Source of the DNA: a virus | Lineage: Duplodnaviria; Caudoviricetes | Strand: one strand, 5' to 3' | Length of the DNA stretch: 64,000 nucleotides | Virus record (IMG/VR): IMGVR_UViG_3300020374_000579 | Location: 3,646 to 67,645 of that record | Part shown: positions 1 through 64,000 of the stretch, one piece after another | Position numbering within the stretch: the stretch's first letter is position 1 | Layout of the letters: the number at the start of each line of letters is the position of its first letter | Notes under the pieces: model-generated | The model's database searches: none | Seen by the model: the letters and a program-made list of their open reading frames with translations, nothing else | What the model was told of the DNA's origin: nothing | Made by a program: the position numbers and the translations under genes

Positions 1-21
1 GAACCGTGCAAATGACTTTTA

Positions 22-1119
22 TTATAAACTAAAACCTTTAAAAGTATTGTCGTCAACGTCCTGTTTAGTTCCGCCAATAACATAACTACTGATTTCTGTT
101 TCTTGAGGTGCTACTTGTACACTACCGCCAGTAATCCATGCTTGAGTCCAAGGTAAAGGATTTGTACCTGTGTTAAACGGAGTTTCCAATTGAACTGCTC
201 TCATTCTTTTACCTGCTATAAATTCTATGTATTGTTTTAGCAGTTCTGCATTAAGACCAATTATAGAACCATCTTTGAACAAGTAATCTGCCCATTGTTT
301 TTCTTGTTCAACTGCATCAAGGAACATTTGAGTACATTCTTCTTTTAGTTCTTTTGCAATTTTAACATAGTCTTTATCATCTTGCGGTAAAATTTTAAGC
401 ATTTGTTGTGTACTTGCTAAGTGAACATTTTCATCTCTAGCAATTAGTTTGATAATTTTAGCATTACCTTCCATTTTCTTAAGTTCAGCAAATGCCCAAC
501 TACATGCAAACGAAACATAAAAACGTACACCTTCTAATATGTTTACACTCATTATACATTTATACAATGCTTTCTTATGTTCATATTCATCATAACTTTG
601 TAAGCCACGTTCTCTTGCTTGATTTTGTTCTATTAGTTTGTCGTAGTTTTCTGTAATTGCATCTGAACAATCTGTAATTTCTTTGATGTTTAACATATTG
701 TCAAAAACTTTACTTGGGTCAGAATATACATTTCTAATAATATGTGTATAACTTCTGCTGTGGATAGTTTCACTAAATGCCCATGTCTCAATCCAAGTTT
801 CTAATTCAGGAACACTTACCACAGGCAATAATGCTAAATTGGGAGAACGACCTTGTACACTATCAAGTATAATTTGTCGTTTTAAATTACTAGTAAAAAT
901 ATGTTTTTCAAAATCTGTTAGTTCTTTAAAGTCTTTTGCATCTTTAAGAATATCTACTTCTTCAGGTCTCCAAAAGAAACCAAGTTGTTTTTCAGTTAAT
1001 TTTTCAAACTGCTTATATTTGACCACATCAAATCTTTGAACATTAACTCCACCGTTAGGGTCCAAAAACATTTTTGCTTTTGTATGATGTTTTTTATTTT
1101 TTGCATTAAATACCGTCAT
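22..1119 (-). CDS. nrdB: Ribonucleotide reductase class Ia beta subunit
   Basis: 365 aa; FFWRPEEVD, DSVQGR, ETIHSRSY (radical Tyr), ARDENVH and C-terminal APQETEISSY tail. Confidence 0.98.
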   Translation of the reverse strand: MTVFNAKNKKHHTKAKMFLDPNGGVNVQRFDVVKYKQFEKLTEKQLGFFWRPEEVDILKDAKDFKELTDFEKHIFTSNLKRQIILDSVQGRSPNLALLPVVSVPELETWIETWAFSETIHSRSYTHIIRNVYSDPSKVFDNMLNIKEITDCSDAITENYDKLIEQNQARERGLQSYDEYEHKKALYKCIMSVNILEGVRFYVSFACSWAFAELKKMEGNAKIIKLIARDENVHLASTQQMLKILPQDDKDYVKIAKELKEECTQMFLDAVEQEKQWADYLFKDGSIIGLNAELLKQYIEFIAGKRMRAVQLETPFNTGTNPLPWTQAWITGGSVQVAPQETEISSYVIGGTKQDVDDNTFKGFSL

Positions 1120-3425
1120 TATATCTTACAACTATCGCAATCGTCCTCATCTAATAATATTTCTGATGATTCAATAAATGTAGGCACATGTGCTTCTGCA
1201 TTCATTTTATCTATATCAATCTCACCTTGCCCATCATGTGTGTTATTATAATACAACTGTTTGCCACCATATTTATAAAACATAACAAGGTGTTGTAATA
1301 ACAAACTCATAGGTACTTTTTCATCATCAAAGTGTACTGGATTGTAAGATGTATTTACCGAAATACCCTGGTCTATGTACTTTTGTAGGACTGCCATAAT
1401 TTTAAGATATCCTTCTGGTGACTTTTGGTCCCATAGTAAATCATATTTGTTTTTTAGTCTTGGGAAGCCTGGCACTACTTGTTTAAGTACACCATGCTTA
1501 CTTTGTTTAATACTGACATAACTTCTTGGTGGTTCTATTCCATTTGTACTGTTACTAATTTGTGCTGATGTTTCTGCAGGCATCAATGCCATCAACGTAC
1601 TATTTCTAATACCATGTTCTTTCAAATCTTTTCTCAATTCGTCCCAATCAGCACGTTCAACATGTTTAATTAATTCATCAACATCTTTTTTGTAAGTCAT
1701 GTTTGGTGTTATACCTTGTCCATATTTTGTTTCATTGCTTAAAGGACATGCACCTTTTTCTTTTGCTAATTCATTACTTGCTTTAATTAAATAGTAACTC
1801 CATGCTTCTGTCCATGTGTCTACCATTTCTAAATCTGGCTCTTGATATGTGCTACCATTCTTAGCCATCCAATATGCAAAGTTAATAATACCTATACCTA
1901 GTGGACGTCTGTTCATAGTGCTACGCCTTGCCGCTTCTACTGGATACTCTTGATAGTCTAACAATTCATCTAAACCTCTAACTGCCAAATCACAAACATT
2001 TTCCATAGACTCTAAACTTTTTATGGCACCCCAATTCACAGCACTTAATGTACACAAACTAATTTCACCTTCAGAATCATTTACGTCATTTAAAGGTTTA
2101 GTAGGTAAATCTATTTCGCAACACAGATTACTTTGTTTAATTGGTGCTAGTTCTTCTAAAAATGCTCCATGTGTATTTGCATGGTCAACATTTTGTAAAT
2201 AAATTCTTCCTGTATCTTTTCTTTCTTGTACAAATGCACTAAACAAATCTACTGCTGACATAGTTTTCTTTTTAATACTTGTTTTACGTTCTGCCGCTTC
2301 ATATAGTTCTTTAAACTTATCTTGGTTATTAAAGAAAGCATCATATACTTCTGGAACATCATGTGGGGAGAATAAAGTTATATTGCCGCCTTCAATTAAT
2401 CTTTCATACATAAGTTTGTTAAACTGTACACCATAATCCATATGACGCACTCTATTATCTTCTGTACCTTTATTATTTTTAAGTACAAGCATATCTTCAA
2501 TTTCTAAATGCCAAATAGGATAATATAGTGTAGCCGCTCCGCCTCTTACTCCGCCTTGGCTACAACTTTTTACAGCAGATTGAAATAATTTATAGAAGGG
2601 GATAACTCCTGTGTGAGTTGCGTCTCCACTCCTAATTTTAGAACCAATTGCTCTAATACTACCTGCACCTATACCAATACCTGCTTTTTGACTTACATAC
2701 TTAACAATAGCACTACTTGTTGCATTAATGCTATCTAAACTATCATCCGTTTCTATTAATACGCAACTGCTAAATTGTCTTTGAGGTGTTCTTACTCCAG
2801 CCATAACTGGTGTAGGCAAAGAAATTTTAAAACGTGATATAGCATCATAGTATCTTTTAATATAAGACATTCTTGTGTCAGCAGGATATTTTGCAAATAA
2901 TGTAGCCGCAATCATCATATATGCAACTTGTGGAGTTTCAAATATTTCACCAGTTGCTCTATTTTGTACTAGATACTTGCCACGGAATTGTTCCATAGCC
3001 GCATAAGTTAGATACTCATCTCTACTATGGTCTATAAAATTTTGTAGTTCATTGATTTCTTCTTTAGTAAAAAGTTCTGTAAATTCGGGATCATAAAAAC
3101 CTGCATCTATATTATCTTGGACAATGTCACACAAACAAGGTGGTTCAAATGTTTCATACACTTGTTTACGCAAATGATAATTGATTAATCTTCCTGCTAC
3201 ATATTGATAGTTAGGAGTTTCTTCACATATAAGGTCTGCGGCACTTTTAATAAGTGTTTCTTGAATATCTTCTGTTTTTATAGAATCAAAGAATTGAATC
3301 TGACTGTTTATTTCTACTTGTGAAGCACTAACACCAGTAATATCTTCACAAGCATACATAACGACTTTGTGCAACTTGTCTATGTTTAAATCTTCAAGTT
3401 GACCATCTCTTTTCTGTACCTGCAT
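1119..3425 (-). CDS. nrdA: Ribonucleotide reductase class Ia alpha subunit with ATP-cone
   Basis: 768 aa; N-terminal ATP-cone, QFSSCVL, SNLCCEI, C-terminal CDSCKI; stop overlaps the nrdB start. Confidence 0.98.
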   Translation of the reverse strand: MQVQKRDGQLEDLNIDKLHKVVMYACEDITGVSASQVEINSQIQFFDSIKTEDIQETLIKSAADLICEETPNYQYVAGRLINYHLRKQVYETFEPPCLCDIVQDNIDAGFYDPEFTELFTKEEINELQNFIDHSRDEYLTYAAMEQFRGKYLVQNRATGEIFETPQVAYMMIAATLFAKYPADTRMSYIKRYYDAISRFKISLPTPVMAGVRTPQRQFSSCVLIETDDSLDSINATSSAIVKYVSQKAGIGIGAGSIRAIGSKIRSGDATHTGVIPFYKLFQSAVKSCSQGGVRGGAATLYYPIWHLEIEDMLVLKNNKGTEDNRVRHMDYGVQFNKLMYERLIEGGNITLFSPHDVPEVYDAFFNNQDKFKELYEAAERKTSIKKKTMSAVDLFSAFVQERKDTGRIYLQNVDHANTHGAFLEELAPIKQSNLCCEIDLPTKPLNDVNDSEGEISLCTLSAVNWGAIKSLESMENVCDLAVRGLDELLDYQEYPVEAARRSTMNRRPLGIGIINFAYWMAKNGSTYQEPDLEMVDTWTEAWSYYLIKASNELAKEKGACPLSNETKYGQGITPNMTYKKDVDELIKHVERADWDELRKDLKEHGIRNSTLMALMPAETSAQISNSTNGIEPPRSYVSIKQSKHGVLKQVVPGFPRLKNKYDLLWDQKSPEGYLKIMAVLQKYIDQGISVNTSYNPVHFDDEKVPMSLLLQHLVMFYKYGGKQLYYNNTHDGQGEIDIDKMNAEAHVPTFIESSEILLDEDDCDSCKI

Positions 3426-3455
3426 GTGTTTGTCCTATATTTATTTGTTCTTTGT

Positions 3456-3484
3456 AGTATAACACCAGACACGAAAAGAGTCAA
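3456..3484 (-). promoter_or_regulatory. Sigma70-like early promoter for nrdAB
   Basis: TTGACT-N17-TATACT with extended -10 TG. Confidence 0.7.
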
Positions 3485-3487
3485 CTG

Positions 3488-3913
3488 TTATATTATGGGA
3501 ATGTAAAGACTTTTGAAGTCTTTAAGTGTGATAGAATGTGCAACTAATTCATCTAGGGAATTGGTCTGACCTGGTGTCAAGTTGTACACCTTATCAGCAT
3601 GTATAAACACCGCTCCATCATTTCCTGTAACATGATTACTTATCACTTTCCAGGTAGTTTCGTTAGGATTCAGGTATTTTAAATTGCCTAATGTTTGGTA
3701 CAATAAAATTGCTATTCCTGTTGAACAAAAGTAGCCATGCTCTAGTATTTCAAATGCATTGGGCCAGTCTTTAGGTGTCCAATAATCTAGGTATCTTTGA
3801 CGTATTTTTACTTGGGAAAATGCTTCTAGAACTGCTTCTTCGCTTGGTGCGTTCTGCCTAAGTTCTCTCCACTGATTCAAACGACGAGTGACGTCGGTAG
3901 TTTTTTCAAACAT
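3488..3913 (-). CDS. Hypothetical protein (141 aa)
   Basis: Co-oriented ORF filling the gap between flanking genes; no confident family. Confidence 0.75.
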   Translation of the reverse strand: MFEKTTDVTRRLNQWRELRQNAPSEEAVLEAFSQVKIRQRYLDYWTPKDWPNAFEILEHGYFCSTGIAILLYQTLGNLKYLNPNETTWKVISNHVTGNDGAVFIHADKVYNLTPGQTNSLDELVAHSITLKDFKSLYIPII

Positions 3914-3923
3914 TGTTTACTGT

Positions 3924-6602
3924 CTACTGTGATTTCCATCTACGCACAATGTACTTCATTACAACATTAGATGTTGTTGGTGTAAGGTCATTGTTACAAC
4001 CAATGCTTATAGTACCATTTGCCATACTTGCTGAGAATGACAAATTACCTGTTATGTTAGCATCTTTGTTTTCTGTAGATATATCATTAATTGTTACAAC
4101 ACCATTAGCAACACCATTTGCTTGTACGTCAGCACTTGGGTTACCATGATACATAAGTGTACCTACTCTATTGTAGTATCTTGACACGTTTGCATTACTT
4201 GGATCTAGTGTTGTACCTACAAGCGAATAATCTACATATAGTGTATCATATATACTTGCATCTGATCCTAAGTTAGTAAGTGTTACATTTCCTGTACCAA
4301 TGGATAATTGTTGTGGTTGTGTAAACGTACTAACTGACTGCCCACTTTCTTGAGCGGCAGTTGTTAATAATTCTATATTTGTTTTAACAGTTGTAAGTCC
4401 ACGTTTGTCTGGATTTGTAGTATTAAAATAAAGTTTGTTTACAATTTCTGCAAAATGTCCTGCTTCATCATTACTGTTAAAATCTATCTCACCATTAGTT
4501 GTATCAATGTCAACTAACCATGAATCAAAAGTTTCTGTACTGTAAGGTTCATTTATAAACACATTTGAAAGAATGTTTACTTTTTCATCGCCTAATACAC
4601 CTGGATTTGCAGAAGTATTGCCAATTGGATTCTTGAACCATTTTTCTAATTTTGATTTAACTGTGTGGTCTTTTCTAGTAAAGTGACCTTCACTTAATCC
4701 TAATGCTGTCCATGTATTGCTATCATTTTGTGGATCATCGAATAATCTATATTGTGTTTGGTCATTACTGTAAATATAAATTTGGTCATTTATATCTGGT
4801 TTTAAACTTACTCTGAACCACTGTTGTTTACCATTTACTAATGCTATTGCACCATTAAGTGTACTTGTTCCTGAAAGGTCTAATAAGTATGCTGGTTTTA
4901 CAGTTAGTCCATCTGCTGATGTTAAGTTTGTAATAAACGGACTCATGTTTCCTGTTACATTTGCAGTAACACTTGCCGCACTTACAAAGAATGTGTTATT
5001 TGTTGTTGTATCCTGGTCGCCTACTGTTTCGACTTCCGTGTTTGCACTAGCGGCACCAACTGCCGCACTAAAGACAACATTTGATGTTGTCGGAATGCCA
5101 TGACTTAAACTGAATATTTGCACATTAGCAACATTACCGCCATGGTTAATAAAATCTAAACCGCCTGGAATAGATGTAGTTTGTCCTGATTCTGTGACTT
5201 GGAAAGTTCCAGCACCTGCATTAAGACTTGAAATTGTATATGGTGCATTTGTAAAATTAGTTGCATTTGCTCCTACAAATCTTACTTTGTCACCGTTTGT
5301 TAATCCTTCAACGTTACCTGCTACAGTAATAGTACCACTACCTGTTGTTGTAACTGCTCTAGCAGTTTGGAAAGCATTTGCTGGAGTTGATACTGTAAAT
5401 GTAGTACCAACACTATTTGCTTCTATTGGCAATAATTTTTGATGGAAGTAATGCTGGGTTTCTATTTGTGTATTACCTGCTACAGCACTACCTGATTGTC
5501 CTTCTAACCAAACATATCCGTTATAACCACCACTTGCATTTGCATAGGCTGTAAATGTTACACTATCAGCACCCATATCAAATGTGCTTAATTCTCCACC
5601 GTGTACTGTACCACTCTTAGTAGAACTTACGTTGCTTATACCTGTATAAATTTGTAGTGAAGAATTTGCTGGATCTGGACTAAACAATGCTGGGTCAAGT
5701 GGATCTTTAACAAGAACAACATTACCCAATGTTACGTCTGCCACATTTGCTATACCACTTCCTTCTTGTACAACATCTATATGTTTTGTTTCTAAACCAA
5801 TAAAGCCACTACCTGTTTCTGGATTAACTAAAACTAATTCTGCATTTAGATATCTATATTCAGGTATGCTCATTTGTGTATGGAAACCAGTTACAGTAGC
5901 ACCGTTGGCTATAACACTATTTGCAATAGCATGGTTTACATGACTGTTACCATAATATGTTATTGCAACTTGTTGTGAATTAGTTGGTGCAGTTCTTAAA
6001 TAAAGTGTATGACTATCACCTGTAGCATTACCTGAAACAAAGTTATAATCATAAGAAGCATTTACAGTAGCACCTGTACCACTGCTATCTCCTAATTGTT
6101 TTTTACCGTCTATTAAAACTGTAATGTCATCTGCATCAAAGGCTTTCGCTGTTCTGTTTTGATTAACTACAGAATTGCCTGAATTAGCAACTGTTATATC
6201 AAACGTTGTTCTTGCAACATTACTATTGTCTGATAGGTTGTATGACGTAGATGTATTTGCTACCCAAGATTGAGTTTTGCTTACACCATCAAATGTACCA
6301 CTACCTTTAACAAATCTAATGTGTGGTACTTCAAATTTAACAATTTGAGTGTTTGCAATATTTAAACTTCTAGCCTGTGCGCCTAGTGTATTTTCTAAAT
6401 ATACAGTTTTGTTATAAGTTTTACTGATAGTGTCATCAGTATCAGCACCAATGTAGACTTGTCTACTATCCGTAGCAAAACCAATTTCACCCGGTCTTAA
6501 CGGATGTGGTAAATCTTGCTTCAGTCCTCTTCTTTGCTGAATTCTGCTTATAATTACTTTTAAATTTGCATCGTCCTGGTGTGACACTATATATAACTCC
6601 AA
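3924..6602 (-). CDS. Tail/baseplate fibre-like virion protein; true start may be the GTG a few codons in
   Basis: N-terminal RIQQRRG...LRPGEIGFATDSRQVYIG resembles Mtd-N/fibre attachment motifs; G/S/T/N-rich beta-type body; late promoter upstream. Confidence 0.7.
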   Translation of the reverse strand: MELYIVSHQDDANLKVIISRIQQRRGLKQDLPHPLRPGEIGFATDSRQVYIGADTDDTISKTYNKTVYLENTLGAQARSLNIANTQIVKFEVPHIRFVKGSGTFDGVSKTQSWVANTSTSYNLSDNSNVARTTFDITVANSGNSVVNQNRTAKAFDADDITVLIDGKKQLGDSSGTGATVNASYDYNFVSGNATGDSHTLYLRTAPTNSQQVAITYYGNSHVNHAIANSVIANGATVTGFHTQMSIPEYRYLNAELVLVNPETGSGFIGLETKHIDVVQEGSGIANVADVTLGNVVLVKDPLDPALFSPDPANSSLQIYTGISNVSSTKSGTVHGGELSTFDMGADSVTFTAYANASGGYNGYVWLEGQSGSAVAGNTQIETQHYFHQKLLPIEANSVGTTFTVSTPANAFQTARAVTTTGSGTITVAGNVEGLTNGDKVRFVGANATNFTNAPYTISSLNAGAGTFQVTESGQTTSIPGGLDFINHGGNVANVQIFSLSHGIPTTSNVVFSAAVGAASANTEVETVGDQDTTTNNTFFVSAASVTANVTGNMSPFITNLTSADGLTVKPAYLLDLSGTSTLNGAIALVNGKQQWFRVSLKPDINDQIYIYSNDQTQYRLFDDPQNDSNTWTALGLSEGHFTRKDHTVKSKLEKWFKNPIGNTSANPGVLGDEKVNILSNVFINEPYSTETFDSWLVDIDTTNGEIDFNSNDEAGHFAEIVNKLYFNTTNPDKRGLTTVKTNIELLTTAAQESGQSVSTFTQPQQLSIGTGNVTLTNLGSDASIYDTLYVDYSLVGTTLDPSNANVSRYYNRVGTLMYHGNPSADVQANGVANGVVTINDISTENKDANITGNLSFSASMANGTISIGCNNDLTPTTSNVVMKYIVRRWKSQ

Positions 6603-6616
6603 TTACGTTTATGTAT

Positions 6617-6625
6617 GTATTTATC
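6617..6625 (-). promoter_or_regulatory. T4-like late promoter (GATAAATAC)
   Basis: Core ATAAATA recurs upstream of about 18 late-type genes and resembles T4 TATAAATA. Confidence 0.7.
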
Positions 6626-6651
6626 ATTTCCGCAGAAATGTGGAGTGCTAA

Positions 6652-7674
6652 TTAAAGTTGGGTTATGAGTTTGCCGAACTTTTTATTGGAATCTGTGTCG
6701 TAAATAAAGAATTGATCCACATATTGCTGTGGCATAGAGTCTATGCCTTCTCTAAATTCATATAAAGGCACAATGTTTTCATAATTATCATCTATAAATT
6801 TTAAGTATTCATCTCTCCATTCATCTATAGAAAACCTCCAAGCACAACCATGAATATGTGCATTTTTATGAATAATTGCTTGTATATTAGGTCCTAATGT
6901 TTGCATTACAGAATTATAATGTTTCATGCCGCCACACATTGTAATATCCGAATCATTGTTTAGATGCCATACACCAACTGCAAATCTTTCATTATCTACA
7001 TTGGCATGATAATAATCTATACCGTTTGGAAAGTTTTTTTCAAATAATTTATGTATTCGTGCAAGTCCACCTTTTGCTGGAAGAAGCACACCAACTCCAC
7101 CTATATTATCTATATAATCTACTTTTTCTTGTGTACTAGTAACACCATAAACTTGCAGTCCCATGAGTTTTGCAAATTGCACAAACAAATGACCTACTCC
7201 GCCAGTAGCACCATCTATTACAATAGTATCTTCACTAGTTAAATTTTTTATTTGTGTTAAAGAAAAATATGCTGTAACACCTACTAAACCATATATAGAA
7301 AGATAATCTAATAATTTATGATTGTCTGGTATAACTTTTGTAAACTCGTTATCATCTTCTTCACTTAAAATAGTATGTGTTCTCCAACCATGTCTATGTA
7401 ATAAGTTTGTGCCTACTGGAAACTTACTATTCTTACTTTCTATGACTGTGCCAACAGCATCACCTTGAATGGGTTCACCGGGCATTGTATTAAAAACATT
7501 ATTAGGTCTATATATCATAGTGGATCGAACATATGGATCAGTACTAAGATATTTGTTTTCTACAAGAACTTGACCTTCTTGCAATTCAGGTATTTCTACA
7601 TCAAGAACAGTAAAGTCTTCAACTTTAATTGCTCCAGAAACTTCGCTACTTAATCTTACTTGTTTTGATATCAT
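6652..7674 (-). CDS. NADP-dependent oxidoreductase, MDR superfamily (prostaglandin reductase/CurA-like)
   Basis: YLSTDPYVR, GLVGVTAYFSL, DGATGGVG Rossmann motif; 340 aa. Confidence 0.85.
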   Translation of the reverse strand: MISKQVRLSSEVSGAIKVEDFTVLDVEIPELQEGQVLVENKYLSTDPYVRSTMIYRPNNVFNTMPGEPIQGDAVGTVIESKNSKFPVGTNLLHRHGWRTHTILSEEDDNEFTKVIPDNHKLLDYLSIYGLVGVTAYFSLTQIKNLTSEDTIVIDGATGGVGHLFVQFAKLMGLQVYGVTSTQEKVDYIDNIGGVGVLLPAKGGLARIHKLFEKNFPNGIDYYHANVDNERFAVGVWHLNNDSDITMCGGMKHYNSVMQTLGPNIQAIIHKNAHIHGCAWRFSIDEWRDEYLKFIDDNYENIVPLYEFREGIDSMPQQYVDQFFIYDTDSNKKFGKLITQL

Positions 7675-8345
7675 CCGAACTTGCTGTAATATTCTTCAAG
7701 CCTTTGTGCCCAAAGGTCACAATACATTTCGAATCTTGCACCTTCTATAACAAACTCTTTGAATTTTACATCTCTACTAACCATAAGTATAACACCTTTT
7801 TTAATGTTAGTGCCATACATTTCATTGTGTGCTAATGCGTATGCACAACATTGTAAATAATAGTCTTCAATCCATTCTTCTTTTTTAATTTTTTTACTTG
7901 TTTTGAAATCTATAATTGCTTCTTCGCCTTTGTGCATACCAATACAATCTGTTGTTCCTGCATAAAGTCCTGGAGCAATCAAACCTATTTCAGTACCCCA
8001 AACTTCGTCAACATTTTTGAATCCTTCATTTATAACTAGTTCACTCATATCTTTTGCCATAACACTTACCATGTTATTACCAAAAGTTACATCTTCTCCA
8101 AGTATATGTTTTTCTAATGCATCGTGTACTTTTGTACCTAGTCCAGCACTTTCTTTACTGACACGATTTGCTTCTGCATCGCCTACTCTTTTACGCCAGG
8201 CAATAAGAGCAGTCTTATCAGATGTTTTATCTAATACTGTTGTTACACTAGGAACAGGTATATTGTCATCTCCAACATACTTTCTGCCTTCCGCAGTTGT
8301 AACTCTTTCTAACTTTTTATACTGTATCTTTTCTGTAAGTAGCAT
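7671..8345 (-). CDS. PD-(D/E)XK exonuclease (phage exonuclease A/Cas4-like)
   Basis: PSVTTVL, GTKVH, YAGTTDC...IIDFKTS, YYLQCCAYA. Confidence 0.88.
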   Translation of the reverse strand: MLLTEKIQYKKLERVTTAEGRKYVGDDNIPVPSVTTVLDKTSDKTALIAWRKRVGDAEANRVSKESAGLGTKVHDALEKHILGEDVTFGNNMVSVMAKDMSELVINEGFKNVDEVWGTEIGLIAPGLYAGTTDCIGMHKGEEAIIDFKTSKKIKKEEWIEDYYLQCCAYALAHNEMYGTNIKKGVILMVSRDVKFKEFVIEGARFEMYCDLWAQRLEEYYSKFG

Positions 8346-8364
8346 ATAAGATCCTTAATTTACT

Positions 8365-8393
8365 ATTTTATACTATATTGTGTTGTTTGTCAA
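8365..8393 (-). promoter_or_regulatory. Sigma70-like early promoter
   Basis: TTGACA-N17-TAAAAT, overlapping the end of the upstream ORF. Confidence 0.65.
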
Positions 8394-9452
8394 CATATAA
8401 TCTGCTATTTTATCATGCCATTCTGTGCCAAAATGTACAAAATCTCTAGCAGTATGTTTATGCCATTTTGTAATATCTTCATTACATTCATTAGCAATTT
8501 TTAATTTTGGAATCATGTGTTTAAAAATAAACATCCAATTGGGAACATGTAAATCTTTTTCGTAACACCACTTAACAGTAGTAAAAGTATTATTATCCCA
8601 TAAATGTAATTCTATATCATTTAGTAAACAAAAACTAGTCAGTGCCTGAGTAGCAACCCATCTATAAAATTGTCTAGTGTTTTGGTTTAAAGATGCTCCC
8701 ACATTTTCAAATTGTTTTAAAAAATAATGTTCTCCATTTGATATACCTTCATGATATCCTTTATCAGATACTCCATTCCATCTTTCTGAATGTGGGATCA
8801 CTACATAAGCCATTTTAAATTTTTTAACTTTATACATAGATGTTAATAACAAATATGCATCTAATAGACTACCGCTTATAACAGAAGAATTATATATAGG
8901 TAAATTTAATTGTAATTTATTATACCATAAATCTTCTACTGGCAAACCCATTCCAAAAGTATTACTATCGCCAAAAACAGGCACAAATTTATTTTCATCT
9001 AAATCATCTAAACTGTAAGTGTTACGCATACCTTCTTTATTTAAAGTGTATGATATTTTTGGATATTGTTTATACCATTGCTCTTTGTCTATATCAAATA
9101 ACTCTTGATATTTTTCATTAAACTTTTGCATCCTTTTAAAAAATTTTGATTGAGAATCTTTAGTTCCACCTAATGCATTTTTTAAAGTATCAATATCTGT
9201 ATTAGGCACATCAAAGTTTATGTATGGTATAGTATATGGTAATTTATCAACCTGAATAGTGTATTCGTTTTCTTGTGAATTTAAAATAGGTAGCATATCA
9301 TCTATGATTTCATCATCACTATAATAGGCAGGATCGCCGCCTCTTGTGATTGCTTTTACTATATTATGTGCAACTTCAATATAAGGTGCATTGAATTGTT
9401 CAAATAGTTGCTTTTCGAGATGTTGGGCCGCTTGGAGTAATCTATCTTCCAT
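8373..9452 (-). CDS. SGNH/GDSL-like hydrolase or acyltransferase
   Basis: VFGDSNTFG block I and RDFVHFG (DxxH) block V. Confidence 0.65.
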   Translation of the reverse strand: MEDRLLQAAQHLEKQLFEQFNAPYIEVAHNIVKAITRGGDPAYYSDDEIIDDMLPILNSQENEYTIQVDKLPYTIPYINFDVPNTDIDTLKNALGGTKDSQSKFFKRMQKFNEKYQELFDIDKEQWYKQYPKISYTLNKEGMRNTYSLDDLDENKFVPVFGDSNTFGMGLPVEDLWYNKLQLNLPIYNSSVISGSLLDAYLLLTSMYKVKKFKMAYVVIPHSERWNGVSDKGYHEGISNGEHYFLKQFENVGASLNQNTRQFYRWVATQALTSFCLLNDIELHLWDNNTFTTVKWCYEKDLHVPNWMFIFKHMIPKLKIANECNEDITKWHKHTARDFVHFGTEWHDKIADYMLTNNTI

Positions 9453-9456
9453 GCAT

Positions 9457-9464
9457 GTATTTAT
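9457..9464 (-). promoter_or_regulatory. Late promoter, ATG 5 nt downstream
   Basis: AATAAATA-CATGC-ATG. Confidence 0.65.
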
Positions 9465-9471
9465 TTGTAGT

Positions 9472-9834
9472 TTATTGTGGGAGTTCGTCTTTTACGGCAG
9501 ACATAGCCTGGTCGCCTGCCATCTGAGCAACATCAACTGGTTCTTCTTCACCAGGTAATGCTACGTCACCTTCTGGTTCTGCTAAGTCGTTTGGTATTTT
9601 TCCTTTTGGAGTAATTACGTCTTGGTCTATATTAGCAACTACACCCATTTGCTCCATTGCGGCTTTCATTTCTTCAAAACTTAACATGAAGCCATCATCT
9701 GCTAACTTCATTCTAAATTCATCTGTTGGGATTTCGTTTTGCTCTTTGCCTAGATATTGTGCAAGTCTATCCATAATAACAACTTGCAAGTCATCGAAGT
9801 ATGCCTCTAGTAGGAATACATCACGTATTCGCAT
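9472..9834 (-). CDS. Hypothetical protein with capsid-targeting-like N-terminus
   Basis: MRIRDVFLLE/A leader; acidic 120 aa. Confidence 0.75.
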   Translation of the reverse strand: MRIRDVFLLEAYFDDLQVVIMDRLAQYLGKEQNEIPTDEFRMKLADDGFMLSFEEMKAAMEQMGVVANIDQDVITPKGKIPNDLAEPEGDVALPGEEEPVDVAQMAGDQAMSAVKDELPQ

Positions 9835-9835
9835 T

Positions 9836-11146
9836 TTAGACTCCTTCGGCGTCTACAGGTGCTCTGCCTAGTGGCTCTTCTTCTGGTCCAGCCGCGGCAG
9901 GATCATTAACGTCCATTGCATCTGGTTCTGCCATAGCATCTACTTCACCGTCTAATGAGGCATCCATTGGAGCATCCATTGGCTCATCCATCATTGCTGG
10001 TTGCATAGGAGCATCTCCTGTTAGTCCACCAATAGCATCGTCCATAGATTGTTTTACTGCTTTACTGGCTACAAGGTGTCCGTCTATTGCTTGAACCATT
10101 GTGTCATTAAAACCTTGTGCAACCTCGGCACCCATCTCTGCTCTCATTTGGTCTGCAATAGCAGGTAGGTCTTCGTTTACCATTTTTCCTAATCTAGCAA
10201 TTTGGTCTTGAACATCATCTGCTAATGCTCTAGCCGCCATAATAACTTCTGCTTGTTCTACTTCAACTTCTTCTGCTAACATGTCTGTGATAATATCATC
10301 AAACATGCTTTCATTTTTTGCTTGGTCTTCTTCATCGGAAGTATCACCTGTTATTTTGTACATTTTACCATCTACTTCAAAAGAATCTTTGCCTTGTGCA
10401 ATAGCATCTTTTCTAGCACCAGTAAATTTATTTTGTTCAGCAACTTTTTTACCAAACATTTGAATACCGCCAGCAACTGCATCTTCTTCTAAACCATTTA
10501 AGAAACCAACAACTGCATCTCTGCTTTTGCCACTAATTTCTGCAAACATGTTTATTTTTTCTTCAATTGCTTTTAGTGATTCAACGTCTGTCATTTCCAT
10601 GCCAACTTCTCTTGCCATTTCTCTGAAAAGTACTTCTGATAAATCTGTTTCTGGTATTGCTTGAACTTCTGGTTCAATTGATTCGTGCTTACCACCACAT
10701 GCTTCCATGTAGTCTTTAGCCGCTTTTAAAACTATCGGTAGTATAAATTCATCATCATAAGCATATCGGGGATCTTGTCTGAATTGATTCATACATTGTT
10801 TACTTGCTTCATCCATTGTGTAACCACCGTCCATCAAATTTTGTGTAGTTTGTTTAATCTCATTACACATTGATTCGTATGCGGCACCTTCCGCATATAC
10901 ACCTTCTTCAAGCATTACGTCTATGACGTCTTTTACACCTAAATACTTTGCGTATTCAGGATCTAAATTAAATTGTTTTTTGGAGTTTCTTAAAGTAATA
11001 ACGTGTGCTTGTGCCTGTTCTCTGACTTTTTCTAGTCTTGCTTTAGGATGAAACCCACTTACTTTAACTCCGTGGTTTTCTTTAAGATATGAATTTAATT
11101 CATTTATCTTTTGAATTCCAGTTTTGTTAAAATTATTTATTTTCAT
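9836..11146 (-). CDS. Putative prohead core/scaffold-like virion protein
   Basis: 436 aa, helical and acidic, many xxE-type sites, P/D/A-rich tail, late promoter upstream. Confidence 0.55.
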   Translation of the reverse strand: MKINNFNKTGIQKINELNSYLKENHGVKVSGFHPKARLEKVREQAQAHVITLRNSKKQFNLDPEYAKYLGVKDVIDVMLEEGVYAEGAAYESMCNEIKQTTQNLMDGGYTMDEASKQCMNQFRQDPRYAYDDEFILPIVLKAAKDYMEACGGKHESIEPEVQAIPETDLSEVLFREMAREVGMEMTDVESLKAIEEKINMFAEISGKSRDAVVGFLNGLEEDAVAGGIQMFGKKVAEQNKFTGARKDAIAQGKDSFEVDGKMYKITGDTSDEEDQAKNESMFDDIITDMLAEEVEVEQAEVIMAARALADDVQDQIARLGKMVNEDLPAIADQMRAEMGAEVAQGFNDTMVQAIDGHLVASKAVKQSMDDAIGGLTGDAPMQPAMMDEPMDAPMDASLDGEVDAMAEPDAMDVNDPAAAGPEEEPLGRAPVDAEGV

Positions 11147-11151
11147 TTTAT

Positions 11152-11201
11152 ATTTCCCGATAATGATAAATTGTTAATTGTATTTATCAATTATCGGAAA
11201 T
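11152..11201 (-). promoter_or_regulatory. Late promoter (11180-11188) embedded in an RBS-sequestering hairpin
   Basis: About 19-bp inverted repeat with two 1-nt bulges; one arm holds GATAAATAC, the other the GGGA SD of 9836-11146. Confidence 0.7.
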
Positions 11202-11215
11202 TTTTTGTGTTTTTA

Positions 11216-11710
11216 TTAAGTCAGGTGAATACCGTGTAGACTGTTTACATCTAATTTATTATGTAATTCTGTTCTTGCTTTACGCAAATACAGTAAAGAT
11301 AAGTCTATTCTTGCTTCTGTAGAGAAAAATAACACATCACTGTTAGTGGTTTTTAATGTGTGTTTATAAAACATTAAGTCATTTAGATGCTTATGTATTT
11401 GTCCCTGGTAACGAAGTAATGATGCTCTATAAGTAGGTAATAATGCTTTGATTTGTTTTTGATTAGCCCTATTCATTGTATGTAACAACTGATTAGCAGT
11501 TTCAACTAGTACTATTTCTTCTAAAACAACTTCTTTACTTCTACCATCTATAATTTCCCAGTCGTTGGCTTTGGTTTTTCTCTTAAAGAAAAATCCTTTA
11601 GTGCTAACGTTTTTAACCGTTTGTTCTAATTTTTTAGCAAGTGCTTGAGTTTTTGCTTTAGTAAGCCGATTCTTGCGGGTAGGTTTTGTATTTTGTTTTG
11701 CCATTGTCAT
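11216..11710 (-). CDS. Basic hypothetical protein
   Basis: 164-aa co-oriented ORF, K/R-rich N-terminus. Confidence 0.7.
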   Translation of the reverse strand: MTMAKQNTKPTRKNRLTKAKTQALAKKLEQTVKNVSTKGFFFKRKTKANDWEIIDGRSKEVVLEEIVLVETANQLLHTMNRANQKQIKALLPTYRASLLRYQGQIHKHLNDLMFYKHTLKTTNSDVLFFSTEARIDLSLLYLRKARTELHNKLDVNSLHGIHLT

Positions 11711-11876
11711 TAATTTTGAGAACTAATCCTCTTTGTCTTAACTGATTGCATGTATGTATATCATTTTCAGAAAGGTCATATTCATATATACCTTTTTCGT
11801 GTGCTAGTCTGTCAAATAATTGAAATTCTTTGGAACTACAAAATGTGGGTCCATTTTTAGAAGATAATATTCTCAT
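11658..11876 (-). CDS. Hypothetical protein (72 aa)
   Basis: Starts 1 nt after the upstream stop; possible small winged-helix-like protein. Confidence 0.65.
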   Translation of the reverse strand: MRILSSKNGPTFCSSKEFQLFDRLAHEKGIYEYDLSENDIHTCNQLRQRGLVLKINDNGKTKYKTYPQESAY

Positions 11877-11877
11877 C

Positions 11878-12066
11878 TTATCTCCTTAAAATTTTACTTT
11901 TACCTTTTGGCCCTGGTTTTTTCTTACCAATTTTTTTAGGCTTTTTAGGTTTTTGTACCACACGTTGTACATCATTAGCAATAGGTTTTACTACTGTTGC
12001 AACTGCTCCGGCACTCATGCCACCAACAGATGCTGTTTCCTTAATTATGATTTCATTTATACGCAT
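11878..12066 (-). CDS. Small basic protein with capsid-targeting-like leader (start revised to 12066)
   Basis: MRINEIIIKE/TAS..., K/P-rich tail; GATAAATA 5 nt before ATG. Confidence 0.75.
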   Translation of the reverse strand: MRINEIIIKETASVGGMSAGAVATVVKPIANDVQRVVQKPKKPKKIGKKKPGPKGKSKILRR

Positions 12067-12070
12067 AATA

Positions 12071-13363
12071 CTATTTATCAAAGTCTACATTAAATATTAG
12101 ACTAAAGTCAGTATAGTTTTTAAGCCATGTATCTAAATTAGTACTAGATGCTGTTCTTATTTCTTGCATTCTATTAGTAAATAATTCATAATTGTAGTCT
12201 GCTTGTTCTTTGTTTTGCTTTTCTATGTCTTTCCATTTGTTAGGATTTTCTTTTAACATGGATAAAGTTTCTAAATGTTGTGTTAAAAATTTTATTTTGG
12301 TAATAATATTTGTTTGAGTATCAAAATTGTTATCTGTCAAATGGTCAAATGTTTTATATCCTTTGTTTTGCAAATATTTGTATATTCTATGTGGACCAAA
12401 TATTACAAAAGGTTGTTTCATTATTATTGCTTTGTAAATTTTTTCTGTAACAACTAACGTACTATCACTAAATGTTTCAGTAATTAATTGAAAGTCGCAG
12501 TCTAGTAAATCTGTTATGAAACTATCATCTGCAGACATTTGTTTCATATGTATTATATCATCATTACGTTTATCTAATTCTATAGGATAAACTAATTGTA
12601 AATCTTTTAAGTAAGCCAACCCATCATTAAAGTCTTGTTGAGATATTTGTTTGCGTTCAGATTGTTCTATTAAATATTTTACTGTTGATGTTTGTAATTC
12701 TTGAAAGTCTACATTAGGAGTACTAATCATATTTTCTTCTTTGTCCAATGCTCCTAACAACAATGCTCTATGTGGTTTAGGAGCATTATTTAAACAACTG
12801 TACAATGTGGATTTATTTTCGTATGTGTAATCTAAATCCATATTGTTAAATTCATCATACAGTTCTGCCATAGTATCTTCTTGGAAGTTTGCTGTATAAA
12901 TTGTTTTAAAGTTTTTATAGTCTGACTTTTGTTGTATCTCTTTTATATTAATAGCACTATTACCATAAAATGTTGTATCAGGGTTTAACTTATATAACTG
13001 TACAACTTGCGATATAAACTTAAACATATAGTCATCACAATGCCCTTCAGCACTATTATCAAATAGTATTATTGCCTTATTGTTATTACATATATGTTGT
13101 GGTATAAATGTTTTATCTGTTAAATGATGTTTTTCCCAAATCTTATAAAGTTCTTTAGAGCCAATACCGTCTAAACTAATTATATATAATGTTGGTATTC
13201 GTGAACTTAACTTATCCAAATCTTTCCAGTAGTCTTCAAAAAAAGAACAAGTTCCTAATATATGGTCTCTACTAGTTCTTGGAATATTGTCTATATCTAT
13301 CCAAGACTCATTACAAGACTTTATAAATTCGTAAAATGGGTTTTGGAAGTGTGCTATTTGCAT
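12071..13363 (-). CDS. Glycosyltransferase-like protein
   Basis: C-terminal LITET...VVTEKIYKAIIMKQPFVIFG...YKTF segment resembles GT10-like sugar-transferase C-termini. Confidence 0.5.
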   Translation of the reverse strand: MQIAHFQNPFYEFIKSCNESWIDIDNIPRTSRDHILGTCSFFEDYWKDLDKLSSRIPTLYIISLDGIGSKELYKIWEKHHLTDKTFIPQHICNNNKAIILFDNSAEGHCDDYMFKFISQVVQLYKLNPDTTFYGNSAINIKEIQQKSDYKNFKTIYTANFQEDTMAELYDEFNNMDLDYTYENKSTLYSCLNNAPKPHRALLLGALDKEENMISTPNVDFQELQTSTVKYLIEQSERKQISQQDFNDGLAYLKDLQLVYPIELDKRNDDIIHMKQMSADDSFITDLLDCDFQLITETFSDSTLVVTEKIYKAIIMKQPFVIFGPHRIYKYLQNKGYKTFDHLTDNNFDTQTNIITKIKFLTQHLETLSMLKENPNKWKDIEKQNKEQADYNYELFTNRMQEIRTASSTNLDTWLKNYTDFSLIFNVDFDK

Positions 13364-13376
13364 AACACATATTTAT

Positions 13377-14555
13377 TTAGGATTTTTTGCGTCCGGACTT
13401 CATGTTGGCACACCAATGATACATTTTTGACTTCTCACCACTGCTGTTTTTTGCTTTTTTACGGAGGCTTGTTACTGAGCCTTTACAACTTGCACCTGCT
13501 TTTTTAACTCTACCAGGTCTGCTTTTGCCTTTCTTTTTACCATCAGCAAAGTTTTCAACTACCATATATGCTGGTATTTCTTTTTTACCAATGTTTAATG
13601 CTTTTTGCACTCTGTGAAATCCATCCAGTATAGTCTTGCCATCAGCATCTACTACTATAGGATCTGTTGTGTCTGCAAAATTTACATCACCCAAATCACC
13701 TATAATTCTATCAAAGCCTGGTTTATCCATCTGTAAGTCTGCTACTTTAATTGTGGTGAGTTTAGTTTTTTTGTCTTTTAAATACTGCTTTACTTTAACA
13801 CTTAAATTCCTACCTTGCTTTGTAACATCTTGCGACTTATAATTTTCACCTATTTGTTCTAGTTCGTCTATAAATGGTTGTGGGTCCATGCCCTGATTTT
13901 CAAACTCATCTATAAAGTTTCTTAATTCTATTTGATATGATTTCTTTAAAACTTTAGGATCTTCATCTCCTGTAAAATTTTTAATGCCTTTTTTAACAGT
14001 ATTCATATTGTTATCATATCCATGCTCTTCTTCTCTGTCTTGAGTCATATAGTCCCAAACATCTCGTAGCATTTTTACACCATTAATTGTAACATAATCT
14101 CTTTTTACATAAGTTCCTGGAAATGTAACAACTTCACCTTCCATTGCTTTTGCCATTTTTTGTTTCATTAATTCTTCAAAGGTAGCCGCATCACTTGACG
14201 TGTTACTAAAATGGTCAATTAATTCTTCTATTGTAGCATTAACTTTTAAAACATCTAATTTCTTTATACCCATTTGTAGTGCAACATCAAATCTATGATG
14301 TCCATTTACAATATAATTGTTTTTATCTATAACAATAGGTCTTATGCTACCATCTGCAAATCCACGTTTGGCTCTATCATGCATTCCTTTAACACGTTGA
14401 TTTTGTACTGGCATAAGTGTTTCTATGTCTACATTATGTTTGGTATAATCAAAAGGAGAATCTTTTATATCACCTTTTCTAATTTGAGGCATGATATTTC
14501 TAGGAAAGTTTTTATCTGATTTTGGTCTTTCTATTTGTAATTCTATTAATCTCAT
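13377..14555 (-). CDS. Protein with two ParB-N/sulfiredoxin-like domains and a basic C-terminal module
   Basis: RPIVIDKNNYIVNGHHR and DPIVVDADGKTILDGFHR; leader MRLIELQIE. Confidence 0.75.
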   Translation of the reverse strand: MRLIELQIERPKSDKNFPRNIMPQIRKGDIKDSPFDYTKHNVDIETLMPVQNQRVKGMHDRAKRGFADGSIRPIVIDKNNYIVNGHHRFDVALQMGIKKLDVLKVNATIEELIDHFSNTSSDAATFEELMKQKMAKAMEGEVVTFPGTYVKRDYVTINGVKMLRDVWDYMTQDREEEHGYDNNMNTVKKGIKNFTGDEDPKVLKKSYQIELRNFIDEFENQGMDPQPFIDELEQIGENYKSQDVTKQGRNLSVKVKQYLKDKKTKLTTIKVADLQMDKPGFDRIIGDLGDVNFADTTDPIVVDADGKTILDGFHRVQKALNIGKKEIPAYMVVENFADGKKKGKSRPGRVKKAGASCKGSVTSLRKKAKNSSGEKSKMYHWCANMKSGRKKS

Positions 14556-17500
14556 TACTTGAATCCAAATGCAAATTTACCACCTATTCTTGAACTGTAG
14601 TAATTTTTACTGCCATCTATTTCTACTGTACCTTGGAAGTTTGGCGGATACACAGCCTCCCATCCTGTAACTCTTGCATCATTTCCTTGTTTGCCCATTT
14701 TACAATACAACTGTACAATACTGGATTGGTTAAGAAATGCTACACAACCCTGTCCAAACTCTGGACCTGATTGATTAATTGCTCTTGTAACTTTTTTAGC
14801 AAGTAGGGCCAACATAGCATAACCTGTATTAAAGCCTGGAACATCTTGTCTCGGCGTTCCGTAATTAAATAATTCAGTACATGCAGGACTTAATCCAGCA
14901 TAGTCTTGTTTACCTTCTTGAATGTATCCATTAATTTCTTGTTCTAACCCTTGTGGTAAAATTTTGTATAACTCTGCTAATCTAAATGGGCCATCTTTTG
15001 CACTATTGCTTTGTACAATGTTGATAACATTTACTGTAACAGGAAATTGTGCTTTTAATTCTTCTGGTGCTTTAAGTATAGCATCTTGTATGTTCTTAAC
15101 ACTTGCTTTTGCACCTTTACCGCCTTTACTGCTGATACCTACTCTAGTACCATCTGGTGCTGTAAAGTAACTGTCAACAAGTGGGGCATTCATTGCCATG
15201 GGCCAAAATATACTACAACTTGACCAAGGAATACCTCTCAATAAATCTCTTCTGGCATCTTCTGCCTGTCCACCCACCATATCACTCATCAATGCAACTG
15301 GTCCCATAATTTCACCAAAGTAATCTCTTAATGCAGGCAAATTACTTATTTGTCCAGGAAATACAGGGTGTTCTTGCGTGTGTATAGTCTCTAGTGCGTT
15401 TACTAGTGTTTCAGATAGTTCATTATCAGTAGAGTTTGTTTTCACTGCTTGTATGACGTCTATGACCCCATTGAATGGGTCATCTGTCTTTATCAAGTGC
15501 TGTGGATCTATACCTATGTCTAATTTCATTGCTCCAGCAGTTTGTAATTTCCATCCTGAAGGTACTTGACTGTTACCCCATTTACCCATCATATCTGCTG
15601 TTTTTTGTTTGAAGTATCTACCCCAATATGTAATTTTATCATCTAATGCTGGATCTGTTAATACAGCAACACCAAATGCTAAACTGCCTTTATTAGGTAC
15701 ATTTGTCCAGTCTATTTGACTGTTAAGTTCTTGCTCTAATTGTTGTACAAAATCATCTCTTTGTTCAGGAGAATCAAACTCCATTTCATCTGTTGGGTAT
15801 AAATTTACACTTTGAAACTCTAATCTGTCATCACCTTTTAAAAAAGTATCACCTAATACTCTTCCCATTATGCCTTTTGATTCTATTAAACTTCTAACTT
15901 TACTTTTAGACCATTCGTTTAAATCAATTTTATCTTGTTGTTCTTTGGGTAATGCATTTATAAAATGTCTTACAATACCTCTAGCACATGCTTCGTCTCC
16001 TGCTTCGCCTCTTAAATCTCTAAATGCATCTAACATTGCAGGAATTGGTATAGCCTGAAATGCCAACATTTGTTTTTTAAGGTCTCCTACAGGAAAATGG
16101 TCTGCTAGTAAGTCATTTAAAATTTTTGTTGTTTTAATAGTTGGTACACTTTCATCTAAATCTTCTTTAGCCATGTTTGTTGCTGTTGCGTACATAACTG
16201 CTTCTGCATCTTTACCATAACGTTTTTCAAAATCTTTTTTGCTTTTCTTCATACCTTTAACATATTTTTCTTTGTCTTTCTTTTCATCTTTTGATAAAGG
16301 TCTTTCTAATACTTTTGATTCACTTAGTATTGCTAATTGTTCTTGTAAAGGTAATGCATCAAATTTAGCAAACACACTTTCATTTGCTCCGCCTTGTAAT
16401 TCTTGTCTGCCTCTTGCTAATGCACCTTGGAAGTCATTTGGTTCTTTACCTTCTTGATTGTCTCTAATTAAAACCTGTAAAACAGTTTGTTTGAAATTTT
16501 CTTCGTTGTCTGGATTTTTAAGAAATCCTACCAGTCTGTTTACATCTGGTTGTAACATATAATTTTGTATGCCATTTTGCATCAACCAATCAAATCTTTG
16601 ATATTCGTCACGCACAGCATCATAATCTTGTGTAGTTATGTCATCAGATGGATCTCTGCCTCTTGTAACTTCTGCTCTGTCCATTCTTGAACGGGCACCG
16701 TCAGGCATGGCTCTACCACCATCACCGTAAAGTTCACCTACATCATCACCAAGACTGCCGTCAGCATTTTGTCTAAAGTAGTTACCACCACTTACTGTAT
16801 AATTTGTTTTAATATATTCAACGGCAGTTTTTACACTTGCTACCCATCTTTCCACACAACAAACAGTTGGATCTGGTTCTGGTCTCCAGTTGTGGTCGCC
16901 GTCAAATGTTCTAGAAACTTTTTCTAATATGTTTGGACCTTGATTATCTACACCTCTTTCTATTTTAAAGAAGTCTGCTAAGTTAGGCCAATTTGCCGCA
17001 CCTTGAATAGTATTAGATGCTTCTCTTTCCATATGTTCGACACCAGCCGCTTTTATAATTTTTTTGTTTTCTATGGCTCTTACACCTTTTGGTGTTTGTT
17101 CCATAACTTTCTGAATAGCACTATAGAAACTAACACTATCATCCTTGTTCATCAAGTCATCGACCATTTGTTTTATTTTGCCTGCTTCTGCACCGTGATA
17201 CTTTTTAAAGTCATATGCGGCATAGGCTTTCTGGTCATTATCATCTCGCAATGTCCAAGTTATACCACTAGTACTGTTTAAAGGTTCTCCTGAAAACGGA
17301 TTTTTTAATTCTTCGGATGGGATAAGTTCTTCTACATCTCCCATTCCTGCTCTACCGTCCAACTTTCCAGTAAATTCAATTCTAAACATTTTTGATAATT
17401 TAGTTCTATCAGTACCGTCTATTTGAACATATTTGTCTTTGTTGTCTAAAGTTTTATAGTCTATTCCATACACAGAAGCAAACTTTTCAAATAACTTGCC

Positions 17501-20500
17501 ATAGTTTTTAATTCTCCAGTTTTGACTCATATTGCCAACTTTTTGATATATTGCTATAATTTCACTACCGCCTACAGCATCATTTAGTGGTCCCCAATGT
17601 GCCGCTGGAACAACAAAGAATATGCCTGGTCTAGATCCTTTGTTTACATTTTCTGCACCATTAATCATATCTTTTAGCATGGTTTCACCTGGATCTGCAA
17701 TTTTTACATCTGATGTTGCCGTTCTCTGTAGATCCAATTCATCATAATAATTCTTTTTCATAAATGTAATAGAATGTGCAGGTATGTTTATTGTAGCATA
17801 TGACTTGCTACGAATTTTCTTTTCAAAATTTTCTCTGTCTTTGGATAATTGTTGCTTACGTTTAATTGAATTGTCTTGACTGTCAAAACCATTTTGTACA
17901 AATATTTTATCTAAGCCTCTCATAAATTCTGATAGACCTTTGAATCTTTGTGCTATAATTGTTTTTACTTCTGGAAATTTAAAATAGCCAGGGTAACGTT
18001 CTTTGTTTCTATAGTAAGCACCCAAAGACTCTCTAATTGAGTCAGTGATAAAATCCTGCATGTTGTTTATTGTTCTTTCGTCTGTGGTATTTTTAATAAT
18101 ATCATCTAAAGTACCTTGAATTCTTTCATACTTATATGGTTCAATACCAAGATAAGGTGCACCATCTCTTTCACCTAATAAATCATATAAATCTTCTTTT
18201 TCTTTGTCTGACATGTTTGGTAGATCCTGTACTTCATCTCTTTCTATGCCAATTATTTCTTCCCAATCTGGTTTGTCATAGGCGTCCCTACCATCTCTAT
18301 CAAGTCCAATTTTATTGGTGTTGAAAAATTTCTCAAACATAGGAACCATTAGTTTTAAACTTTTTATTGCTTTAGATTTGTCTGTTTCGAATTGATTTTC
18401 TAAAAACAAAAATCTTCTTCTCAATAACATAGTGTAATTGCTTAATGAAACATCTTCATAACTGTCATCACCATAAATGTTAGGATTATGATTTCTATTA
18501 ACTGGTTCATTGTAAGAGTCAAATTGTTTTACAAATGAGACCATATTGTTAAAACTTTCTTTGTCAAAAACCATTCCTGGTTGCACAAAATAGGTTCCTG
18601 AGTTATATGTTGATGTTGTTAAGCCGTTATAAAAATCATTAAATTGTCTTTTACCACTTGCGTCTTTGAATAGTCTTTTTGTATCTTCTATTACTTCTGT
18701 TTTATCTATATTAGAATCTTTCCCAATACGCAAATTTATACCAAGTGTTGTAAGTTCTTTCAACACAGTAGGATTAAACTGTTTGCTGTTCATTACATTC
18801 CATATACCTTTTACTAAAGATTCAACTTGTGGTGCTGATATATAGTCGGGTCTACTAATTATATCTTTTGATAGTAATTTTTCTATACCTTTTCTAATAA
18901 TTTCCATCCTCACTTGTGGTGTTAATTTGCCGGCGCCACTACCTTTAACGTTATCACCAAATGCAATATCGTCTATGGATATTTTTAAATTTTCGTCTAA
19001 GTCCTTGTATGATATTTCATATTTTTTCAAAAATGTTCTTAATGCACCAATGCTTTTTGCGTTTGGTTGTTGTCTTGCTACACCTTGAGCAACATCCACA
19101 GCCAACATTCCAAGTGCTTCACTTAAATCTTTTAAACCTTGTAGTTTTTCTTGAGATGCACGACTACTAGGTTTTTGCATATCTGGTTTGAAGTAGGCTT
19201 TGATTGACCTATCATTTTCTGATTTTTCTTCTTCTTTAATTTTTTCGCCTTTGATACTGTCTAAATCTCTTTTTAAAGAACTGTCAAAATCATCTAAACT
19301 AGCATCTGTGTTATTAACGTATTTCATCCATTGTTTTTTCCATTTAAGGTCTGCTTCTGGATCTAAATAAGTTTTGGCGAGTTTTAATTGTTCCATTGCT
19401 CTTAACATTTGTTTAGTAAAGTCTAAATATTTGTTAGAACTGATTATTGCTTTAGTTGAGTCTAATACAGGATCGCTGGCAATATCTTCATATCTGCCTT
19501 TTAAATCTTCTACTTCTGATTCATCACCTGCCGCAACTTCACTTGCTTTGTTTAATAATCTAGACAATGCTTTGACATAGTCGCCTTCATATTGGTTTGT
19601 ATGTCCTGCAATCATTGTGGTTGCATATCTTACTGTTGCTTTAAATACTTTGTCAAAATCACGTTCGTAATCTTCCCCACCTGCTATTCTAAATTCTATA
19701 AGTTTGGTATTGGTTTTTGAATCTGTTTGACCTTTAAAATGTATTGCACGGAATTTGTCATCACTTATATGTTGTTCTAAAAATTTTTCTGCTATTTTAA
19801 TACCTTCTGATCCGGTTTTTTGTTTTAATTGTCCAATTGCTTTTTGTAATTCTTTGTATTGGCTTTTAGTGTAAGTGTTAGCCTTTCTCATAAATTCATT
19901 TAACAAGTATTGGTCACCTAACAACACAGCCATCTTAACTCTATTTGCTTTTACTATACTTGAACCAGGATCATGATTTACAATTTCTCCTTCTTGTGGA
20001 TTATAACTCATTGTTACATGTAAACCAGTACTGTTATTTGTAAGTGCGCCTTTATCCTCTAACATTGTAAAGAACTTTTTCATTTCTGTCAACATTCTTC
20101 TAGGAGTACTAAAAACAGGTGATATAATTTCTGCACCTGTGCCATATCCATCTATACTACTATCGCTTTCTACTGCATAATTTGTTGTGCTACCATCAGT
20201 GTTACCATAATCACCGTAATCCACACTGGTATCTGTAAAAGCACTATTGTTTTCCATCCAATTAGACACTATGTCAGCAACTTCTCCTAAATTGCTACCC
20301 ACAGAGTAATCAATACCATAATCATCACAGAATGAACTCATACTGTAGTATTGGTCATTTATCCAATCATCATAATCATAACTTTCACTGGCTTCTTCGT
20401 ATGCCGCTTGTCTTACATCATCATCTTCTTTTGCTAATTCTTCTAAATAATCTCTAAAGTCTTGTCCTCTAAATTCATCAACATATTCTCTGGCCCAATT

Positions 20501-21586
20501 TTCTTCTTCATATCCGTATATATCTGACAGTTCTTCAGCACCCTCTTCTTCAAATCTTTCATCACCAAATTCTCTTCTAAGCACATCTTCTCTGTAATCA
20601 TCCCAATCTGCTTGTTCTATGCCTTCATTTTCTATAAATTCATTGATATAATCTTCGTCATCTTCACGTTGAGTAACATACTCATCAATAGCACCATCCA
20701 TGTATTCATCTACTTTGTATTCATATATCCAGTCTGTAAAATTCTCTGCTATACTGTCCCAATCAACTCCACCATATTGGTCATCTATTTCACTCAGTGA
20801 TAAATTATCAACATCATCACTTTCGCCTTCTATGTTTTCCCAAACAGTTTCTGCCTCCCAACCACAACGTATTTGTGCATCAAGAGAACTGTTTATGATT
20901 TCTTTTCTATTAAAGTTTATTTCAAATAATTCTTCATGTGCTTCTTTTAAACTTAATCTTGCAAGTTGTTTTACTTTTCTTTTTTCTTGTTTAACTTTTG
21001 GCTTTAATTTGTTTAATGCTTTTCTATGTACTTTTTTAGCAATCTTGCCTTCTGCTAAATCAGGATCAACTGAAGCAACTAAGTTTGCCATTTTGTTTGC
21101 AATACCTTGACCTTTTGCAAAATTACCTTTTGTTTTACTAATTATTCCTGGACCACTAGGCATATTTTGCATTTGCTCTGCATCTTCTGGGTCATATGCA
21201 TCTACATTTTTATTTTGGTCAATGATTTCGTATTCTCCATCTTCGTCTTGTACTACCATTGCATCTGGTATATCACCATCGCCTACTGGAGATACTACTG
21301 TTTTGTTTTTATCGTCTTGTCCTACAACTACTGCACCTTTTTCTATGTCTCTAGCATTTTTTTGTTTTGGTTCAGGCATTTCAGGTTTTTCTTCTGGTGC
21401 TTTTTGTCCAAGTGTTGGACTACCAGCATCTGGTTTTTTAGCCTGTTGTGTTGTAGAAGGACTGTTTACTTTGTTTGCTTTTGCACCAGCACCTGTTTGT
21501 TGTTGAGATGTGGGTGTGCTGGCACCAGGTTTCATACCATATTCTAAAAGGATGCTTTCTAATGTTTTAACATCTTTAAACTTCAT
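14555..21586 (-). CDS. 2343-aa multidomain protein: amidoligase (COOH-NH2 ligase type 2-like) plus C-terminal restriction-endonuclease-like domain
   Basis: CGWEAE, VESDSSI, GAEIISP, TGLHVT, KFRAIHF, IEFRIAGG; C-terminal YFGE...PLVDSYF...GISSK; leader MKFKDVKTLESILLE. Confidence 0.7.
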   Translation of the reverse strand: MKFKDVKTLESILLEYGMKPGASTPTSQQQTGAGAKANKVNSPSTTQQAKKPDAGSPTLGQKAPEEKPEMPEPKQKNARDIEKGAVVVGQDDKNKTVVSPVGDGDIPDAMVVQDEDGEYEIIDQNKNVDAYDPEDAEQMQNMPSGPGIISKTKGNFAKGQGIANKMANLVASVDPDLAEGKIAKKVHRKALNKLKPKVKQEKRKVKQLARLSLKEAHEELFEINFNRKEIINSSLDAQIRCGWEAETVWENIEGESDDVDNLSLSEIDDQYGGVDWDSIAENFTDWIYEYKVDEYMDGAIDEYVTQREDDEDYINEFIENEGIEQADWDDYREDVLRREFGDERFEEEGAEELSDIYGYEEENWAREYVDEFRGQDFRDYLEELAKEDDDVRQAAYEEASESYDYDDWINDQYYSMSSFCDDYGIDYSVGSNLGEVADIVSNWMENNSAFTDTSVDYGDYGNTDGSTTNYAVESDSSIDGYGTGAEIISPVFSTPRRMLTEMKKFFTMLEDKGALTNNSTGLHVTMSYNPQEGEIVNHDPGSSIVKANRVKMAVLLGDQYLLNEFMRKANTYTKSQYKELQKAIGQLKQKTGSEGIKIAEKFLEQHISDDKFRAIHFKGQTDSKTNTKLIEFRIAGGEDYERDFDKVFKATVRYATTMIAGHTNQYEGDYVKALSRLLNKASEVAAGDESEVEDLKGRYEDIASDPVLDSTKAIISSNKYLDFTKQMLRAMEQLKLAKTYLDPEADLKWKKQWMKYVNNTDASLDDFDSSLKRDLDSIKGEKIKEEEKSENDRSIKAYFKPDMQKPSSRASQEKLQGLKDLSEALGMLAVDVAQGVARQQPNAKSIGALRTFLKKYEISYKDLDENLKISIDDIAFGDNVKGSGAGKLTPQVRMEIIRKGIEKLLSKDIISRPDYISAPQVESLVKGIWNVMNSKQFNPTVLKELTTLGINLRIGKDSNIDKTEVIEDTKRLFKDASGKRQFNDFYNGLTTSTYNSGTYFVQPGMVFDKESFNNMVSFVKQFDSYNEPVNRNHNPNIYGDDSYEDVSLSNYTMLLRRRFLFLENQFETDKSKAIKSLKLMVPMFEKFFNTNKIGLDRDGRDAYDKPDWEEIIGIERDEVQDLPNMSDKEKEDLYDLLGERDGAPYLGIEPYKYERIQGTLDDIIKNTTDERTINNMQDFITDSIRESLGAYYRNKERYPGYFKFPEVKTIIAQRFKGLSEFMRGLDKIFVQNGFDSQDNSIKRKQQLSKDRENFEKKIRSKSYATINIPAHSITFMKKNYYDELDLQRTATSDVKIADPGETMLKDMINGAENVNKGSRPGIFFVVPAAHWGPLNDAVGGSEIIAIYQKVGNMSQNWRIKNYGKLFEKFASVYGIDYKTLDNKDKYVQIDGTDRTKLSKMFRIEFTGKLDGRAGMGDVEELIPSEELKNPFSGEPLNSTSGITWTLRDDNDQKAYAAYDFKKYHGAEAGKIKQMVDDLMNKDDSVSFYSAIQKVMEQTPKGVRAIENKKIIKAAGVEHMEREASNTIQGAANWPNLADFFKIERGVDNQGPNILEKVSRTFDGDHNWRPEPDPTVCCVERWVASVKTAVEYIKTNYTVSGGNYFRQNADGSLGDDVGELYGDGGRAMPDGARSRMDRAEVTRGRDPSDDITTQDYDAVRDEYQRFDWLMQNGIQNYMLQPDVNRLVGFLKNPDNEENFKQTVLQVLIRDNQEGKEPNDFQGALARGRQELQGGANESVFAKFDALPLQEQLAILSESKVLERPLSKDEKKDKEKYVKGMKKSKKDFEKRYGKDAEAVMYATATNMAKEDLDESVPTIKTTKILNDLLADHFPVGDLKKQMLAFQAIPIPAMLDAFRDLRGEAGDEACARGIVRHFINALPKEQQDKIDLNEWSKSKVRSLIESKGIMGRVLGDTFLKGDDRLEFQSVNLYPTDEMEFDSPEQRDDFVQQLEQELNSQIDWTNVPNKGSLAFGVAVLTDPALDDKITYWGRYFKQKTADMMGKWGNSQVPSGWKLQTAGAMKLDIGIDPQHLIKTDDPFNGVIDVIQAVKTNSTDNELSETLVNALETIHTQEHPVFPGQISNLPALRDYFGEIMGPVALMSDMVGGQAEDARRDLLRGIPWSSCSIFWPMAMNAPLVDSYFTAPDGTRVGISSKGGKGAKASVKNIQDAILKAPEELKAQFPVTVNVINIVQSNSAKDGPFRLAELYKILPQGLEQEINGYIQEGKQDYAGLSPACTELFNYGTPRQDVPGFNTGYAMLALLAKKVTRAINQSGPEFGQGCVAFLNQSSIVQLYCKMGKQGNDARVTGWEAVYPPNFQGTVEIDGSKNYYSSRIGGKFAFGFK

Positions 21587-21588
21587 TT

Positions 21589-21885
21589 TTATCTTCGCTT
21601 ACTAGTACTTCTATTAAGTTGTCTTAGACGTCTACTTGCAGGATTCAACCTTTTTGTTCTGTTTGCTTTTCTGCTAAGACGTTTACCCATTTTTGCTTTT
21701 GTTCTTTTCAACGTCATACGTTTTTTCATATTGATAGGCGCAGAACATTGTGCTGGGTTACTCACAACTCTGCCTTTACGTCTTCCGGTTGTACACCTTA
21801 CAGCACGTTTAATTTTCTTGCCCATTTTACGCCAAACCATACGGGCTTCAAAAATTTCTTCTTCAACTATCTCATTTAGTCTCAT
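21589..21885 (-). CDS. Very basic (protamine-like) protein with capsid-targeting-like leader
   Basis: MRLNEIVEEEIFE/A followed by R/K-dominated sequence. Confidence 0.75.
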   Translation of the reverse strand: MRLNEIVEEEIFEARMVWRKMGKKIKRAVRCTTGRRKGRVVSNPAQCSAPINMKKRMTLKRTKAKMGKRLSRKANRTKRLNPASRRLRQLNRSTSKRR

Positions 21886-21888
21886 ATT

Positions 21889-22329
21889 TTACCATTTCCT
21901 ACATGACCAATAACGTGCTTTTGTTTTTGGTCCTGGGTTTTCACAATTATGTCTTGCTCTAAAACTTTTACGTCTTGCTGGATTAGACTTTTTAATTCTC
22001 ATGTTAGGATCACCAAAATTTACTTTTTTAGTATTACCTGTTTTAGGATCTTTAACATATACCTTGAACTTCTTAACATCACCTTGCATAGGTTTATTAA
22101 GTTTTACTTTACGTCCTTGATATTCTGCTTCAAACATACCCTCTTCATCGTATGCAAGATATCCAAATTCTTCATGAAAGTCTTGATTGTCTTCTAGTGT
22201 AATAGATTCACCGACTAGTTTTCCTCTAAAAGGATGTGGACTTTCATTACCCATATTAGGTTTTATTTTTTTAGGTTTTTTTGTGTTTGCCTTTACCTGG
22301 TCGGCTTCAAATATTTCACTTAATTTCAT
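21889..22329 (-). CDS. Putative head-internal protein; C-terminal module recalls DUF6321
   Basis: MKLSEIFE/A leader; KVNFGDPNM...SFRARHNC...ARYWSCRKW. Confidence 0.65.
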   Translation of the reverse strand: MKLSEIFEADQVKANTKKPKKIKPNMGNESPHPFRGKLVGESITLEDNQDFHEEFGYLAYDEEGMFEAEYQGRKVKLNKPMQGDVKKFKVYVKDPKTGNTKKVNFGDPNMRIKKSNPARRKSFRARHNCENPGPKTKARYWSCRKW

Positions 22330-22331
22330 TT

Positions 22332-22586
22332 TTAACTTCCAAATACGTTTACTAGTAAACTAACTACTATTGCAATCAGTGTGGTAAAACTTGTACCCAC
22401 TATTGCAACAAGCCAATTTTCCATTTTGTTTAGTCTGTGCTTTGTATCTTCTTTGAATTCTCTCAATTCTGTAGTAATGCTTTCAATACGAAGCATATCC
22501 GCTATGATGTGTGCTTCTAGATTATTGGAATCTGCATAAACTTGTTTTTGCTGTTCCAACTTTTGTTCTGGTTTTGGTTCTTTCAT
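22332..22586 (-). CDS. Small coiled-coil protein with C-terminal TM helix (holin/XhlA-like)
   Basis: 84 aa; hydrophobic WLVAIVGTSFTTLIAIVVSLLVNVF. Confidence 0.5.
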   Translation of the reverse strand: MKEPKPEQKLEQQKQVYADSNNLEAHIIADMLRIESITTELREFKEDTKHRLNKMENWLVAIVGTSFTTLIAIVVSLLVNVFGS

Positions 22587-22990
22587 TATAATAGATCCTG
22601 TTTAGTAAATTCGGTGTTCACAGTATTTTTTGTATCTATAACACCGCCGTTAAGCACAATTCCATGTAACTCATCTTTTAAAGAGTCTACACTATGAGCA
22701 CCTGGTATTTCAGTTGCAAACTTAAAAATATATCCTGCACCTGTTAATGTTGGTGCACCATAATTTTGTAGCAAGTTTGAACCTCCTCCATTTAATTCTA
22801 CTGGATTATTCATCACAGTAGGCATTGCTCTTAATCCTATACATTGAACTACACTTTCAAAATCTTTTTGACTATTGTCATTGTAGTCGCCTGTAACTGT
22901 TATGTTTAAAGTAGTAAACAAGGTAAAAAATTCTATGTTACCTGTTAGTACTTCTATAGAGCCCATTGCTCCACTTCTTGTTAGACTCAT
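22586..22990 (-). CDS. Putative small virion structural protein
   Basis: 134 aa, AGGAGA SD, late promoter at 23011-23019. Confidence 0.65.
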   Translation of the reverse strand: MSLTRSGAMGSIEVLTGNIEFFTLFTTLNITVTGDYNDNSQKDFESVVQCIGLRAMPTVMNNPVELNGGGSNLLQNYGAPTLTGAGYIFKFATEIPGAHSVDSLKDELHGIVLNGGVIDTKNTVNTEFTKQDLL

Positions 22991-23040
22991 TGTGTCTCCT
23001 GTGTATAACTGTATTTATCACTTTATGCTTTTGTACAGTC

Positions 23041-23071
23041 AAAAAAAATCCCCACACAAGGTGGGGATTTT
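23041..23071 (-). terminator. Rho-independent terminator
   Basis: 11-bp stem AAAATCCCCAC/GTGGGGATTTT, 5-nt loop, run of 8 U on the minus strand. Confidence 0.88.
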
Positions 23072-23091
23072 AAAAGTTAATTACTTTTAGG

Positions 23092-23424
23092 TTACACTAC
23101 TCTGTATTCTCCAGCAGTCACAGTTGCGTTTGCACCGTTTCCTGTTAGCATTGGTTGAATAGCCGCTAATAATCTAGCCGCGGTAGGGGAACCTTCAACA
23201 CCAACGTGCATTACTGTAGCAGAAATGCTGTTGATTAGTACTGGAGTACAAATTGTTGATAAGCCTTGAACAACTAATTCACCTTTCTGTGCATTACCAC
23301 TTGAAAAACCGAATTGGCTGATATTGTCAGTACCATCTACTTCATCAATAATGAAGTGACTTAAAGTACCAACCATAAGTTGACTGTTATCAAGAACTGC
23401 ACCATTTACTCTTGTTTGTGCCAT
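23092..23424 (-). CDS. Putative abundant small virion (capsid decoration-like) protein
   Basis: 110 aa; own TATAAATA promoter, strong SD and own terminator. Confidence 0.6.
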   Translation of the reverse strand: MAQTRVNGAVLDNSQLMVGTLSHFIIDEVDGTDNISQFGFSSGNAQKGELVVQGLSTICTPVLINSISATVMHVGVEGSPTAARLLAAIQPMLTGNGANATVTAGEYRVV

Positions 23425-23447
23425 GATAGTCTCCTACTGTATCATTT

Positions 23448-23511
23448 GCATATTCGTGGTCTCTAAACCACCACCGTTTTAAAGAATATGCTTTGGATAA
23501 TAGTATTTATA
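23448..23511 (-). promoter_or_regulatory. Late promoter TATAAATAC (23503-23511) and structured 5' leader
   Basis: Stems GCATATTC/GAATATGC and GTGGT/ACCAC. Confidence 0.7.
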
Positions 23512-23538
23512 TAAGATTGATAGAAATTTAAAAAGGAC

Positions 23539-24144
23539 TTAAACTGTTATGCTTCTGTTTTTTCCAGTAGGTTTAGTTAAGTCTGAGAATTTGTTGCCTA
23601 ATTCACCTGCAATGTCTTGTCCTCTGCCTATTGCGTCTAATGTATCACCTGCTTTGAAGTTGTATGCAAATTTGGCTGTGTCTATGCCTTTTTTGATTGC
23701 GTTTTGTACTGCTCCAATACCACCACCTGGAGTATATTTTCTAGCATTTTGATTACCTAGTTGAGCACCACGTTTTCTAGCATTTTGATTGCCTAGAGGA
23801 GCACCTTGTTTATTACCACCTTGATTGTTGCCTCCAGCACTAGCAAAAGAACGTTCTTTATTAACTTCTACTTCTGCTTTATCTGGATTATCTTGATAAT
23901 ACTTTACTGCTTTGTCAACAGCATTACCCACAGATACTTGATTGCTTTTAAAGTATTCTGTTTTTGCCTGTTGAATTGTTGCTGTAAAAGGTATATTAAA
24001 GTATTCAGTTTGTCTTGGGCCGCCTGGATATGTAAAAATTTTATCTGTTAATTCTTCTTTTGCCTTAACATCTAATTCTCTCATAGACAGTTTTGGACGA
24101 ACTTGTGGTTTTTCATCCTCTAAAATAATATCTTTAATACGCAT
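23539..24144 (-). CDS. Hypothetical protein with capsid-targeting-like leader
   Basis: MRIKDIILE/D; G/N/Q-rich middle; TATAAATA 5 nt before ATG. Confidence 0.75.
   Translation of the reverse strand: MRIKDIILEDEKPQVRPKLSMRELDVKAKEELTDKIFTYPGGPRQTEYFNIPFTATIQQAKTEYFKSNQVSVGNAVDKAVKYYQDNPDKAEVEVNKERSFASAGGNNQGGNKQGAPLGNQNARKRGAQLGNQNARKYTPGGGIGAVQNAIKKGIDTAKFAYNFKAGDTLDAIGRGQDIAGELGNKFSDLTKPTGKNRSITV
23737..23808 (-). repeat. Two-copy 36-bp in-frame tandem repeat (GAPLGNQNARK / GAQLGNQNARK)
   Basis: Units 23737-23772 and 23773-23808. Confidence 0.9.
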
Positions 24145-24152
24145 AACTGTAT

Positions 24153-25226
24153 TTATACCTTTTTACGACCACTTGCCCAGTAGCCTGCAATAGCACCTAT
24201 ACCAGCACCAGTTTTACTACCTAACTTATTTTTTGTAAGTTTAGGCACAATTTTACTACCCACATAAGCACCACCAACTGTAGCGGCGGCTCTTTTTAAT
24301 GCACTAGTAGGTTTTTCTTTGTTTACATTATCATATCTTCTTGTGGTTTTCATAGCCATCAAGTGTTGGAATACTTCTGCACCTTTGCCTTTTAATCTAA
24401 TACGTTGCACTAGTTTAGATACTATGTATTGTTTTTGACTGTACTTCAATTGAGGCCAATCCAAAATTAAACGTCTTAACTGTTTGAATTGTGCATCTTT
24501 AATTTGTAATTGTTGTTCTAATCTTATCAAATAAGAACTTGCATCACTTCTGCTAGGAGTATATCTAGCAATTTTATTCATAAACATGTAATGCTGTCTG
24601 TTGTTAAAATTAAGTTTATCTAATACTTTTCTTTCTTTGTTTTTTAATTTTAATGACTTGTAATTAGGATTATCAACAGCAAATGCCAGCATGTATATAT
24701 CAGTTGCACTTGTTCTAAAGGCGGCATAAGGACCATATTGTGTTGTTTTTCTTGCGTATGCTGTACCATAATCTTGTTGTTTACTGTCTAAGGCAAACAT
24801 ATAAACTGCAAGTGTTTCTAAATATAATAAGTCTGCAATGTCTCTTCCAGTTAGTCTATTGTAACTAGCAGTGAATCTAAACAATCTACTTTCACTGATT
24901 TCAGAATCTATTAATTGATACATTTCTGTTTTAACATTTTCTTCAACTTTATAAATGCTGTACAACACAGGATTTCCATCTATGCCTAAGTCATCATATG
25001 AATGTCCACGTTGTATAGGTTTTGCTTCTTGGCGTTCATCAAAATCTCTATAAACATCTTGATAAATTTTGTGTATTTGGTCATCATCGTGCCCATAGTT
25101 ACATTGGTCAGAAAAACCTTCGTAATGAATAACAAACTTACCCATGTCTGTGTCCACAGTATCTTTGCCAACATCATCTGGAGTAAGGCTTCTTATGAAA
25201 CTTTGTACTTCTCTTGGTATGTTCAT
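24153..25226 (-). CDS. Hypothetical protein, probable virion protein
   Basis: 357 aa; C-terminal glycine-zipper-like GGAYVG...GAGIGAIAG. Confidence 0.75.
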   Translation of the reverse strand: MNIPREVQSFIRSLTPDDVGKDTVDTDMGKFVIHYEGFSDQCNYGHDDDQIHKIYQDVYRDFDERQEAKPIQRGHSYDDLGIDGNPVLYSIYKVEENVKTEMYQLIDSEISESRLFRFTASYNRLTGRDIADLLYLETLAVYMFALDSKQQDYGTAYARKTTQYGPYAAFRTSATDIYMLAFAVDNPNYKSLKLKNKERKVLDKLNFNNRQHYMFMNKIARYTPSRSDASSYLIRLEQQLQIKDAQFKQLRRLILDWPQLKYSQKQYIVSKLVQRIRLKGKGAEVFQHLMAMKTTRRYDNVNKEKPTSALKRAAATVGGAYVGSKIVPKLTKNKLGSKTGAGIGAIAGYWASGRKKV

Positions 25227-26497
25227 GTTGTTGGTTTTCCTGTATCAAAATTTAATCTGCTAAATTCTAATCTGTCTACTATTTTTAAAGCATTACCCAT
25301 TCTGTCCACAGCAACAAAACCTTCCTCGCCTGTTACTTCAAAACCTTTTTCTGATTGTACAAATGTGTCCATAACTCTAATTTGTTCTAGTTTTCTCACA
25401 ATTTTTACTTTTGCTTCTATAATTTTTAAATATAAATCATAAACACTTACAATACTAGGTATATGTTCTCTGATAAATTTTACACCTTGGATCATTAGGT
25501 CTGTTTTAGCATCTATAGTTTTTTGTGTTTTAACTTTGTCTATTTCTTTAGTCATAAAATCTATATACTTTTGTATAAAATCTTTGGCAAATTTAGTTGG
25601 ATCTTGTTCAAGGGCACCGGCTCTAATACTATTATTTACATGTGCTTTTAGTTGTTGTAAAAAATTTTTTCCTACTAAATCTGTTCCTTGTTGTAGCCAT
25701 GCAAATGTTTCACCATCTACACTTTTTAAATATTCGTCAGCAACACTAATAGCCTGCATGATGTCTGCACTTTCTTCTGCTGTAAATGTTACAGTACCAC
25801 TAAGGTCTTTGATAATTGCATCTCTGTGCCAAACACCTGTTGCTTTACCTAACACACTACTGTCGAATCCAAACTTTGCAGTAGTATCTGCCAGTGTTGG
25901 GCCGCCAACATATTCTGTATGCCACACAATACCAAAATCACTCTTTGCTATGTCTTTTGCAAGTTGGCTTTTAGTAGGTACTGCATAAGTTAATGTGTTT
26001 GGTGTAAATGTTAAATAATCTTCACCATCTATGCTTTGTCTTTTTAATGTGTCTTTTGCAAATAAAAAATCACCTTGTGCTACAGTGGACCATTTTAGTT
26101 TACTTAACATGTTCAATGCTAACTTTAATTTGTCTTGTAATCCTTCTGCAGGGTGGTTTGCTTCTATATCTTTGGTGGTAAAATTAATTTTAGGTTTTCT
26201 TGCAAACACACCTTTGGTGCCTACAAAGAACTTTCCAGTTTCAGGATCTTTGCCTGCCACAATGGCTGGAGCACCGTCCCATTTTGTTGTCATTGATACT
26301 GGAGAGTTTGTACTGCCGTCTAACATTTCATGTAGACTGTACAAATAGTTTATTGCTTCTTTGGCACCGTCATATCCTTTATTGAATATGTTATCTTCTA
26401 AATGCTCTAAATGAGTATTCTTGCCTTCTGCTTCTGCAATAGCACTTTCTGTTAATATACTAGTAACAAGAGGTTTTGTGAACTCTTGGAACTTCAT
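25223..26497 (-). CDS. ATP-dependent ligase-fold nucleotidyltransferase (RNA ligase-like; recalls DUF6267)
   Basis: Motif I TKWDG, III AQGDF, IV EEGFVAV, V LKIV; leader MKFQEFTKPLVTSILTE. Confidence 0.7.
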   Translation of the reverse strand: MKFQEFTKPLVTSILTESAIAEAEGKNTHLEHLEDNIFNKGYDGAKEAINYLYSLHEMLDGSTNSPVSMTTKWDGAPAIVAGKDPETGKFFVGTKGVFARKPKINFTTKDIEANHPAEGLQDKLKLALNMLSKLKWSTVAQGDFLFAKDTLKRQSIDGEDYLTFTPNTLTYAVPTKSQLAKDIAKSDFGIVWHTEYVGGPTLADTTAKFGFDSSVLGKATGVWHRDAIIKDLSGTVTFTAEESADIMQAISVADEYLKSVDGETFAWLQQGTDLVGKNFLQQLKAHVNNSIRAGALEQDPTKFAKDFIQKYIDFMTKEIDKVKTQKTIDAKTDLMIQGVKFIREHIPSIVSVYDLYLKIIEAKVKIVRKLEQIRVMDTFVQSEKGFEVTGEEGFVAVDRMGNALKIVDRLEFSRLNFDTGKPTT

Positions 26498-26498
26498 A

Positions 26499-27710
26499 CT
26501 AAACTCCTGCTAGTTTCTTCAGTTCTTCTAATTCAATGGCTTCATTTAGTTCATCAATTGCTTTAGTTGGAACTAATAAAACATCAGCACCTTTCTTTTC
26601 TGATATCAAAACCTTATAACCACATTGTTCCCAAGTGATACCATTTGCTTCAAAAATTGTATTTAGGGCATCATATGATTCTTTTGCCATTGCTCTAACT
26701 TTTGGCATAAACGATCCATACCATTCTGGTTCAGTTTTTTTCAAAGGAGAGTTTTTTAACATAGCACCAAATTGAATTGCATAATCATCTAAGCCGGATA
26801 TGTCAGGTCGTTGTTTTTTAAAAGCCGCTAATTTATCAATCCATTGTTTAGCATATTCAATTTTTTCTGAATCAGTTTTAGCATTTTTGAAAAAAGTAAG
26901 CGGTTCTTCCAATGCAAATCTCAACTGTCCATTATGACGGTCTCTGATGTCTCCACCAGTTTTTTCTGGTGCGGGACCTTTTTTCATCACATTAGCCATT
27001 GCTCTACCAATACCTGCACCTGCTACTGCACCAACTTTTTGTGCCGTACTTGCATCTGGGTCCATTCTTGTTTTACTAGCAAGTGGTCCACCAATTGCTT
27101 TATTAATTGCATCTGCTCCGGCTTGCTTCATTTTTTCTATTGCACCAGGACCTTGTCCTACACCTTTTGCAATGCTTGTAAGTTCCATAGAACGAGCATC
27201 TTTTGGTGCAAGTGGGTAAACACCTTTAACAGGTTTAGCATATTGAGTGTCAAATGTTGTTGATCCATCTTTTTCTTTTTTGGCTTTTACACCATCAACT
27301 TCCATCCATTGACTACCTTTATCGGTTTTTTCCAATCGATAAAATATACCATCTGGATGCTGTACCACTCTACCAACCTTCATGTCTTTTCTGTGTTTGG
27401 CAAAGTCGCTAACAACACCACCTTTTTTGGATTTTTTTATATTATTTTGGTTTTGTTGGGCTATTGCTCGGTTAATTGCATTTTGCTGTGATTTTGCTAA
27501 TACGCCACCTGCTGTTTTGTTTCCTAGTTTATCACCTTTATCAATTTTCTGCTTTGAACTTTGACCTTGTGGTTTGGGTTTTGAAGCATACTGCCGACCG
27601 GCTTGTGTGCCTTTAGCAAATTTTCCCCCAGCACCACGTTTGATTCCCATTTCGGCATCTTTTTTCTGTTGGTCTGGCGTAATTTCTTGTACTAAATCAT
27701 TAAATTTCAT
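26499..27710 (-). CDS. Basic hypothetical protein with capsid-targeting-like leader (start revised to 27710)
   Basis: MKFNDLVQE/I; ends ELEELKKLAGV. Confidence 0.75.
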   Translation of the reverse strand: MKFNDLVQEITPDQQKKDAEMGIKRGAGGKFAKGTQAGRQYASKPKPQGQSSKQKIDKGDKLGNKTAGGVLAKSQQNAINRAIAQQNQNNIKKSKKGGVVSDFAKHRKDMKVGRVVQHPDGIFYRLEKTDKGSQWMEVDGVKAKKEKDGSTTFDTQYAKPVKGVYPLAPKDARSMELTSIAKGVGQGPGAIEKMKQAGADAINKAIGGPLASKTRMDPDASTAQKVGAVAGAGIGRAMANVMKKGPAPEKTGGDIRDRHNGQLRFALEEPLTFFKNAKTDSEKIEYAKQWIDKLAAFKKQRPDISGLDDYAIQFGAMLKNSPLKKTEPEWYGSFMPKVRAMAKESYDALNTIFEANGITWEQCGYKVLISEKKGADVLLVPTKAIDELNEAIELEELKKLAGV

Positions 27711-27963
27711 TATTACTCTCCGCAACTATTTTTTTAATGCCACGAGAGAATTTTTTTGAATCACCTGATTTGATAGAGTTAATAAGTCTACGTTCTAAGT
27801 CTAATGCCTCTTGAGGACTATATGACTCACGTAGTATTGCTTTGATATTTTCAGCACTACTGACTAAATGTTCAACTCTATTTTCGAGAACATGGTGGCG
27901 ACTTCTGTCTACACTGATAGAATTTAATTCTTCTAAAATACTTCTCGATTTTCTTTCTGACAT
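27700..27963 (-). CDS. Hypothetical protein (87 aa)
   Basis: AGGA SD and late promoter GATAAATAT at 27987-27995. Confidence 0.75.
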   Translation of the reverse strand: MSERKSRSILEELNSISVDRSRHHVLENRVEHLVSSAENIKAILRESYSPQEALDLERRLINSIKSGDSKKFSRGIKKIVAESNNEI

Positions 27964-27997
27964 TTGTTGTTTCCTATGTTATATGCATATTTATCTT

Positions 27998-29380
27998 TTA
28001 TAGGTCATTTTTCTTCATGAACTCCTGCATATTCAGTGCTGTACTAATAGTATTTGTTGCATCAGTGTCCTCTGTTTTAACAGAACCTGTGCGTTTTAGT
28101 TGGTCAATCAGTGTTCCTGTAGTCATTGTCATTGAATCTTCATCTTCTTCATCCAAATCCTCAACTCTAAGTGTATCAGGATTAAATTTTAAGTCTACTT
28201 TACTGCCAACACCACTACTAGAACGTGTTTTCATAAACTGTATTTGATATCTGCCACGTTCTCGCATAGCATTACTTGTAAATATACCTACAACATTATC
28301 TGCTGTTTGTATTTTACTAATACCACCTGCAATATGATGGTGGTCAAATTCTATTTCTTCTACTGCACCTCTATTCAACTGCGATGCAGTAACAAATAAT
28401 GTACCACTTTCAACTGCTAAATTACGCAACTCCTCAGATACATATTTGTCTTTAATAAACAAATCCCCTGGACTAACTTTTGCACTAATAGGACTCATTA
28501 AATCCAAATAGTCAACCAAAATACAGTCTACTTTTACATCTGTGTTTATTTCATACTCTCTAACAAATGCTCTAATATCATTGGCAGTAACACCACTGCT
28601 CATTTGTTTTACTCTAAACTTACCAGCACCTTTACCTTTCATACGCACTTTCAAATCTACGTCATCCATGTTTTTCATTATCTCTCTTGTGCTGTATTCA
28701 CTTACCATAGCATCTAGACGCATACTAATTAATTGTTCGCTCAACTCTAAACTAATGTAAACAACATTCATTCCTGCCAGTGCCCAATTCACTCCTAAGT
28801 TCTGTAAAAATAAACTTTTACCTGCACCACTACCACCAGCAAATATTGTAATCTCGCCTCTGTTTAATCCACCATACAGTTTTTGGTCAAACTTTTTCCA
28901 ACCTGTGCTAACTGCACCTGCTTGACTTTTTATGTATTGTAATCTTTCTTTTGGATTTTCAAAGTATTCAAGTCCCAAGTCTTTAACAAGACTAACTTGA
29001 CTTGCTTCTTTTATTTTATTTTCTACTGCACCATAGTCTGCTTTTTCCAATAAGTCAGTACTGTCTAATATTGCTTTTTCTAATGCTTTATGTCTACAAA
29101 ATCTTTCGAAACTATCTAAAAACCAATCTGAATGATTAGATGTAATACCATCTATACGTTCTAGTTCTAATCCTGTTGTTGCTTTGATTTGGTCAATAGT
29201 AGGAATAGCACTATATTCTTCACTATGCTGTTTTAAAAATTTAATTGTGTCTTGATATTTCTTGTTAAACATATAAGGTTCAACAATATTGTTTACTCTC
29301 ACAAACAACTCTGGATCTGTGACTAAGAAATTCAAATACATTTCCTGTATTTCTTCTGTGTAGTTTTCTATGTTATCCAT
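27998..29380 (-). CDS. DnaB-family replicative helicase (T4 gp41-like)
   Basis: Walker A AGGSGAGKS, ILVDYLDL, TASQLNR, MKTR. Confidence 0.95.
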   Translation of the reverse strand: MDNIENYTEEIQEMYLNFLVTDPELFVRVNNIVEPYMFNKKYQDTIKFLKQHSEEYSAIPTIDQIKATTGLELERIDGITSNHSDWFLDSFERFCRHKALEKAILDSTDLLEKADYGAVENKIKEASQVSLVKDLGLEYFENPKERLQYIKSQAGAVSTGWKKFDQKLYGGLNRGEITIFAGGSGAGKSLFLQNLGVNWALAGMNVVYISLELSEQLISMRLDAMVSEYSTREIMKNMDDVDLKVRMKGKGAGKFRVKQMSSGVTANDIRAFVREYEINTDVKVDCILVDYLDLMSPISAKVSPGDLFIKDKYVSEELRNLAVESGTLFVTASQLNRGAVEEIEFDHHHIAGGISKIQTADNVVGIFTSNAMRERGRYQIQFMKTRSSSGVGSKVDLKFNPDTLRVEDLDEEDEDSMTMTTGTLIDQLKRTGSVKTEDTDATNTISTALNMQEFMKKNDL

Positions 29381-30149
29381 TTGCTCTCCTAAAATCTCTC
29401 ATCAATTCTGTTGCTATCATTTCATGCCCTTTAGGATTAGGGTGTTTTGTATCATCAAATTCTCTAACTGATAACATTTGTGTTAGTGGTCTTTTAGACC
29501 ATTTTGTAATATCTATTTTACTTGCCAATATGTTTTCGTATGCTGTATCATATTCTATATAGTGATGCGGTTGTTTATACTTTGGATGTCCTTGCATAGA
29601 CATACTTGTAAACAAATAAGGCATGTCCATATCTTGCAATATACTTTGTAGTAACAATATATTCTGTAAATGTTCTACAGTATAATCGACCTCACTCTTT
29701 AACCATACAAAATTATCTGTTGCTGTTTTTAAAAGTTTATCAAGTGTATTTAACTTATCTTCATAATCTTCTTCAATTTTATCGAAATGTATATTAAACA
29801 GTTTATCAGGGTTTTGTTCCTTTAATTCTTCACTGGTTTCTGCTGTCCTAGGTAATATACCTACATCAGAACATAAATTTGCCCACTCGTTATACTGTTC
29901 TAAATATTGCTCTTGTCTATACAAGCCTGTAAATTGTACTATAACACCATCAAAACTATTATCTTGTTCTAATGTTTCAATAGTAGTTCTAATAATTTTA
30001 TCGTTGCTATTGCCACCTATAGCAAGATTAACATGCTCACCACAATGTGTGGGCCAAACATAATCAGGTGGTGGAGCAAGTAAGCCATCTTCATTGTGAA
30101 TGACATCATGACCTCCTGTAAAACTGCAACCATTAACTAACAATTTCAT
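29373..30149 (-). CDS. SGNH/GDSL-like protein
   Basis: LLVNGCSFTGG, NLAIGGNSN, DTKHPNPKGH. Confidence 0.7.
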   Translation of the reverse strand: MKLLVNGCSFTGGHDVIHNEDGLLAPPPDYVWPTHCGEHVNLAIGGNSNDKIIRTTIETLEQDNSFDGVIVQFTGLYRQEQYLEQYNEWANLCSDVGILPRTAETSEELKEQNPDKLFNIHFDKIEEDYEDKLNTLDKLLKTATDNFVWLKSEVDYTVEHLQNILLLQSILQDMDMPYLFTSMSMQGHPKYKQPHHYIEYDTAYENILASKIDITKWSKRPLTQMLSVREFDDTKHPNPKGHEMIATELMRDFRRANG

Positions 30150-31123
30150 AACATTTTTGCCTTTACTTGATTCTTTATTTTATTATCACTAGCATGTTTT
30201 ATAATACTTGCTAATGTAAGTAGTCTACCATATTTATTTACAGCATCAGCGGCATCTTTACAATCTGCACTCCAAGGCGGAAAACTAATTTCCCATCCTA
30301 ATTCTATTGCTTTGTCTATAAGTTCTTTACCTGCTTCATCTCTGTCTGGGCATAATATAACACGTTTATTAAGTTTATCGATAAGATGTGCCTGTTCGGC
30401 TGTTACGCCATTACCTAAAACACTTATACCATCTATGAGTATTGCATCAAATACTCCTTCTACAACTACTACAACTTCTCTATCTGTATCAACAAATTTA
30501 TCAATATTGAACACATATCCACTTTGCATGTTAAGAAGATATTTTGCAGTTTCTTTGTTTGGGGGATTAATATGTCTACCTGTCCAGCCAACTAGTTGAT
30601 TGTTATACATGAAAGGTACAACTAGTCTTGCATTATACATACTATTATTAATATGCAACAAAGGAAAGTTACCTAATAGACCACGTTCAATAGCATATTG
30701 CTTTACTTTATGGTTATCTGGTAAGTCTTCTACTAAAGTAGTTTCTTCTGGTAATTGATGTGTTTTAAAACTAGCCGCCGTATAAACATAATCCGAAGTA
30801 TCTTCTATTTCTAATACTTCAGAATGTTTCATCAGATCCAATACAACTTTGTGTATGTCTGAAACAGGCACACCTAACGTTTCACATAATTTTTTGTATT
30901 TGCCACCTAGTTTAGGACTTGGTGCCCAACCAGTTGTGTAACCACAGTTAAAACAGTGATAACTTATTTTGGCATTACTTTGTATAACACCACCACGTTT
31001 TCTTTTGTCAGTACACATTGGACAATTGAATGTAGTCCAGCCACTAGGAGTTTTGCCACTATTAACTGGCAAATTGTCCATAAGTAATCGATGTACTTTG
31101 TCTACAAGTTCGTGATGATGCAT
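30146..31123 (-). CDS. DNA primase (T4 gp61-like)
   Basis: Zn ribbon CPMC...CFNC; TOPRIM VVEGVFDA...CPDRD. Confidence 0.92.
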   Translation of the reverse strand: MHHHELVDKVHRLLMDNLPVNSGKTPSGWTTFNCPMCTDKRKRGGVIQSNAKISYHCFNCGYTTGWAPSPKLGGKYKKLCETLGVPVSDIHKVVLDLMKHSEVLEIEDTSDYVYTAASFKTHQLPEETTLVEDLPDNHKVKQYAIERGLLGNFPLLHINNSMYNARLVVPFMYNNQLVGWTGRHINPPNKETAKYLLNMQSGYVFNIDKFVDTDREVVVVVEGVFDAILIDGISVLGNGVTAEQAHLIDKLNKRVILCPDRDEAGKELIDKAIELGWEISFPPWSADCKDAADAVNKYGRLLTLASIIKHASDNKIKNQVKAKML

Positions 31124-31132
31124 AACAATATT

Positions 31133-31160
31133 ATTATAACACCAATCTGTACAAAGTCAA
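31133..31160 (-). promoter_or_regulatory. Sigma70-like early promoter for primase
   Basis: TTGACT-N16-TATAAT with extended -10. Confidence 0.72.
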
Positions 31161-31970
31161 CTAATTTCTTAGTAAAACTTTGTCCAAAGAACCTGAGGTT
31201 TTGTTGAATTTAACCCTGACCCAATTGGTGTTGACTTTAAAATTAAAAGCATCTATTCCACTAAATGCTGATGCAAAAGGAACTTCTGCAGAACCGTCAC
31301 CTTGTACATCTATATCATACCAATCACTGTTTTGAGATGGTGTACTTTCTAATGCAGAACCTTGTATTGTAACATTACCTACAAAGTTTGTCATATATAC
31401 ACCAATCGTGTGTTGACTGTGATTAAAGTTTTGGTCTTGATTACCGTACATTGCACTTGTAACAAAAACATTTGACCCTTGGTCAATAAAAGATGTTTGT
31501 GTTTGAGTTGCAATAGGATCATATTCTAAACTACTTCTAATTTCTAAGTCTGAAATAATTCTATCGTTTTGGTTAGCATACAAAGGACTTTGTGTTACTC
31601 CACTATCACTGCTTTCACTGATACTAATTTGATATAAACCTGGTGATAAACTTGCTAAATCTCCTGGTACAAAATTTAATTTTGCTTCTCCAGTTGTTCC
31701 GCTGTTTACCAAAGATAGTTGTTTGAATACAACTCGCTTGTTTGTGTTAGGGTTTATAATACTAGCATACAATGTTTTACCGCTTAAATTTTGTAAAACT
31801 CTGTCTCTATTTCTCACAAAAAAGTTCAACTGAGAGTCGAAACCTTTATGTACTGTTAATTTAGTTTGATTCATTGGTCTGTTGTCCACTGTTATACCGT
31901 CCGACGTTAAAACAAGGTCGATTGACGGATATCCTAAAATGTATAATGTATTGTTACTGCCAAATGACAT
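31161..31970 (-). CDS. Baseplate/BppU-N-like virion protein
   Basis: KGFDSQLNFFVRNRD...GEAKLNF..DLASLSPGLYQISI Ig-like pattern; late promoter upstream. Confidence 0.55.
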   Translation of the reverse strand: MSFGSNNTLYILGYPSIDLVLTSDGITVDNRPMNQTKLTVHKGFDSQLNFFVRNRDRVLQNLSGKTLYASIINPNTNKRVVFKQLSLVNSGTTGEAKLNFVPGDLASLSPGLYQISISESSDSGVTQSPLYANQNDRIISDLEIRSSLEYDPIATQTQTSFIDQGSNVFVTSAMYGNQDQNFNHSQHTIGVYMTNFVGNVTIQGSALESTPSQNSDWYDIDVQGDGSAEVPFASAFSGIDAFNFKVNTNWVRVKFNKTSGSLDKVLLRN

Positions 31971-31993
31971 AATTAATCTTCCATTTATAAACT

Positions 31994-32019
31994 GTATTTA
32001 TCTATATTGCTTATAAATA
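31994..32019. promoter_or_regulatory. Divergent pair of late promoters
   Basis: Minus GATAAATAC at 31994-32002; plus TATAAATA at 32012-32019. Confidence 0.72.
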
Positions 32020-32025
32020 TCTAAG

Positions 32026-32403
32026 ATGACTAAACATGAAGAGTTACAAGAAAAATTTCCATTTTTAACAGGCATAGAGTTTAACGGCACAGAATATGTT
32101 GGAATAGTACAAAATAGAGATGCACAAATTATAAGTTTTTACGATATTGAAAAATGTAGAAACAACGATGAACGTAGATTAATGCTAGAACATGCTGATT
32201 TATGGTGGTGGGAAAGTAACAGAATGTTACCCATTGATGTGTTTTTATTTCAAGAAATGCAAGAATTTAGTCACTGTTTAAGAACTTTTATGAATAAAGA
32301 AACAGAAATACTGTTCGGACCTGTAACAAGTATGCAAAATATTTTAAAGAAAAGAATTAAACGTAGAAGTATTCAACTAGTCAAAAAAGTTACCGACGAC
32401 TAG
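32026..32403 (+). CDS. Hypothetical protein; only credible plus-strand gene
   Basis: 125 aa filling the gap, own late promoter, WWWESNRMLPI motif. Confidence 0.8.
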   Translation: MTKHEELQEKFPFLTGIEFNGTEYVGIVQNRDAQIISFYDIEKCRNNDERRLMLEHADLWWWESNRMLPIDVFLFQEMQEFSHCLRTFMNKETEILFGPVTSMQNILKKRIKRRSIQLVKKVTDD

Positions 32404-32965
32404 CATTTTCAACTATTAAATTTAACTGTACAACTATAAGTGTTGCATAACCTATTGCATGACTTCTTTTAAAGAAATAATCATCTGTTTTTTGCCAAAC
32501 TTCTTTTTCAATTACTGACCAATCATTACCAACCAAATATCTTTTACCTGGTCTAATCATTGCAAGTATCATTGCTAACTGTTCTATTGTAGTAGGCATG
32601 TGTTGTTTTACAATCTCAAAATGATTACCAATATGAAACAGTTGTTCTACTATTTCTTTGTGACCAAACAAATCCCACATAGGCTCTGTATCTAATAATT
32701 TATTTAGATGTGCTTCATCTTTAATATCTTCATACACATGGTTATTTAGAAAGTCCACTTTAAAGTATCCTAAGTCTTCTGCTTCTTTGTGGTCTATTGT
32801 GCTGTAACCTTCAATAGGAAAGTTTGGAATAGGTTGAAAATAGACACCAGTGTTATGTTTTTCAAATTCACCATCACGTTTGATACTAGCAGGAATAACA
32901 TCAACAAGTTTTAAGAACTTATCTCTGTCCGCCATATCAATGTCTACATCAAAGTTTATTTTCAT
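32390..32965 (-). CDS. Minimal DnaE/Pol III alpha-like catalytic core
   Basis: FDVDID, KHNTGVY, GYFKVDFL, LAMIRPG, YFFKRSHAIGYA match DnaE motifs; 191 aa. Confidence 0.85.
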   Translation of the reverse strand: MKINFDVDIDMADRDKFLKLVDVIPASIKRDGEFEKHNTGVYFQPIPNFPIEGYSTIDHKEAEDLGYFKVDFLNNHVYEDIKDEAHLNKLLDTEPMWDLFGHKEIVEQLFHIGNHFEIVKQHMPTTIEQLAMILAMIRPGKRYLVGNDWSVIEKEVWQKTDDYFFKRSHAIGYATLIVVQLNLIVENASRR

Positions 32966-34098
32966 ATAATTTCTGCAATCTTATCTGCTAAGTTTTTAAA
33001 CCACTCAGCATCATGTCCTTTAGTTGTTTCTGCCGCTGTACCTAATCTGATACCACTTGTTTCTATAAAACTTCTAGGGTCATTTGGTATGCCATTTTTA
33101 TTTACAGTGATACCTAACTCTTCTAAATGGTCAGCCGCATCTTTTCCGCTGATTCCTCTATTTGTTAAATCTAGTAATATTATATGCGAATCTGTGCCTC
33201 CTGTCAAGCATTCAAATCCATTTGCTGTAAGTTGGTCTGCGAATGCTTTAGCATTTACTAATACATCATTTGCATAGTTTTCAAACTCTATTGTGTTTGC
33301 TTCTATAAAACATTGTGCCTTTGCCGCAATTTGATTCATTAAAGGTCCACCTTGTGTACCTGGAAAAATAGCACTATTGATTTTTCTACTGTATTCTTCT
33401 TTGTTCCACAGTATAATACCGCCTCTAGGACCGCGTAAAGTCTTGTGTGTTGTACTTGTTACTACATCAGCATAATGAATAGGATTGTCATAACATTTAC
33501 CTGCTATGAGACCGCTATAGTGTGCCATATCACAAAGTAAAAATGCTCCTACTTCATCTGCTATAATTCTAAACTTGCCCCAATCTATTTGTCTCGGATA
33601 TGCACTAGCACCTGCAATAATCATTTTAGGCATGACTTCTTTTGCTTGATCCATTAAAGCATCATAATCTAATAGTCCTTTACTATCAACACCATAATGA
33701 TATGCTTCATAAACTTTACCTGATATATTTGGAGTACTACCATGACTTAGATGTCCGCCACTTGCTAAATCCATTCCTAATATTTTATCACCTGGTTTTA
33801 AAAATGCTTGGAATACGGCTGTATTGGCATTTGCTCCACAATGTGGTTGCACATTAGCAAAATTACAATCGAACAATTTAGTAACTTCTTCTATTGCTAA
33901 ATTTTCAATATCATCCATATTGTTACAACCGTTATAATAACGTTTGCCTGGATAACCTTCAGCATATTTATTTGTAAATATACTTCCGCTAAGAGCCATC
34001 ACTGCTTCACTGGCATAGTTTTCACTTGCAATAAGTTCTATGGTGTTGTCTTGTCTATTAACTTCTTTATCAAGTATATCTTTTACTCGATTATCCAT
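32962..34098 (-). CDS. glyA: Serine hydroxymethyltransferase
   Basis: LIASEN, NKYAEGYPG, GGHLSHG, TSTTHKTLRGPRGG. Confidence 0.98.
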   Translation of the reverse strand: MDNRVKDILDKEVNRQDNTIELIASENYASEAVMALSGSIFTNKYAEGYPGKRYYNGCNNMDDIENLAIEEVTKLFDCNFANVQPHCGANANTAVFQAFLKPGDKILGMDLASGGHLSHGSTPNISGKVYEAYHYGVDSKGLLDYDALMDQAKEVMPKMIIAGASAYPRQIDWGKFRIIADEVGAFLLCDMAHYSGLIAGKCYDNPIHYADVVTSTTHKTLRGPRGGIILWNKEEYSRKINSAIFPGTQGGPLMNQIAAKAQCFIEANTIEFENYANDVLVNAKAFADQLTANGFECLTGGTDSHIILLDLTNRGISGKDAADHLEELGITVNKNGIPNDPRSFIETSGIRLGTAAETTKGHDAEWFKNLADKIAEII

Positions 34099-34322
34099 TA
34101 TCTATAACTACCTACCAACTTAGGACCAGATGTTACAAACTCCATACCAGCCATATTGCCCACATATATTTTGTGTGCAGGTTGATATTGTAAGTTTACT
34201 TTAACTGTATTCATAAAAACTTGTAAGTATTTCTCTGGTTGAAAACTTCCAACTTCTGCTTCTACAGTTTTACCATTGTCTGTGCATTCTACAATACACT
34301 CATTTGCATATGATTCATTCAT
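34098..34322 (-). CDS. Hypothetical protein (74 aa)
   Basis: Translationally coupled on both sides. Confidence 0.75.
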   Translation of the reverse strand: MNESYANECIVECTDNGKTVEAEVGSFQPEKYLQVFMNTVKVNLQYQPAHKIYVGNMAGMEFVTSGPKLVGSYR

Positions 34323-34632
34323 CTTTTACCTTCATTTTGTTTAACATCTTTTTAGAATTAAACAATGCTTTGATAGGATTGTCATCATCTAAATCTTTTA
34401 TAATATCTATTAATACCATTATGTCTTTTAATTCATCTTCTGTTAGTTTTGTACTTCCTATACTAATAGAATTATCTAACACACTTGTATCAATAGTATA
34501 TGTTCCGGAACTACTTGTCATACCCTGCAATGTAAATCCGGAATCATCTGTTATTGTAACAGTCTCACAATCGTTTGTCAATGTAATAGTGTCCATTGAA
34601 TAAGAACTTACGTCCATATAATCATTACCCAT
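34315..34632 (-). CDS. Hypothetical protein (105 aa)
   Basis: Overlaps both neighbours in an operon-like way. Confidence 0.7.
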   Translation of the reverse strand: MGNDYMDVSSYSMDTITLTNDCETVTITDDSGFTLQGMTSSSGTYTIDTSVLDNSISIGSTKLTEDELKDIMVLIDIIKDLDDDNPIKALFNSKKMLNKMKVKDE

Positions 34633-35293
34633 TTTCTAAAACCTCATTTGCTAATGGAAAAATTTTACTAATTACTTTTGCTACTTCTTTGGCAATCTCA
34701 ATATGTTCCAACTGAGTACCGTTAGCACCTCTCAACTCAATATAGTGTACCCAACTTCTTAATGTGCCATTAGCATACAATCTACTTACTGTATTACCTT
34801 CTGGCAGTACCGCTCTTGCCTGTTCTTTTGCAATACCATTTTCTATTGCCCAAGTATAAGCCTGATAGGCTTCTCTAATTACATCTTCTTGTTTTTGTTC
34901 CCATTTAAGTTTTATTTCCATGTCATCACATTCAATACTGTTTTGCCTATTTTTAGGATCTTGTAGTCTTGCATCACGTTTTTCGAAAGATAATGATTCT
35001 GTAGGATCAGCATAACGTTGACTAAACTCTTGGAAACTAAAACTTCTATGTCTTAGTATTTGTCTTGCAATATCTCTAGTGGTTTCTATTTCTAAACAAA
35101 CACTAACCATCTCTAATGGCGACCAGTGTTTATGTTTCATCAAATACTTGATAAGTTTGTCACTTGTCTCTTGGTTCATTTGGTTGTCTGGATTACTTAC
35201 TCTAGCACAAAAGGCAACAAGTTCTGTTGCATTAGCACTATCAATAAGATAACTGCCATCTGATTTACTATAACTTACTAAGTTTACTTTCAT
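34625..35293 (-). CDS. thyX: FAD-dependent thymidylate synthase (start revised to 35293)
   Basis: RQILRHRSFSFQEFSQRY signature. Confidence 0.97.
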   Translation of the reverse strand: MKVNLVSYSKSDGSYLIDSANATELVAFCARVSNPDNQMNQETSDKLIKYLMKHKHWSPLEMVSVCLEIETTRDIARQILRHRSFSFQEFSQRYADPTESLSFEKRDARLQDPKNRQNSIECDDMEIKLKWEQKQEDVIREAYQAYTWAIENGIAKEQARAVLPEGNTVSRLYANGTLRSWVHYIELRGANGTQLEHIEIAKEVAKVISKIFPLANEVLENG

Positions 35294-36210
35294 TCTTCGT
35301 CCTTTTGTTTTATCCATTCTTTATTGAATGGGTCATTTATAAATTTGTCTGCAATAATATTATGATATTCTTCATCGAAATGAGATGCTGTATTAATCCA
35401 GTTTCTTTCTCTATACATTTTGTTCCATTTGGGAATTGACCCAAATACTTCTTTAACTAAGTCCCATGATTCTACCCAATCCTGTGTTTGAGTAATAGAC
35501 ATATTCATAGAGGAGTCTGTGAGATATATTGGTACATACAATAATTTTACATTACATTGTTCGCATATTTGTTTTAAAAATGCAAGACTTGTATAAAATC
35601 TTAAATACCTTTTATACACAGGTTCTTGATAAAATTCTTCATCTACTACTCCTATAAAAACTCTACCTTCTTTGTCCGTAGGTTTATCTGATTTAGTAGC
35701 AACACCAATATCTTCTGACCCCCATTTGGAAGTAGGATTTAATTCACCCTCTTCAAATTGGTCTGGTCTATGAGATATCCATTGTGTTGTTCCTAACAGT
35801 CTTTTTTTAGGATCATTGTGTAAGGGCGGCATAAATTTATTAAATATGGCTCTTGTTTTGCCAAGGAAATCTTTGTGTGCATTTGTTTCTGCTCTTATTT
35901 GTCCATCTATTTCAATTAATTCTTCTCTTGTTTTTTTATTTTCTTCTTGCAGATGATGTACAAATGTATATGTAGAAGTGTATATACAATGAGTAATATC
36001 AGGATCATTCATTATTCTGCCTGCGGCTAGAAAAACTCCAGATTCAAAGTCACTCCAAGATACACCTGTAAACAAAGGTTCTAAATTATTTTTATTTGCA
36101 ATAATAGTTGCCCAATGGTCAATTGGTTTGCCGTTTGTTGATGGTCCACCGTAAACCATATCTCCACTATTTGCAGAATAACTAGCACCAGATACTAATA
36201 ATTTTTTCAT
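35290..36210 (-). CDS. Divergent SGNH-like protein (start revised to 36210)
   Basis: LLVSGASYS block I-like, terminal ASHFDEEYHNIIA. Confidence 0.5.
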   Translation of the reverse strand: MKKLLVSGASYSANSGDMVYGGPSTNGKPIDHWATIIANKNNLEPLFTGVSWSDFESGVFLAAGRIMNDPDITHCIYTSTYTFVHHLQEENKKTREELIEIDGQIRAETNAHKDFLGKTRAIFNKFMPPLHNDPKKRLLGTTQWISHRPDQFEEGELNPTSKWGSEDIGVATKSDKPTDKEGRVFIGVVDEEFYQEPVYKRYLRFYTSLAFLKQICEQCNVKLLYVPIYLTDSSMNMSITQTQDWVESWDLVKEVFGSIPKWNKMYRERNWINTASHFDEEYHNIIADKFINDPFNKEWIKQKDEE

Positions 36211-36875
36211 ATGTTTGCATCCTTGCATGTTTGTTTTATTTCTTTTACTTCTTCTTTACTAGTAGTAAACAACTTCATCCAAAATGGAGGATCTATCATT
36301 TCTTCAATCATTCCTACTTGCTCATCATTAAATCTTGCTAATAACTTGTTGCCTGTTTGACTAAGATAAATTACCCAAGGACTAACTTTAGCCGCTCTAA
36401 TATCATGTACTGCTCTACTTGGACTAACATCTGTAAAATAGTCTTGCCATTTAGTATCACTTTCCTCACTCCATTTATCAAGATACACAATAGTTCTTTC
36501 TAATGCTCTCAGTCCTGGTTCTTTTCTACAGTAGTCTTTTATAAATTTATCATATTGTCTATCTGATGTCCATTGTTTTAATTTTACGCCATTTTTAATT
36601 AACCATTCAGTAAACTTTTCTGGTTCTAGCCATTCATTGGTCATACAACTTCTACCAAACTTAACAAATGCTTCATAGTATTGACTCATAATAAAGTCTT
36701 CCATGCTTTTAGGATGTTTAGCACTTGTATTCATTTCATAAAACATTTGAAATGCTCTATGACCTAGACGTATATGGCTCATATCTCTGTCGCCCCAACG
36801 TCTTTTCTTTACGCACATGTGGGCCGAAAGTGTTCTTTCACTTTGGAATTCTTTACCACACCATTTGCATTTCAT
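36207..36875 (-). CDS. C2H2 zinc-finger-containing hypothetical protein
   Basis: CKWCGKEFQSERTLSAHMC. Confidence 0.7.
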   Translation of the reverse strand: MKCKWCGKEFQSERTLSAHMCVKKRRWGDRDMSHIRLGHRAFQMFYEMNTSAKHPKSMEDFIMSQYYEAFVKFGRSCMTNEWLEPEKFTEWLIKNGVKLKQWTSDRQYDKFIKDYCRKEPGLRALERTIVYLDKWSEESDTKWQDYFTDVSPSRAVHDIRAAKVSPWVIYLSQTGNKLLARFNDEQVGMIEEMIDPPFWMKLFTTSKEEVKEIKQTCKDANI

Positions 36876-37336
36876 TTCATTAACTCTTTTATTTCTTTGT
36901 CTGTGTAAGCATGTGCTTCAAAAAATTGTTTTAATTCATCTTTATCATTTATACTTAACAATAAGTCTATTTCTTCTTGACTAATATGTGGATATATTTT
37001 TGCAATAGCATCAGATAGTTTATTTTTCTTTCTTTTGCTGTTGGGCGGTTTTATGTAAGGATGATGTTGTACCTTACCACTACCAACTGCTGTCATTAAC
37101 AACCATTGTAATTCAGGATGTTTACTCACATCACTAAATCTATGATTAACTAATTCATTGACCATCCAAATGTAATCAGGTGCTTGTCCACCTTGTACAC
37201 TACTTGCATACCTCATCATCATCCAGGCACTAAACGCCTTCTTCTGTTCAGCACTTAATCTGTTATACCAGCCTCGGTCTTTTTTGTCTATGGCTTTCAT
37301 AACTTCTGCCAGTGGAATTTGAGGTTTTTTTGCCAT
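36872..37336 (-). CDS. Clamp-loader small subunit-like (T4 gp62-like)
   Basis: 154 aa; ELVN...KHPELQWLL...HPYIKPP pattern. Confidence 0.55.
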   Translation of the reverse strand: MAKKPQIPLAEVMKAIDKKDRGWYNRLSAEQKKAFSAWMMMRYASSVQGGQAPDYIWMVNELVNHRFSDVSKHPELQWLLMTAVGSGKVQHHPYIKPPNSKRKKNKLSDAIAKIYPHISQEEIDLLLSINDKDELKQFFEAHAYTDKEIKELMK

Positions 37337-37476
37337 TAGTCTTGATTGTGCCTTGGGTCCATTTGTTGCTTTATTCTCTCTTTCTCTTCTTGTTCAGTAT
37401 ATCTAGGCGTTTGTTGTTGTTGTGGTTGTGCCATTTCTAATCTCCATTGTTTCCTTTGATGCGTTCTTTTACTCAT
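37336..37476 (-). CDS. 46-aa ORF missing from the supplied track
   Basis: MSKRTHQRKQWRLEMAQPQQQQTPRY...; overlaps the upstream stop and downstream start; GAGG SD. Confidence 0.6.
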   Translation of the reverse strand: MSKRTHQRKQWRLEMAQPQQQQTPRYTEQEEKERIKQQMDPRHNQD

Positions 37477-38041
37477 AGGATACCTCCTTGTATTCATCTA
37501 AATATTTATTAATATAGTGCTGTTCTCCGTCTGCTACAGTTTCGTGCCAGTCTTTACTAGCATTGGAGTCTGCTTGGTCACTTACATACTTAAAACACTT
37601 AAAATTAACACTAGATTGCTTACATGCTTTTGCTATTGCATAGGCTTCCATTTCTACCACATCCGCGATAATACCCATATCTGAAGGGCCGCTAACAAAA
37701 TTATCACCACTACTACAACACATATCATCGATTGGATCTCCAAAACTTATTAATCCGTTTTCTTCAAAAGGAGTTTGACCTACGCCAAATCCTAACTCAA
37801 TGCATAACATATCACGTTGTATAAAGTTTTTCATTTCATGTATGCCACTTGTAACACTAATACCACCTGCTGTACCAAAATTCCAAACTGTTTTAGGCTG
37901 ATATTTCTCAATTAATCTACCTGCTGTAATACCTGCATTTACTTTTCCAACACCTGTAAAAAATACATTATCCCATTTAGCCATGTTGGGTGCTTCTTGC
38001 TCTAATGCAATTAGTATTATGTTTTCCATTTTATTTGTCAT
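37469..38041 (-). CDS. mtnN: MTA/SAH nucleosidase (PNP-UDP family)
   Basis: TGVGKVNAG, NFGTAGG, SSGDNFV, VEMEAYA, VSDQAD. Confidence 0.82.
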   Translation of the reverse strand: MTNKMENIILIALEQEAPNMAKWDNVFFTGVGKVNAGITAGRLIEKYQPKTVWNFGTAGGISVTSGIHEMKNFIQRDMLCIELGFGVGQTPFEENGLISFGDPIDDMCCSSGDNFVSGPSDMGIIADVVEMEAYAIAKACKQSSVNFKCFKYVSDQADSNASKDWHETVADGEQHYINKYLDEYKEVSYE

Positions 38042-38561
38042 ATGATATCACACTGAATACATCCATTCCACAATACTCTTGTAGTTTAGCACTCCCTTCC
38101 AAAAAAGTCAAGTCAATTACACATGCATAATGCAATGGTTGTACATGAAAGTTTTGTAGCAGTTCAAATATAGCACTTGCTGTACCTCCCGTAGCATTAA
38201 CATCATCTATGATACAAACGTTGCTGTCTGGCCCTAATTTTGCGTCTTGCTTTATGTTTAAGTTAGTTTCCGCATACTCATATGTAAAGTGATGTTCATA
38301 TGTTGGTGGTGGTAACTTACCTGGCTTACGAACTATGTGTAAAGGTATTCCTAAATCTAATGCCACTGGAGCACCCCATAAAAATCCTCTGGCATCCGGA
38401 GCCACAATATCTGTAATTTTATTCTTCATACAGTACGAAGTAATTTTTGTTACAGTATGCTGAAATGCTTTTGGTTGTGTTAAAATACTTGTAACATCTT
38501 TATACTGTATTCCTTTGACAGGAAAGTCTGGTATAGTAGTTATAAGTTTTTTAAGATCCAT
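38031..38561 (-). CDS. apt: Adenine phosphoribosyltransferase (start revised to 38561)
   Basis: IPDFPVKGIQYKD, DARGF, RKPGKLP, YEYAE, IIDDVNATGGT. Confidence 0.92.
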   Translation of the reverse strand: MDLKKLITTIPDFPVKGIQYKDVTSILTQPKAFQHTVTKITSYCMKNKITDIVAPDARGFLWGAPVALDLGIPLHIVRKPGKLPPPTYEHHFTYEYAETNLNIKQDAKLGPDSNVCIIDDVNATGGTASAIFELLQNFHVQPLHYACVIDLTFLEGSAKLQEYCGMDVFSVISYDK

Positions 38562-39291
38562 TTTCCTCTTCCATCTCATAATCATAATCTTCCCAATACT
38601 CAGAAAGGTCTGCATCTGCAGGATCTACATAAGGATCTCTCCATTTAGTTGTAATCCATCCAACTGCGGCTTCATAACTTTTACCCGTTGTATCGTTGTA
38701 GTCAAAGTTTGCTTCAATTAACTGTTTGTCATACCAAACATCTTCTATAAAGTCACCTAAGTGTGTTTCTACAATACTATACACTAACTTGTTAGGATCG
38801 AAAGGTTCGTCTGATTCCACAAACCAACTTGCAAACCCACCTTTTTCTGCACTATGAAAAAGCATTACAGGAGTTTGTTCTTCTGATGTTGGTTCTGTAT
38901 TTGTACTAATGTAAGCACCTTCTCTGCCTTTTAAACAATAGCCTTCAACTTCCATTTCATTTTCATCGTATGCCCATTCATCTTCTTCATCTGTAATATT
39001 GCTTACAAAGAAACCACCATCTGCATAAGCACCATTTATATGTTCAATATCATCTACTGCATACCAACCTTCAATTTCATTTAAATCTTCAAATATTGCA
39101 GGAGCATCTCTATTAATATCTTCTTCATCGTCCCATTCACTCAATGCAAGTACATGTGGAATAAACGTTTCGTATGTACCTTCTTCCTCTATAATTGGTG
39201 CCCAGTATTGTGCAAAGTCTTCTGATACTTCACCAACAGCGAGTTCTCCACCATACCTACCACCTTCTATTCTATACTTAAATTTTGCCAT
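38551..39291 (-). CDS. Acidic hypothetical protein
   Basis: 246 aa, D/E/W/Y-rich. Confidence 0.75.
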   Translation of the reverse strand: MAKFKYRIEGGRYGGELAVGEVSEDFAQYWAPIIEEEGTYETFIPHVLALSEWDDEEDINRDAPAIFEDLNEIEGWYAVDDIEHINGAYADGGFFVSNITDEEDEWAYDENEMEVEGYCLKGREGAYISTNTEPTSEEQTPVMLFHSAEKGGFASWFVESDEPFDPNKLVYSIVETHLGDFIEDVWYDKQLIEANFDYNDTTGKSYEAAVGWITTKWRDPYVDPADADLSEYWEDYDYEMEEENGS

Positions 39292-39300
39292 AATATGCTC

Positions 39301-39804
39301 CTAGTCTAACAAGTGTCCTATATCAATTTCTGCTGGTATTTTATTTGCTTCTTTTACAAACATTGCACATGCTGGATTGCTTTTGCCTTCTAAAGGTGCT
39401 AACAACATGTGACCATTTTTTAATTTAGGAAAAAACCATTTTACGTCTTGAAATATATTTGTTATTTTTACTTCATGACATTCTAATAATCTACCACTTA
39501 AAGGATTTAACGTTGCAGTTAAAAATCCTCTATTGTTTAAACTTGTTAAAGGTATAACTTCTATACCAGTTAAATCTTCATCTGTAATTGCTATACTCCA
39601 ATCCATAGGCATCTGTATATTGTGTTCGCCTATTTGTAAACAAATTGCAGGTGCATAAAAACTCTCTAAGAAAATTAGAGGTAAAAAATAGTAATCCATC
39701 CATTCAGGATCACTAGTGTCAAATACACCAAATCTTATATCATCTATCTCATCTGGTACATTATCTATTTCATAAACAGTATTATCTACGGTTAATATTT
39801 TCAT
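39301..39804 (-). CDS. Hypothetical protein, possible inactive stand-alone Hint fold
   Basis: ILTVDNTVYEID; LQIGEHNIQMPMDWSI; VKITNI...WFFPKLKNGHML. Confidence 0.45.
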   Translation of the reverse strand: MKILTVDNTVYEIDNVPDEIDDIRFGVFDTSDPEWMDYYFLPLIFLESFYAPAICLQIGEHNIQMPMDWSIAITDEDLTGIEVIPLTSLNNRGFLTATLNPLSGRLLECHEVKITNIFQDVKWFFPKLKNGHMLLAPLEGKSNPACAMFVKEANKIPAEIDIGHLLD

Positions 39805-41258
39805 TTATACTCCACTTTAGTAACTTGAAAAGGGAATCCTTGTTCTTTATAGAATGCTTTTCGTTTAGTTAAATGTCGCTTACTATATTTTAGATTACTT
39901 GTAATGTCGACAACATTCAAGTAGTCCTTATCTTCTGCTTTACGGATTCCTCTTCCGATACTTTGTATTACCCTAACAAAACTTTTACCTGGCTCTAAAA
40001 GAACCAAATTAAATATTCTAGGAATATTAATACCGACCGCCGCAACTCCGTAAGTTGCAACTATTACTTTATTATCCATTTCTGATACCTGTGCATATTC
40101 TTTTTGCCTATCAGAAACTTTCATATCTCCACTTATAAATACCCAATCAGGATTTTTGTCCATTAGTAATTCACCTGTTGCTAATCTATCAATTAGTACA
40201 AGTGTATTACCACTACCACTTAATCCTTTAATAATATCACTGATGTGTGTAACTCTACCATCATCTGTTACAAGCCATTTAAGTTCTTGTGCATAGTTAT
40301 TGAAACCCAATACACCATCTTGTAATTGAAATATATTGATATCTAAGTTTGCTAAGACACCTTTATCTTGTAATTCTTTACTGCTAAGATTTCCTGTAAC
40401 AGGTCCCAAACAACATGTACAACCTATTGCTTCATAATCATCTTTTGGAATAGTTCCTGTCAATCCCCAACGAATTGGAACATTAGCAAATACACCACCA
40501 AGTAAATTTCTCAATACATCTGCTTTTGCTTTGTGTACTTCATCTACCATTATGCATACAACACCTGCTAGGAATTGGTCAATAGGAAAGTCTGCCTCAT
40601 ACTTTTTACTTTTCTTTTCTAGTATTGCTAAACTTTGCCAAGTACATATTGTGTGAGTTTTATCATATTCTTTTCTATCACCAAATAATACACCAACATC
40701 AAGACCTAAATTTTTGTAGTCTCGTTCTGTTTGTACAACTAAGTCTTTATTAGGAACAATCACTATTGTTCTACCATAGGGCTCACATAAATCGCTTAAG
40801 GCGGCAGTTATGAGGGTCTTACCGGCGCCTGTAGCCACTTCTTGCAAACTTTGTGGATTAGACAAAAACTCATTTATAACCTGTACTTGATAATCTCTAA
40901 GAATAATAGGTTCACCTTCTGCTGGGTGTCCTTTGGGCCATGCAATATTTTCATATCTTGTTTGCTCAATGTCCTCAAAATTAAACTTCCATTCATCACG
41001 TTGGTCTTGTATTTCTATCTCATATCCATCTGCTTGAACAATGGGTATAAGTCTATCCAACAAATTCATGTATGTTCTTCCGCCAATATCACAATACCTT
41101 ACACAACCATCCCACCTACCTAACTTGTATGCCGGCATATGATATGCATAAGGTAAAAAGTATTTTGCCTCTTCAGATATCTTACGTCTAGTGCTTGGTG
41201 CTAAACCAACAAACTTTACGTTTACTTCATCTCTGATTTCAAGAACACATTTAGCCAT
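39801..41258 (-). CDS. uvsW: SF2 DNA helicase UvsW-like
   Basis: LRDYQ, ATGAGKT, DEVH, GLTGT, QSIGRGIR. Confidence 0.93.
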   Translation of the reverse strand: MAKCVLEIRDEVNVKFVGLAPSTRRKISEEAKYFLPYAYHMPAYKLGRWDGCVRYCDIGGRTYMNLLDRLIPIVQADGYEIEIQDQRDEWKFNFEDIEQTRYENIAWPKGHPAEGEPIILRDYQVQVINEFLSNPQSLQEVATGAGKTLITAALSDLCEPYGRTIVIVPNKDLVVQTERDYKNLGLDVGVLFGDRKEYDKTHTICTWQSLAILEKKSKKYEADFPIDQFLAGVVCIMVDEVHKAKADVLRNLLGGVFANVPIRWGLTGTIPKDDYEAIGCTCCLGPVTGNLSSKELQDKGVLANLDINIFQLQDGVLGFNNYAQELKWLVTDDGRVTHISDIIKGLSGSGNTLVLIDRLATGELLMDKNPDWVFISGDMKVSDRQKEYAQVSEMDNKVIVATYGVAAVGINIPRIFNLVLLEPGKSFVRVIQSIGRGIRKAEDKDYLNVVDITSNLKYSKRHLTKRKAFYKEQGFPFQVTKVEYK

Positions 41259-41263
41259 AGTTT

Positions 41264-41293
41264 ATTATACTACCATTTTCGTTGTAATGTCAA
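41264..41293 (-). promoter_or_regulatory. Sigma70-like promoter in the TBDR 3' end; uvsW ATG 5 nt after -10
   Basis: TTGACA-N18-TATAAT-AAACT-ATG. Confidence 0.55.
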
Positions 41294-42970
41294 CATAATT
41301 TGTCTACTGCGATTATCATATCCAGGAAGTACTTCCACTTCTTCATCTAATACATTGTCAATACTTAATGCTAAATCAAGGTCATTAGCAAAAGTCTTAA
41401 TATATCTAAAAGACAAGTTTTGTAAATCCTCTAATTCGTCACCATCATAAGGACCAGGTATTCTTTCAAACTGTCCTCTATATGTAATATTAAATTCATG
41501 GCTACCAAAAGATTGATTCCATCCAAATACAGCCATATACTTTGGTACTCTTGCTTGATCCGTATCAGTTACAGAAATTCCAATATTGAATGCTCCAAAT
41601 GTTTGTGCATATCTCATACCAGTTGTTTCATAAGATCCTGTATTATAATACTTAGGATTGTAATATTCTGTTGTAGTGTTTGTTACAGGCTCACCGTTTT
41701 CATCATATGTAATTGTAACAATGTCATTAGAACCACCTGGTGTATATTCAATTGCTTCTTCAAACTCATATCTAAATAAACTTAAAACACCAAAACCAAT
41801 TTCATAACCAATTGCTTCTTCTGGTAATAAGTCTAAATTAGCATCAACATAACTGTCACCATTTAATTCATATAATGTAGGTCTTCTATAACTGTTACCA
41901 ACATTTAAAAAGAATGGTCCACTTTCAAGTCCAAATCTTAATGCATTTTGGTCTTCATTTCCTATTCTAAAACCAAAGTTATATTTCATGGCAAAGTCGG
42001 CATTAATGTTTAAGTAAGCACCATAATTATCTCTATTATGGTCACCACTTGCTGTCATATATTGTTCGTGACTTGCATCAACTCCATAACCAACTTGCAG
42101 TTTATTTGAAAGGTTAGTTTGGTCTCCTATTCTTAAATAGTCTGTGCTACTTTCATTCCAATATGACTCATACTCGCCTGTAAAATATTTTGCTTTATCT
42201 TCTGTTCTACCCAATGTAAAATATTCATTGTTAATTGCAATATTATATTTTTCACCATCTTGTACACAATCATTTGATGAAGCAAAATTTTCATCATAAC
42301 AATTATCATAGTCATACTTGTAATCTGTAAAGTTTGCAGAAATTCTAAAGTCTTGTACGTCAAAATTTAACTTTGCGTTTTTATTAGTGTACAAGTCCTT
42401 TTCTTCATTGTCATTTCTCACACTATCTTGATTTACTTCCATTGCAGTATATTGAAACCAATCGCTTGGTGCAAGACTAACATATTTACTGTTCTGTGAT
42501 CCAGCACTTACAGTAGCATTCTTTTCAATATTGTCTTTAATTAATACTGTACCAGCAATACTACCACTACCATATACAACACTATTAGCACCAGATATAA
42601 CTTTTATTTCTTGTCCTGTTGCTAAGTCTGTTCCAAAATCATACCATGCACTACCAGGAAGGTTTGCAGGAATACCATTTATAAAAACTTTTGTATGCAC
42701 CGTTTGGGCACCTCGTTCATTGTATCCTTGGAAAGCACCTTGACCACCAGCCGTCCATGTGTGGGCAGGTAATAGTACTCTTATTAAGGACATGCCTTTT
42801 AGTGGGTTCGCTTCTACTGTTTTTGATTGTTGTGCCACTACCACAACTTCCTCTATCTCTTCTGCTTTTGCATTAAATGATAGTAACATTATTATCATAA
42901 CTGCAAACACAAAATATAAAGGACTAAAATTGATGTGAAAATTCCAATCCACATTACTTCTTTTCTTCAT
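41270..42970 (-). CDS. TonB-dependent outer-membrane receptor (BtuB-like)
   Basis: Signal peptide ending AKA/EE, TonB-box-like EEVVVVA, plug motif GANSVVYGSGSIAGTVLI, terminal DNVLDE...GYDNRSRQIMLTLQRKW. Confidence 0.9.
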   Translation of the reverse strand: MKKRSNVDWNFHINFSPLYFVFAVMIIMLLSFNAKAEEIEEVVVVAQQSKTVEANPLKGMSLIRVLLPAHTWTAGGQGAFQGYNERGAQTVHTKVFINGIPANLPGSAWYDFGTDLATGQEIKVISGANSVVYGSGSIAGTVLIKDNIEKNATVSAGSQNSKYVSLAPSDWFQYTAMEVNQDSVRNDNEEKDLYTNKNAKLNFDVQDFRISANFTDYKYDYDNCYDENFASSNDCVQDGEKYNIAINNEYFTLGRTEDKAKYFTGEYESYWNESSTDYLRIGDQTNLSNKLQVGYGVDASHEQYMTASGDHNRDNYGAYLNINADFAMKYNFGFRIGNEDQNALRFGLESGPFFLNVGNSYRRPTLYELNGDSYVDANLDLLPEEAIGYEIGFGVLSLFRYEFEEAIEYTPGGSNDIVTITYDENGEPVTNTTTEYYNPKYYNTGSYETTGMRYAQTFGAFNIGISVTDTDQARVPKYMAVFGWNQSFGSHEFNITYRGQFERIPGPYDGDELEDLQNLSFRYIKTFANDLDLALSIDNVLDEEVEVLPGYDNRSRQIMLTLQRKW

Positions 42971-42999
42971 TCTGTCTCCAGGTTATTAGTTGTATATTA

Positions 43000-43027
43000 A
43001 TTATACGTCTAAAACTGGAAAAGTCAA
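43000..43027 (-). promoter_or_regulatory. Sigma70-like early promoter for the TBDR
   Basis: TTGACT-N16-TATAAT. Confidence 0.72.
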
Positions 43028-43045
43028 GTAAAAATTCAACTTATT

Positions 43046-43080
43046 TTAAAAAGGTGACACCCGGAGGAACTCCGGGTGTC
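43046..43080 (-). terminator. Rho-independent terminator
   Basis: Perfect 11-bp stem GACACCCGGAG/CTCCGGGTGTC, then ACCUUUUU on the minus strand. Confidence 0.8.
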
Positions 43081-43081
43081 T

Positions 43082-43133
43082 TGGTGCTCTAGTGGGGGAT
43101 GACTAACGTTGAGCACCAGGGAACCGTTAGCAT
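43082..43133 (-). ncRNA. Candidate structured RNA (H-type pseudoknot) just upstream of the terminator
   Basis: GC-rich island; interleaved stems CTAACG/CGTTAG and TGGTGCTC/GAGCACCA; TAAATAC at 43137-43143 upstream; strand not certain. Confidence 0.55.
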
Positions 43134-43145
43134 AGTGTATTTAAC

Positions 43146-44183
43146 TTATATTGCTCCTGACATACAAGTTGTTTTGGCTAGTTTTTGCCAGTTCTCAGAA
43201 TCCATTTTCTTAAGGTCTGCAATTTTAAGAACCATTCGCAAACTAATCTCTCTGACTATGTCTTGATTCTCAGTCATGAAGTCGATAATCTCCTTATCAC
43301 CTTCTTTTCCGAACTTGTATTCATCAAGCATACCGTCTCTAACAATTTGGTTAATTCTAAGAAACTTATCTCTCTTAGAGTTCATTGTAAGATCCAAGTA
43401 ATGACATCTTGACATAAGTGCCGCCAAGTGGTCCTTAATCTTCTTAGAACGAACGTTTTCAAAATCAACGTTAGTAATAAAGATACAACCACCTTTAAAT
43501 TCAAATCTATCTGGAATACCTTCCCTACGAAGTGCTTGGGACTCTGACTTCCAAGTAATAGTTCTTTTCTTACCTGAATCCAAAGTAGCCTTAAGCATGT
43601 TCAAACATACTTCGTCAAACAACACACTATCACAGTCATCAAATACTAAGATGTTACCTTGTTGTGAGTTATTATAAAGTGTTTGGAAAAGACCAATTGG
43701 TGTAACAGAACCTTTAACAACTTCAGTCCTTGCAGGTTTACCAGCAACTTCCGTAAGCATGTCATAATCTTCTAAAACAGTTTCAACACCAAATGACTTA
43801 CCAACTCCTGGAGGGCCACTTACTATCATACCCCTTACTGTACCTTCTGCTACAGCATGAGTCATTCTGTCCAAAATATCAAAACGTTCACGAATTCGCT
43901 CAATTGCTTGTTCGTCACTTTCCTCATCTTTTGGAGTGTTATCTATTTTAGGTTGTTCTGCATAAACACCTGGAGTAACATACTCCAAATCTTTAGTAGG
44001 ATCTTCTATCAAAACCCTAATACTTGCAAATTTATCACCCATCACTTCAGTACCGTTTACAGTAATGAAGGCACCTTTTTTGCCAACGTTAAGTGGCTTA
44101 AGAATTGGAAATACAGTATCAACGATTTCGTTTTTACGGTAAGTACCAGTCTTAATTTTTACATAATTTAATGCGTTTGTCAT
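43146..44183 (-). CDS. AAA+-type ATPase of unknown function (start revised to 44183)
   Basis: SGPPGVGKS, LVFDDCD; GGGGA SD before the ATG. Confidence 0.85.
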   Translation of the reverse strand: MTNALNYVKIKTGTYRKNEIVDTVFPILKPLNVGKKGAFITVNGTEVMGDKFASIRVLIEDPTKDLEYVTPGVYAEQPKIDNTPKDEESDEQAIERIRERFDILDRMTHAVAEGTVRGMIVSGPPGVGKSFGVETVLEDYDMLTEVAGKPARTEVVKGSVTPIGLFQTLYNNSQQGNILVFDDCDSVLFDEVCLNMLKATLDSGKKRTITWKSESQALRREGIPDRFEFKGGCIFITNVDFENVRSKKIKDHLAALMSRCHYLDLTMNSKRDKFLRINQIVRDGMLDEYKFGKEGDKEIIDFMTENQDIVREISLRMVLKIADLKKMDSENWQKLAKTTCMSGAI

Positions 44184-44242
44184 AATGTCATCCCCGACGT
44201 TTATGTTTATGAGCAAGGACCTTTCCCTAACTCTTATATACT

Positions 44243-44270
44243 ATTATACTTCTTTTTGAGTGTAAGTCAA
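44243..44270 (-). promoter_or_regulatory. Sigma70-like early promoter
   Basis: TTGACT-N16-TATAAT. Confidence 0.75.
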
Positions 44271-44299
44271 CCTTTTTACCACTTTTTTTGGTAAAAAAA

Positions 44300-44839
44300 T
44301 TAGTCTTTTTTGATGTTTAGCATGAATAAACAGGTTTGTAAGCATTTTGCCTGCCATTTGGCATCATCAACAGCACTATGTAATGCTTCTTGGACGCCTT
44401 TTCTAGGGTCTACATCCATTAAACTGAATATAGTCCTGCTATCTCTGATTTGCCAATATGCCCAATTTGTGTGGGTGTTTAGCATTTTATATAGATTCTC
44501 AATAATGACCATATCAAATTGTGGGCCTTGACACCATATTTGGTCACAGCCTACAAGCCATTTATTAAGTGATTTTGTAAATTCATTCAGTTTAATTCTA
44601 CCTTCTTCTGAAAAGGCTATATCCTGAATATCTTGTGGTTGTTTTGCCCACCATTCAACTGTGTTTTCATCTATATCTCTAGATAAAGCAGTTTGCTCGT
44701 CAACGTCTAATTTAAAGTCTAAGAATGAATGTGGTTCTTCATTTGTGTAAGGATTGAACTTTACACCACCCACACTTAATACTACTGCTTCTGGCGTTGT
44801 AGCCAAAGTCTCAATATCAATCATTGCATGGGTGGTCAT
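44300..44839 (-). CDS. 3'-5' exonuclease, DEDD family (T4 DexA-like)
   Basis: MIDIETL, QGPQFD, WQIRDSRT, HSAVDDAKWQ. Confidence 0.88.
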   Translation of the reverse strand: MTTHAMIDIETLATTPEAVVLSVGGVKFNPYTNEEPHSFLDFKLDVDEQTALSRDIDENTVEWWAKQPQDIQDIAFSEEGRIKLNEFTKSLNKWLVGCDQIWCQGPQFDMVIIENLYKMLNTHTNWAYWQIRDSRTIFSLMDVDPRKGVQEALHSAVDDAKWQAKCLQTCLFMLNIKKD

Positions 44840-44848
44840 AAGTATTCC

Positions 44849-45016
44849 TTAATTAGTGTGTTCTAAGCCGAACATTTGGTTAAAAACTTTTAGACCTTCT
44901 TCTCTGGTATAAACAGTTTCATTCCAATCTGTGCGTTCCCTACAATTCATATCGTACCAAACAGCAAAATTTTCATCAAATGTCATGCTTTCGTCGTATT
45001 TAAAATTAGGTTCCAT
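44849..45016 (-). CDS. 55-aa acidic ORF missing from the supplied track
   Basis: AAGGAG SD; MEPNFKYDESMTFDENFAVWYD...; own promoter. Confidence 0.75.
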   Translation of the reverse strand: MEPNFKYDESMTFDENFAVWYDMNCRERTDWNETVYTREEGLKVFNQMFGLEHTN

Positions 45017-45042
45017 AATTACTCCTTTTATTGAATAATTAA

Positions 45043-45071
45043 ATTATACGAAAATTTGTGGTAAATGTCAA
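45043..45071 (-). promoter_or_regulatory. Sigma70-like early promoter
   Basis: TTGACA-N17-TATAAT. Confidence 0.8.
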
Positions 45072-45076
45072 CCTAA

Positions 45077-45658
45077 TTATGCATTAAGTTTTTCAAAGAA
45101 TTTTTCATAAAGACGTTTTTCCCAATAATATGCTTCACGTTCCCATGGTTGCTTACTGTATGGTACTTTAGAATAGTCGCCTTTTTTCCATTTTGCAGTA
45201 GTAGGTGATAGTTCACCTGCAATGAACTGTTTTGCATGAACTAATTCATGTGTGAGATTTACAAGCATTTCGTCTCTATGAAATCTGTATCCATTAGAAG
45301 TTCTTGCAACTTCAATATCAACATGACGTTTATCTCCCCAACAGTATCCACCTGCTTGTTCTTCTAGTGCATTGTATATCCAAATATCTATGCTTACTGC
45401 TCTACGAAGTTTAACAGGTAATATAGTTTCAACTAAAAGTTCTGATACACTCTCGACAAATTTTTTGTTTTTAAACTGACCCTGGATTTGTACATGGATC
45501 ATATCTTGGCTCCTACACCACTGTTCAATGTCGCTTATAATAACATCATCTGAGATGTTGTCAACCTTTTTGTAAGTAATTGATTTGGATGGAATTATCC
45601 TATTACTATATCTTCCATTCCGGCTGTTCTTAGCCTTGTTATGTGACCTATTTGCCAT
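45077..45658 (-). CDS. Zincin metallopeptidase-like protein (start uncertain)
   Basis: HELVHAKQF (HExxH) and PWEREAY. Confidence 0.75.
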   Translation of the reverse strand: MANRSHNKAKNSRNGRYSNRIIPSKSITYKKVDNISDDVIISDIEQWCRSQDMIHVQIQGQFKNKKFVESVSELLVETILPVKLRRAVSIDIWIYNALEEQAGGYCWGDKRHVDIEVARTSNGYRFHRDEMLVNLTHELVHAKQFIAGELSPTTAKWKKGDYSKVPYSKQPWEREAYYWEKRLYEKFFEKLNA

Positions 45659-46056
45659 TGTTTAGTATCTAATCCCTTCATTACACCCAAGTATTTGTTC
45701 CTGAGTAAACTGTATTGATTGCAAAGGTGCGTTAGGTTTATAACACTATCTTCACTGTCAACAAACTTTTCTGCATCTCTACTACTTAACTGTCTGTTGT
45801 AGGATTCTAAGTATTTTCTGAATGTTCTTGAACGTTCCTTACGAAGTTCAATATTTAAGTGTTCTAGTATTGCTTCAATTTCTTGTAATTGATTAAATCT
45901 GTGTTCAGTAATGCCAGGTAGGGCGGCACTAGATTTCTCTAGTGAGCCCTTAATACCGCATTCGTATTTGGCTTCCTGTAGTTCTTTTTCATAGTGGTCT
46001 ATAGAATCAACTATTTTCCCTAAATCTTCTACTACTGAATTGTACCAACCTGCCAT
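45595..46056 (-). CDS. uvsY: Recombination mediator UvsY-like
   Basis: 153-aa helical protein, SSRDAEKFVDSE...KGLDTKQWQI; lies near uvsX. Confidence 0.8.
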   Translation of the reverse strand: MAGWYNSVVEDLGKIVDSIDHYEKELQEAKYECGIKGSLEKSSAALPGITEHRFNQLQEIEAILEHLNIELRKERSRTFRKYLESYNRQLSSRDAEKFVDSEDSVINLTHLCNQYSLLRNKYLGVMKGLDTKQWQIGHITRLRTAGMEDIVIG

Positions 46057-46060
46057 TTAA

Positions 46061-46294
46061 TTAATCCCAATCTTCACTATCTTCGTCATCTTCCTCATGT
46101 AAACCGTAGTGTCCAACCACTGCGGCTTTTAAGGCGCCATCAAAAGTGTGTGCTTCGTCCTCTATGCCAATCATATCACTTTCTTCGTCAAAAACACGAA
46201 CAAGATGTTCTGCGGCTTCAACTCTGTCTTTCTTTTGGACATAGTTTTTCATAGAGTCCCAAACACTAATTAACATTTGTATTTCTGGATTCAT
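46061..46294 (-). CDS. Hypothetical protein (77 aa)
   Basis: Coupled to the uvsX stop. Confidence 0.75.
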   Translation of the reverse strand: MNPEIQMLISVWDSMKNYVQKKDRVEAAEHLVRVFDEESDMIGIEDEAHTFDGALKAAVVGHYGLHEEDDEDSEDWD

Positions 46295-47394
46295 TAATCT
46301 AACTCCTCAATATTTGGATCATCAACTAAAGTTTCTTCGTCAACTTCAATTTCCTCTTCAATAGGTTCTTGAATATGACTCCACTCATCCATAATTACCT
46401 GAAGTTTGTCTCCACTCCAGCCTTTTCTGAACTCTTTAATTTCTTCACCTGTTACAGGAGAAACATAAGAAAGTTTATTTCCGACTTTATCCACGATACC
46501 TTTTGCTTCAAGCATTTCTAGGAGCCCACTATATGGGTCCATACCTTCTTCGTATGGGATTTTTACTTGAACACTTTCAAACGGTTTGCTGTAACGAGTT
46601 TTCATTACTTTACAAGCCGCTCTAATACCTTGTACTGTAGACACTTTATTGCCGTCAATATCTTCTTTAAGTTTTAATTTTTTCATTGCTACTACAATAC
46701 TACTTGCATATATAAAGCCTTGTCCACCTGATATTTTATCATCAGGGTCAAACATGTCTTGTGATGCATAAGTATGGTTAGTTGCAATCAATCCTATCGG
46801 ATGTGGTGCAAGTTGATTAACAGTATTTCTAACTAAGGCTGTTAATGCCTTTGGCTTTCTACCCATATCACCTTTCATATCGCCTTTTTCAAATTGTGCA
46901 ACATCAGTTGGTGTAAGTAACATACCTAAACTGTCTACTACAAATAGCATTTTAGGTTGTTCCTCATATGGTAAATCACCATAGTTAGTTTTATAATCTT
47001 TTACAAAATCACTTATTGTTTTAGCAACATCATCTATCATGCTAACACTAACTTTGAGAAGTTTCTCAGGACTAGTGTCTACATCTAATGCTTGTAGCCA
47101 ATCTTCATCAAGTGCATTTTCACTGTCAAACAATACTACTTGACAGCCTTGTAGTTGTGCATTACGCACTAAGTTACCTGAACAGATAAAACTTTTACCT
47201 GATCCGGACTCACCAGCAAACACACTTACTTTACCAAGGGGAACTCCTTTTTGGAAGTCCCCACTTATTAAGTAATTTAAAGTGTAGTTACCAGTTGATA
47301 TCCAATCTTGAGGATCATGAAAGCCAGCACTGATTCCAGTGATGCTTTTAGTCAATCCTGTTCGGAACTTGGTTAAGTCAAATGGTTTCTGCAT
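46294..47394 (-). CDS. uvsX: RecA-like recombinase (UvsX)
   Basis: ISTGNYTLN, AGESGSGKS, VVDSLG, SGGQG. Confidence 0.95.
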   Translation of the reverse strand: MQKPFDLTKFRTGLTKSITGISAGFHDPQDWISTGNYTLNYLISGDFQKGVPLGKVSVFAGESGSGKSFICSGNLVRNAQLQGCQVVLFDSENALDEDWLQALDVDTSPEKLLKVSVSMIDDVAKTISDFVKDYKTNYGDLPYEEQPKMLFVVDSLGMLLTPTDVAQFEKGDMKGDMGRKPKALTALVRNTVNQLAPHPIGLIATNHTYASQDMFDPDDKISGGQGFIYASSIVVAMKKLKLKEDIDGNKVSTVQGIRAACKVMKTRYSKPFESVQVKIPYEEGMDPYSGLLEMLEAKGIVDKVGNKLSYVSPVTGEEIKEFRKGWSGDKLQVIMDEWSHIQEPIEEEIEVDEETLVDDPNIEELD

Positions 47395-47403
47395 TGTACT
47401 CTC

Positions 47404-48399
47404 CTAAGAACGGTTGCGGATCATATTCAAAATATCATCTGCACTAGGTTTTTCACTACTTGCTTCTGTTGTAGGAGCAGGTGCTTCTTCCGCCGCTGGA
47501 GCAGGAGCAGGTGCTTCTGCTTTAGGTTCGTTAGTAACTTCAGGTGCTTTTGTTTCTGCAACTGGTTGTGCAGGAGCCGACGTTGCCGGTTTCGCACCAC
47601 TACTTGCTGGAACATCTACGCCATAAGGCTTGTAGAAGTTACCCCACCTTTCCACATCATATAACTCACCATCAACTGATGCTTGGAACATTTCGCTAAT
47701 TGCTTGTAGTTCATCTTGACCAGGTTGTTTTGGTAAAAAGTCTGACAATGTGTATAAACCATTTGTATCAATTGCCGCTAGTTCTACTTCATCTAAGCCA
47801 CGTTCTTTACGAGCCCATTTTGATGTACTGTAGTCAGCATATTGACCTTTAGTTGTTTTCATAACCCTAAAATCTGTACCATTAATATAGTCAGTAGGAA
47901 TGTTTTCCATATCTGGGTCCATTAATGCTGATTTGATAATGTTAAAGATTTGTGGGGATATAACAAAACGTCTGATTGGATTTTCAGGTGCTGTTTCGTT
48001 AAGTGGGTTTTCAGTTACAAATCCTTGGAAAATGTAACTTCTTTTTTTCCAATACTTACGACCCATGTCTTCAAGACTTGCGTCTTTAAACCAAGGACGT
48101 ACCTCTGTTAGTACTGGACAAGTATCGCCGTACATTTCTGCACAAGGTACTTGTACTGTAACAGGTTTGCTTTCGCCACCTTTTACACCAGGAAATGACA
48201 AACGAATCATTTGTCTTTCTTGCCAAAAGAATGTGTTATCAGGGTCTGAGTCAGGTAAGAACCTGAGGACTGCTGATGTTCCTTCGTCTATATTCCAGTG
48301 TGGATAAATGGCGTTGTCGCCGCCTGTTGATGATTGGCTAGAACTTTTAGTGTTCTCCATGCTTGCCAATTTAGCCCTTATTTCTGCCAAAGATGCCAT
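47404..48399 (-). CDS. Single-stranded DNA-binding protein (T4 gp32-like)
   Basis: AVLRFLP, CPVL...W..., WKKRSY, YADYSTSKW, A/P-rich linker and acidic tail. Confidence 0.88.
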   Translation of the reverse strand: MASLAEIRAKLASMENTKSSSQSSTGGDNAIYPHWNIDEGTSAVLRFLPDSDPDNTFFWQERQMIRLSFPGVKGGESKPVTVQVPCAEMYGDTCPVLTEVRPWFKDASLEDMGRKYWKKRSYIFQGFVTENPLNETAPENPIRRFVISPQIFNIIKSALMDPDMENIPTDYINGTDFRVMKTTKGQYADYSTSKWARKERGLDEVELAAIDTNGLYTLSDFLPKQPGQDELQAISEMFQASVDGELYDVERWGNFYKPYGVDVPASSGAKPATSAPAQPVAETKAPEVTNEPKAEAPAPAPAAEEAPAPTTEASSEKPSADDILNMIRNRS

Positions 48400-48466
48400 A
48401 ATAATATCTCCTATGTATGTGCCATGTTTGTAATACTGTTTGTGTTTTCTGTATTACGAATGCCTA

Positions 48467-48495
48467 AGTTTACTTTCTTTGTGCCATGTTGTCAA
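48467..48495 (-). promoter_or_regulatory. Sigma70-like promoter for SSB; late promoter also at 48539-48546
   Basis: TTGACA-N17-TAAACT. Confidence 0.65.
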
Positions 48496-48542
48496 CCTTT
48501 TTATGTCTTTCGACACTAACCGTTGTCTTGTTATAATAGTAT

Positions 48543-50747
48543 TTATTCTTCTGTTATAAAACTCTCGATAAATTTGGTATATTGCTGTTCTTCTGTAAAT
48601 TGTTCTGCCATTTGTGCTTGTTCAGGACGTTGTGCAGAAAGTAAAGAAGCCTTAACTGCTCTATATTCAAATTGATTCATTTGTCCACCATTGCTTAGTT
48701 TATTACTAATACTGCCTAGGTAGTTTGCAAGTTGTGGATTTTTAGCAGTAGCACCTAATTGTGATACTTGATGTCCTAGTTTTGCTTCTGGTGTAGCAAA
48801 GTCTAAAGGATCTTCACTTATAAGTTCTTTAACACCTGCAAATTTTTCTGTTTCTATTACAGACATAATCATGCTTTCAAATGCAGATTGTTTGTTTACT
48901 AATTTGCTTAATGTTTCGTGTGCATTTCCTACTTTATCATCATAGTGTGTTTCAGTGAAATAGTCTTCTAAGTTGACTTCATTAACAATATCAATATTGT
49001 TCATGTCTTTAAGACTTTCAACTGCTTTACTGTAAGTTTTTACACCGCTTAATTTTTTGAACGTTTCTTTAATTGTGCTAATATGTTGTCTTGCAAGTTC
49101 TACATAGTCATTGTTTTCTTCATTTATAAGACCTTGCTTCTTAACATAGTTTGCGAATTCTTTTAATGTTTTTAATTCAGTACACATAGCAACAATACTT
49201 TCACCTACTGTATCGTGCATTTGTCCACCGTTATATAAATGTCTTGCCATTGCTCTGGCACCATTTAAGTTTTTGCTTGGGAATAAGAATCTTTCTTCGT
49301 TATTCTCAATGAATATCTTTTGTATGTTTCTACTTCTAGAACCACGTACTTCTTCGTTTACTGCTTTAGTATGTTTAACAATAATCTTTGTTCCACCTAG
49401 TGGTTGGTTACTTGTTTTAATACTGCCTCTCATAGAACCTAAACTTGCTTCTACAACAATAGTTTCTTCTACTGCTTGTTTTGATTCTTGCGGTACATTC
49501 ATACCTGGAAGTTCATCTTTAATATCAGGATCATTCAATCTTTCTATATACTTGGCTTGTACCATTTTTTGTATTTTTGGTAAAGATTTATAATCACTGT
49601 CAGATAATTCAAAATCATCAACATCAGGATTATCCATTTCACCTCTATCAAATTGGTATCCGCTCATAGATTCGCTGTCTATCATATCATGCAATACATC
49701 AAGAGCTCCATCTAAAGGATCGTCATGCATATCATAACTAGGGAATTTTTCATAGGCAATATTACTTACAATAGTTGATGCGTCTTCTTTGCTCATTTTA
49801 GTGAAATCTTGTTTTAAGAAATATCTGACCATTTCACCGGGTTTGTCTTCGTCTTCTTCTTTTAATAAGTAATCACCTTCTGAATGCTGTTCAACATCTG
49901 ACATACTAGACATTACACTTTTAACATCATCTTCAAACCCTGCTTTTTTACATGCATCTTCAATAGCACCTAGTCCAGCCGCTCCGCCTTCCTTTCTTAG
50001 TACCATTCTAATACAATCTTCAACTCCGCCTGGTCCTTCTTCTGCTTCTTCAAAATCCATTTTAGGCATATCAGCACTAATTTTTTCACCGCTTTTAGCA
50101 AATTTCATATCCATCATTAAATCAATGGCTTTATCCATTAATTTTTTAGCACCATCGTTAGAAGCAAATCCACATTCTCTCGCAAAGTCCATGCTTGAAC
50201 TATAAAACATATCATCAAAATCTACTTTGTCACCTAAACTTAATAGTTTACTTGCAACCTCTTCTTCTGATTGTCCTAAATCAATCTGCTCGTTACCTAA
50301 AAAAATGTAAAGTTCTTTACCGTCTTTACAACCAACTACAGTTCTATCTTCATTAATAGGTTCAAGTCCTGCTAGTTTTCTTAGTTCATTTTGTTCTTTC
50401 ATATCACTTTCTCTCGAAATGTTAATTGCTTCACTGCTTGGTTTTAATGTTTTACCAAATACTCTAAAGTCAAGCATCATTAAGTAATCTTTTGCAATCT
50501 CTGATAATTGCTTTCTTAATGTATCTGTTTGGTCAGTATTATCACTAATGCTTAAACGTATTTCTTCTTTTGGTACGTTTAGTGTAACAAGTAAATTAGG
50601 ATCTTCTACAAAAAATCTTATTGCATCTGCAGGGTCACCAACAACTTCACCCATTTTATTGTAAGTATCGATTTGGAATCCATAACCTTTAAGTAGGTTA
50701 AAAACTCTATCTGCTACTGTTTTTACACTTGTTGCTTCTACTAACAT
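48543..50747 (-). CDS. Large hypothetical virion protein
   Basis: 734 aa; late promoter at 50771-50779; acidic modular middle. Confidence 0.75.
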   Translation of the reverse strand: MLVEATSVKTVADRVFNLLKGYGFQIDTYNKMGEVVGDPADAIRFFVEDPNLLVTLNVPKEEIRLSISDNTDQTDTLRKQLSEIAKDYLMMLDFRVFGKTLKPSSEAINISRESDMKEQNELRKLAGLEPINEDRTVVGCKDGKELYIFLGNEQIDLGQSEEEVASKLLSLGDKVDFDDMFYSSSMDFARECGFASNDGAKKLMDKAIDLMMDMKFAKSGEKISADMPKMDFEEAEEGPGGVEDCIRMVLRKEGGAAGLGAIEDACKKAGFEDDVKSVMSSMSDVEQHSEGDYLLKEEDEDKPGEMVRYFLKQDFTKMSKEDASTIVSNIAYEKFPSYDMHDDPLDGALDVLHDMIDSESMSGYQFDRGEMDNPDVDDFELSDSDYKSLPKIQKMVQAKYIERLNDPDIKDELPGMNVPQESKQAVEETIVVEASLGSMRGSIKTSNQPLGGTKIIVKHTKAVNEEVRGSRSRNIQKIFIENNEERFLFPSKNLNGARAMARHLYNGGQMHDTVGESIVAMCTELKTLKEFANYVKKQGLINEENNDYVELARQHISTIKETFKKLSGVKTYSKAVESLKDMNNIDIVNEVNLEDYFTETHYDDKVGNAHETLSKLVNKQSAFESMIMSVIETEKFAGVKELISEDPLDFATPEAKLGHQVSQLGATAKNPQLANYLGSISNKLSNGGQMNQFEYRAVKASLLSAQRPEQAQMAEQFTEEQQYTKFIESFITEE

Positions 50748-50793
50748 TAGTATATATCTCCGTTATGTATGTATTTATCATTTAGGGGAGATT

Positions 50794-52392
50794 TTACAGC
50801 AATCCAACGGGCATGGGTTCATCATACTCATCCATTGGACCGTCATCATCATTGGGTCTTGTTCCATCACCAATGTTTTGATTTACAACTGTGAATATAT
50901 CATCTTCGAATGTACTAATATAATTAATCATTCTACATGCAATTACCATGCTCATAACCAAGTCATCACTTTCGCCTGGTTGTCCTGCAAAACTGTTACC
51001 ACGTGCAACAAAGTTTTTTAGTTCTCCTAAAAATGCTTTACTGTAAACTTTTAACTTGTTTTGTTCTACAAAACGTTTTAGTGCCAAACATCCATCAATT
51101 TTAGTTTTACTGCTTGTATGGAATCCTTTACGACCTCGTTTGCCTTGAACCTTAACTGGGTCATGTAAAAATGTTCCTGGAAATTGTTCTTCACCTGTAT
51201 CTCTAATTACTACAAGTGCGGCTTCACCAATACTGTTGTTCTCTACTGTCCAATATAATTCTTTAGACCCATACTGTTTTAATTCTTTTAATATGTCCAA
51301 CATAACTTTTATTTGTCCTTCAATAGGAGTTTTGTTATGACACCATTCTGCTACTTGTACCATTGTAGGTAATTCTACAACTTGTATTGCAGAGTTATCT
51401 CCGCCTGTACCTGCACTAGGATCTAATGCTAACACATACATTTTGTCTGCTGTGGGCCTTTTGTACCAACGTACTTGTCCTGTTCTATACAAGGTGTCTG
51501 TGTACTTCATATTGGCTAATAGAATAGAATCAATTAGTGTTTCATTGTATATGATAAATTCACATTCATGCTCTCTTCTAAAACGTTCTTCACCAATCCT
51601 ACTCATTTCTTCTGTGGCCCATTCATCATCTCTGTCAGGATGTTGGTCCCATTTAGCCATGTATCCTTTAAACCCGTTTATGCCTACGTCACTCTCATTG
51701 CCATATTCATCCACAGTTTTTATTGCTTGGTTCCATATACCAGCAAATGTATCATCATCACTATTTGGTGTACTAGTAACAATACATTTACCACCTGTTG
51801 CTAATGTTGGTGACAGTGAAGTCCAAAACTCTTTGGCTATTCTGGGTGGTACAAATGCAAACTCATCCAAGTACACTAATGTAAGTGACATACCTCTACC
51901 AGTATTTTCAGTTGTTGTACTTGCTACTATCCTACTACCATTATCAAATGTGATACTACCTTTATTATATTCTACAACACCTGCTCTTATATGATTAGGA
52001 ATACTTTCATAAGCATATCTTATACGTTGCATAATTTCTTGAGCACCAGCCGCCTTGTGAGCCGCAACTAATATGGTACTGTCTGGTTTAAACATTGCAA
52101 ACCATAACAAGTAACCAGCCGCTACAGTAGTTTTACCCATCTGTCTGCCCAGCATATTAATACTGTATCTGTTTTCGTTGTAGTTTACAATTAAATCTTC
52201 TTGATAATCGAATGGTTCAAAGTCAATACCACCTCTTGTAGGGTGTTGTATGCGTACAAACTTCTTCATAAAGTGCATTGGACCTACAATAGGGTCACAA
52301 CATGCTTGAAATTCTCTCAGCATGTCAGCATCATATGGTATTTTAGAGTATGCTTGTTTTACTAACTCAGTATTAACTGTTCCTTTTGGCAT
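50794..52392 (-). CDS. Terminase large subunit (T4 gp17-like)
   Basis: GRQMGKTT, YLDEFAF, STPN, ALDPS, DDLVMS. Confidence 0.97.
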   Translation of the reverse strand: MPKGTVNTELVKQAYSKIPYDADMLREFQACCDPIVGPMHFMKKFVRIQHPTRGGIDFEPFDYQEDLIVNYNENRYSINMLGRQMGKTTVAAGYLLWFAMFKPDSTILVAAHKAAGAQEIMQRIRYAYESIPNHIRAGVVEYNKGSITFDNGSRIVASTTTENTGRGMSLTLVYLDEFAFVPPRIAKEFWTSLSPTLATGGKCIVTSTPNSDDDTFAGIWNQAIKTVDEYGNESDVGINGFKGYMAKWDQHPDRDDEWATEEMSRIGEERFRREHECEFIIYNETLIDSILLANMKYTDTLYRTGQVRWYKRPTADKMYVLALDPSAGTGGDNSAIQVVELPTMVQVAEWCHNKTPIEGQIKVMLDILKELKQYGSKELYWTVENNSIGEAALVVIRDTGEEQFPGTFLHDPVKVQGKRGRKGFHTSSKTKIDGCLALKRFVEQNKLKVYSKAFLGELKNFVARGNSFAGQPGESDDLVMSMVIACRMINYISTFEDDIFTVVNQNIGDGTRPNDDDGPMDEYDEPMPVGLL

Positions 52393-52420
52393 AACAGTAT
52401 TTATCGAGTATTAAAGGTTA

Positions 52421-52804
52421 TTATTTACTATTACGGAGGTAATCTTTTAGACGGTCTCTAAGAATGTTATTTAAAACTTCCTTATCTGTGGTCATTGATG
52501 CGTCAGGATTGACGTCTGTTTTAGGAAATTGCATTGCAGAATCGCCATCTTGTTCACCATCTACATCTATTGCAATAACTTTTGGTTCTTTTTCTTTTGG
52601 AGTACCATATGTTATGCATGGATCTTGTCCACAACCACAACTTTTAGGTTCATCATCACCTTTTGGTTCACCTGATGGTAAAGTTACTCCAACTTTTTGC
52701 AAAATCATTTTTAATTCGTCTACAGATTCTGCAGATGCATCAATACTCACAACACTACCTGGTCCATACATGGATTTCTTGTATGTGTGGCTTTCTCCAT
52801 GCAT
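52421..52804 (-). CDS. Hypothetical protein (127 aa)
   Basis: Coupled to the upstream ORF; contains CGCGQDPCITYG. Confidence 0.7.
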   Translation of the reverse strand: MHGESHTYKKSMYGPGSVVSIDASAESVDELKMILQKVGVTLPSGEPKGDDEPKSCGCGQDPCITYGTPKEKEPKVIAIDVDGEQDGDSAMQFPKTDVNPDASMTTDKEVLNNILRDRLKDYLRNSK

Positions 52805-53508
52805 TAGTTTCTTCTAGAACTTTGAGATACAACATCAACTGGCTTGGCTTCTGGTGCCAATCCACCGTGTGCTTTACCTGTAATGTTATCGTACATAGAT
52901 TTGACGTCATCTCCCATAATACCATCCTTGCTAGGATAGTTACGGAAATAGTCTGCGCCTTTTTCTGCTTTGATTTTTTCTAATTCTGCTAGGAATTTTT
53001 GATTGTATGCTTCGCCAAACAAAGGTCCTTCTTTAACTTCACCTTGTTGTGCTTCATACTGGTCTTGGTCTGCGGAACTATCAACTTCATCGAGAACTGC
53101 TTCTGGAGTTTCTACTTGTCTATCTTTATCGTTAGCAAGTCTTTCTTCTGCCATTTCACTTTCAATTCTTTTTGGATTGTTTACACCATAAACAATAACG
53201 TTTTCATGGTCACAACCACATGCTACTGCTACATATACTTCTAATATTCTTTCGTTTACTGGATATTTTAATACAACATCAGTACTGCAAACTTCAGATA
53301 CAATGTTTAAACCTTTGAGTCTTTGAAACTCAATTGGGTTTTCTTGTATAGGTAACCTTTTCCAAGGTGTAGCACTAACAAGATTATACTTTTGTAAAGC
53401 ACTTTCTAACTTGGCTAAGTCATCTGCTGAACAATCTCTTGCTAGTTTAATTCTATAACCGTATTCTTTATTGAATGATTCAGTTATAATATCTTTAAGT
53501 TCTCTCAT
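52804..53508 (-). CDS. Hypothetical protein with capsid-targeting-like leader
   Basis: MRELKDIITE/S; GGAG SD; late promoter at 53529-53537. Confidence 0.75.
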   Translation of the reverse strand: MRELKDIITESFNKEYGYRIKLARDCSADDLAKLESALQKYNLVSATPWKRLPIQENPIEFQRLKGLNIVSEVCSTDVVLKYPVNERILEVYVAVACGCDHENVIVYGVNNPKRIESEMAEERLANDKDRQVETPEAVLDEVDSSADQDQYEAQQGEVKEGPLFGEAYNQKFLAELEKIKAEKGADYFRNYPSKDGIMGDDVKSMYDNITGKAHGGLAPEAKPVDVVSQSSRRN

Positions 53509-53551
53509 GTAATAACTCCGTTATGTACTTATTTATCAAAATAAGGCAAAA

Positions 53552-54049
53552 TTATTTATTTTTGTCAGAGTTGATAATTTTAAGCAGTTCATTCCTATCC
53601 ACTGCTTGTCCACCACTTGCTGTACCACTGGATTCTTTTGCATTATTATCCAGTCTACCTTTTTTAATCATTAAATCTATCTGTTTTAACTTAGAATCAA
53701 TTTTACTGTCCTTGGCTTCTAAGGCTGTTTTTAACATTTTAGCGGCACTATCAAAAATACTACCTGCTTCTCTGTCTCCAACATTCATTCCCAAGTTCAT
53801 TAGTTGTTGATAACTGTCAACTGCCTGTTGAGCAATGTCGTCCATCTCTTCATCATGCTCATCTAGTCCTTTTACATTTTGTAATGCAAGGTCTATCTTC
53901 TCTGCATTTGATAATGCTGTTTGCACATCCTCAATATCTAATGCTGTAACTTCTGCAACATCAAATTTTTCTGTTGCTTCTGCATTTTCTTTTGCATTAG
54001 TATCATCTATGGATGGTAAATTAAATTCTTCCTCTAGTTTCTTGGTCAT
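53552..54049 (-). CDS. Probable terminase small subunit (gp16-like)
   Basis: 165-aa coiled-coil, AGSIFDSAAKMLKTALEAK, upstream of the large terminase. Confidence 0.5.
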   Translation of the reverse strand: MTKKLEEEFNLPSIDDTNAKENAEATEKFDVAEVTALDIEDVQTALSNAEKIDLALQNVKGLDEHDEEMDDIAQQAVDSYQQLMNLGMNVGDREAGSIFDSAAKMLKTALEAKDSKIDSKLKQIDLMIKKGRLDNNAKESSGTASGGQAVDRNELLKIINSDKNK

Positions 54050-54067
54050 AACACTATTTATTACACT

Positions 54068-55117
54068 TTATAGGTACTTTGTTATATTATATGGTATAGA
54101 TACAAAGGGCAAATCAACTACTTCCTTAATTTGTTCAAAAAATCCTGGTCTTAAAGGATGGTCTAACTGATCCACAACATCTTCTTCTGCAAAATTATCA
54201 AATGTTCCCCAATCATCTAATCTTGATATAGAACATTCAGCATCAAAACGTTCTGTTAGTTTAACAAAATTAACAACATCATGTGCATTTGCTTTTTGGC
54301 AAACAAATCTAAAGTGTACATTTGCATCTTTTGGTTTATTATCATGCATCCATTCTAAATTTTCTATTAGTTTATTAAACTTACCAGGTCTTCTTACTAC
54401 TTCATATACATCCTGAGACCCTGCGTCTATACTTATTTTGAATTCACTTATGTTTGGCAGTATTTTACTGTCAGGAAGTTGTTTACTCATTAGTAATCCA
54501 TTAGTAAACAATGTTATTGTATGGTTGTCATTGGGTATCCAATTAGTAACAAACGGTCTCATTATATTACTTGCTAAAGGATCACCATTTCCAGTAAGTG
54601 TTATATGAGTTCTCTCTTTAAAATGTCGTAATAAGTTGACTGTATGCTCTGCATAACCAAGTTGTCTTTCATAATCATCACCATTTGTATGTAATATCAT
54701 GTCTGTCCTACAACTTGGGCAAGAAAGATTACAACTTTCATCTACATTTACATATATGCTATAAAATTCTTGTCCTTTTTTATCTATCCAGTGTAGATCC
54801 CTCTCCATAATTCTACAATGTTCCACAGCACACCAAGTAAACTTTTTATCTTCTACATCTTTTTGTAATTCTTTTGCTAAAGGATTACTCCAAACATCTT
54901 CTAGTTTTTGTAAATCCATAACATTACATATAACAAAAGGCAAATACATTTCACAATTATCTATGAAGCATTCGCCTTTTGTTGTTATGTTTAGACTTCT
55001 ATGAGGTATAGTACAGTCATTAGTAATGTTATATTTGAGTTGTTTATTCCTTTTTGCTAAAGGAATAAGGCCTCTGGTTGGTGTTTCCAGTAATTTGTAA
55101 TCTATTAAAGAGGACAT
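54068..55117 (-). CDS. Radical SAM protein with N-terminal SPASM/twitch-like segment
   Basis: CNLSCPSC (CxxxCxxC), GNGDPL; N-terminal CTIP...GECFIDNC...CAVEHC. Confidence 0.9.
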   Translation of the reverse strand: MSSLIDYKLLETPTRGLIPLAKRNKQLKYNITNDCTIPHRSLNITTKGECFIDNCEMYLPFVICNVMDLQKLEDVWSNPLAKELQKDVEDKKFTWCAVEHCRIMERDLHWIDKKGQEFYSIYVNVDESCNLSCPSCRTDMILHTNGDDYERQLGYAEHTVNLLRHFKERTHITLTGNGDPLASNIMRPFVTNWIPNDNHTITLFTNGLLMSKQLPDSKILPNISEFKISIDAGSQDVYEVVRRPGKFNKLIENLEWMHDNKPKDANVHFRFVCQKANAHDVVNFVKLTERFDAECSISRLDDWGTFDNFAEEDVVDQLDHPLRPGFFEQIKEVVDLPFVSIPYNITKYL

Positions 55118-55120
55118 ACA

Positions 55121-55276
55121 TTACTTCTTCTTCTTTTTGGACTTATTCTTTTTAAGTTTCCGTGTTGGGTGTCCAAACATTTGGTCAAATCTGTGATTTC
55201 TAGCATCCACATAGTCCTGTGGTTTGTTATAAACCTTTTTAGGTACTTTGAATTCTATAATTTCACTTATTTTCAT
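55121..55276 (-). CDS. 51-aa basic peptide with capsid-targeting-like leader, missing from the supplied track
   Basis: MKISEIIE/FKVPKK...KKNKSKKKKK; ATGA overlap with the upstream stop. Confidence 0.7.
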   Translation of the reverse strand: MKISEIIEFKVPKKVYNKPQDYVDARNHRFDQMFGHPTRKLKKNKSKKKKK

Positions 55277-56343
55277 TTTAATGGTTTACTTAATTCTTCC
55301 CAACTTGTTTCGTAATCGCTATCGCCATCTGCATATCCCATAACACCTAATTTTTCATACTCTGGTACTAGTTCATCATGCAATAATCCAATCTTTTTAA
55401 GGTTAGGCATTATCCTACTAAACAACACATCTTGAAATTGTGTTTGAAATATGTTTTCTTTTTGATATTCGTCTGTGTAATCCAAATCCATACCATACTT
55501 TTCCCAAACATCATATGCTCTTAGTCTGTTTCTGCTTACAGTACAGGCTTCTAAGGCAAATTCTGCCCTTTCTAGTTTTTCTTCTTCGCTTAAAGTAGTT
55601 ACGAACTCTTTTAAATACTGAATACCAAACGTAACATGTCTTGCTTCGTCTCTAATAATATATTCTAGCATTTGTTTATACACAGGGTCGTTAGTTCCGT
55701 TCTTGGCGGCATTAAAGGCGGCTAATGCCAAACCTTCAATTACTACTTGCATACCAATAAACTTTAAATCCCATCTAGGATCTGTTAATATTTTATCCAA
55801 TAGTCCTTTTAATGCTCTACCAATGGGCCAACTGCGTTTTAATCGTTGTTGTAGGTACTTGTTAAATGCTTCTACATGCCTTGCTTCGTCGAAAGTTTGC
55901 GATGCGGCGTAAAGTTTTGCGTTATAGGTCGGCGCACAACTGGCTAACTGCGATGCTACCAATAATGCTCCTTGTTCTCCATGTAAGAACTGACTTGTTG
56001 CCCAACTGTTTAAATCTTTAAAAAATTCTATGCGTTTTTGTTTGTCAAAGGTTTTAAAAACTTCATGTTTATCCCATTGTGTATTTTCAAAATCAAATTC
56101 TTCATCACTAATACCTGTAAAGGTAGGTGTCCAATCAACATCTACTTCTACATTCCAGTTCAATTCTTTACCTAACTCGTACAATTTCTTAATTCTGTTA
56201 TCTTGTACTGTATAGTCCCAATTGAATGACCCAGTTAAGGGTGTTTGAAAAATCTCTACTACATCAGTAGGATCTAAATTAGCCGGAACATCATCATCAA
56301 ACTCTATGACGTCCCTTGGAGTATTTGTATATTTTATTTTCAT
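55273..56343 (-). CDS. Ferritin-like diiron protein (AurF-like oxygenase)
   Basis: LHGEQGA, DEARH, IEGLA, DEARH ligand set. Confidence 0.85.
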   Translation of the reverse strand: MKIKYTNTPRDVIEFDDDVPANLDPTDVVEIFQTPLTGSFNWDYTVQDNRIKKLYELGKELNWNVEVDVDWTPTFTGISDEEFDFENTQWDKHEVFKTFDKQKRIEFFKDLNSWATSQFLHGEQGALLVASQLASCAPTYNAKLYAASQTFDEARHVEAFNKYLQQRLKRSWPIGRALKGLLDKILTDPRWDLKFIGMQVVIEGLALAAFNAAKNGTNDPVYKQMLEYIIRDEARHVTFGIQYLKEFVTTLSEEEKLERAEFALEACTVSRNRLRAYDVWEKYGMDLDYTDEYQKENIFQTQFQDVLFSRIMPNLKKIGLLHDELVPEYEKLGVMGYADGDSDYETSWEELSKPLK

Positions 56344-56816
56344 TACTTTCGTCTTTGTTTCCTTTGCGTTGGTTTACGTTTTTTATTATTTCTGAATATC
56401 TGATCCTCAGTAATCACTTTAAAATGTATGCCTTTGGCTTTACACCATTCTTGAGCGGCTGTCCATTTAGCGGCGTTTACGGTTGTAGCCATCTTATCAC
56501 CTCTGCCTTTGGCATTTTCAATAATAGTTTGGCTTTTTGGTTTAATCTCTATCAACTCTACCAATGTTTTACCATTCTTGTCCTGATACTGAACCATAAA
56601 GTCAGGAACATAGTTGGTAATCTTACCTGTGTAAGGATTCCTATAAGGAATCTTTACGTTCTCACTTGCCCATTTAAGTATGTTAGGATGATTATCACAA
56701 AATCTCATGAATGCTGTTTCCCAACTGCTTCTAGCAAACGGCATCTTTTGCCCTACATACTTATTAGGGTTTTGAACTACATATTGTCCTTGTGAGTAAT
56801 GGGAATTACCAGCCAT
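56343..56816 (-). CDS. Head-completion nuclease (T4 gp4/TnsA-N-like)
   Basis: RSSWE, WASE, YVPDF, LIEIKP. Confidence 0.9.
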   Translation of the reverse strand: MAGNSHYSQGQYVVQNPNKYVGQKMPFARSSWETAFMRFCDNHPNILKWASENVKIPYRNPYTGKITNYVPDFMVQYQDKNGKTLVELIEIKPKSQTIIENAKGRGDKMATTVNAAKWTAAQEWCKAKGIHFKVITEDQIFRNNKKRKPTQRKQRRK

Positions 56817-56825
56817 ATTTACCTC

Positions 56826-57263
56826 TTACGGTCTTATAACTGATGCAAGTTTAGAATCTTTATTAAATTTGTCAACAGTTAAACCAATTTGATTTCCTTT
56901 AGGTCTTATACTATTTATTGCTTTATAGGTTTGTTCTGCTAACTTTATGCTGTCTTCGTTGAGTTCAAAGTACGATATAGGATGTACTCCTTGCTTTTCT
57001 GCAACTGTAATAAGTGCTACTGCTAAAGTTTTTGCAGTTGGTCCTGTGAAACCAATACTGGTTAATCTGTTTTCAACAATGTTTATTTTGTTTGGGTCCA
57101 TGCCCTTAAAACTTTGTGGTACCATGTTTACAAGTATTTCTACACTTGCTTCAGGTAATGGAAAGTTTATTGTGTTGTTTTCAATGAACTGAACTAATTT
57201 GTCTCTACGCATTTCATAACTTACTTCGTTACCAAATGTTTCATATAAACTTTTAGAAGACAT
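56826..57263 (-). CDS. Hypothetical protein (145 aa)
   Basis: Coupled within the tail operon. Confidence 0.75.
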   Translation of the reverse strand: MSSKSLYETFGNEVSYEMRRDKLVQFIENNTINFPLPEASVEILVNMVPQSFKGMDPNKINIVENRLTSIGFTGPTAKTLAVALITVAEKQGVHPISYFELNEDSIKLAEQTYKAINSIRPKGNQIGLTVDKFNKDSKLASVIRP

Positions 57264-58366
57264 TATATTGTGCCTCCTATATTAGAACGTTGTCCAGATG
57301 GTTTAGCATCTTGGTCCGGCTTTTCATTATTTTCACTACCAGTAGAAAACTGTTCAAAGAATTGCTCTGATTGTTTTGACCTAACATCTTGTCCTTCGGC
57401 GCCACCAGTCAAGAAGTCTAAATTCTTCTGTCCCATTGCAGGATTGTTTAATACACTTCTACTTGATACAGAGCCTCCTGGGAATTGTGTGCCGGAGTCA
57501 GCGGAACCGCTTCTTAATAGTTCCCATTCATTCAAATTAAATCCTGAGAAACGTTCTAGTTCTTCTTCTGTTAGGAATTGATTGACGACAGGGTCAATAC
57601 TAAAGTTTTCATATTGTATTGTCATACTAATCATTGCAGGTGATGAATCACTATGGTCTATACCATCTATTTCAAAATTTGTAATCATTGGATTGAATAA
57701 TGTGTACCTTAATGCTTTTTGTCCATGAAACTTAACTACTTCCATACTTGTAATAAAGTTTCTTTCATTTGCTGGTCTTAAATTAAGTCCCATCATATCA
57801 CTTTCAAATTGTCCTTTTGCAATCGCTTCTGAACCTCCGCCTGCAACTGCTGATGGAACAACGTCTGCAGGAATTCTTTTTGGTGTAGGACTATCACCTG
57901 ATGTATCATATTTTCCTATAGGATTAACAAACAAATGTGCATAAGCCTTCATCAAAATAATCACCCAAGCACTATCGACTGTGTCGTATGCTGTTACATT
58001 AATTGGTTTCATTTCTGCGTGAGTAACTGTGATACGTTTTCTATTGTACTGATTTTTTACATCAGTTACAATATCAGCCGTAGGTATTTCAGCAGTCCTA
58101 CAAAGACTGCTTAAAGTGTTTCTAGTTTGATTATTATTCAAAGAGGAGATGTCAACTGAACTATTAAAGTTAAAGTTGACATATCCTTGAAATTTTTGAC
58201 GTACTGGGTTTATTCCTGGACTAAAACGTCTTGCGTTGTTTAAGTCAAACAAATACCCCTCTGTAACACTCTCGCCATTTGACTGTCTAGCATTATCGTC
58301 TGGGTAGCCGTTATAATAACCAACTCCCATACCATGTCTAATAATCTTTTTAAAAAGATCCGCCAT
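57263..58366 (-). CDS. Tail-tube paralogue (baseplate-tube initiator, gp54/gp48-like)
   Basis: AEIP..D.VTDVKNQYNRKR, PINVTAYD, ISMTIQYE tube-fold motifs. Confidence 0.65.
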   Translation of the reverse strand: MADLFKKIIRHGMGVGYYNGYPDDNARQSNGESVTEGYLFDLNNARRFSPGINPVRQKFQGYVNFNFNSSVDISSLNNNQTRNTLSSLCRTAEIPTADIVTDVKNQYNRKRITVTHAEMKPINVTAYDTVDSAWVIILMKAYAHLFVNPIGKYDTSGDSPTPKRIPADVVPSAVAGGGSEAIAKGQFESDMMGLNLRPANERNFITSMEVVKFHGQKALRYTLFNPMITNFEIDGIDHSDSSPAMISMTIQYENFSIDPVVNQFLTEEELERFSGFNLNEWELLRSGSADSGTQFPGGSVSSRSVLNNPAMGQKNLDFLTGGAEGQDVRSKQSEQFFEQFSTGSENNEKPDQDAKPSGQRSNIGGTI

Positions 58367-58380
58367 CGTAGCCTCCTAAC

Positions 58381-58410
58381 TAAAAAACGACCTATGCAGG
58401 TGCGTTTTTA
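58381..58410 (-). terminator. Probable terminator overlapping the tail-tube stop
   Basis: AAAAACG-(C)-ACCT/AGGT-CG stem followed by UUUUUU on the minus strand. Confidence 0.55.
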
Positions 58411-59012
58411 CCGGCTGTCGGTGGTGTTACATTAGTAAATGGATTACCTGCTTCTGTCTCAACTTGGCTACTTGTACCTACTTCATGTAATGCATTATCA
58501 TATCTAATAGTTAATGATACTGTTACAGGTTCGTTTGTAGCATAGTCGGCATCGGAATAATCAGTGTTAGTAATAAAACATCCTTCTAAGAACCAAATCT
58601 CACTTGCGTCTGCAGAACTACCATCTAATGCTTCAACTTGCATGTTGAATTTGTAATCTTCTCCAGCCATAGGTGCTGTTTGTTCAAAGTGATTAAGTTG
58701 TCTACTATTTTGGGCACCAACAATTCTAGCAACAGTATTACTGATGTCGTCTCTTATAACAACTGTAATTGGATCCCAGGTATGTTTACCTTGGACATAT
58801 ACTTTCGAGTTATAAGAATCGATTGGAACTTCTTCGTAGTTTACTTTAGGACGAGTTACGTTCATAACGTTCTGAGTGAATACTCTAGTGTCTTGGCTTC
58901 CACCAAATCCTGATAAAAGCGATACTCTAAACCTAAACTTTAGTTTAGGCATTAAGATACCGGCTTCACCTGATGCTAATGGTACACCAAACTTACTTTT
59001 TGTTTCTGCCAT
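58392..59012 (-). CDS. Tail tube protein (gp19-like)
   Basis: NVTRP, GKHTWDPITV, W.LEGCF, SLTIRYD; late promoter at 59071-59079. Confidence 0.9.
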   Translation of the reverse strand: MAETKSKFGVPLASGEAGILMPKLKFRFRVSLLSGFGGSQDTRVFTQNVMNVTRPKVNYEEVPIDSYNSKVYVQGKHTWDPITVVIRDDISNTVARIVGAQNSRQLNHFEQTAPMAGEDYKFNMQVEALDGSSADASEIWFLEGCFITNTDYSDADYATNEPVTVSLTIRYDNALHEVGTSSQVETEAGNPFTNVTPPTAGKNAPA

Positions 59013-59109
59013 GTTAGTTTCTCCTAAATCGTAAGACGCATATTATTAATAGTAGGTCTTATCGTTACTTTTATTTATCTAAAATGGGAGAAAATTATTA
59101 AACAGAGTT

Positions 59110-59940
59110 TTAATCAGAGTACTTTTTCCACACATTTGTAACGTCTAAATGCTTGCCACGTTCGTATGGTTCGTCTATAAGTGCATTTAATTTGTTGAAT
59201 GTGCTGTTAAAATAGTCAACACCAGTGGGTAAATCCAATACGTTTCTGTGTAAATCTACACTAAAAACTGCTCTATGCTCTGGAGAAGTGTTATATGCAC
59301 TATGGGTCCATTGGTTATTGAAACCAAATGTTCTACTCCAATCTATTTCAAAGTTTGCTACTTCAAAATATAAATCTCCCTCTGGTACATACAATGGAAC
59401 ATGAATACGCATGTAATTACCTAGCCTATTCTCTATTCCTGTGTGTCTTTTAATAACAGAGTTTGCTCTTAGCACACTAAAACTTGCTATAGGACATTCT
59501 TCAGGAGTGAATTCATTTAAAATTTTTAATGCGTTTGGTATTCTTTCTTTAATTGCTTCAGTAAAGTCATAGTGTAAATCTCTTTCTTCGTCCCACCAAT
59601 GTGGTCTGTGGTCTAAGCCATAACGTAAATTACTAGCCATCCAACTATCTAAACCATGTTCATTTTCTGCTACAAGACGTTGTGCATCTGTAATTGTGTA
59701 ATTACGTTGGTCTAAAACTGCTTTATATGATTCATCGCTGTCTAGTATTTGTTGAATCATTTCATGTGGAGTTCCTGTACGACCTCTAGTCATATCTTCC
59801 CACAATCCTTCTCTGAATGTATCTAACCAATCATATATTCTATCTAGTTCTGGATTAGAGCCTTCATCTCTTGCCCACCAAACTTTTTGAAAGGCATACT
59901 TTGCTCTTTCTTCATTACTGAACATGTCATCGGTCTTCAT
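59110..59940 (-). CDS. Asp/Asn beta-hydroxylase-family 2OG-Fe(II) oxygenase
   Basis: FSVLRANSVIKRHTG, MRIHVPL, HSAYN...HRAVFSVD. Confidence 0.85.
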   Translation of the reverse strand: MKTDDMFSNEERAKYAFQKVWWARDEGSNPELDRIYDWLDTFREGLWEDMTRGRTGTPHEMIQQILDSDESYKAVLDQRNYTITDAQRLVAENEHGLDSWMASNLRYGLDHRPHWWDEERDLHYDFTEAIKERIPNALKILNEFTPEECPIASFSVLRANSVIKRHTGIENRLGNYMRIHVPLYVPEGDLYFEVANFEIDWSRTFGFNNQWTHSAYNTSPEHRAVFSVDLHRNVLDLPTGVDYFNSTFNKLNALIDEPYERGKHLDVTNVWKKYSD

Positions 59941-59959
59941 GGTAACTATTTAGTCAGTC

Positions 59960-59992
59960 AAAAAAAAGGCGCCTTAGAAAAGACGCCTTTTT
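59960..59992 (-). terminator. Rho-independent terminator after tail sheath
   Basis: AAAAAGGCG/CGCCTTTTT stem with a U8 tract. Confidence 0.85.
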
Positions 59993-60008
59993 AATTTTAT
60001 GCTTTTGC

Positions 60009-62795
60009 TTAACTAGATCCGCTAGTTCCCAAAGTATTTTGGATTCTAATCGGAATGTAAATAAACTCAACTGCTTTGACAGGCTGTATAGCAATGTCAA
60101 TGTATAGTTCGTTTCTATCGATTCTAGCCGGTGTATTGTTAGTTCCGTCACAAACTGTAACGAAGTCAAACAATCCTCTTTGAATAACTAAGTTACCCAA
60201 TAGGCTATCTACAACATCTTTAGCATTGTTTCTTGTTATTGCATCATTAGGTTCAAATAAGAACGGCTTAACGATATCGTCAAGTCTTTCTCTTATGTAA
60301 ACAACAAGTCTAGCAACATTAATTCTATCTAATGCAGATGCACTAGGATTAAGTGTTTTCTGTCCAAATACTGCAAGTCCTCTTCCTGGGAATTGTGCAA
60401 TTGGATTGACTTTGTTTAGATATAATGTATCTCTTTGACCTTCGTTTAATGTTACTGGAACATATTCGCCTGTCGCTGGATCTACATAACCTACTGAAGT
60501 AGCATTTTGAACTAGTCCTCTCTGGAAGCCTGCCGGAGCAAACCACGGGAAAGCAACCTGGTCATTAAATGCAAGTGTTCTTAAAGCAACATGACTTGAA
60601 GGAACAACAACGTTGGTTCCGTCTAAGTTAGTTGTTAAAGCACTTGGGTAGTAAACAGCCGCGTATGGTGAAGATGAAACAAGTCCGTCCTCTCCATTCT
60701 CACTAGCATTGTTGGCGTTTGTTGCCCAATCTTTTGTGCTTGTAGCATCTGCTTTAAGTCTCATTGGTGAATCAGCAACAACAAAAGCAGTATTTCTTCT
60801 GTCTGTGCTTAATGCAACCATTTCGTCTAGCATTTCTGGGAAACCAGGAGCGGCAATAATGTTATATGCATTCACTTCACTTCTAATGTCGTCATTAGAT
60901 GTAATAGCGGCTTGCATTTTAGTTTTAACTACATTATGTACTGCTTTTCTTAATCCATACATGTTACCATCTACTTTATTTCCTGATGCGTCAACCCAAA
61001 CATTACCAATGTTAGTTCCGCTTGGAGTATAGTTTAACTTATACTCTTTAACGTTACCTGCTGAAGCACGTTTGTTAAAGCCTAAGATACCACTTGGGTA
61101 TGCTGAAGCCGCCGGTGCGTCTGCATCTAATGAACTACTTGCTGACTGTCTGAAGTCTGCAAAAACAATACCGTCTGCTGTATGTTGGTCACTTCCATCT
61201 ATAGCAACCCAGGCTGTACCTGACCACTTATAGAAATATGGGAATCTTTCAGTATCATCTGAATCTAACCATACATCACCAGCCACTAATGCTGTTCCAT
61301 CTGATTGAGTTGTTGGAGCAGAAGCGGCTACATTTAAGTCTTTTGTGAAAGTAACGAAAGCAGAACCATTGTGCTCTAATAAGTCAATGTTTGCTTTTGC
61401 CACTGTCGCATTGTACCAGAATGTACCATCTGCTAAACTACCTGTCATTTTAGTTTTACTTGCTACATATGACAAGTCAGCATAGTTAGAGTAGACTTTA
61501 TTTGCTGTCACGGCGCCTGTACCTAGACCAACACTTGATGGTCCAAAGTCACTGTGATTTGAAATAATTTCAACATCTCTACCTTTGCTTGATGTTAGAA
61601 CGACGTTTGTATCGCTCCCGATAGAAGCAACAAGTTCAGTTACTGAACCTGCACCAAGAGCCGCGTTGATGTCATATACTGCATCCTCGGCTGTTGAGTT
61701 TGTTGCGTTCCCTGATATTGTATTAGCGAAAGTAACTGTAATAGTTGTTCCGTTATACTTAATACCTATACTTGAGTTACCGGATACATCAACACCAGAA
61801 CCAAAACTTGATCCTGTTGCTACTAATGATGTGTTACCGTTATGTCTCTTGAGACTGTATTCTGCTTCACTGCCGCCATGTACTGCAATAAGGTCGCCAA
61901 CTTTAACGTTTGCTGTACCTACTGCTGTTAGGGCCGCGTCAGTATTTGCGTATATAGAAGTTGCAACTGAACTAAAGGCTTTTGTTGAAGAACTGTAAAG
62001 TTTTGTTCCTAAACTTGCACCTGTGTTAGGTGTAGTTGTTTGAACAAAAATGTCTCCAGCCGATAGTGCTGTACTATTGTCACTTCTTAAACTAGGTACT
62101 GACAAATGAGAAGCAAATTGGAAGTCACCACTTGTGGCACTTGACCAACTAGTTGTTCCAATTTGATACCAGTCATTTGAATATTTTTCGTAGTATTTTA
62201 ATTGAGTAGCAGTTCCACCAGCCGCTGTATTTGCCACAACTGCGTAATCGCCGTTCTGTCCAAATGCTTGACTTGGTCCACCTGTTCCTGAATTTATACT
62301 AACTGCATCTACAACAGATACGTCTTTCTTAACCCATGCTGTACCTGACCATTCTCTCAAACCAAAAGTTGATGCTGAAGTGTCGAGCCAGTATGATCCA
62401 TCTGCAATAACACCAGTAGGTGCTGAAGATGATGCCGCTAGTTGACTTAAATCTATGTCTGCTCTTAGAACGTATGCTCTGTTAGCCAAACCTAAGAAAC
62501 TGTGGGCCGCTAGTAAACCGTATTCGTTGAGATCATAACCATTCAACTGAGTGCTACCACTTTTATAGAAACTTGGGTTTCCAAATTGTTGTAGTAATTC
62601 ACGTTGACTAGTAATTAATTTTAATTTACCTGCGTTTGCTTTAGTTGTAAATGATGCTGTACTTGTTCCATCTGGTCCAGTTTTGTCCTGAGCCGTAGCG
62701 ATGATAATCAAAGGTACAGTACCAGCACCCGCCGCCGCATAAAACGATTCGTCGGATACACTAATGCTAACACCTGGTGATACTAATTCTGCCAT
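60009..62795 (-). CDS. Contractile tail sheath protein (gp18-like)
   Basis: LVSPGVSI, WFAPAGFQRG, LYLNKVNPI, GQKTL, DRINVARL, FEPND; late promoter at 62828-62836. Confidence 0.97.
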   Translation of the reverse strand: MAELVSPGVSISVSDESFYAAAGAGTVPLIIIATAQDKTGPDGTSTASFTTKANAGKLKLITSQRELLQQFGNPSFYKSGSTQLNGYDLNEYGLLAAHSFLGLANRAYVLRADIDLSQLAASSSAPTGVIADGSYWLDTSASTFGLREWSGTAWVKKDVSVVDAVSINSGTGGPSQAFGQNGDYAVVANTAAGGTATQLKYYEKYSNDWYQIGTTSWSSATSGDFQFASHLSVPSLRSDNSTALSAGDIFVQTTTPNTGASLGTKLYSSSTKAFSSVATSIYANTDAALTAVGTANVKVGDLIAVHGGSEAEYSLKRHNGNTSLVATGSSFGSGVDVSGNSSIGIKYNGTTITVTFANTISGNATNSTAEDAVYDINAALGAGSVTELVASIGSDTNVVLTSSKGRDVEIISNHSDFGPSSVGLGTGAVTANKVYSNYADLSYVASKTKMTGSLADGTFWYNATVAKANIDLLEHNGSAFVTFTKDLNVAASAPTTQSDGTALVAGDVWLDSDDTERFPYFYKWSGTAWVAIDGSDQHTADGIVFADFRQSASSSLDADAPAASAYPSGILGFNKRASAGNVKEYKLNYTPSGTNIGNVWVDASGNKVDGNMYGLRKAVHNVVKTKMQAAITSNDDIRSEVNAYNIIAAPGFPEMLDEMVALSTDRRNTAFVVADSPMRLKADATSTKDWATNANNASENGEDGLVSSSPYAAVYYPSALTTNLDGTNVVVPSSHVALRTLAFNDQVAFPWFAPAGFQRGLVQNATSVGYVDPATGEYVPVTLNEGQRDTLYLNKVNPIAQFPGRGLAVFGQKTLNPSASALDRINVARLVVYIRERLDDIVKPFLFEPNDAITRNNAKDVVDSLLGNLVIQRGLFDFVTVCDGTNNTPARIDRNELYIDIAIQPVKAVEFIYIPIRIQNTLGTSGSS

Positions 62796-62916
62796 TATAA
62801 TCTCCTAATATTAATATGTTAGTACGAATATTTATCTAGAAATTGTAAAAAAGCGGTATTATAAAACTACCAGGGTACAAGGTTTTTGTAGGTTTTGATA
62901 AATATAGAAATTTTTT

Positions 62917-63573
62917 TTAAATTGCTTTGATTTTGCTGGAAAAGATATTATTATGTATGGTATTTACCTTTTCTTCTAAATCTGCTAGTGTTCCTGAGTT
63001 AGATATTTCATAATCAAAATTGTATCCAACCCATCTCCATTCACTTGCATGTACACTTGCAAAACGTGTTTCCATTGTATGTTTTGCTGGCACACTACCT
63101 TGATTGGCGTGTACGGCTGTTTCATACCACTCAGGCAAGTCTTCTCTAATAACATGAATAACAACACCATCTAATTGTTTGATTAAATCCAATTCATTCT
63201 TGAATCTACAATCACTTACCACAACTATTTGGTCTTGTGGATTATTTTTTCTAATACGATATTCTAAACTGTCTAACCAAATGTCTTGATTAAAGTGAGT
63301 ACGCATGATATCTGTACCCAACAGTTGTAATGCTAAACGTGGTGTAAAGTTGTCTATGCCTAATTTTCTTGTCCAATATATGTCTGCTGTTTCTCTAAAG
63401 TCTCTACTTGGTACAGTATCACCTTCCAACATGTGTCTATCCCAACCAAACACACTAGCACATAAATCTTTTAAAGGTGCCGCAAAACTATCTTTTACTG
63501 CTCCTTTGTCTACGAACATTTCAGCAACAGTATCTTTGCCACTTCCCATAAATCCTGTTATTCCTATTATCAT
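62917..63573 (-). CDS. Deoxynucleoside monophosphate kinase (T4 gp1-like)
   Basis: IIGITGFMGSGKDT, SFAAPLK, TPR..LQ..GT, DCRF.NE, HASE. Confidence 0.93.
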   Translation of the reverse strand: MIIGITGFMGSGKDTVAEMFVDKGAVKDSFAAPLKDLCASVFGWDRHMLEGDTVPSRDFRETADIYWTRKLGIDNFTPRLALQLLGTDIMRTHFNQDIWLDSLEYRIRKNNPQDQIVVVSDCRFKNELDLIKQLDGVVIHVIREDLPEWYETAVHANQGSVPAKHTMETRFASVHASEWRWVGYNFDYEISNSGTLADLEEKVNTIHNNIFSSKIKAI

Positions 63574-63596
63574 ACTATTATATAGTCCTTATTTTT

Positions 63597-64000
63597 TTAT
63601 TTAAACAGTTTTCCGGTTTCATACATTTCTCTAATATCGTCCCATCCTAATTTTCTATTAACATGCAATCTAAATGTAACTCTTGGCGTACCATTTGTAA
63701 TAACTCTGTGCCACTTGGATAAATTTACAATATAAGGATTATGCATACCAACATGCTGACTCATTTTAGTTATATGGTCTTTATAAAGGTTTTCATCTAA
63801 TATGTAATCAGTGTGTAACATCATTCTTAATTTGTCTAAGTACTCTGCATCTGTTAAGGTATGACCACCTGTCCAAAAAATTCTACCTTTTTCATGATGT
63901 ATTAGTCTTTTCTCTGCACTTTTATCATAGTTGGTATATGTATCAATGTCTGTGTTTTCAAATTTAACTCCGTCATTAATTGCTTTACTTCTCCAAGTAT
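63597..64000 (-). CDS. Partial ORF running off the window edge; probable 2OG-Fe(II) oxygenase
   Basis: Frame stays open to the window end; HTD...WHRV...RVTFR pattern. Confidence 0.5.
   Translation of the reverse strand, partial: TWRSKAINDGVKFENTDIDTYTNYDKSAEKRLIHHEKGRIFWTGGHTLTDAEYLDKLRMMLHTDYILDENLYKDHITKMSQHVGMHNPYIVNLSKWHRVITNGTPRVTFRLHVNRKLGWDDIREMYETGKLFK

Follow-up and report, generated by a model that had tools for sequence, protein, structure and literature searches.

The window, a stretch of 64,000 nucleotides, belongs to a 67.6 kb contig with 74 genes, which was analysed as a whole and represents about 19% of a genome of about 330 kb. The source is an uncultured giant myophage of the T4 superfamily and a relative of Pseudomonas phage PA5oct. 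In a late block of 18 genes (9472-27963), nine proteins begin with M-[KR]-hydrophobic-x-[DE]-hydrophobic, in the following termed the strict leader (^M[KR][ILFVM].[DE][ILVFM]). All features described here are located on the minus strand.

The block is headed by a late-promoter-like box (GATAAATA, 27988..27995), and its first gene (27700..27963, late box 24 nt upstream) encodes an 87-aa protein without strict leader, which features a conserved I-L-E-E-L near its N-terminus and matches the virion structural protein phrog_11854 (E 1e-13). The following strict leaders belong to a 403-aa lysine-rich protein (26499..27710; V-Q-E at residues 7-9), a 424-aa DUF6267 protein (25223..26497) with a 17-aa leader ending in L-T-E, a short linker and a predicted RNA-ligase-like nucleotidyltransferase fold, and a 201-aa protein (23539..24144; I-L-E at 7-9; 5 nt between late box and ATG), whose orthologue keeps 8/9 leader residues, yet is only 22% identical in the rest. 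A 146-aa basic protein (21889..22329; I-F-E at 6-8) and a 98-aa protein (21589..21885) come next; the mature part of the latter contains 38% K/R and zero acidic residues, and four relatives share its junction, in which A-R-M follows [IL]-x-E. The largest gene (14555..21586; L-L-E at 13-15) encodes a 2343-aa protein with long low-complexity and acidic regions, an amidoligase-like domain at about residues 420-720 and a C-terminal part without assignment; its orthologues in L001 and L020 retain the leader. Further strict leaders are found on a 392-aa protein (13377..14555) with two ParB-N/Srx-like domains (GHHR, GFHR; phrog_620 ParB-like, E 4e-12; also phrog_2859) and a basic C-terminal tail, on a 62-aa protein (11878..12066; late box 5 nt upstream) continuing into a 36% K/R tail, and on a 120-aa acidic protein (9472..9834) with L-L-E ending at residue 10, the same pattern and L-L-E being present in the L001 orthologue. 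Between the last two, a 436-aa protein (9836..11146) carries a variant leader (N for D/E at position 5; I-N-E at 14-16). It matches phrog_14154, a virion structural protein, and is homologous to PA5oct EST35_0237 (blastp 6e-17), which was detected in virions by mass spectrometry.

Outside the block, a 234-aa protein (52804..53508; late box 21 nt upstream) homologous to the PA5oct virion protein EST35_0202 features a leader shifted by one position (I-T-E at 8-10). Additionally, a strict leader begins a basic peptide of 51 aa (55121..55276), which is encoded between AurF-like oxygenase and radical SAM genes and may have a role other than cargo.

The first-pass annotation had described this locus as enzyme-rich, which is partly borne out, namely by the RNA-ligase-like fold and the ParB/Srx domains. 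Support for the amidoligase is moderate, as the Pfam match (Amidoligase_2, E 0.0026, 18.1 bits) stays below the cut-off of 22 and the Atlas neighbours agree (Amidoligase_2 clusters in 30/30, score 0.96); residues 363-697 gave tblastn matches in Atu_ph07 and RsoM2USA. The supposedly nuclease-like C-terminus of the same protein yielded weak restriction-endonuclease leads only.

Frequency and conservation of the leader pattern

The strict pattern was found by pattern search in 10/74 genes of the contig, with starts at 9834, 12066, 14555, 21586, 21885, 22329, 24144, 26497, 27710 and 55276, and start 53508 represents a variant shifted by one residue. All eleven N-termini quoted in the first-pass annotation exist at their starts, with nine in the block of about 18 kb and two similar ones outside. 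This distribution is not random, since 9/10 strict leaders fall among the 18 block genes (hypergeometric P = 3.9e-6). Shuffling of the N-terminal columns gave an expectation of 0.59 leaders versus 10 observed, none of 20,000 shuffles reaching ten (maximum 5); the internal frequency of the pattern gave 0.085, and none of the 539 internal methionine residues on the contig starts it. It is likewise absent, as had been noted, from the replication and nucleotide-metabolism genes, i.e., RNR, primase, helicases, thymidylate synthase and the gp32 and UvsX homologues. The T4 gp21 cleavage motif [LI]-x-E is reached within 5-17 residues in 10/11 leaders, a count not fully independent of the leader pattern due to the overlap of motif positions 3-5 with [LI]-x-E. 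The exception is start 27710 with V-x-E, whose orthologues (27-35% identical) retain the leader pattern and feature I/L-x-E. Starts 12066 and 27710 are the second candidate starts of their ORFs, both backed by an adjacent upstream late-promoter box or Shine-Dalgarno site and by orthologues beginning at the same positions.

The mature parts of the leader proteins show no mutual similarity (all-against-all blastp E > 0.01) and the codons at position 2 vary (CGA, CGT, AGA, AAG, AAA), which argues for a signal under selection at the protein level. Moreover, the pattern is kept in orthologues that are only 22-35% identical in the mature part. The adjacency and clustering of the leader genes might recall a functionless relic of duplication or recombination between 5' ends of genes, and T-even internal-protein genes have reportedly been shuffled at their leader sequences. 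Nevertheless, such an origin is hardly credible, as the leader genes share similarity neither at the DNA level nor in the mature proteins, and purifying selection maintains the pattern in these diverged orthologues as well as in the distant PA5oct and G001.

Late promoters and relatives

The boxes of the form NATAAATA indicate that the leader block is transcribed from putative T4-type late promoters. Further boxes are located at 24150-24157, 23504-23510, 23012-23019, 13370-13376, 12072-12079, 11181-11188 and 9458-9464. The sequence GATAAATA was observed 12 times versus 5.8 expected, with 11/12 copies on the coding strand, and 18/25 coding-strand copies of ATAAATA are followed by a start within 75 nt of their end (P = 2e-14). 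NATAAATA boxes also precede sheath, tube, TerL and virion-protein genes. Sigma-70-like promoters occur upstream of RNR, primase and gp32-like genes, and in the leader block they do not exceed chance frequency. An intrinsic terminator hairpin (11 pairs and a T run, 23045..23071) is situated within the block after gene 23092-23424.

Several late genes have no more than 5-6 nt between promoter box and ATG and may thus be transcribed as leaderless mRNAs. This spacing and the frequency of M-K starts in A/T-rich genomes would fit a translation-initiation or mRNA feature (A/T-rich early codons) of late, partly leaderless messages instead of a protein signal. This explanation is disfavoured and appears very improbable, as synonymous or class-equivalent codons vary (GAT, GAA and GAG besides those at position 2), most leader genes possess ordinary Shine-Dalgarno sites, and other late genes lack the pattern, including genes of the leaderless-mRNA type such as TerL (start 52392) and those at 54049 and 13363. 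It is further contradicted by the boundary position of [LIV]-x-E in extended DUF6267 proteins and by the virion detection in PA5oct, which the pattern tracks.

Synteny between the window and PA5oct extends from sheath to RNR, and the PA5oct block between helicase and RNR consists mostly of entries labelled 'structural protein, ESI-MS/MS'. Genome-wide, 7/10 strict-leader CDS of PA5oct were detected by mass spectrometry versus 93/461 overall (P = 7.9e-4), three escaping detection, in a virion list that includes gp32, UvsX and RNR homologues and thus contaminants (Lood et al., 2020; PMC7318152). The main text of that study mentions neither leaders nor propeptides and uses 'cleav' only for a cell-wall hydrolase. 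Homologues in PA5oct are detectable for only a few leader proteins of the window. PA5oct gp152 is a Peptidase_S77 (E 5e-24) and gp154 the Gp23 capsid protein; one of the seven detected leader proteins, 73 aa in length, is encoded between portal and protease, the place that the core proteins gp67/68 occupy in T4. The relative G001 (201.7 kb) unites a gp21-family protease and 11 strict leaders on a single contig, with 10/11 in one 35 kb stretch (P = 6e-7). Prohead protease, portal and capsid genes were not found on the 67.6 kb contig; as this covers only about 19% of the genome, the co-occurrence of protease and leaders is demonstrated in relatives only.

The putative DUF6267 cargo

The protein starting at 26497 matches Pfam DUF6267 from residue 27 onwards (E 1e-104). 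Its AF2 model features a pLDDT of 90.6 overall and below 50 for residues 1-21, so that the leader is predicted to be disordered and outside the confident fold. This fold aligns with ATP-dependent RNA ligases (T4 Rnl1 and Rnl2, the Naegleria nick-sealing ligase and kinetoplastid REL1; VIA-align Z 8.3-7.1 over 178-189 residues, adenylyltransferase fold). K72, D74, E392, G393 and K405 are invariant, giving a K-x-D-G, an E-G and a lysine further downstream, arranged like ligase motifs I, IV and V. The protein differs in that motifs III and IV are separated by an inserted helical segment of about 145 residues and that solved ligases give no sequence-level match. The Z values are middling, and DUF6267 models as a putative RNA-ligase-like enzyme. 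T4 Rnl1 and Rnl2 are not known to bear a capsid-targeting leader.

Among DUF6267 representatives, 16 lack an N-terminal extension and 88 possess one of at least 10 residues, in 83/88 of which no more than 6 residues (0-6) separate the last [LIV]-x-E from the conserved domain. The leader M-K-S/T-F-K-Q-F/Y-L/I-x-E is present in 38 representatives and matches that of T4 IPIII, MKTYQEFIAE (PMC8442874), at positions 1, 2, 3, 4, 7, 8 and 10; in T4, positions 4 and 7 are required for targeting, 8 and 10 for processing (PMC9026906). A window-type leader occurs in 13 representatives. One mature domain hence carries no leader, a T4-matching leader or the leader of the window phage.

PA5oct-like phages encode ClpX, ClpA, ClpP, ClpS and FtsH homologues, and the leader might accordingly be a tag for a non-capsid target, such as a chaperone, a phage Clp-type protease, a membrane or a replication compartment. 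This is improbable, since the leader co-varies with the gp21-type cleavage motif, matches the T4 leader at functional positions in DUF6267 proteins, is enriched in virion-detected proteins of PA5oct and belongs to genes within late structural operons.

Proposed function and comparison with known systems

The first-pass annotation had proposed a T4-like capsid-targeting leader on unrelated proteins. Non-randomness, protein-level conservation and late-promoter context agree with this, as do the virion enrichment in PA5oct, the gp21-family protease in a relative and the exchange of DUF6267 leaders. The shared N-terminus is therefore probably a capsid-targeting propeptide of late proteins of the T4 kind. 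The leader proteins would be made late, and the leader, with two hydrophobic residues three positions apart beside one basic and one acidic residue, would bind the scaffolding core of the assembling prohead, by which the cargo becomes enclosed. A prohead protease of the gp21 family (Peptidase_S77) would then cut after the first accessible [L/I]-x-E and free a peptide of 8-17 residues, and the mature protein would stay in the head with the DNA. Part of the cargo, several small, highly basic proteins resembling the T4 internal proteins, probably lies on the DNA; another part would comprise larger putative enzymes, i.e., the RNA-ligase-like DUF6267 protein, the tandem ParB/Srx protein and the 2343-aa protein with its amidoligase domain. 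Some cargo at least would probably be ejected into the host along with the DNA, where any role is likewise inferred.

According to the first-pass annotation, the leader proteins would be delivered before any phage gene expression; a place inside the head as DNA-packing or core proteins is just as conceivable. There is a smaller, appreciable chance that the leaders do target the prohead and the cargo consists of assembly-only core or scaffold proteins, or purely DNA-condensing proteins of a very large head, which are degraded and expelled or kept as packing, with no role in the next host. The leader protein in the gp67/68 position of PA5oct would suit this, as would the small cargo proteins of 36-39% K/R without recognisable domain and the long low-complexity, acidic regions of the 2343-aa protein; in T4, the core proteins gp22, gp67 and gp68 are cut by gp21 (PMC9026906). 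Nevertheless, folded enzyme-like cargo, with invariant catalytic motifs in the RNA-ligase-like fold and with ParB/Srx domains, is hard to reconcile with it, and in T4, proteins that bear a leader, also as fusions, are retained and delivered into cells (PMC9026906).

Regarding known systems, no cultured relative is closer than PA5oct, whose gene order agrees from sheath to RNR, whose syntenic block is largely virion-detected and seven of whose proteins with this leader were detected in virions. Its cargo set differs: a homologue of the 2343-aa protein is not detectable and that of DUF6267 is doubtful. In phiKZ-like giants (phiKZ, 201phi2-1, SPN3US), a diverged gp21 homologue cuts dozens of head proteins after Glu, and the packaged and ejected proteins include large enzymes (PMC9026906, PMC7411985, PMC10052503). 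In contrast to the window phage, cleavage there occurs at S/A/G-x-E, propeptides are often long and internal, a short common N-terminal targeting consensus is not described, and these phages form a separate lineage, whose members possess a virion RNA polymerase and many of which form a phage nucleus.

With T4, the window phage shares leaders of about 10 residues that form the very start of otherwise unrelated late proteins (PMC9026906, PMC8442874, PMC3012670), a hydrophobic or aromatic pair three positions apart (Y4 and F7 in T4; positions 3 and 6 here), the leader end L/I-x-E and many small, basic cargo proteins. In addition, its relatives possess a Peptidase_S77 protease, and DUF6267 cargo of other phages bears an almost canonical T4-type leader. 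In the T4 record, the gp21 substrate gp24 begins with M-A-K-I-N-E-L-L-R-E, resembling the window leaders; in Alt, gp22 and inh, too, an [L/I]-x-E or F-D-E is complete by residue 9-10. However, in the window consensus M-[KR]-hydrophobic-x-[DE]-hydrophobic the acidic position comes one residue earlier, leaders are 8 to 17 residues long, and large enzyme-like proteins (up to 2343 aa) are among the cargo. At least ten tagged genes in a fifth of the genome are opposed to a handful in T4, and the window phage, known from sequence alone, is with its genome of about 330 kb a jumbo phage of the PA5oct lineage and not a T-even phage. The internal-protein system of T4 would thereby be extended to at least ten unrelated late proteins of a giant phage.

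Leader motif in the window and in related phages

All eleven N-termini quoted in the first-pass annotation as a common leader are present as claimed, and their pattern is non-random and clustered. In its strict form, M-[KR]-[ILFVM]-x-[DE]-[ILVFM], it opens 10 of the 74 genes and follows none of the 539 internal methionines, as against 0.59 starts expected from shuffled N-terminal columns (ten or more were reached in 0 of 20,000 shuffles) and 0.085 expected from the pattern's internal frequency. Nine of the ten strict leaders lie within the 18 genes of the minus-strand cluster at 9472-27963 (P = 3.9e-6), referred to here as the block. The leaders are 8-17 aa long and feature an invariant hydrophobic pair at positions 3 and 6, which corresponds in spacing to T4 positions 4 and 7. 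Ten of the eleven reach [LI]-x-E within 5-17 residues, a motif of the type cut by the T4 prohead protease gp21 which is present in 19.5% of 20-aa windows and partly overlaps with the strict leader, since positions 3-5 can themselves form it. The eleventh has V-x-E, and orthologues of this protein carry I/L-x-E.

As judged from the sequences, the leader is a protein-level signal, neither a sign of paralogy nor an mRNA feature. Paralogy of the cargo was rejected, as the mature parts are mutually dissimilar (all-against-all blastp E > 0.01). At position 2, one residue class is encoded by varying codons (CGA, CGT, AGA, AAG, AAA). Moreover, the pattern is kept in orthologues from related contigs with only 22-35% identity in the mature part, and in one orthologue pair 8 of the 9 leader residues agree although the remaining sequence is just 22% identical. 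Likewise, among 120 close homologues of the DUF6267 protein (25223-26497) the leader residues vary, with the pattern and an [IL]-[IL]-x-E ending kept in nearly all.

The window represents 64 kb of a linear IMG/VR contig of 67.6 kb, with a G+C content of ~34% and nearly every gene on the minus strand. Its tail sheath shows 47% identity to that of the cultured Pseudomonas phage PA5oct and also resembles the sheaths of other T4-superfamily jumbo phages; the gene order from the sheath to the ribonucleotide reductase (RNR) is that of PA5oct, and an identical copy of the DUF6267 protein occurs on another contig of 328,937 bp. Thus, the window is regarded as part of the genome of a T4-like jumbo myophage (~330 kb). 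A megablast search of the block against cultured phages gave no match, nor did tblastn with the product of 9836-11146.

Peptidase_S77, the family of gp21, was not found on the window's own contig, which is uninformative because this contig is a fragment with a completeness of ~19% (CheckV). The family shares a contig with a leader cluster in two relatives, G001 and G002. In the IMG/VR contig G001 (201.7 kb, 57% complete), Peptidase_S77 is located at 74.0-74.6 kb, and 11 of the 222 genes start with the strict leader, 10 of them within 127.6-163 kb (P = 6e-7), a stretch adjoining the primase-helicase-DUF6267 region. The capsid proteins of G001 and PA5oct have in common an L-x-E-G site near residue 19.

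PA5oct itself encodes a Peptidase_S77 protease (gp152, E 5e-24) and a capsid protein of the Gp23 family (gp154), and 93 virion-associated proteins have been reported for this phage (PMC7318152). A whole-genome scan revealed ten annotated coding sequences with a strict leader, 7 of which were detected by mass spectrometry (MS) compared with 93 of 461 overall (P = 7.9e-4), in a virion list that includes abundant non-structural contaminants, given that homologues of gp32 (EST35_0207) and UvsX/RecA (EST35_0210) are labelled 'structural protein' and the RNR subunits are likewise flagged as MS-detected. One of these leader genes (73 aa) lies between portal and protease, which, going by T4 gene order, we take to be the position of the T4 core proteins gp67/68. 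The PA5oct helicase-RNR block (EST35_0225-0242) is mostly annotated as 'structural protein, ESI-MS/MS', and MS-detected PA5oct homologues exist for the window genes 9836-11146, 22586-22990, 31161-31970, 48543-50747 and 52804-53508 as well as for the N-terminus of 3924-6602. Besides, some window proteins match PHROG 'virion structural protein' families. PA5oct EST35_0300, a structural protein of 2236 aa, was rejected as a homologue of the 2343-aa giant protein of the window (14555-21586), as the two are non-homologous.

Several further observations concern these genes. The 892-aa product of 3924-6602 has a TTG start with a late box 15 nt upstream; its N-terminus corresponds to Mtd_N (tropism-determinant, tail-fibre-like), and a match to the PA5oct virion protein EST35_0241 covers residues 1-60. 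In EST35_0271 (PA5oct record L006, 31882-32268, minus strand), translation may begin five codons downstream of the annotated start, at a better second start which gives a strict leader ending in I-L-E; this protein is not on the PA5oct MS list. The genes 22586-22990 and 23092-23424 are small and leader-free; a late box and a strong ribosome-binding site precede each gene, and a strong terminator lies between the two at 23045-23071. They correspond to the adjacent, virion-detected PA5oct pair EST35_0233/0234, with 22586-22990 matching 0234 and 23092-23424 finding no PA5oct match, and both may encode abundant head or decoration proteins.

DUF6267 as a domain with naturally exchanged leaders

DUF6267 is widespread, occurring in T4-like cyanophages, pelagiphages and others. 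The protein of cyanophage S-PRM1 begins directly at the conserved domain, that of HTVC008M carries a short extension ending in L-V-E, and that of Stenotrophomonas phage DLP_6 has a leader resembling that of T4. Cyanophage members occur without a leader, and most of those from other phages possess a T4-like one. A survey of 150 representatives clustered at 50% identity included 104 with short N-termini, comprising 16 without an extension and 88 with an extension of at least 10 residues. In 83 of these 88, a gap of 0-6 residues separates the last [LIV]-x-E from the domain. The extension fits M-K-S/T-F-K-Q-F/Y-L/I-x-E in 38 members, which thereby agree at positions 1, 2, 3, 4, 7, 8 and 10 with the leader of the T4 internal protein IPIII, MKTYQEFIAE (PMC8442874), and feature F/Y at positions 4 and 7. 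In the T4 leader, positions 4 and 7 serve targeting and positions 8 and 10 processing (PMC9026906). A further 13 extensions are of the leader type found in the window. One domain which is naked, T4-leadered or jumbo-leadered, with the cleavage motif at its edge (83/88), is in our view the strongest argument for reading the leader as a propeptide.

In the window protein, the Pfam domain begins at residue 27. An initial AF2 model built from few and similar sequences (15, with identities of 70% or higher) was poor (pLDDT 60) and did not match any fold meaningfully. From an alignment of 101 diverse sequences, AF2 gave a confident model (pLDDT 90.6, pTM 0.87), apart from the disordered residues 1-21 (pLDDT < 50). 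Across these 101 sequences (mean column identity 32%), no variation occurs at K72, D74, E392, G393 and K405, and G75 is conserved in at least 90%, so that the family carries motif I (K-x-D-G), motif IV (E-G) and the motif V lysine of nucleotidyltransferases and ATP-dependent RNA ligases. The best structural neighbours in VIA-align were 5cot_A (Z 8.3, rmsd 3.9, 189 aligned), 1xdn (Z 7.8), 1s68 (Z 7.5) and 9do4 (Z 7.1); RNA ligases account for 9 of the 14 highest-ranking rows, at Z values which are middling when below 8-9. The top Foldseek matches are also ligases (E 0.04-0.3). The modelled DUF6267 thus appears to resemble ATP-dependent RNA ligases, as a moderate match. Sequence searches of DUF6267 and the 2343-aa protein against PDB chains found nothing, the NCBIfam search gave nothing useful, and hhalign of DUF6267 with the PA5oct DNA ligase and with PA5oct gp228 returned no significant match.

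Putative late promoters and further candidate cargo of the block

The motif GATAAATA occurs in 12 copies compared with 5.8 expected, and all 11 copies on the coding strand lie just upstream of genes. Similarly, 18 of 25 coding-strand copies of ATAAATA end 75 nt or less ahead of a start (binomial P = 2e-14). The exact T4 late box TATAAATA was rejected as the promoter form, being without enrichment (5 versus 10.6 expected); the enriched form, GATAAATA/NATAAATA, corresponds to a T4-type late promoter with G or A replacing the first T. Such boxes precede the genes for sheath, tube, large terminase and PHROG 'virion structural' proteins, and they also head the transcription units of the block (starts 27963, 24144, 23424, 22990, 13363, 12066, 11146 and 9452). 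By analogy with T4, late genes would use a NATAAATA-type box, and the leader block is predicted to be expressed late, together with the head genes. Clear TTGAC...TATAAT promoters are located upstream of RNR, primase, gp32-like and other early-type genes; inside the block, sigma-70-like promoters are no commoner than in shuffles. At the starts 54049, 52392, 37497, 24144, 13363, 12066 and 9452, NATAAATA ends 5-6 nt before the ATG with no Shine-Dalgarno sequence, a spacing which suggests leaderless late mRNAs. In front of other late genes, the box lies at a distance of 12-59 nt, and an ordinary ribosome-binding site comes after it.

The cargo had been described beforehand as enzyme-rich, which holds for the ParB/Srx domains and moderately for the ligase-like protein. 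The product of 13377-14555 is a tandem ParB-N/Srx-like protein matching phrog_620 (E 4e-12) at residues 69-107, with a second copy at 254-337; GHHR and GFHR represent the G-x-H-R motif, and further ParB-like PHROGs match, with no Pfam match at E 0.01. The amidoligase assignment stays below the Pfam cut-off: at residues ~420-720 of the 2343-aa protein, Amidoligase_2 (PF12224, E 0.0026) scores 18.1 bits against a gathering cut-off of 22. The assignment is nevertheless supported by the Atlas, in which all 30 of 30 neighbours of this domain are Amidoligase_2 clusters (score 0.96), and tblastn of the region matches jumbo-phage proteins. The nuclease-like claim comes down to weak restriction-endonuclease leads at the C-terminus of the same protein. 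Like the T4 internal proteins, described as 'highly basic' (PMC8442874), five leader proteins are clearly basic in their mature part, with a K/R content of 36-39% in proteins 12066 (gene 11878-12066; proteins are named by start position), 21885 and 55276, and net charges of +12 (22329) and +24 (27710). Leader-free genes of the block encode an exonuclease, an oxidoreductase, a tail-fibre-like protein and two small paralogous virion-type proteins.

Outside the block, a three-gene insertion relative to PA5oct is located at 54068-56343, between a head-completion gene and the conserved gene that follows. Its members encode a radical SAM enzyme (54068-55117), a leader-bearing basic peptide of 51 aa (55121-55276) and an AurF-like di-iron oxygenase (55273-56343), and together they could form a modified-peptide (RiPP-like) cassette with a packaged product.

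Proposed mechanism and relation to the T4 system

According to the most likely mechanism, the sequence-level predictions of which all passed, the cargo would be synthesised late and its leader captured by the prohead core, a gp21-family protease would cut after [L/I]-x-E, and the mature cargo would stay with the DNA in the head, at least part of it probably being ejected. We infer core binding, cleavage, packaging and ejection from T4 (PMC9026906, PMC3012670). A more far-reaching reading, which we consider tentative and somewhat improbable, is that a marine and soil lineage of T4-like jumbo phages loads changing, ready-made enzymes by means of a short, degenerate and transferable tag and injects them with the DNA as a repair and counter-defence kit acting before phage genes are expressed. 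This kit would contain the RNA-ligase-like DUF6267 protein, the tandem ParB/Srx nucleotide-processing protein and the 260 kDa amidoligase-bearing protein, and would serve, for example, to reseal RNA or DNA that nucleases of the host defence have cut.

Should the tag function as it does in T4, sequence alone could be enough to predict what a giant phage packs into its head. The N-terminal pattern together with [L/I]-x-E would then serve to list, for uncultured jumbo phages, the proteins which are packaged and perhaps injected; to our knowledge, no virion proteomes exist for such phages. Additionally, the proposed mechanism gives an initial idea of what DUF6267, a widespread family without an assigned function, may do: it would be an RNA-ligase-like enzyme apparently pre-packaged by many T4-superfamily phages, which suggests that the repair of nucleic acids by injected proteins may act as a counter-defence. 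New short leaders might also be gained for loading foreign proteins into large capsids, a purpose for which the T4 leader is already used.

Within the incomplete coverage of the literature search, no description of such leaders in PA5oct-like phages or DUF6267 was found. The closest known counterpart is the capsid-targeting sequence and internal-protein system of T4, with which the leaders of the window would share the working principle. The leader of T4 gp24, taken from its sequence record, nearly has the window motif with an offset of one residue, and in many T4-like phages of smaller size, DUF6267 also bears an almost canonical leader of the T4 type. Nevertheless, the window differs from the T4 system in consensus, leader length, number of tagged genes, size and type of cargo, and phage lineage.

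Follow-up and report, generated by a model that had tools for sequence, protein, structure and literature searches.

A DUF6267 protein with a ligase-type nucleotidyltransferase fold and a T4-type leader in an uncultured giant marine phage

Why should a phage protein built like an RNA ligase begin with a leader like that of a T4 internal head protein? The question is raised by one gene in the window, the 64,000-nucleotide stretch of phage DNA analyzed here. A sequence-only reading had described its product as an RNA-ligase-fold protein with a leader resembling that of T4 IPI, pre-packaged to counter tRNA- or rRNA-cutting defences at the moment of injection. The answer that we favor, with a probability of roughly one half, is that this DUF6267 family member is a divergent lysine nucleotidyltransferase of the ligase type, loaded into the prohead by means of its T4-type leader and delivered together with the DNA.

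The DUF6267 gene and its operon

The gene occupies positions 25223–26497 and, like every feature located below, lies on the minus strand; its open reading frame and translation give 424 amino acids from an ATG start, with a GGAG ribosome-binding site ∼9 nt 5' of the start. The product is a full-length member of Pfam family DUF6267 (PF19782; 351 bits against a cut-off of 27, E 1e-104), with residues 27–421 spanning profile positions 1–376, and it is assigned to phrog_455, a group with no annotated function. No other Pfam family, PF01068 and PF04679 included, matches the protein at E ≤ 10. Searches of PDB sequences, run with the protein itself and with a profile, returned only spurious coiled-coil matches, an ESM Atlas search gave no named lead, and we found no mention of DUF6267 in the literature. 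The source is an uncultured giant marine T4-type phage, and the gene is a late gene. An identical protein is encoded on a contig of ∼329 kb.

DUF6267 sits in a tightly, translationally coupled operon behind the late-promoter-like motif GATAAATA (27988–27995), which lies 31 nt 5' of the operon's first gene. This first gene (27700–27963, 87 aa) matches phrog_11854, 'virion structural protein' (E 1.4e-13), and is kept 5' of DUF6267 in three relatives. The gene immediately upstream of DUF6267 (26499–27710; 403 aa from ATG, leader MKFNDLVQEI) stops 1 nt before the DUF6267 start; it is conserved in relatives, and its product has no family match and no PDB or Pfam relatives. The downstream gene (24153–25226, 357 aa) overlaps the DUF6267 stop by ATGA. 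Its product has no Pfam or PDB match and is a DUF6267 fusion partner in other phages: residues 103–300 match the C-terminal extensions of the fusions P0157 (E 3e-14) and P0171 (E 1.5e-8).

The coding strand contains the motif ATAAATA 25 times and the other strand 3 times, often 28–41 nt before the starts of structural-type genes. The published cyanomyovirus late promoter is NATAAATA (PMC2984593), which is also found 5' of the S-PM2 and S-SZBM1 units. The exact form TATAAATA shows no enrichment, and a sigma-70 scan stayed at background level. Synteny is anchored by a gp41-type replicative helicase gene (27998–29380; phrog_19, E 1e-73, plus DnaB_C). Such a gene lies upstream of DUF6267 in S-PM2, HTVC008M, S-SM1, S-SZBM1 and Syn9 as well, with one to several genes between, and in DLP_6 a primase/helicase gene lies ∼7.5 kb upstream. 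Walker A, DxDxT, HxGH and Pol-beta motifs are absent from the proteins of the cluster. Neither a prohead protease gene nor a capsid gene is found in the 67.6-kb record, because only ∼19% of the genome is covered by it; a gp21-type protease is encoded by each of the four further DUF6267-bearing genomes tested and by the T4 control.

Predicted fold and invariant residues

The AlphaFold (AF2) model of the protein has a pLDDT of 90.6 and a pTM of 0.88. When this model was compared with 48,161 PDB chains, the top eight were all RNA ligases (Z 8.2–6.7, 174–208 aligned residues): NgrRnl (5cot) matched best, with a Z of 8.2 over 190 aa, followed by Trl1 (7.6 and 7.5), REL1 (7.5), T4 Rnl2 (7.4) and T4 Rnl1 (7.0), and DNA ligases ranked below them (Z 5–6). 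As fold scores these are moderate, with Z at most 8.2, and Foldseek searches of the PDB with the whole model and with residues 25–240 returned nothing at E ≤ 1e-3. Residues 25–240 folded alone (pLDDT 90.4) gave ligases in all of the top 29 rows (Z 5.8–3.3), with NAD+-dependent ligases (Z 3.3–3.5) below ATP-dependent ones and capping enzymes lower, from row 39. Among viral models, the first matches outside DUF6267 were phage RNA ligases. The earlier claim of an RNA-ligase fold is thus borne out as a ligase-type nucleotidyltransferase fold whose best PDB matches are the adenylyltransferase domains of RNA ligases.

From N to C terminus, the protein consists of the leader, a KNTHLEHLED motif with a long helix, and the RNA-ligase-like adenylyltransferase domain, which carries a helical bundle before motif IV. 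This bundle comprises six helices in the secondary structure of the model (residues 240–373, ∼135 residues; 25379–25780) and is inserted between the N-terminal nucleotidyltransferase part and motifs IV–V; its conservation among 109 relatives is poor, N288 and K363 excepted. Two short natural variants, S-SM1 gp189 (324 aa) and S-SCSM1_257 (294 aa), retain the core blocks at both ends, and their shortening is probably located in the bundle region. The model ends at motif V and one helix (409–418), with no OB domain, no further domain and no motif VI, in agreement with the remark in the sequence-only reading that no DNA-ligase OB domain was evident.

Chance does not account for the ligase-type motifs. 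Across 109 aligned relatives (34–68% identity), six residues are invariant (K72, D74, E392, G393, K405 and R409), and at least 90% of the sequences keep G75, Q141, G142 and D143. Motif I (K72-W-D74-G75, preceded by T; 26273–26284) lies at the end of strand 68–72 of the ligase-like domain and contains the predicted nucleotidyl-accepting lysine; its counterpart in T4 Rnl1 is T-K99-E-D-G. A motif III-like element, Q141-G142-D143 (26069–26077), continues as F-L-F on strand 139–147 of the model; we infer the motif III/IIIa assignment (Q-G-D143 and Y171) from order only. Motif IV (E392-G393-F-V; 25313–25324) contributes the invariant E392 and G393, and the motif V-like element (K405-I-V-D-R409, preceded by L; 25271–25285) the invariant K405 and R409. 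All four motifs named from the sequence (I, KWDG; III; IV, EGFV; V, K) are present, III and V in the form of motif-like elements, and invariant residues occur in I, IV and V. An hhalign comparison with T4 Rnl1 places residues 390–406 on Rnl1 223–241 (E 0.1, 19 columns only), pairing E392-G393 with E227-G228 and K405 with K240, and the same comparison with T4 Rnl2 gave no meaningful match. The second lysine of the KxK form of motif V is missing, with V407 at that position, and the invariant R409 might stand in for it. The family signature K-N-T-H-L-E-H-L-E-D (residues 26–35; 26393–26422) opens the conserved core in every family representative; H32 is invariant, and H29 is found in at least 90% of the 109 sequences.

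It is useful to set this architecture beside that of known enzymes. With the minimal ATP-dependent RNA ligases, represented by NgrRnl (Rnl5, 5cot), T4 Rnl2 (1s68/2hvq), T. brucei REL1 (1xdn), T4 Rnl1 (9do4) and Trl1 (9r3w, 6n0t), the protein shares the fold class (Z 7.0–8.2, 174–208 residues), the apparent motif order I, III, IV, V, the lack of an OB domain and the invariant lysine in T-K-x-D-G. Unlike them, it shows no homology detectable by Pfam or PDB sequence searches, has a bundle before motif IV rather than a specificity domain appended at either terminus, begins its core with the invariant HLEHLED element, and has K-x-V-x-R instead of K-x-K in motif V. T4 Rnl1 differs further in its all-helical C-terminal tRNA-specificity domain, which follows motif V, whereas the helices here precede motif IV; the protein has no Rnl1-type Pfam match, and the 19-column local alignment is the only sequence match to that family. 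The ATP-dependent DNA ligases (T4 gp30, Chlorella virus, ASFV) likewise have an adenylyltransferase fold (Z 5.2–6.2) and motifs I, III, IV and V, but the window protein has no OB domain, no motif VI and no PF01068 match.

The leader, virion proteomes and the NMNAT-like partner

The leader comprises residues 1–24 (MKFQEFTKPLVTSILTESAIAEAE; 26426–26497), of which residues 1–21 are disordered in the model, and it contains two candidate prohead-protease sites, L15-T16-E17/S18 and I20-A21-E22/A23. The T4 IPI leader quoted in the sequence-only reading is letter-perfect against the T4 record, and its resemblance to the window leader is real: both have MK-F-x-E-F-T, a spacer of ∼9 residues and I/L-T-E. 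The window leader also recalls the MKTYQEFIAE of IPII/IPIII (taken, like IPI, from the T4 record). The likeness to the gp21-trimmed CTS cargo of T4 (IPI, IPII, IPIII and Alt) thus extends from an N-terminus near that of IPI (MKTFKEFT...ITE/A) and L/I-x-E sites to a family-wide IPIII register (MKTYQEFIAE/A) and a disordered leader that stops where the core begins. In contrast, no T4 internal protein is related to the mature part, and for the window protein packaging and cleavage are predictions.

Within the protein's own clade, the leader and an [LI]-[TS]-E-S site are conserved, and the core domain of relatives starts right after the leader. A short T4-CTS-like leader is present in 86 of 147 family representatives; the exact IPIII register, M-x-x-aromatic-x-x-hydrophobic-[LIVM]-x-E, is fitted by 30 of the 147, and long N-terminal fusions mostly have [LIVM]-x-E at their end, directly before the core. 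Experiments on IPIII have shown that positions 4 and 7 drive targeting and positions 8 and 10 cleavage (PMC9026906). Packaging is not intrinsic to the family, because 19 of the 147 representatives have no leader at all, and what looks like a targeting leader may be an ordinary extension of the N-terminus.

Virion proteomes of cyanophages provide a natural contrast. An NMNAT/cytidylyltransferase-like enzyme is the immediate neighbour of DUF6267 in P-HM2, S-SM1, Syn9 and S-SZBM1, and it recurs, together with unknown domains, as a DUF6267 partner elsewhere: about 10 of 150 representatives are fusions to such a domain, in both orders, among them S-PM2d138, which is leaderless. The cyanophage NMNAT-like proteins carry a leader of the same CTS type (MKKFSAFLNE, MRFRQFIIE), but their fold and chemistry are those of HxGH nucleotidyltransferases, not of DUF6267. 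They have been detected in purified cyanomyovirus virions (T4-GC190; S-SM1 gp190, S-SZBM1_140, S-SCSM1 ORF91 and S-CREM2 ORF154). None of the published virion proteomes checked, which cover only leaderless or truncated orthologues, lists a DUF6267 protein; the orthologues of S-SM1, S-SZBM1 (S-SZBM1_141), S-CREM2 and S-SCSM1, all leaderless, are not among the reported virion proteins. Since the leader-bearing neighbour is found in virions and the leaderless DUF6267 protein is not reported there, packaging becomes plausible for the leader-bearing window copy.

Two identifications were discarded in this comparison. The T4-GC190 virion 'cytidyltransferase' (Sullivan et al. 2010) had seemed by size and coordinates to be DUF6267, but S-SM1 gp190 is unrelated to the window protein: it is the HxGH enzyme adjacent to DUF6267, which is itself T4-GC71. 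The virion proteins S-CREM2 ORF112 and S-SCSM1 ORF90 were likewise wrong candidates; the actual homologues in these phages are truncated, sit at other loci and are not labelled virion proteins.

Few uncharacterised genes are as widespread among marine T4-like phages as DUF6267: 467 phage records and thousands of metagenomic clusters contain it, and clustering at 50% identity yields at least 2,491 clusters. All cultured cyanomyoviruses checked carry the gene, in truncated form in S-SM1, Syn9, S-CREM2 and S-SCSM1. The leader-bearing and leaderless copies amount to a natural experiment on the recruitment of enzymes as injected cargo of the T4 type, and the rule that a tagged protein is one found in virions could predict capsid cargo in uncultured phages.

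Candidate roles of the protein

For the window protein, we infer catalysis, substrate, packaging and cleavage as follows. K72 would become nucleotidylated, with ATP or possibly NAD+ as the donor of AMP, E392 and K405/R409 would hold the nucleotide, and the enzyme would then seal or nucleotidylate a nucleic-acid end. A late gene, translational coupling and a T4-type capsid-targeting leader together make loading into the prohead the most likely route; there, a gp21-type protease would trim the protein after L-T-E17 (or I-A-E22), and the trimmed form would be delivered together with the DNA. In short, the DUF6267 protein probably seals strands and travels inside the capsid.

One candidate substrate is DNA. 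S-SM1, Syn9, S-PM2, S-SZBM1 and HTVC008M all have DUF6267 and lack PF01068 and PF01653 ligases, and T4 shows the reverse, with gp30 and no DUF6267. According to a review, homologues of g30 and rnh have not been found in cyanomyoviruses, though distant ones may have gone unrecognised (PMC2984593; see also PMC1079782). Because the marine T4-like phages tested have no canonical DNA ligase, DNA sealing is a serious alternative: the protein may be their 'missing' DNA ligase, acting late and mainly in the cytoplasm on nicks before packaging, with a leader that is incidental or only a prohead tether. This is a possibility that we hold tentatively. T4 DNA ligase is required for encapsidation, DUF6267 is usually encoded downstream of the gp41 helicase, and the cyanophage copies are those without leader or virion report. 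However, to our knowledge all known DNA ligases have an OB domain and motif VI, neither of which is present here; RNA ligases are the best structural matches, the motifs 5' of the gene are late-promoter-like rather than replication-phase signals, the Stenotrophomonas phage DLP_6 encodes a canonical ligase together with a leader-bearing DUF6267 protein (gp066, MMKFTQFLAE/S), and host LigA could explain the missing gp30. A lysine nucleotidyltransferase or ligase of this unusual architecture would, if real, fill a gap noted since 2005–2010, the lack of a recognisable DNA ligase in these phages. A broader picture, which is rather doubtful at present, makes DUF6267 a new and very large branch of the ligase superfamily, the long-missing sealing enzyme of gp30-less marine T4-like phages (cyanomyoviruses, pelagimyophages and giant relatives), working as a module with its NMNAT-like partner, perhaps coupled to NAD+, and turned into injected cargo in many lineages by an added T4-type peptide.

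RNA is the other candidate substrate. T4 Rnl1 and Pnk mend tRNA cleaved by the PrrC anticodon nuclease, and a pre-packaged RNA ligase that at injection reseals the breaks made in tRNA or rRNA by anticodon nucleases of the host, as the sequence-only reading had proposed, would suit the CTS-like leader and the nearest folds, which include Trl1, a fungal tRNA ligase, as well as T4 Rnl1 and Rnl2; a Walker-A (GPGSGKT) protein even lies between DUF6267 and the NMNAT-like gene of HTVC008M. But motif and family searches of the surrounding 20 kb revealed no Pnkp-like kinase/phosphatase, no 2H/HD end-healing motif and no other RNA-repair partner, so nothing here supports the proposed tRNA repair. DUF6267 is recurrently fused to NMNAT-like and unknown domains rather than to Pnkp, the tRNA-binding domain of Rnl1 is lacking, and the hosts of these marine phages are not known to have PrrC-type nucleases, all of which makes this role quite unlikely. 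Those same fusions, the atypical motif V, and an H-L-E-H-L-E-D element and helix placed (by position only) where NAD+-dependent ligases have their NMN-binding domain Ia, would fit a nucleotide-transfer enzyme that is paired with the NMNAT-like protein and does not act on strand breaks: it might carry out NAD+-dependent adenylylation, with the partner recycling NMN, or the AMPylation or capping of a protein or nucleic-acid end. We consider this unlikely, together with a non-catalytic structural role in the head, given that tblastn finds no NMNAT-like gene in the window and that NAD+-dependent ligases score lower than ATP-dependent ones. A purely structural role is opposed by the strict invariance of the catalytic-type residues.

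Fold of the DUF6267 protein

The gene under study occupies exactly positions 25223-26497 on the minus strand and encodes 424 aa from an ATG start. This start is preceded by GGAG at a distance of about 9 nt, and the upstream neighbour's stop codon ends one base short of it. The product matches DUF6267 over the full length (Pfam PF19782, E 1e-104) and also phrog_455, a group of unknown function. It carries the ligase-type motifs T-K72-W-D-G, Q141-G-D143-F-L-F, E392-G-F-V and L-K405-I-V-D-R409; K72, D74, E392, G393, K405 and R409 are invariant in relatives down to 34% identity. The ORF, the motifs and an IPI-like leader had been proposed in the sequence-only reading, and all are borne out by the ORF coordinates, the translation and comparison with the T4 record, which the IPI leader quoted there matches letter for letter.

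The AlphaFold model, built from a 109-sequence alignment, is confident (pLDDT 90.6, pTM 0.88): at the N-terminus residues 1-21 are disordered, then 33-60 form a long helix and 68-235 a beta-rich domain, after which come a bundle of six helices (240-373) and a last segment of four strands and a helix (377-418). A Foldseek search of the PDB with this model gave nothing significant, though ligases were among the best rows. When the model was aligned structurally with each of 48,161 chains, RNA ligases took the first eight places, with Z scores of 8.2 over 190 residues for NgrRnl, 7.6 and 7.5 for Trl1, and 7.5 for REL1; T4 Rnl2 and Rnl1 scored 7.4 and 7.0, and DNA ligases ranked below the RNA ligases (Z 5-6). 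When residues 25-240 were modelled alone (pLDDT 90.4), the top 29 structural matches were all ligases, and capping enzymes appeared from rank 39. In a library of viral models, phage RNA ligases were the first matches beyond the DUF6267 family. Against T4 Rnl1, hhalign gave a single match, of residues 390-406 with Rnl1 223-241, a stretch that spans E227-G228 of motif IV and K240 of motif V.

We put the probability that the protein contains a ligase-type adenylyltransferase domain at about 85%. The model, the structural matches and the invariant motif residues uphold the proposed ligase fold without an OB domain. Besides the lack of an OB domain, the protein is distinguished by a helical bundle that forms an insertion ahead of motif IV instead of an appendage, and by a motif V of K-x-V-x-R rather than K-x-K. 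We can name no counterpart for the invariant element H-L-E-H-L-E-D with which the DUF6267 core opens.

The leader and virion presence

The leader, MKFQEFTKPLVTSILTESAIAEAE, has in common with that of T4 IPI the pattern MK-F-x-E-F-T, a short spacer and I/L-T-E; the N-termini of T4 IPII and IPIII are MKTYQEFIAE in the T4 record. In every relative the core starts with K-N-x-H-L-E-H-L-E-D, and the preceding sequence is variable. Among 147 complete DUF6267 representatives, a short T4-type leader is present in 86 and no leader in 19; another 25 carry long N-terminal domains, the majority of which finish with [LIVM]-x-E immediately ahead of the core. The pattern M-x-x-aromatic-x-x-hydrophobic-[LIVM]-x-E (for example, MKSFKQFLTE) is found in 30 of the 147; it corresponds to the IPIII register, where targeting is driven by positions 4 and 7 and cleavage by 8 and 10 (PMC9026906). 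Within the window's clade, the leader and an [LI]-[TS]-E-S site are kept, and the linker after it drifts. A gp21-type prohead protease gene is present in each of the four other DUF6267 carriers tested and in the T4 control; none was found in the window phage's incomplete record (67.6 kb).

Over an 18-kb run (9472-27710, minus strand), about ten otherwise unrelated ORFs, DUF6267 among them, start with M-[KR]-[ILF]-x-[DE]-hydrophobic (9834, 12066, 14555, 21586, 21885, 22329, 24144, 26497 and 27710) and reach L/I-x-E within about 20 residues; outside the run, this start occurs once in the window (53508). One ORF (14555-21586, minus strand) encodes a 2343-aa protein with the leader MKFKDVKTLESILLE, a weak, below-cut-off Amidoligase_2 match (residues 451-532), K-L-D-G at residue 1408, and 49% identity to its counterpart in a relative; possibly this is a giant polyprotein carried as capsid cargo.

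We compared four published virion proteomes: the S-SM1/S-PM2/Syn9 table, S-SZBM1, S-CREM2 and S-SCSM1. DUF6267, there called GC71, is missing from the first, although that table lists GC190, 1453, 1454, 1455, 425 and 426, all encoded in the same block. S-SZBM1_141 (DUF6267) is not among the 30 proteins detected in S-SZBM1 virions, and _136, _139 and _140 are; the truncated S-CREM2 and S-SCSM1 homologues are not marked as virion proteins. These cyanophage copies have no T4-type leader (starts MAKNTHLEH and MATQNKHLEH), and S-SM1 gp189 and Syn9 gp183 have a non-capsid-targeting N-terminus; the virion-detected NMNAT-like neighbours begin MKKFSAFLNE or MRFRQFIIE. This correlation of tag with virion presence supports a functional tag and therefore supports packaging of the window's tagged copy, and it shows that packaging is no family-wide trait. 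The contrast between tagged and untagged DUF6267 in virion proteomes is added here, as is a correction: identification of the virion-detected 'cytidyltransferase' T4-GC190 as DUF6267 was refuted by direct comparison, GC190 being the neighbouring HxGH (NMNAT-like) enzyme (S-SM1 gp190, L024:257-1420). The 'cytidyltransferase' label has spread in databases from GC190 to unrelated neighbours (S-SM1 gp191, Syn9 gp185).

Probable late signals and gene surroundings

The source record has an estimated completeness of about 19%. Because proteins identical or near-identical to the window DUF6267 occur on 322-345 kb contigs, the window represents part of a giant phage genome. Around the ORF lie genes of T4 type (NrdAB, primase, gp41-type helicase, UvsX, gp32-type SSB, large terminase), and the genes starting at 27963, 27710, 26497, 25226 and 24144 are separated by at most 8 nt or overlap.

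Immediately past the helicase gene, GATAAATA occurs 31 nt ahead of the DUF6267 unit's first gene. Including this site, it stands 22-41 nt upstream of start codons on the minus strand (62835, 53536, 50778, 32001, 27994, 23018, 11187 and 6624), and several genes so preceded match PHROGs annotated 'virion structural protein'. ATAAATA is strand-biased (25 on the coding strand vs 3 on the other) and often lies 28-41 nt ahead of structural-type genes. The published cyanomyovirus late promoter is NATAAATA (PMC2984593), which also precedes the S-PM2 and S-SZBM1 DUF6267 units. The window sites are probably T4-type late promoters. A strong terminator-like hairpin (23045-23071, minus strand; 11 pairs, then a T run), directly after ORF 23092-23424, is the sole convincing one in the cluster.

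Spread, possible role and partners of the family

Of 8,000 candidates scored, 6,748 belong to this large family, which forms at least 2,491 clusters at 50% identity. Among cultured phages it is found in 467 records, nearly all cyanomyoviruses, with other carriers including Pelagibacter phage HTVC008M, Methylophilales phage Melnitz and Stenotrophomonas phage DLP6; it is always annotated as hypothetical, and we found no mention of DUF6267 in the literature searched. S-SCSM1_257 (L032:2907-3791) is a short leaderless DUF6267-like gene (294 aa) that lies amid small uncharacterised genes, well away from the helicase locus; DUF6267 therefore also has untagged, truncated forms elsewhere in genomes.

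The window's DUF6267 protein is a head-tagged, probably late putative enzyme with a ligase fold, from a very large, uncharacterised family; its chemistry and substrate we infer. The sequence-only reading had proposed an RNA-repair or adenylyltransferase enzyme countering tRNA/rRNA-cutting defences. The DUF6267 cluster holds no Pnkp-like, HD, 2H or Pol-beta motif, and a role in tRNA repair is therefore without local support. A candidate alternative is that DUF6267 is the DNA ligase missing from cyanomyoviruses, whose g30 and rnh homologues, according to reviews, were not found and might be unrecognised distant homologues (PMC2984593, PMC1079782). This is favored by the absence of canonical DNA ligase families from the marine DUF6267 carriers tested, added here: neither PF01068 nor PF01653 was found in S-SM1, Syn9, S-PM2, S-SZBM1 or HTVC008M. 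T4 has gp30, and DLP6 has a canonical ligase together with a tagged DUF6267. A replicative role is made less likely by a fold closer to RNA ligases, by the lack of an OB domain and by the late signals ahead of the gene.

In about 10 of 150 representatives, DUF6267 is fused, in either order, to a cytidylyltransferase/NMNAT-like domain, as in S-PM2d138 (L002:6992-8767), where a leaderless DUF6267 is naturally joined to the NMNAT-like domain T4-GC190; tblastn found no NMNAT-like gene in the window. We add a fusion link for the downstream gene (24153-25226, minus strand; 357 aa, with a Gly-rich basic tail), which has an ATGA overlap with the DUF6267 stop: residues 103-300 of its product are homologous to C-terminal extensions of two DUF6267 fusions (P0157, P0171). 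Likewise, the C-terminal domain encoded by 21889-22329 (minus strand; residues 63-146, phrog_7595) shares 56% identity with the N-terminal domain of a third fusion, P0184. No known family was found for the 24153-25226 product or for this C-terminal domain, which also occurs just after the HTVC008M NMNAT-like gene (L003:11290-11547). Between DUF6267 and that gene, HTVC008M encodes AGE60463 (L003:8724-9386), a Walker-A (GPGSGKT) protein starting MIPFILKE, which could be a kinase partner.

Follow-up and report, generated by a model that had tools for sequence, protein, structure and literature searches.

The ATPase gene and its surroundings

The stretch of DNA analysed here, referred to below as the window, covers 64 kb of an IMG/VR viral contig of 67.6 kb whose completeness is estimated at about 19%; all long ORFs of the window lie on the minus strand. 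Its UvsX-like recombinase shares 60–68% identity with homologues in jumbo phages of 350–490 kb (Sinorhizobium phage Phosso, Atu_ph07, Xanthomonas XbC2, Pectobacterium CBB, GAP32, and Vibrio 2.275.O), and contigs related to the window reach 340 kb. This kinship and the size of the related contigs indicated that the window derives from an uncultured marine giant phage.

The gene under study encodes an AAA+ ATPase of 345 residues that corresponds to phrog_1250 (function unknown) and is homologous to T4-type nrdC.10-like proteins. Beyond this, it shows just a weak P-loop similarity to clamp-loader subunits. The features of the locus are the following.

44243–44270, minus strand: predicted sigma70-type early promoter of the ATPase gene (TTGACT, 16 nt, TATAAT; 11/12 consensus matches)
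44211–44233, minus strand: 5'-terminal leader hairpin in the minimum-energy fold, containing UGCUC (44215–44211)
44181–44205, minus strand: start-region hairpin, with a lower stem CAUAA/UUAUG that includes the start codon, an upper stem GUCG/UGAC, and an apical loop GGGA
44187–44198, minus strand: target GUCGGGGAUGAC, the Shine–Dalgarno (SD) region, with the core GGGGAUGAC at 44195–44187, 3 nt before the AUG
43146–44183, minus strand: AAA+ ATPase gene, AUG at 44183–44181, stop codon at 43148–43146
43137–43145, minus strand: spacer motif GTTAAATAC, which contains TTAAATA, 7 nt before S1
43125–43130, minus strand: 5' arm of stem S1, CUAACG, pairing with CGUUAG at 43108–43103
43119–43124, minus strand: L1, GUUCCC, a conserved C-rich single strand
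43111–43118, minus strand: 5' arm of stem S2, UGGUGCUC, pairing with 43089–43082
43103–43108, minus strand: 3' arm of S1, CGUUAG, whose final G at the same time begins the anti-start loop
43092–43103, minus strand: anti-SD/anti-start loop GUCAUCCCCCAC, which contains GUCAUCCCC (43103–43095)
43082–43089, minus strand: 3' arm of S2, GAGCACCA
43048–43080, minus strand: intrinsic terminator, 11-bp stem 43080–43056 (8/11 pairs G-C), loop of 3 nt, U-run 43052–43048
43000–43027, minus strand: second full sigma70 promoter, serving the next gene

With transcription inferred to start at about position 44236, the ATPase leader is about 52 nt long. The 3' UTR spans about 100 nt and ends in the intrinsic terminator, which, as is typical of Rho-independent terminators, consists of a hairpin rich in G+C with a U-run after it on the transcribed strand. 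Its stem was described as a perfect 11-bp helix in an earlier note on this DNA, and this was confirmed; two compensatory pairs were found in it among relatives. The sigma70-type promoter is also kept in relatives, and the consensus predictions place promoter and terminator on either side of both of the motifs described below, there as in the window. Judged by these predictions, the ATPase gene appears to be a self-contained monocistronic early unit, composed of promoter, leader, ORF, 3' UTR, and terminator.

The 3' UTR contains the exact complement of the Shine–Dalgarno region

The loop sequence GUCAUCCCC (43103–43095) is complementary at 9/9 positions to GGGGAUGAC (44195–44187) in the SD region of the same gene, as the earlier note had pointed out. 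When the comparison is extended, the loop GUCAUCCCCCAC pairs with the leader sequence GUCGGGGAUGAC (44198–44187) at 11 of 12 positions. The 9-mer is found exactly twice in the 64 kb, once on each strand and nowhere else, with 0.10 occurrences expected, and none of 100 shuffles contained at least two copies. The predicted net energy of the loop-leader pairing in the window was about -11 kcal/mol after deduction of the opening costs. It had to be considered that the SD, being G-rich, matches a C-rich structural loop unrelated to it by chance alone, since any SD is partly complementary to C-rich sequence; by our own estimate, a start region of 30 nt and a UTR of 60 nt would share one 7-nt match by chance in about 9% of cases. 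The expectation for the 9-mer given above already argued against this explanation, and the data on relatives presented below did so further.

Two other possible contacts between the element and the leader were considered. The match of UGCUC (44215–44211) with GAGCA, also put forward in the earlier note, is present in the window, but there it is engaged in the local 5' hairpin, and it is absent from most relatives. Pairing of GUUAG and GGGAA in the leader with CUAAC and UUCCC in the element was rejected because the two helices would be in parallel order, which is topologically unfavourable, and because it is not conserved.

Structure and strand of the 3' UTR element

S1, S2, the terminator, and the complementary loop were all found on the minus strand at the coordinates listed above. 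The element had been placed in the 3' end of the ATPase; it lies in the 3' UTR, after the stop codon, and not within the coding sequence. A 111-nt RNA comprising it had a folding z-score of -5.2. The S2 hairpin is strongly supported by sequence comparison. Seven of its pairs are conserved, the outer U-A pair being disrupted in 15/32 sequences, and compensatory variants include GGUGCUC/GAGCACC, GGUGUCC/GGACACC, and GUGUUCGAU/AUCGAACAC, among others. Across relatives, S2 stems of 8–11 bp are found, again with many compensatory changes.

S1, the stem that would form an H-type pseudoknot with S2, has modest support. In the alignment, 98% of its cells are paired, one G-C pair is replaced by A-U (a compensatory change present in eight sequences), and two changes lead to G-U pairs; one change is disruptive, with a mismatch in three sequences. 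S1 is restricted to the clade of the window and is absent from lineages outside it. The loop lengths of the predicted pseudoknot (6, 2, and 13 nt) should be sterically compatible with this fold. Of the pseudoknot as initially proposed, S2 is thus the part with strong co-variation, while S1 is modestly supported and confined to one clade.

The strand on which the element folds, which had been left uncertain, could be assigned. Changes that preserve pairing through G-U in the sense orientation would be A-C mismatches on the other strand, which indicates that the element folds on the minus (sense) strand.

A comparison with Rfam, suggested at the outset, gave no curated family: with the Rfam covariance models run against positions 42000–45000 at E-values up to 10, nothing matched S1 or S2, and sub-threshold matches (E 0.37–7) fell on the terminator hairpin alone. 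An origin from a tRNA or tRNA-like structure was rejected, since the window contains no tRNA or tmRNA. A riboswitch or attenuator serving the downstream gene was also rejected, because a full sigma70 promoter stands between the terminator and that gene and there was no match to an aptamer family.

Leader and tail change together in relatives

Relatives were collected by scanning viral contigs four times, using the ATPase and three relatives of it as queries, and about 230 stretches were obtained. From each locus holding both, we took the leader and the 3' UTR, and the resulting set comprised 120 distinct ATPase proteins with 63–99% identity to that of the window. Each unique leader/3' UTR pair contained a perfect complement of 6–12 nt between the start region (-30 to +6) and the 3' UTR, and in the cases examined this complement always joined the SD or the start codon to the C-rich motif of the tail. 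Three states were found.

State 1: leader UGUGGGAG, (U)GUGGGAG(G); tail CUCCCACA, (C)CUCCCAC(A); 82 proteins
State 2, the clade of the window: leaders of the GGGGAUGAC type; invariant tail UUAGUCAUCCCC; 36 proteins, including that of the window
State 3: leader CUGUAGGAG (GUAGGAG); tail CUCCUACAG (CUCCUAC); 2 proteins

Not one of the loci of the 120 distinct ATPases combined a leader of one state with a tail of another. From state 1 to state 3, a G in the SD is replaced by A and the matching C in the tail by U, a compensatory double substitution inside the helix. When the helix was tabulated from a fixed anchor, positions 1–7 were Watson-Crick pairs throughout, except for a C-C at position 1 in two pairs, and a flanking pair of the helix also alternated between G-C and A-U. 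Variants compatible with wobble pairing were observed as well, with GGAUGGC facing GUCAUCC (L051) and CUCCCACGG facing CCUGUGGGAG (L166). The compensatory changes that the earlier note had suggested looking for in related phages were therefore present both in S2 and across the helix between loop and ribosome-binding site. The same note had made the conservation of this complementarity in homologous loci decisive for its reading, and the complementarity was kept in every locus, in three states that switch on both sides at once.

On the ATPase tree, the clade of the window forms a monophyletic group, as does state 3. Each of the two large switches of state thus represents a single event, and the number of independent events is small, with each large switch having needed several concerted changes on both sides. 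Taken together, the co-variation of the two partners indicates that the pairing of the loop with the SD region is under selection.

The duplex is 9–12 bp long in the clade of the window, with 7 or 8 bp in some of the registers listed below, and 7–9 bp long elsewhere. In this clade, the tail UUAGUCAUCCCC is identical in all 32 unique members and faces leaders in several registers.

Leader GGGGAUGACUAA: 12 bp
Leader AAAGGGGAC: 8 bp
Leader GGAUGAC: 7 bp
Leader GGAUGGC: pairing kept through a G-U wobble
Leader with the diverged SD GGGAGUAAAGAUGACU: the loop pairs with the start codon (GAUGACU:AGUCAUC), plus GGG:CCC

The invariance of UUAGUCAUCCCC opposite leaders that match it to varying extents suggests that the loop is under an additional constraint, which may come from S1, from the start codon, or from an unknown partner. 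Over the lineages, the predicted net pairing energy ranged from -9 to -16 kcal/mol after opening costs. It was just about 4 kcal/mol favourable in the lineage whose loop faces the start codon. The continuous duplex of the L024-type lineage was just 7 bp, with a net energy of about -4 kcal/mol, which counts against a masking of the start site.

Two layouts were found among distant relatives. In one, the tail motif is carried by an S2-like hairpin with a separate hairpin ahead of it; in the other, CUCCCAC lies 2–8 nt past the stop codon, with little local structure. The second layout, which many distant lineages have, bears on the possibility that the pairing activates translation by closing a loop. 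The SD would then be held beside the stop codon, terminating ribosomes would melt the duplex and re-initiate, and only those messages that were pioneered co-transcriptionally would stay translated. A distance of 2–8 nt past the stop codon is indeed within reach of a terminating ribosome, as judged from ribosome footprints. However, in the window and in all hairpin-type lineages the tail motif is 25–60 nt past the stop codon, outside this reach, and masking of an SD is to our knowledge repressive in every case that has been characterised. We therefore consider an activating loop quite improbable.

The arrangement was absent at the ATPase homologues of cultured phages (33–50% identity), namely the following.

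Pseudomonas phage PA5oct: ATPase homologue with 50% identity
Vibrio phage BX-1 and Vibrio phage 2.275.O: about 33–34% identity
Cronobacter phage GAP32 and Agrobacterium phage Atu_ph07: about 33–34% identity

Both partners are displayed in hairpin loops

In the clade of the window, the start region is predicted to fold as a hairpin with the SD at its tip. Inspection by eye showed that both sides of this hairpin switch jointly in relatives, with CAUAA/UUAUG replaced by AUGU/ACAU in L031. The 5'-terminal hairpin of the leader also has covarying stems in relatives (TTAGGGAA/TTCCTTAA, TTAGTAAG/CTTACTAA, and TTAAGAAG/CTTTTTAA, likewise seen by eye), with the loop AAGGG. In the distant clade, a short stem encloses an 8-nt loop, UGUGGGAG, that contains the SD. 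The innermost two base pairs of the stem persist in 46/46 and 42/46 unique sequences, with four pair types each, and its covariation score was 0.475, as compared with at most 0.18 for slid controls. Since both partners are displayed in hairpin loops, the contact in the hairpin-type lineages, including the clade of the window, would be made loop to loop.

These observations also bear on the question of whether the pairing takes place in RNA at all. In DNA, the two motifs form an inverted repeat flanking the gene, which could be an operator pair or a recombination site for a DNA-binding protein, and concerted change would also be expected of paired protein sites. Against such a role, both motifs are inside the transcribed unit, one of them is the SD itself, both stand in hairpin loops with covarying stems, as expected for RNA, and variants compatible with G-U pairing are tolerated. 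Furthermore, the shift of register, by which the loop faces the SD in some lineages and the start codon in others, makes sense for base pairing only. A DNA-level repeat is for these reasons very improbable.

The complementarity is private to the ATPase gene

In 151 kb covering 24 distant loci, GTGGGAG was found on the sense strand 24 times in an ATPase leader and once elsewhere, and CTCCCAC 24 times in an ATPase 3' UTR and once elsewhere. A 340-kb relative (91% complete) has a single exact copy of the 9-mer; in it, one-mismatch matches and start-site-like patterns were at the level of a reversed-pattern control. GTGGGAGG occurs at three sites in a 250-kb relative of the other state, and the leader/tail pair accounts for two of these. 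The near absence of the motifs elsewhere in relatives indicates that the tag is private to the ATPase gene. A fortuitous match, which would have had to persist in every locus through three states while being almost absent from other places, can be set aside with near certainty.

The window itself contains a single copy of the element: a covariance model built from relatives (R1) returned one copy, and a repeat search with a 28-nt pattern and up to 3 mismatches found no other. A regulon of further targets was considered and rejected, as the 9-mer with at most one mismatch occurred 8 times in the window against 4.5 expected, never at a start site. In the clade of the window, start-site-like patterns were at control level, and the enrichment of TGGGAG-type words in distant relatives was just that expected for an SD-like word. 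No target besides the ATPase gene rose above the control level in the window or in the relatives of 250–340 kb.

We also looked for a general habit of 5'/3' complementarity and found no comparable G/C-rich match in the 26 genes followed by at least 40 nt of intergenic sequence, a scan that is crude because terminator arms confound the duplex energies. The same confounding made a search of the whole locus for its longest match uninformative.

A late promoter may have been added in some lineages

The earlier note had proposed that the element is expressed late, from a promoter-like motif at 43137–43145, and this would make it an independent sRNA. An ATAAATA-like late promoter directly past the stop codon would direct the synthesis of an RNA that extends from S1 to the terminator (about 85 nt) and that, through its anti-SD loop, would silence leftover early ATPase mRNA in trans late in infection. 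ATAAATA is indeed a strong candidate for the core of a late promoter: it was found 25 times on the coding strand and 3 times on the other, mostly 4–35 nt upstream of starts. Of 57 unique hairpin-type relatives, 13 have the exact heptamer upstream of the element at a constant distance (8–9 nt before GUUCCC in distant relatives; 13 nt before it, or 6–7 nt before S1, in the clade of the window), and most of the remaining ones have a one-mismatch heptamer in the same place. Many relatives of the element moreover carry two or three C-rich motifs, including the terminator loop AUCCCCU (in 19/32 sequences of the clade) and UUCCCCC, the counterpart of L1, which is present in many distant relatives. 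Several C-rich loops in one RNA are a feature of trans-acting sRNAs of the RsaE or CcsR type.

Other observations speak against this proposal. GTTAAATAC is present in the window, but the TTAAATA that it contains is one mismatch away from ATAAATA, and this variant has no strand bias (9 on the coding strand, 16 on the other). The motif is missing in lineages L012, L015, L031, L102, L115, L116, and L125, and in the stop-proximal lineages, where the tail motif is 2–8 nt past the stop codon, there is no room for a promoter, yet the complementarity is still kept. No sigma70-type promoter was predicted at the start of the presumed late sRNA either. With the ATPase gene as the single target, nothing requires a diffusible regulator. 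The T4-type late promoter TATAAATA was not enriched (5 found, 10.6 expected), the relevant motif being the shorter ATAAATA. A late transcript may therefore have been added in some lineages, the window being a weak candidate, and it could act alongside a mechanism in cis. As the explanation of the conserved pairing, an independent late sRNA seems unlikely, though less so than the alternatives discussed above.

Discussion

The comparative data described above make it probable that the 3' UTR of the ATPase mRNA pairs with the SD region of the same message, thereby masking the start site and limiting translation. The tail would present its C-rich anti-SD/anti-start sequence in the loop of S2, possibly locked by S1 into an H-type pseudoknot. 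Once transcribed, it would base-pair with the ribosome-binding region of its own mRNA or of sister copies, so that the duplex would cover the SD and, in some lineages, the AUG. Synthesis of the tail comes about 1.1 kb later than that of the SD, which leaves ribosomes an opportunity to load while the transcript is still growing, whereas the finished message would close. Translation would then be confined mainly to transcripts that still lack the tail, the duplex would mark the mRNA for double-strand-specific decay, or both; by either route, the synthesis of the ATPase would be tight, low, and confined to the early phase. The earlier note had suggested that the element shuts off ATPase translation, as either a late sRNA or a means of 5'-3' circularisation. 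The conserved and co-varying complementarity supports a function of this kind, with repression as its presumed outcome. Since the complementarity is kept in lineages in which the late motif is absent or there is no room for a promoter, action in cis would be the common denominator.

A more elaborate scheme, which combines closure of the message with the stop-proximal layout, would be that of a licensing loop. Loading of ribosomes would be solely co-transcriptional, each terminating ribosome would melt the stop-proximal duplex and hand the SD to the recycled subunit, and the resulting functional circle would shut once the flow of ribosomes stops. The hairpin and pseudoknot forms, possibly with the late promoter, would be derived and would add a late silencer acting in trans. 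We regard this scheme as improbable and retain masking of the SD by the 3' UTR as the preferred interpretation.

Masking of this type has a precedent in the icaR mRNA of Staphylococcus aureus, in which the 3' UTR sequence UCCCCUG pairs with the SD of the same message, blocks formation of the initiation complex, and creates a substrate for RNase III (Ruiz de los Mozos et al. 2013, PMC3868564). The phage message resembles icaR in that it is apparently monocistronic and has a C-rich 3' UTR motif (UCAUCCCC or CUCCCAC) complementary to its own SD, a trait that we found in the window and in all relatives. Unlike icaR, it belongs to a phage and not to a bacterial gene, the element has no sequence homology with icaR, its 3' UTR is about 100 nt long with the motif in a conserved hairpin or pseudoknot loop, and the SD is itself in a hairpin loop, which implies a loop-loop geometry. 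The evidence also differs in kind, as that for icaR comes from experiments and that for the phage element from co-variation across about 120 sequences.

In Bacillus subtilis, pyrimidine-rich anti-SD-like 8-mers placed hundreds of nucleotides downstream were found to pair with the ribosome-binding site in vivo, to promote decay, and to inhibit initiation (Gill et al. 2025 preprint, PMC12697547). That such sequences act from hundreds of nucleotides suggests that contact over about 1.1 kb is feasible. Those 8-mers were, however, synthetic substitutions, natural genes being reported as depleted in them, whereas the anti-SD of the phage is natural and positively conserved. The hbs mRNA of B. subtilis provides another case of long-range pairing of the 5' UTR with the 3' UTR of one mRNA, a 14-bp interaction that overlaps a leader site for RNase Y and modulates cleavage there (Braun et al. 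2017, PMC5737220). Unlike the pairing in the phage, that of hbs leaves the SD unmasked.

Closure of a ribosome-binding site by a distant segment also occurs in the RNA phage MS2, through the 'Min Jou' interaction between the coat and replicase genes and through kinetic folding at the maturation gene, and translation thereby depends on timing or on ribosome traffic. MS2 differs from the phage studied here in that its genome is RNA and that the partners lie in coding or 5' regions and not in a 3' UTR; there is no homology. C-rich hairpin loops that pair with G-rich SD regions are found in RsaE/RoxS of Firmicutes and in CcsR ('cuckoo') RNAs of Alphaproteobacteria. These are stand-alone sRNAs that act in trans on many targets, whereas for the phage element one target was found, its own gene.

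Self-regulation by pairing of the two ends is known from very few natural bacterial mRNAs; Gill et al. cite just three reports (PMC12697547). A full-text literature search aimed at phages found no phage example of such end pairing. As far as sequence comparison can tell, this phage gene has a new form, with a structure of its own, of a rare mechanism in which 5'-3' UTR pairing masks an SD. The roughly 120 variants that run through the three states constitute a natural set of compensatory mutants for studying long-range SD masking, and the arrangement suggests a way in which a giant phage may meter an early protein without a protein repressor.

C-rich motifs and hairpins in the 3' element

The 3' element of the AAA+ ATPase gene contained C-rich sequences in addition to its anti-Shine-Dalgarno (anti-SD) loop. 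In 19 of the 32 unique members of the window's clade, the terminator hairpin added another C-rich loop, such as AUCCCCU or ACCCCCU, and a single-stranded UUCCC(CC) preceding stem S2 was conserved in all of them, the copy in the window being L1 (43124-43119). One element can therefore carry up to three anti-SD-like motifs. The terminator loop of the window itself was AGUUCCU, with no C-run.

Related viral loci with C-rich terminator loops: L011-L020, L026-27, L031, L040-52

In one relative (L019:4039-4160), 22 nt were found to be inserted between S2 and the terminator, folding as an additional small hairpin (GGUCUAC-UUG-UAGACC).

Leader of the ATPase mRNA and probable recombination within the gene

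A hairpin was also observed at the 5' terminus of the leader, in the window (44233-44211, minus strand) and in the related loci L002-L032. Its stems covaried (TTAGGGAA/TTCCTTAA, TTAGTAAG/CTTACTAA and TTAAGAAG/CTTTTTAA), and its AAGGG loop was conserved. The hairpin may serve to stabilise the 5' end or act as an additional interaction site.

Comparison of the related loci L003/L006 with L034/L035 showed near-identical 3' elements (one base different), while the leaders and N-termini differed (GGGGAUGAC versus AAAGGGGAC). This implies recombination inside the ATPase gene. Both leader types retained the pairing with the tail, in different registers.

Neighbouring and other genes

We compared start regions with downstream intergenic regions in a crude scan of the window. 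The next-best cognate duplexes were those of genes 23424-23092 and 24144-23539 (both minus strand), with a value of -19.2 kcal/mol, the top rank of 64 leaders, and a match of 8 nt, TAAAAAGG. These may be terminator artefacts.

The ATPase terminator is followed by a gene with its own predicted sigma70 promoter:

42970-41270, minus strand: protein of 566 aa; TonB-dependent-receptor plug domain (Pfam PF07715, E 5.8e-8)

In the distant stop-proximal lineages (L057-L061, L064, L070-72 and others), the SD and ATG of the next gene directly followed the terminator and a promoter was absent, so that this gene may depend on terminator read-through. If it does, the anti-SD motif would be intercistronic in these lineages.

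A candidate late promoter

The heptamer ATAAATA occurred 25 times on the coding strand of the window and 3 times on the other, frequently within a longer form, (G/T)ATAAATAC. Gene starts lay mostly 4-35 nt downstream of the coding-strand copies. The heptamer is a candidate late promoter of the phage.

52404, 50778, 32001, 24156, 23018, 11187, 9464, 6624, 54061, 13376, 12078, 3444, minus strand: ATAAATA, example sites

In at least six cases, only 4-6 nt separated ATAAATA from the ATG, as in ATAAATAC-TGTT-ATG. If the heptamer is a promoter, such short gaps would make these late mRNAs leaderless or near-leaderless.
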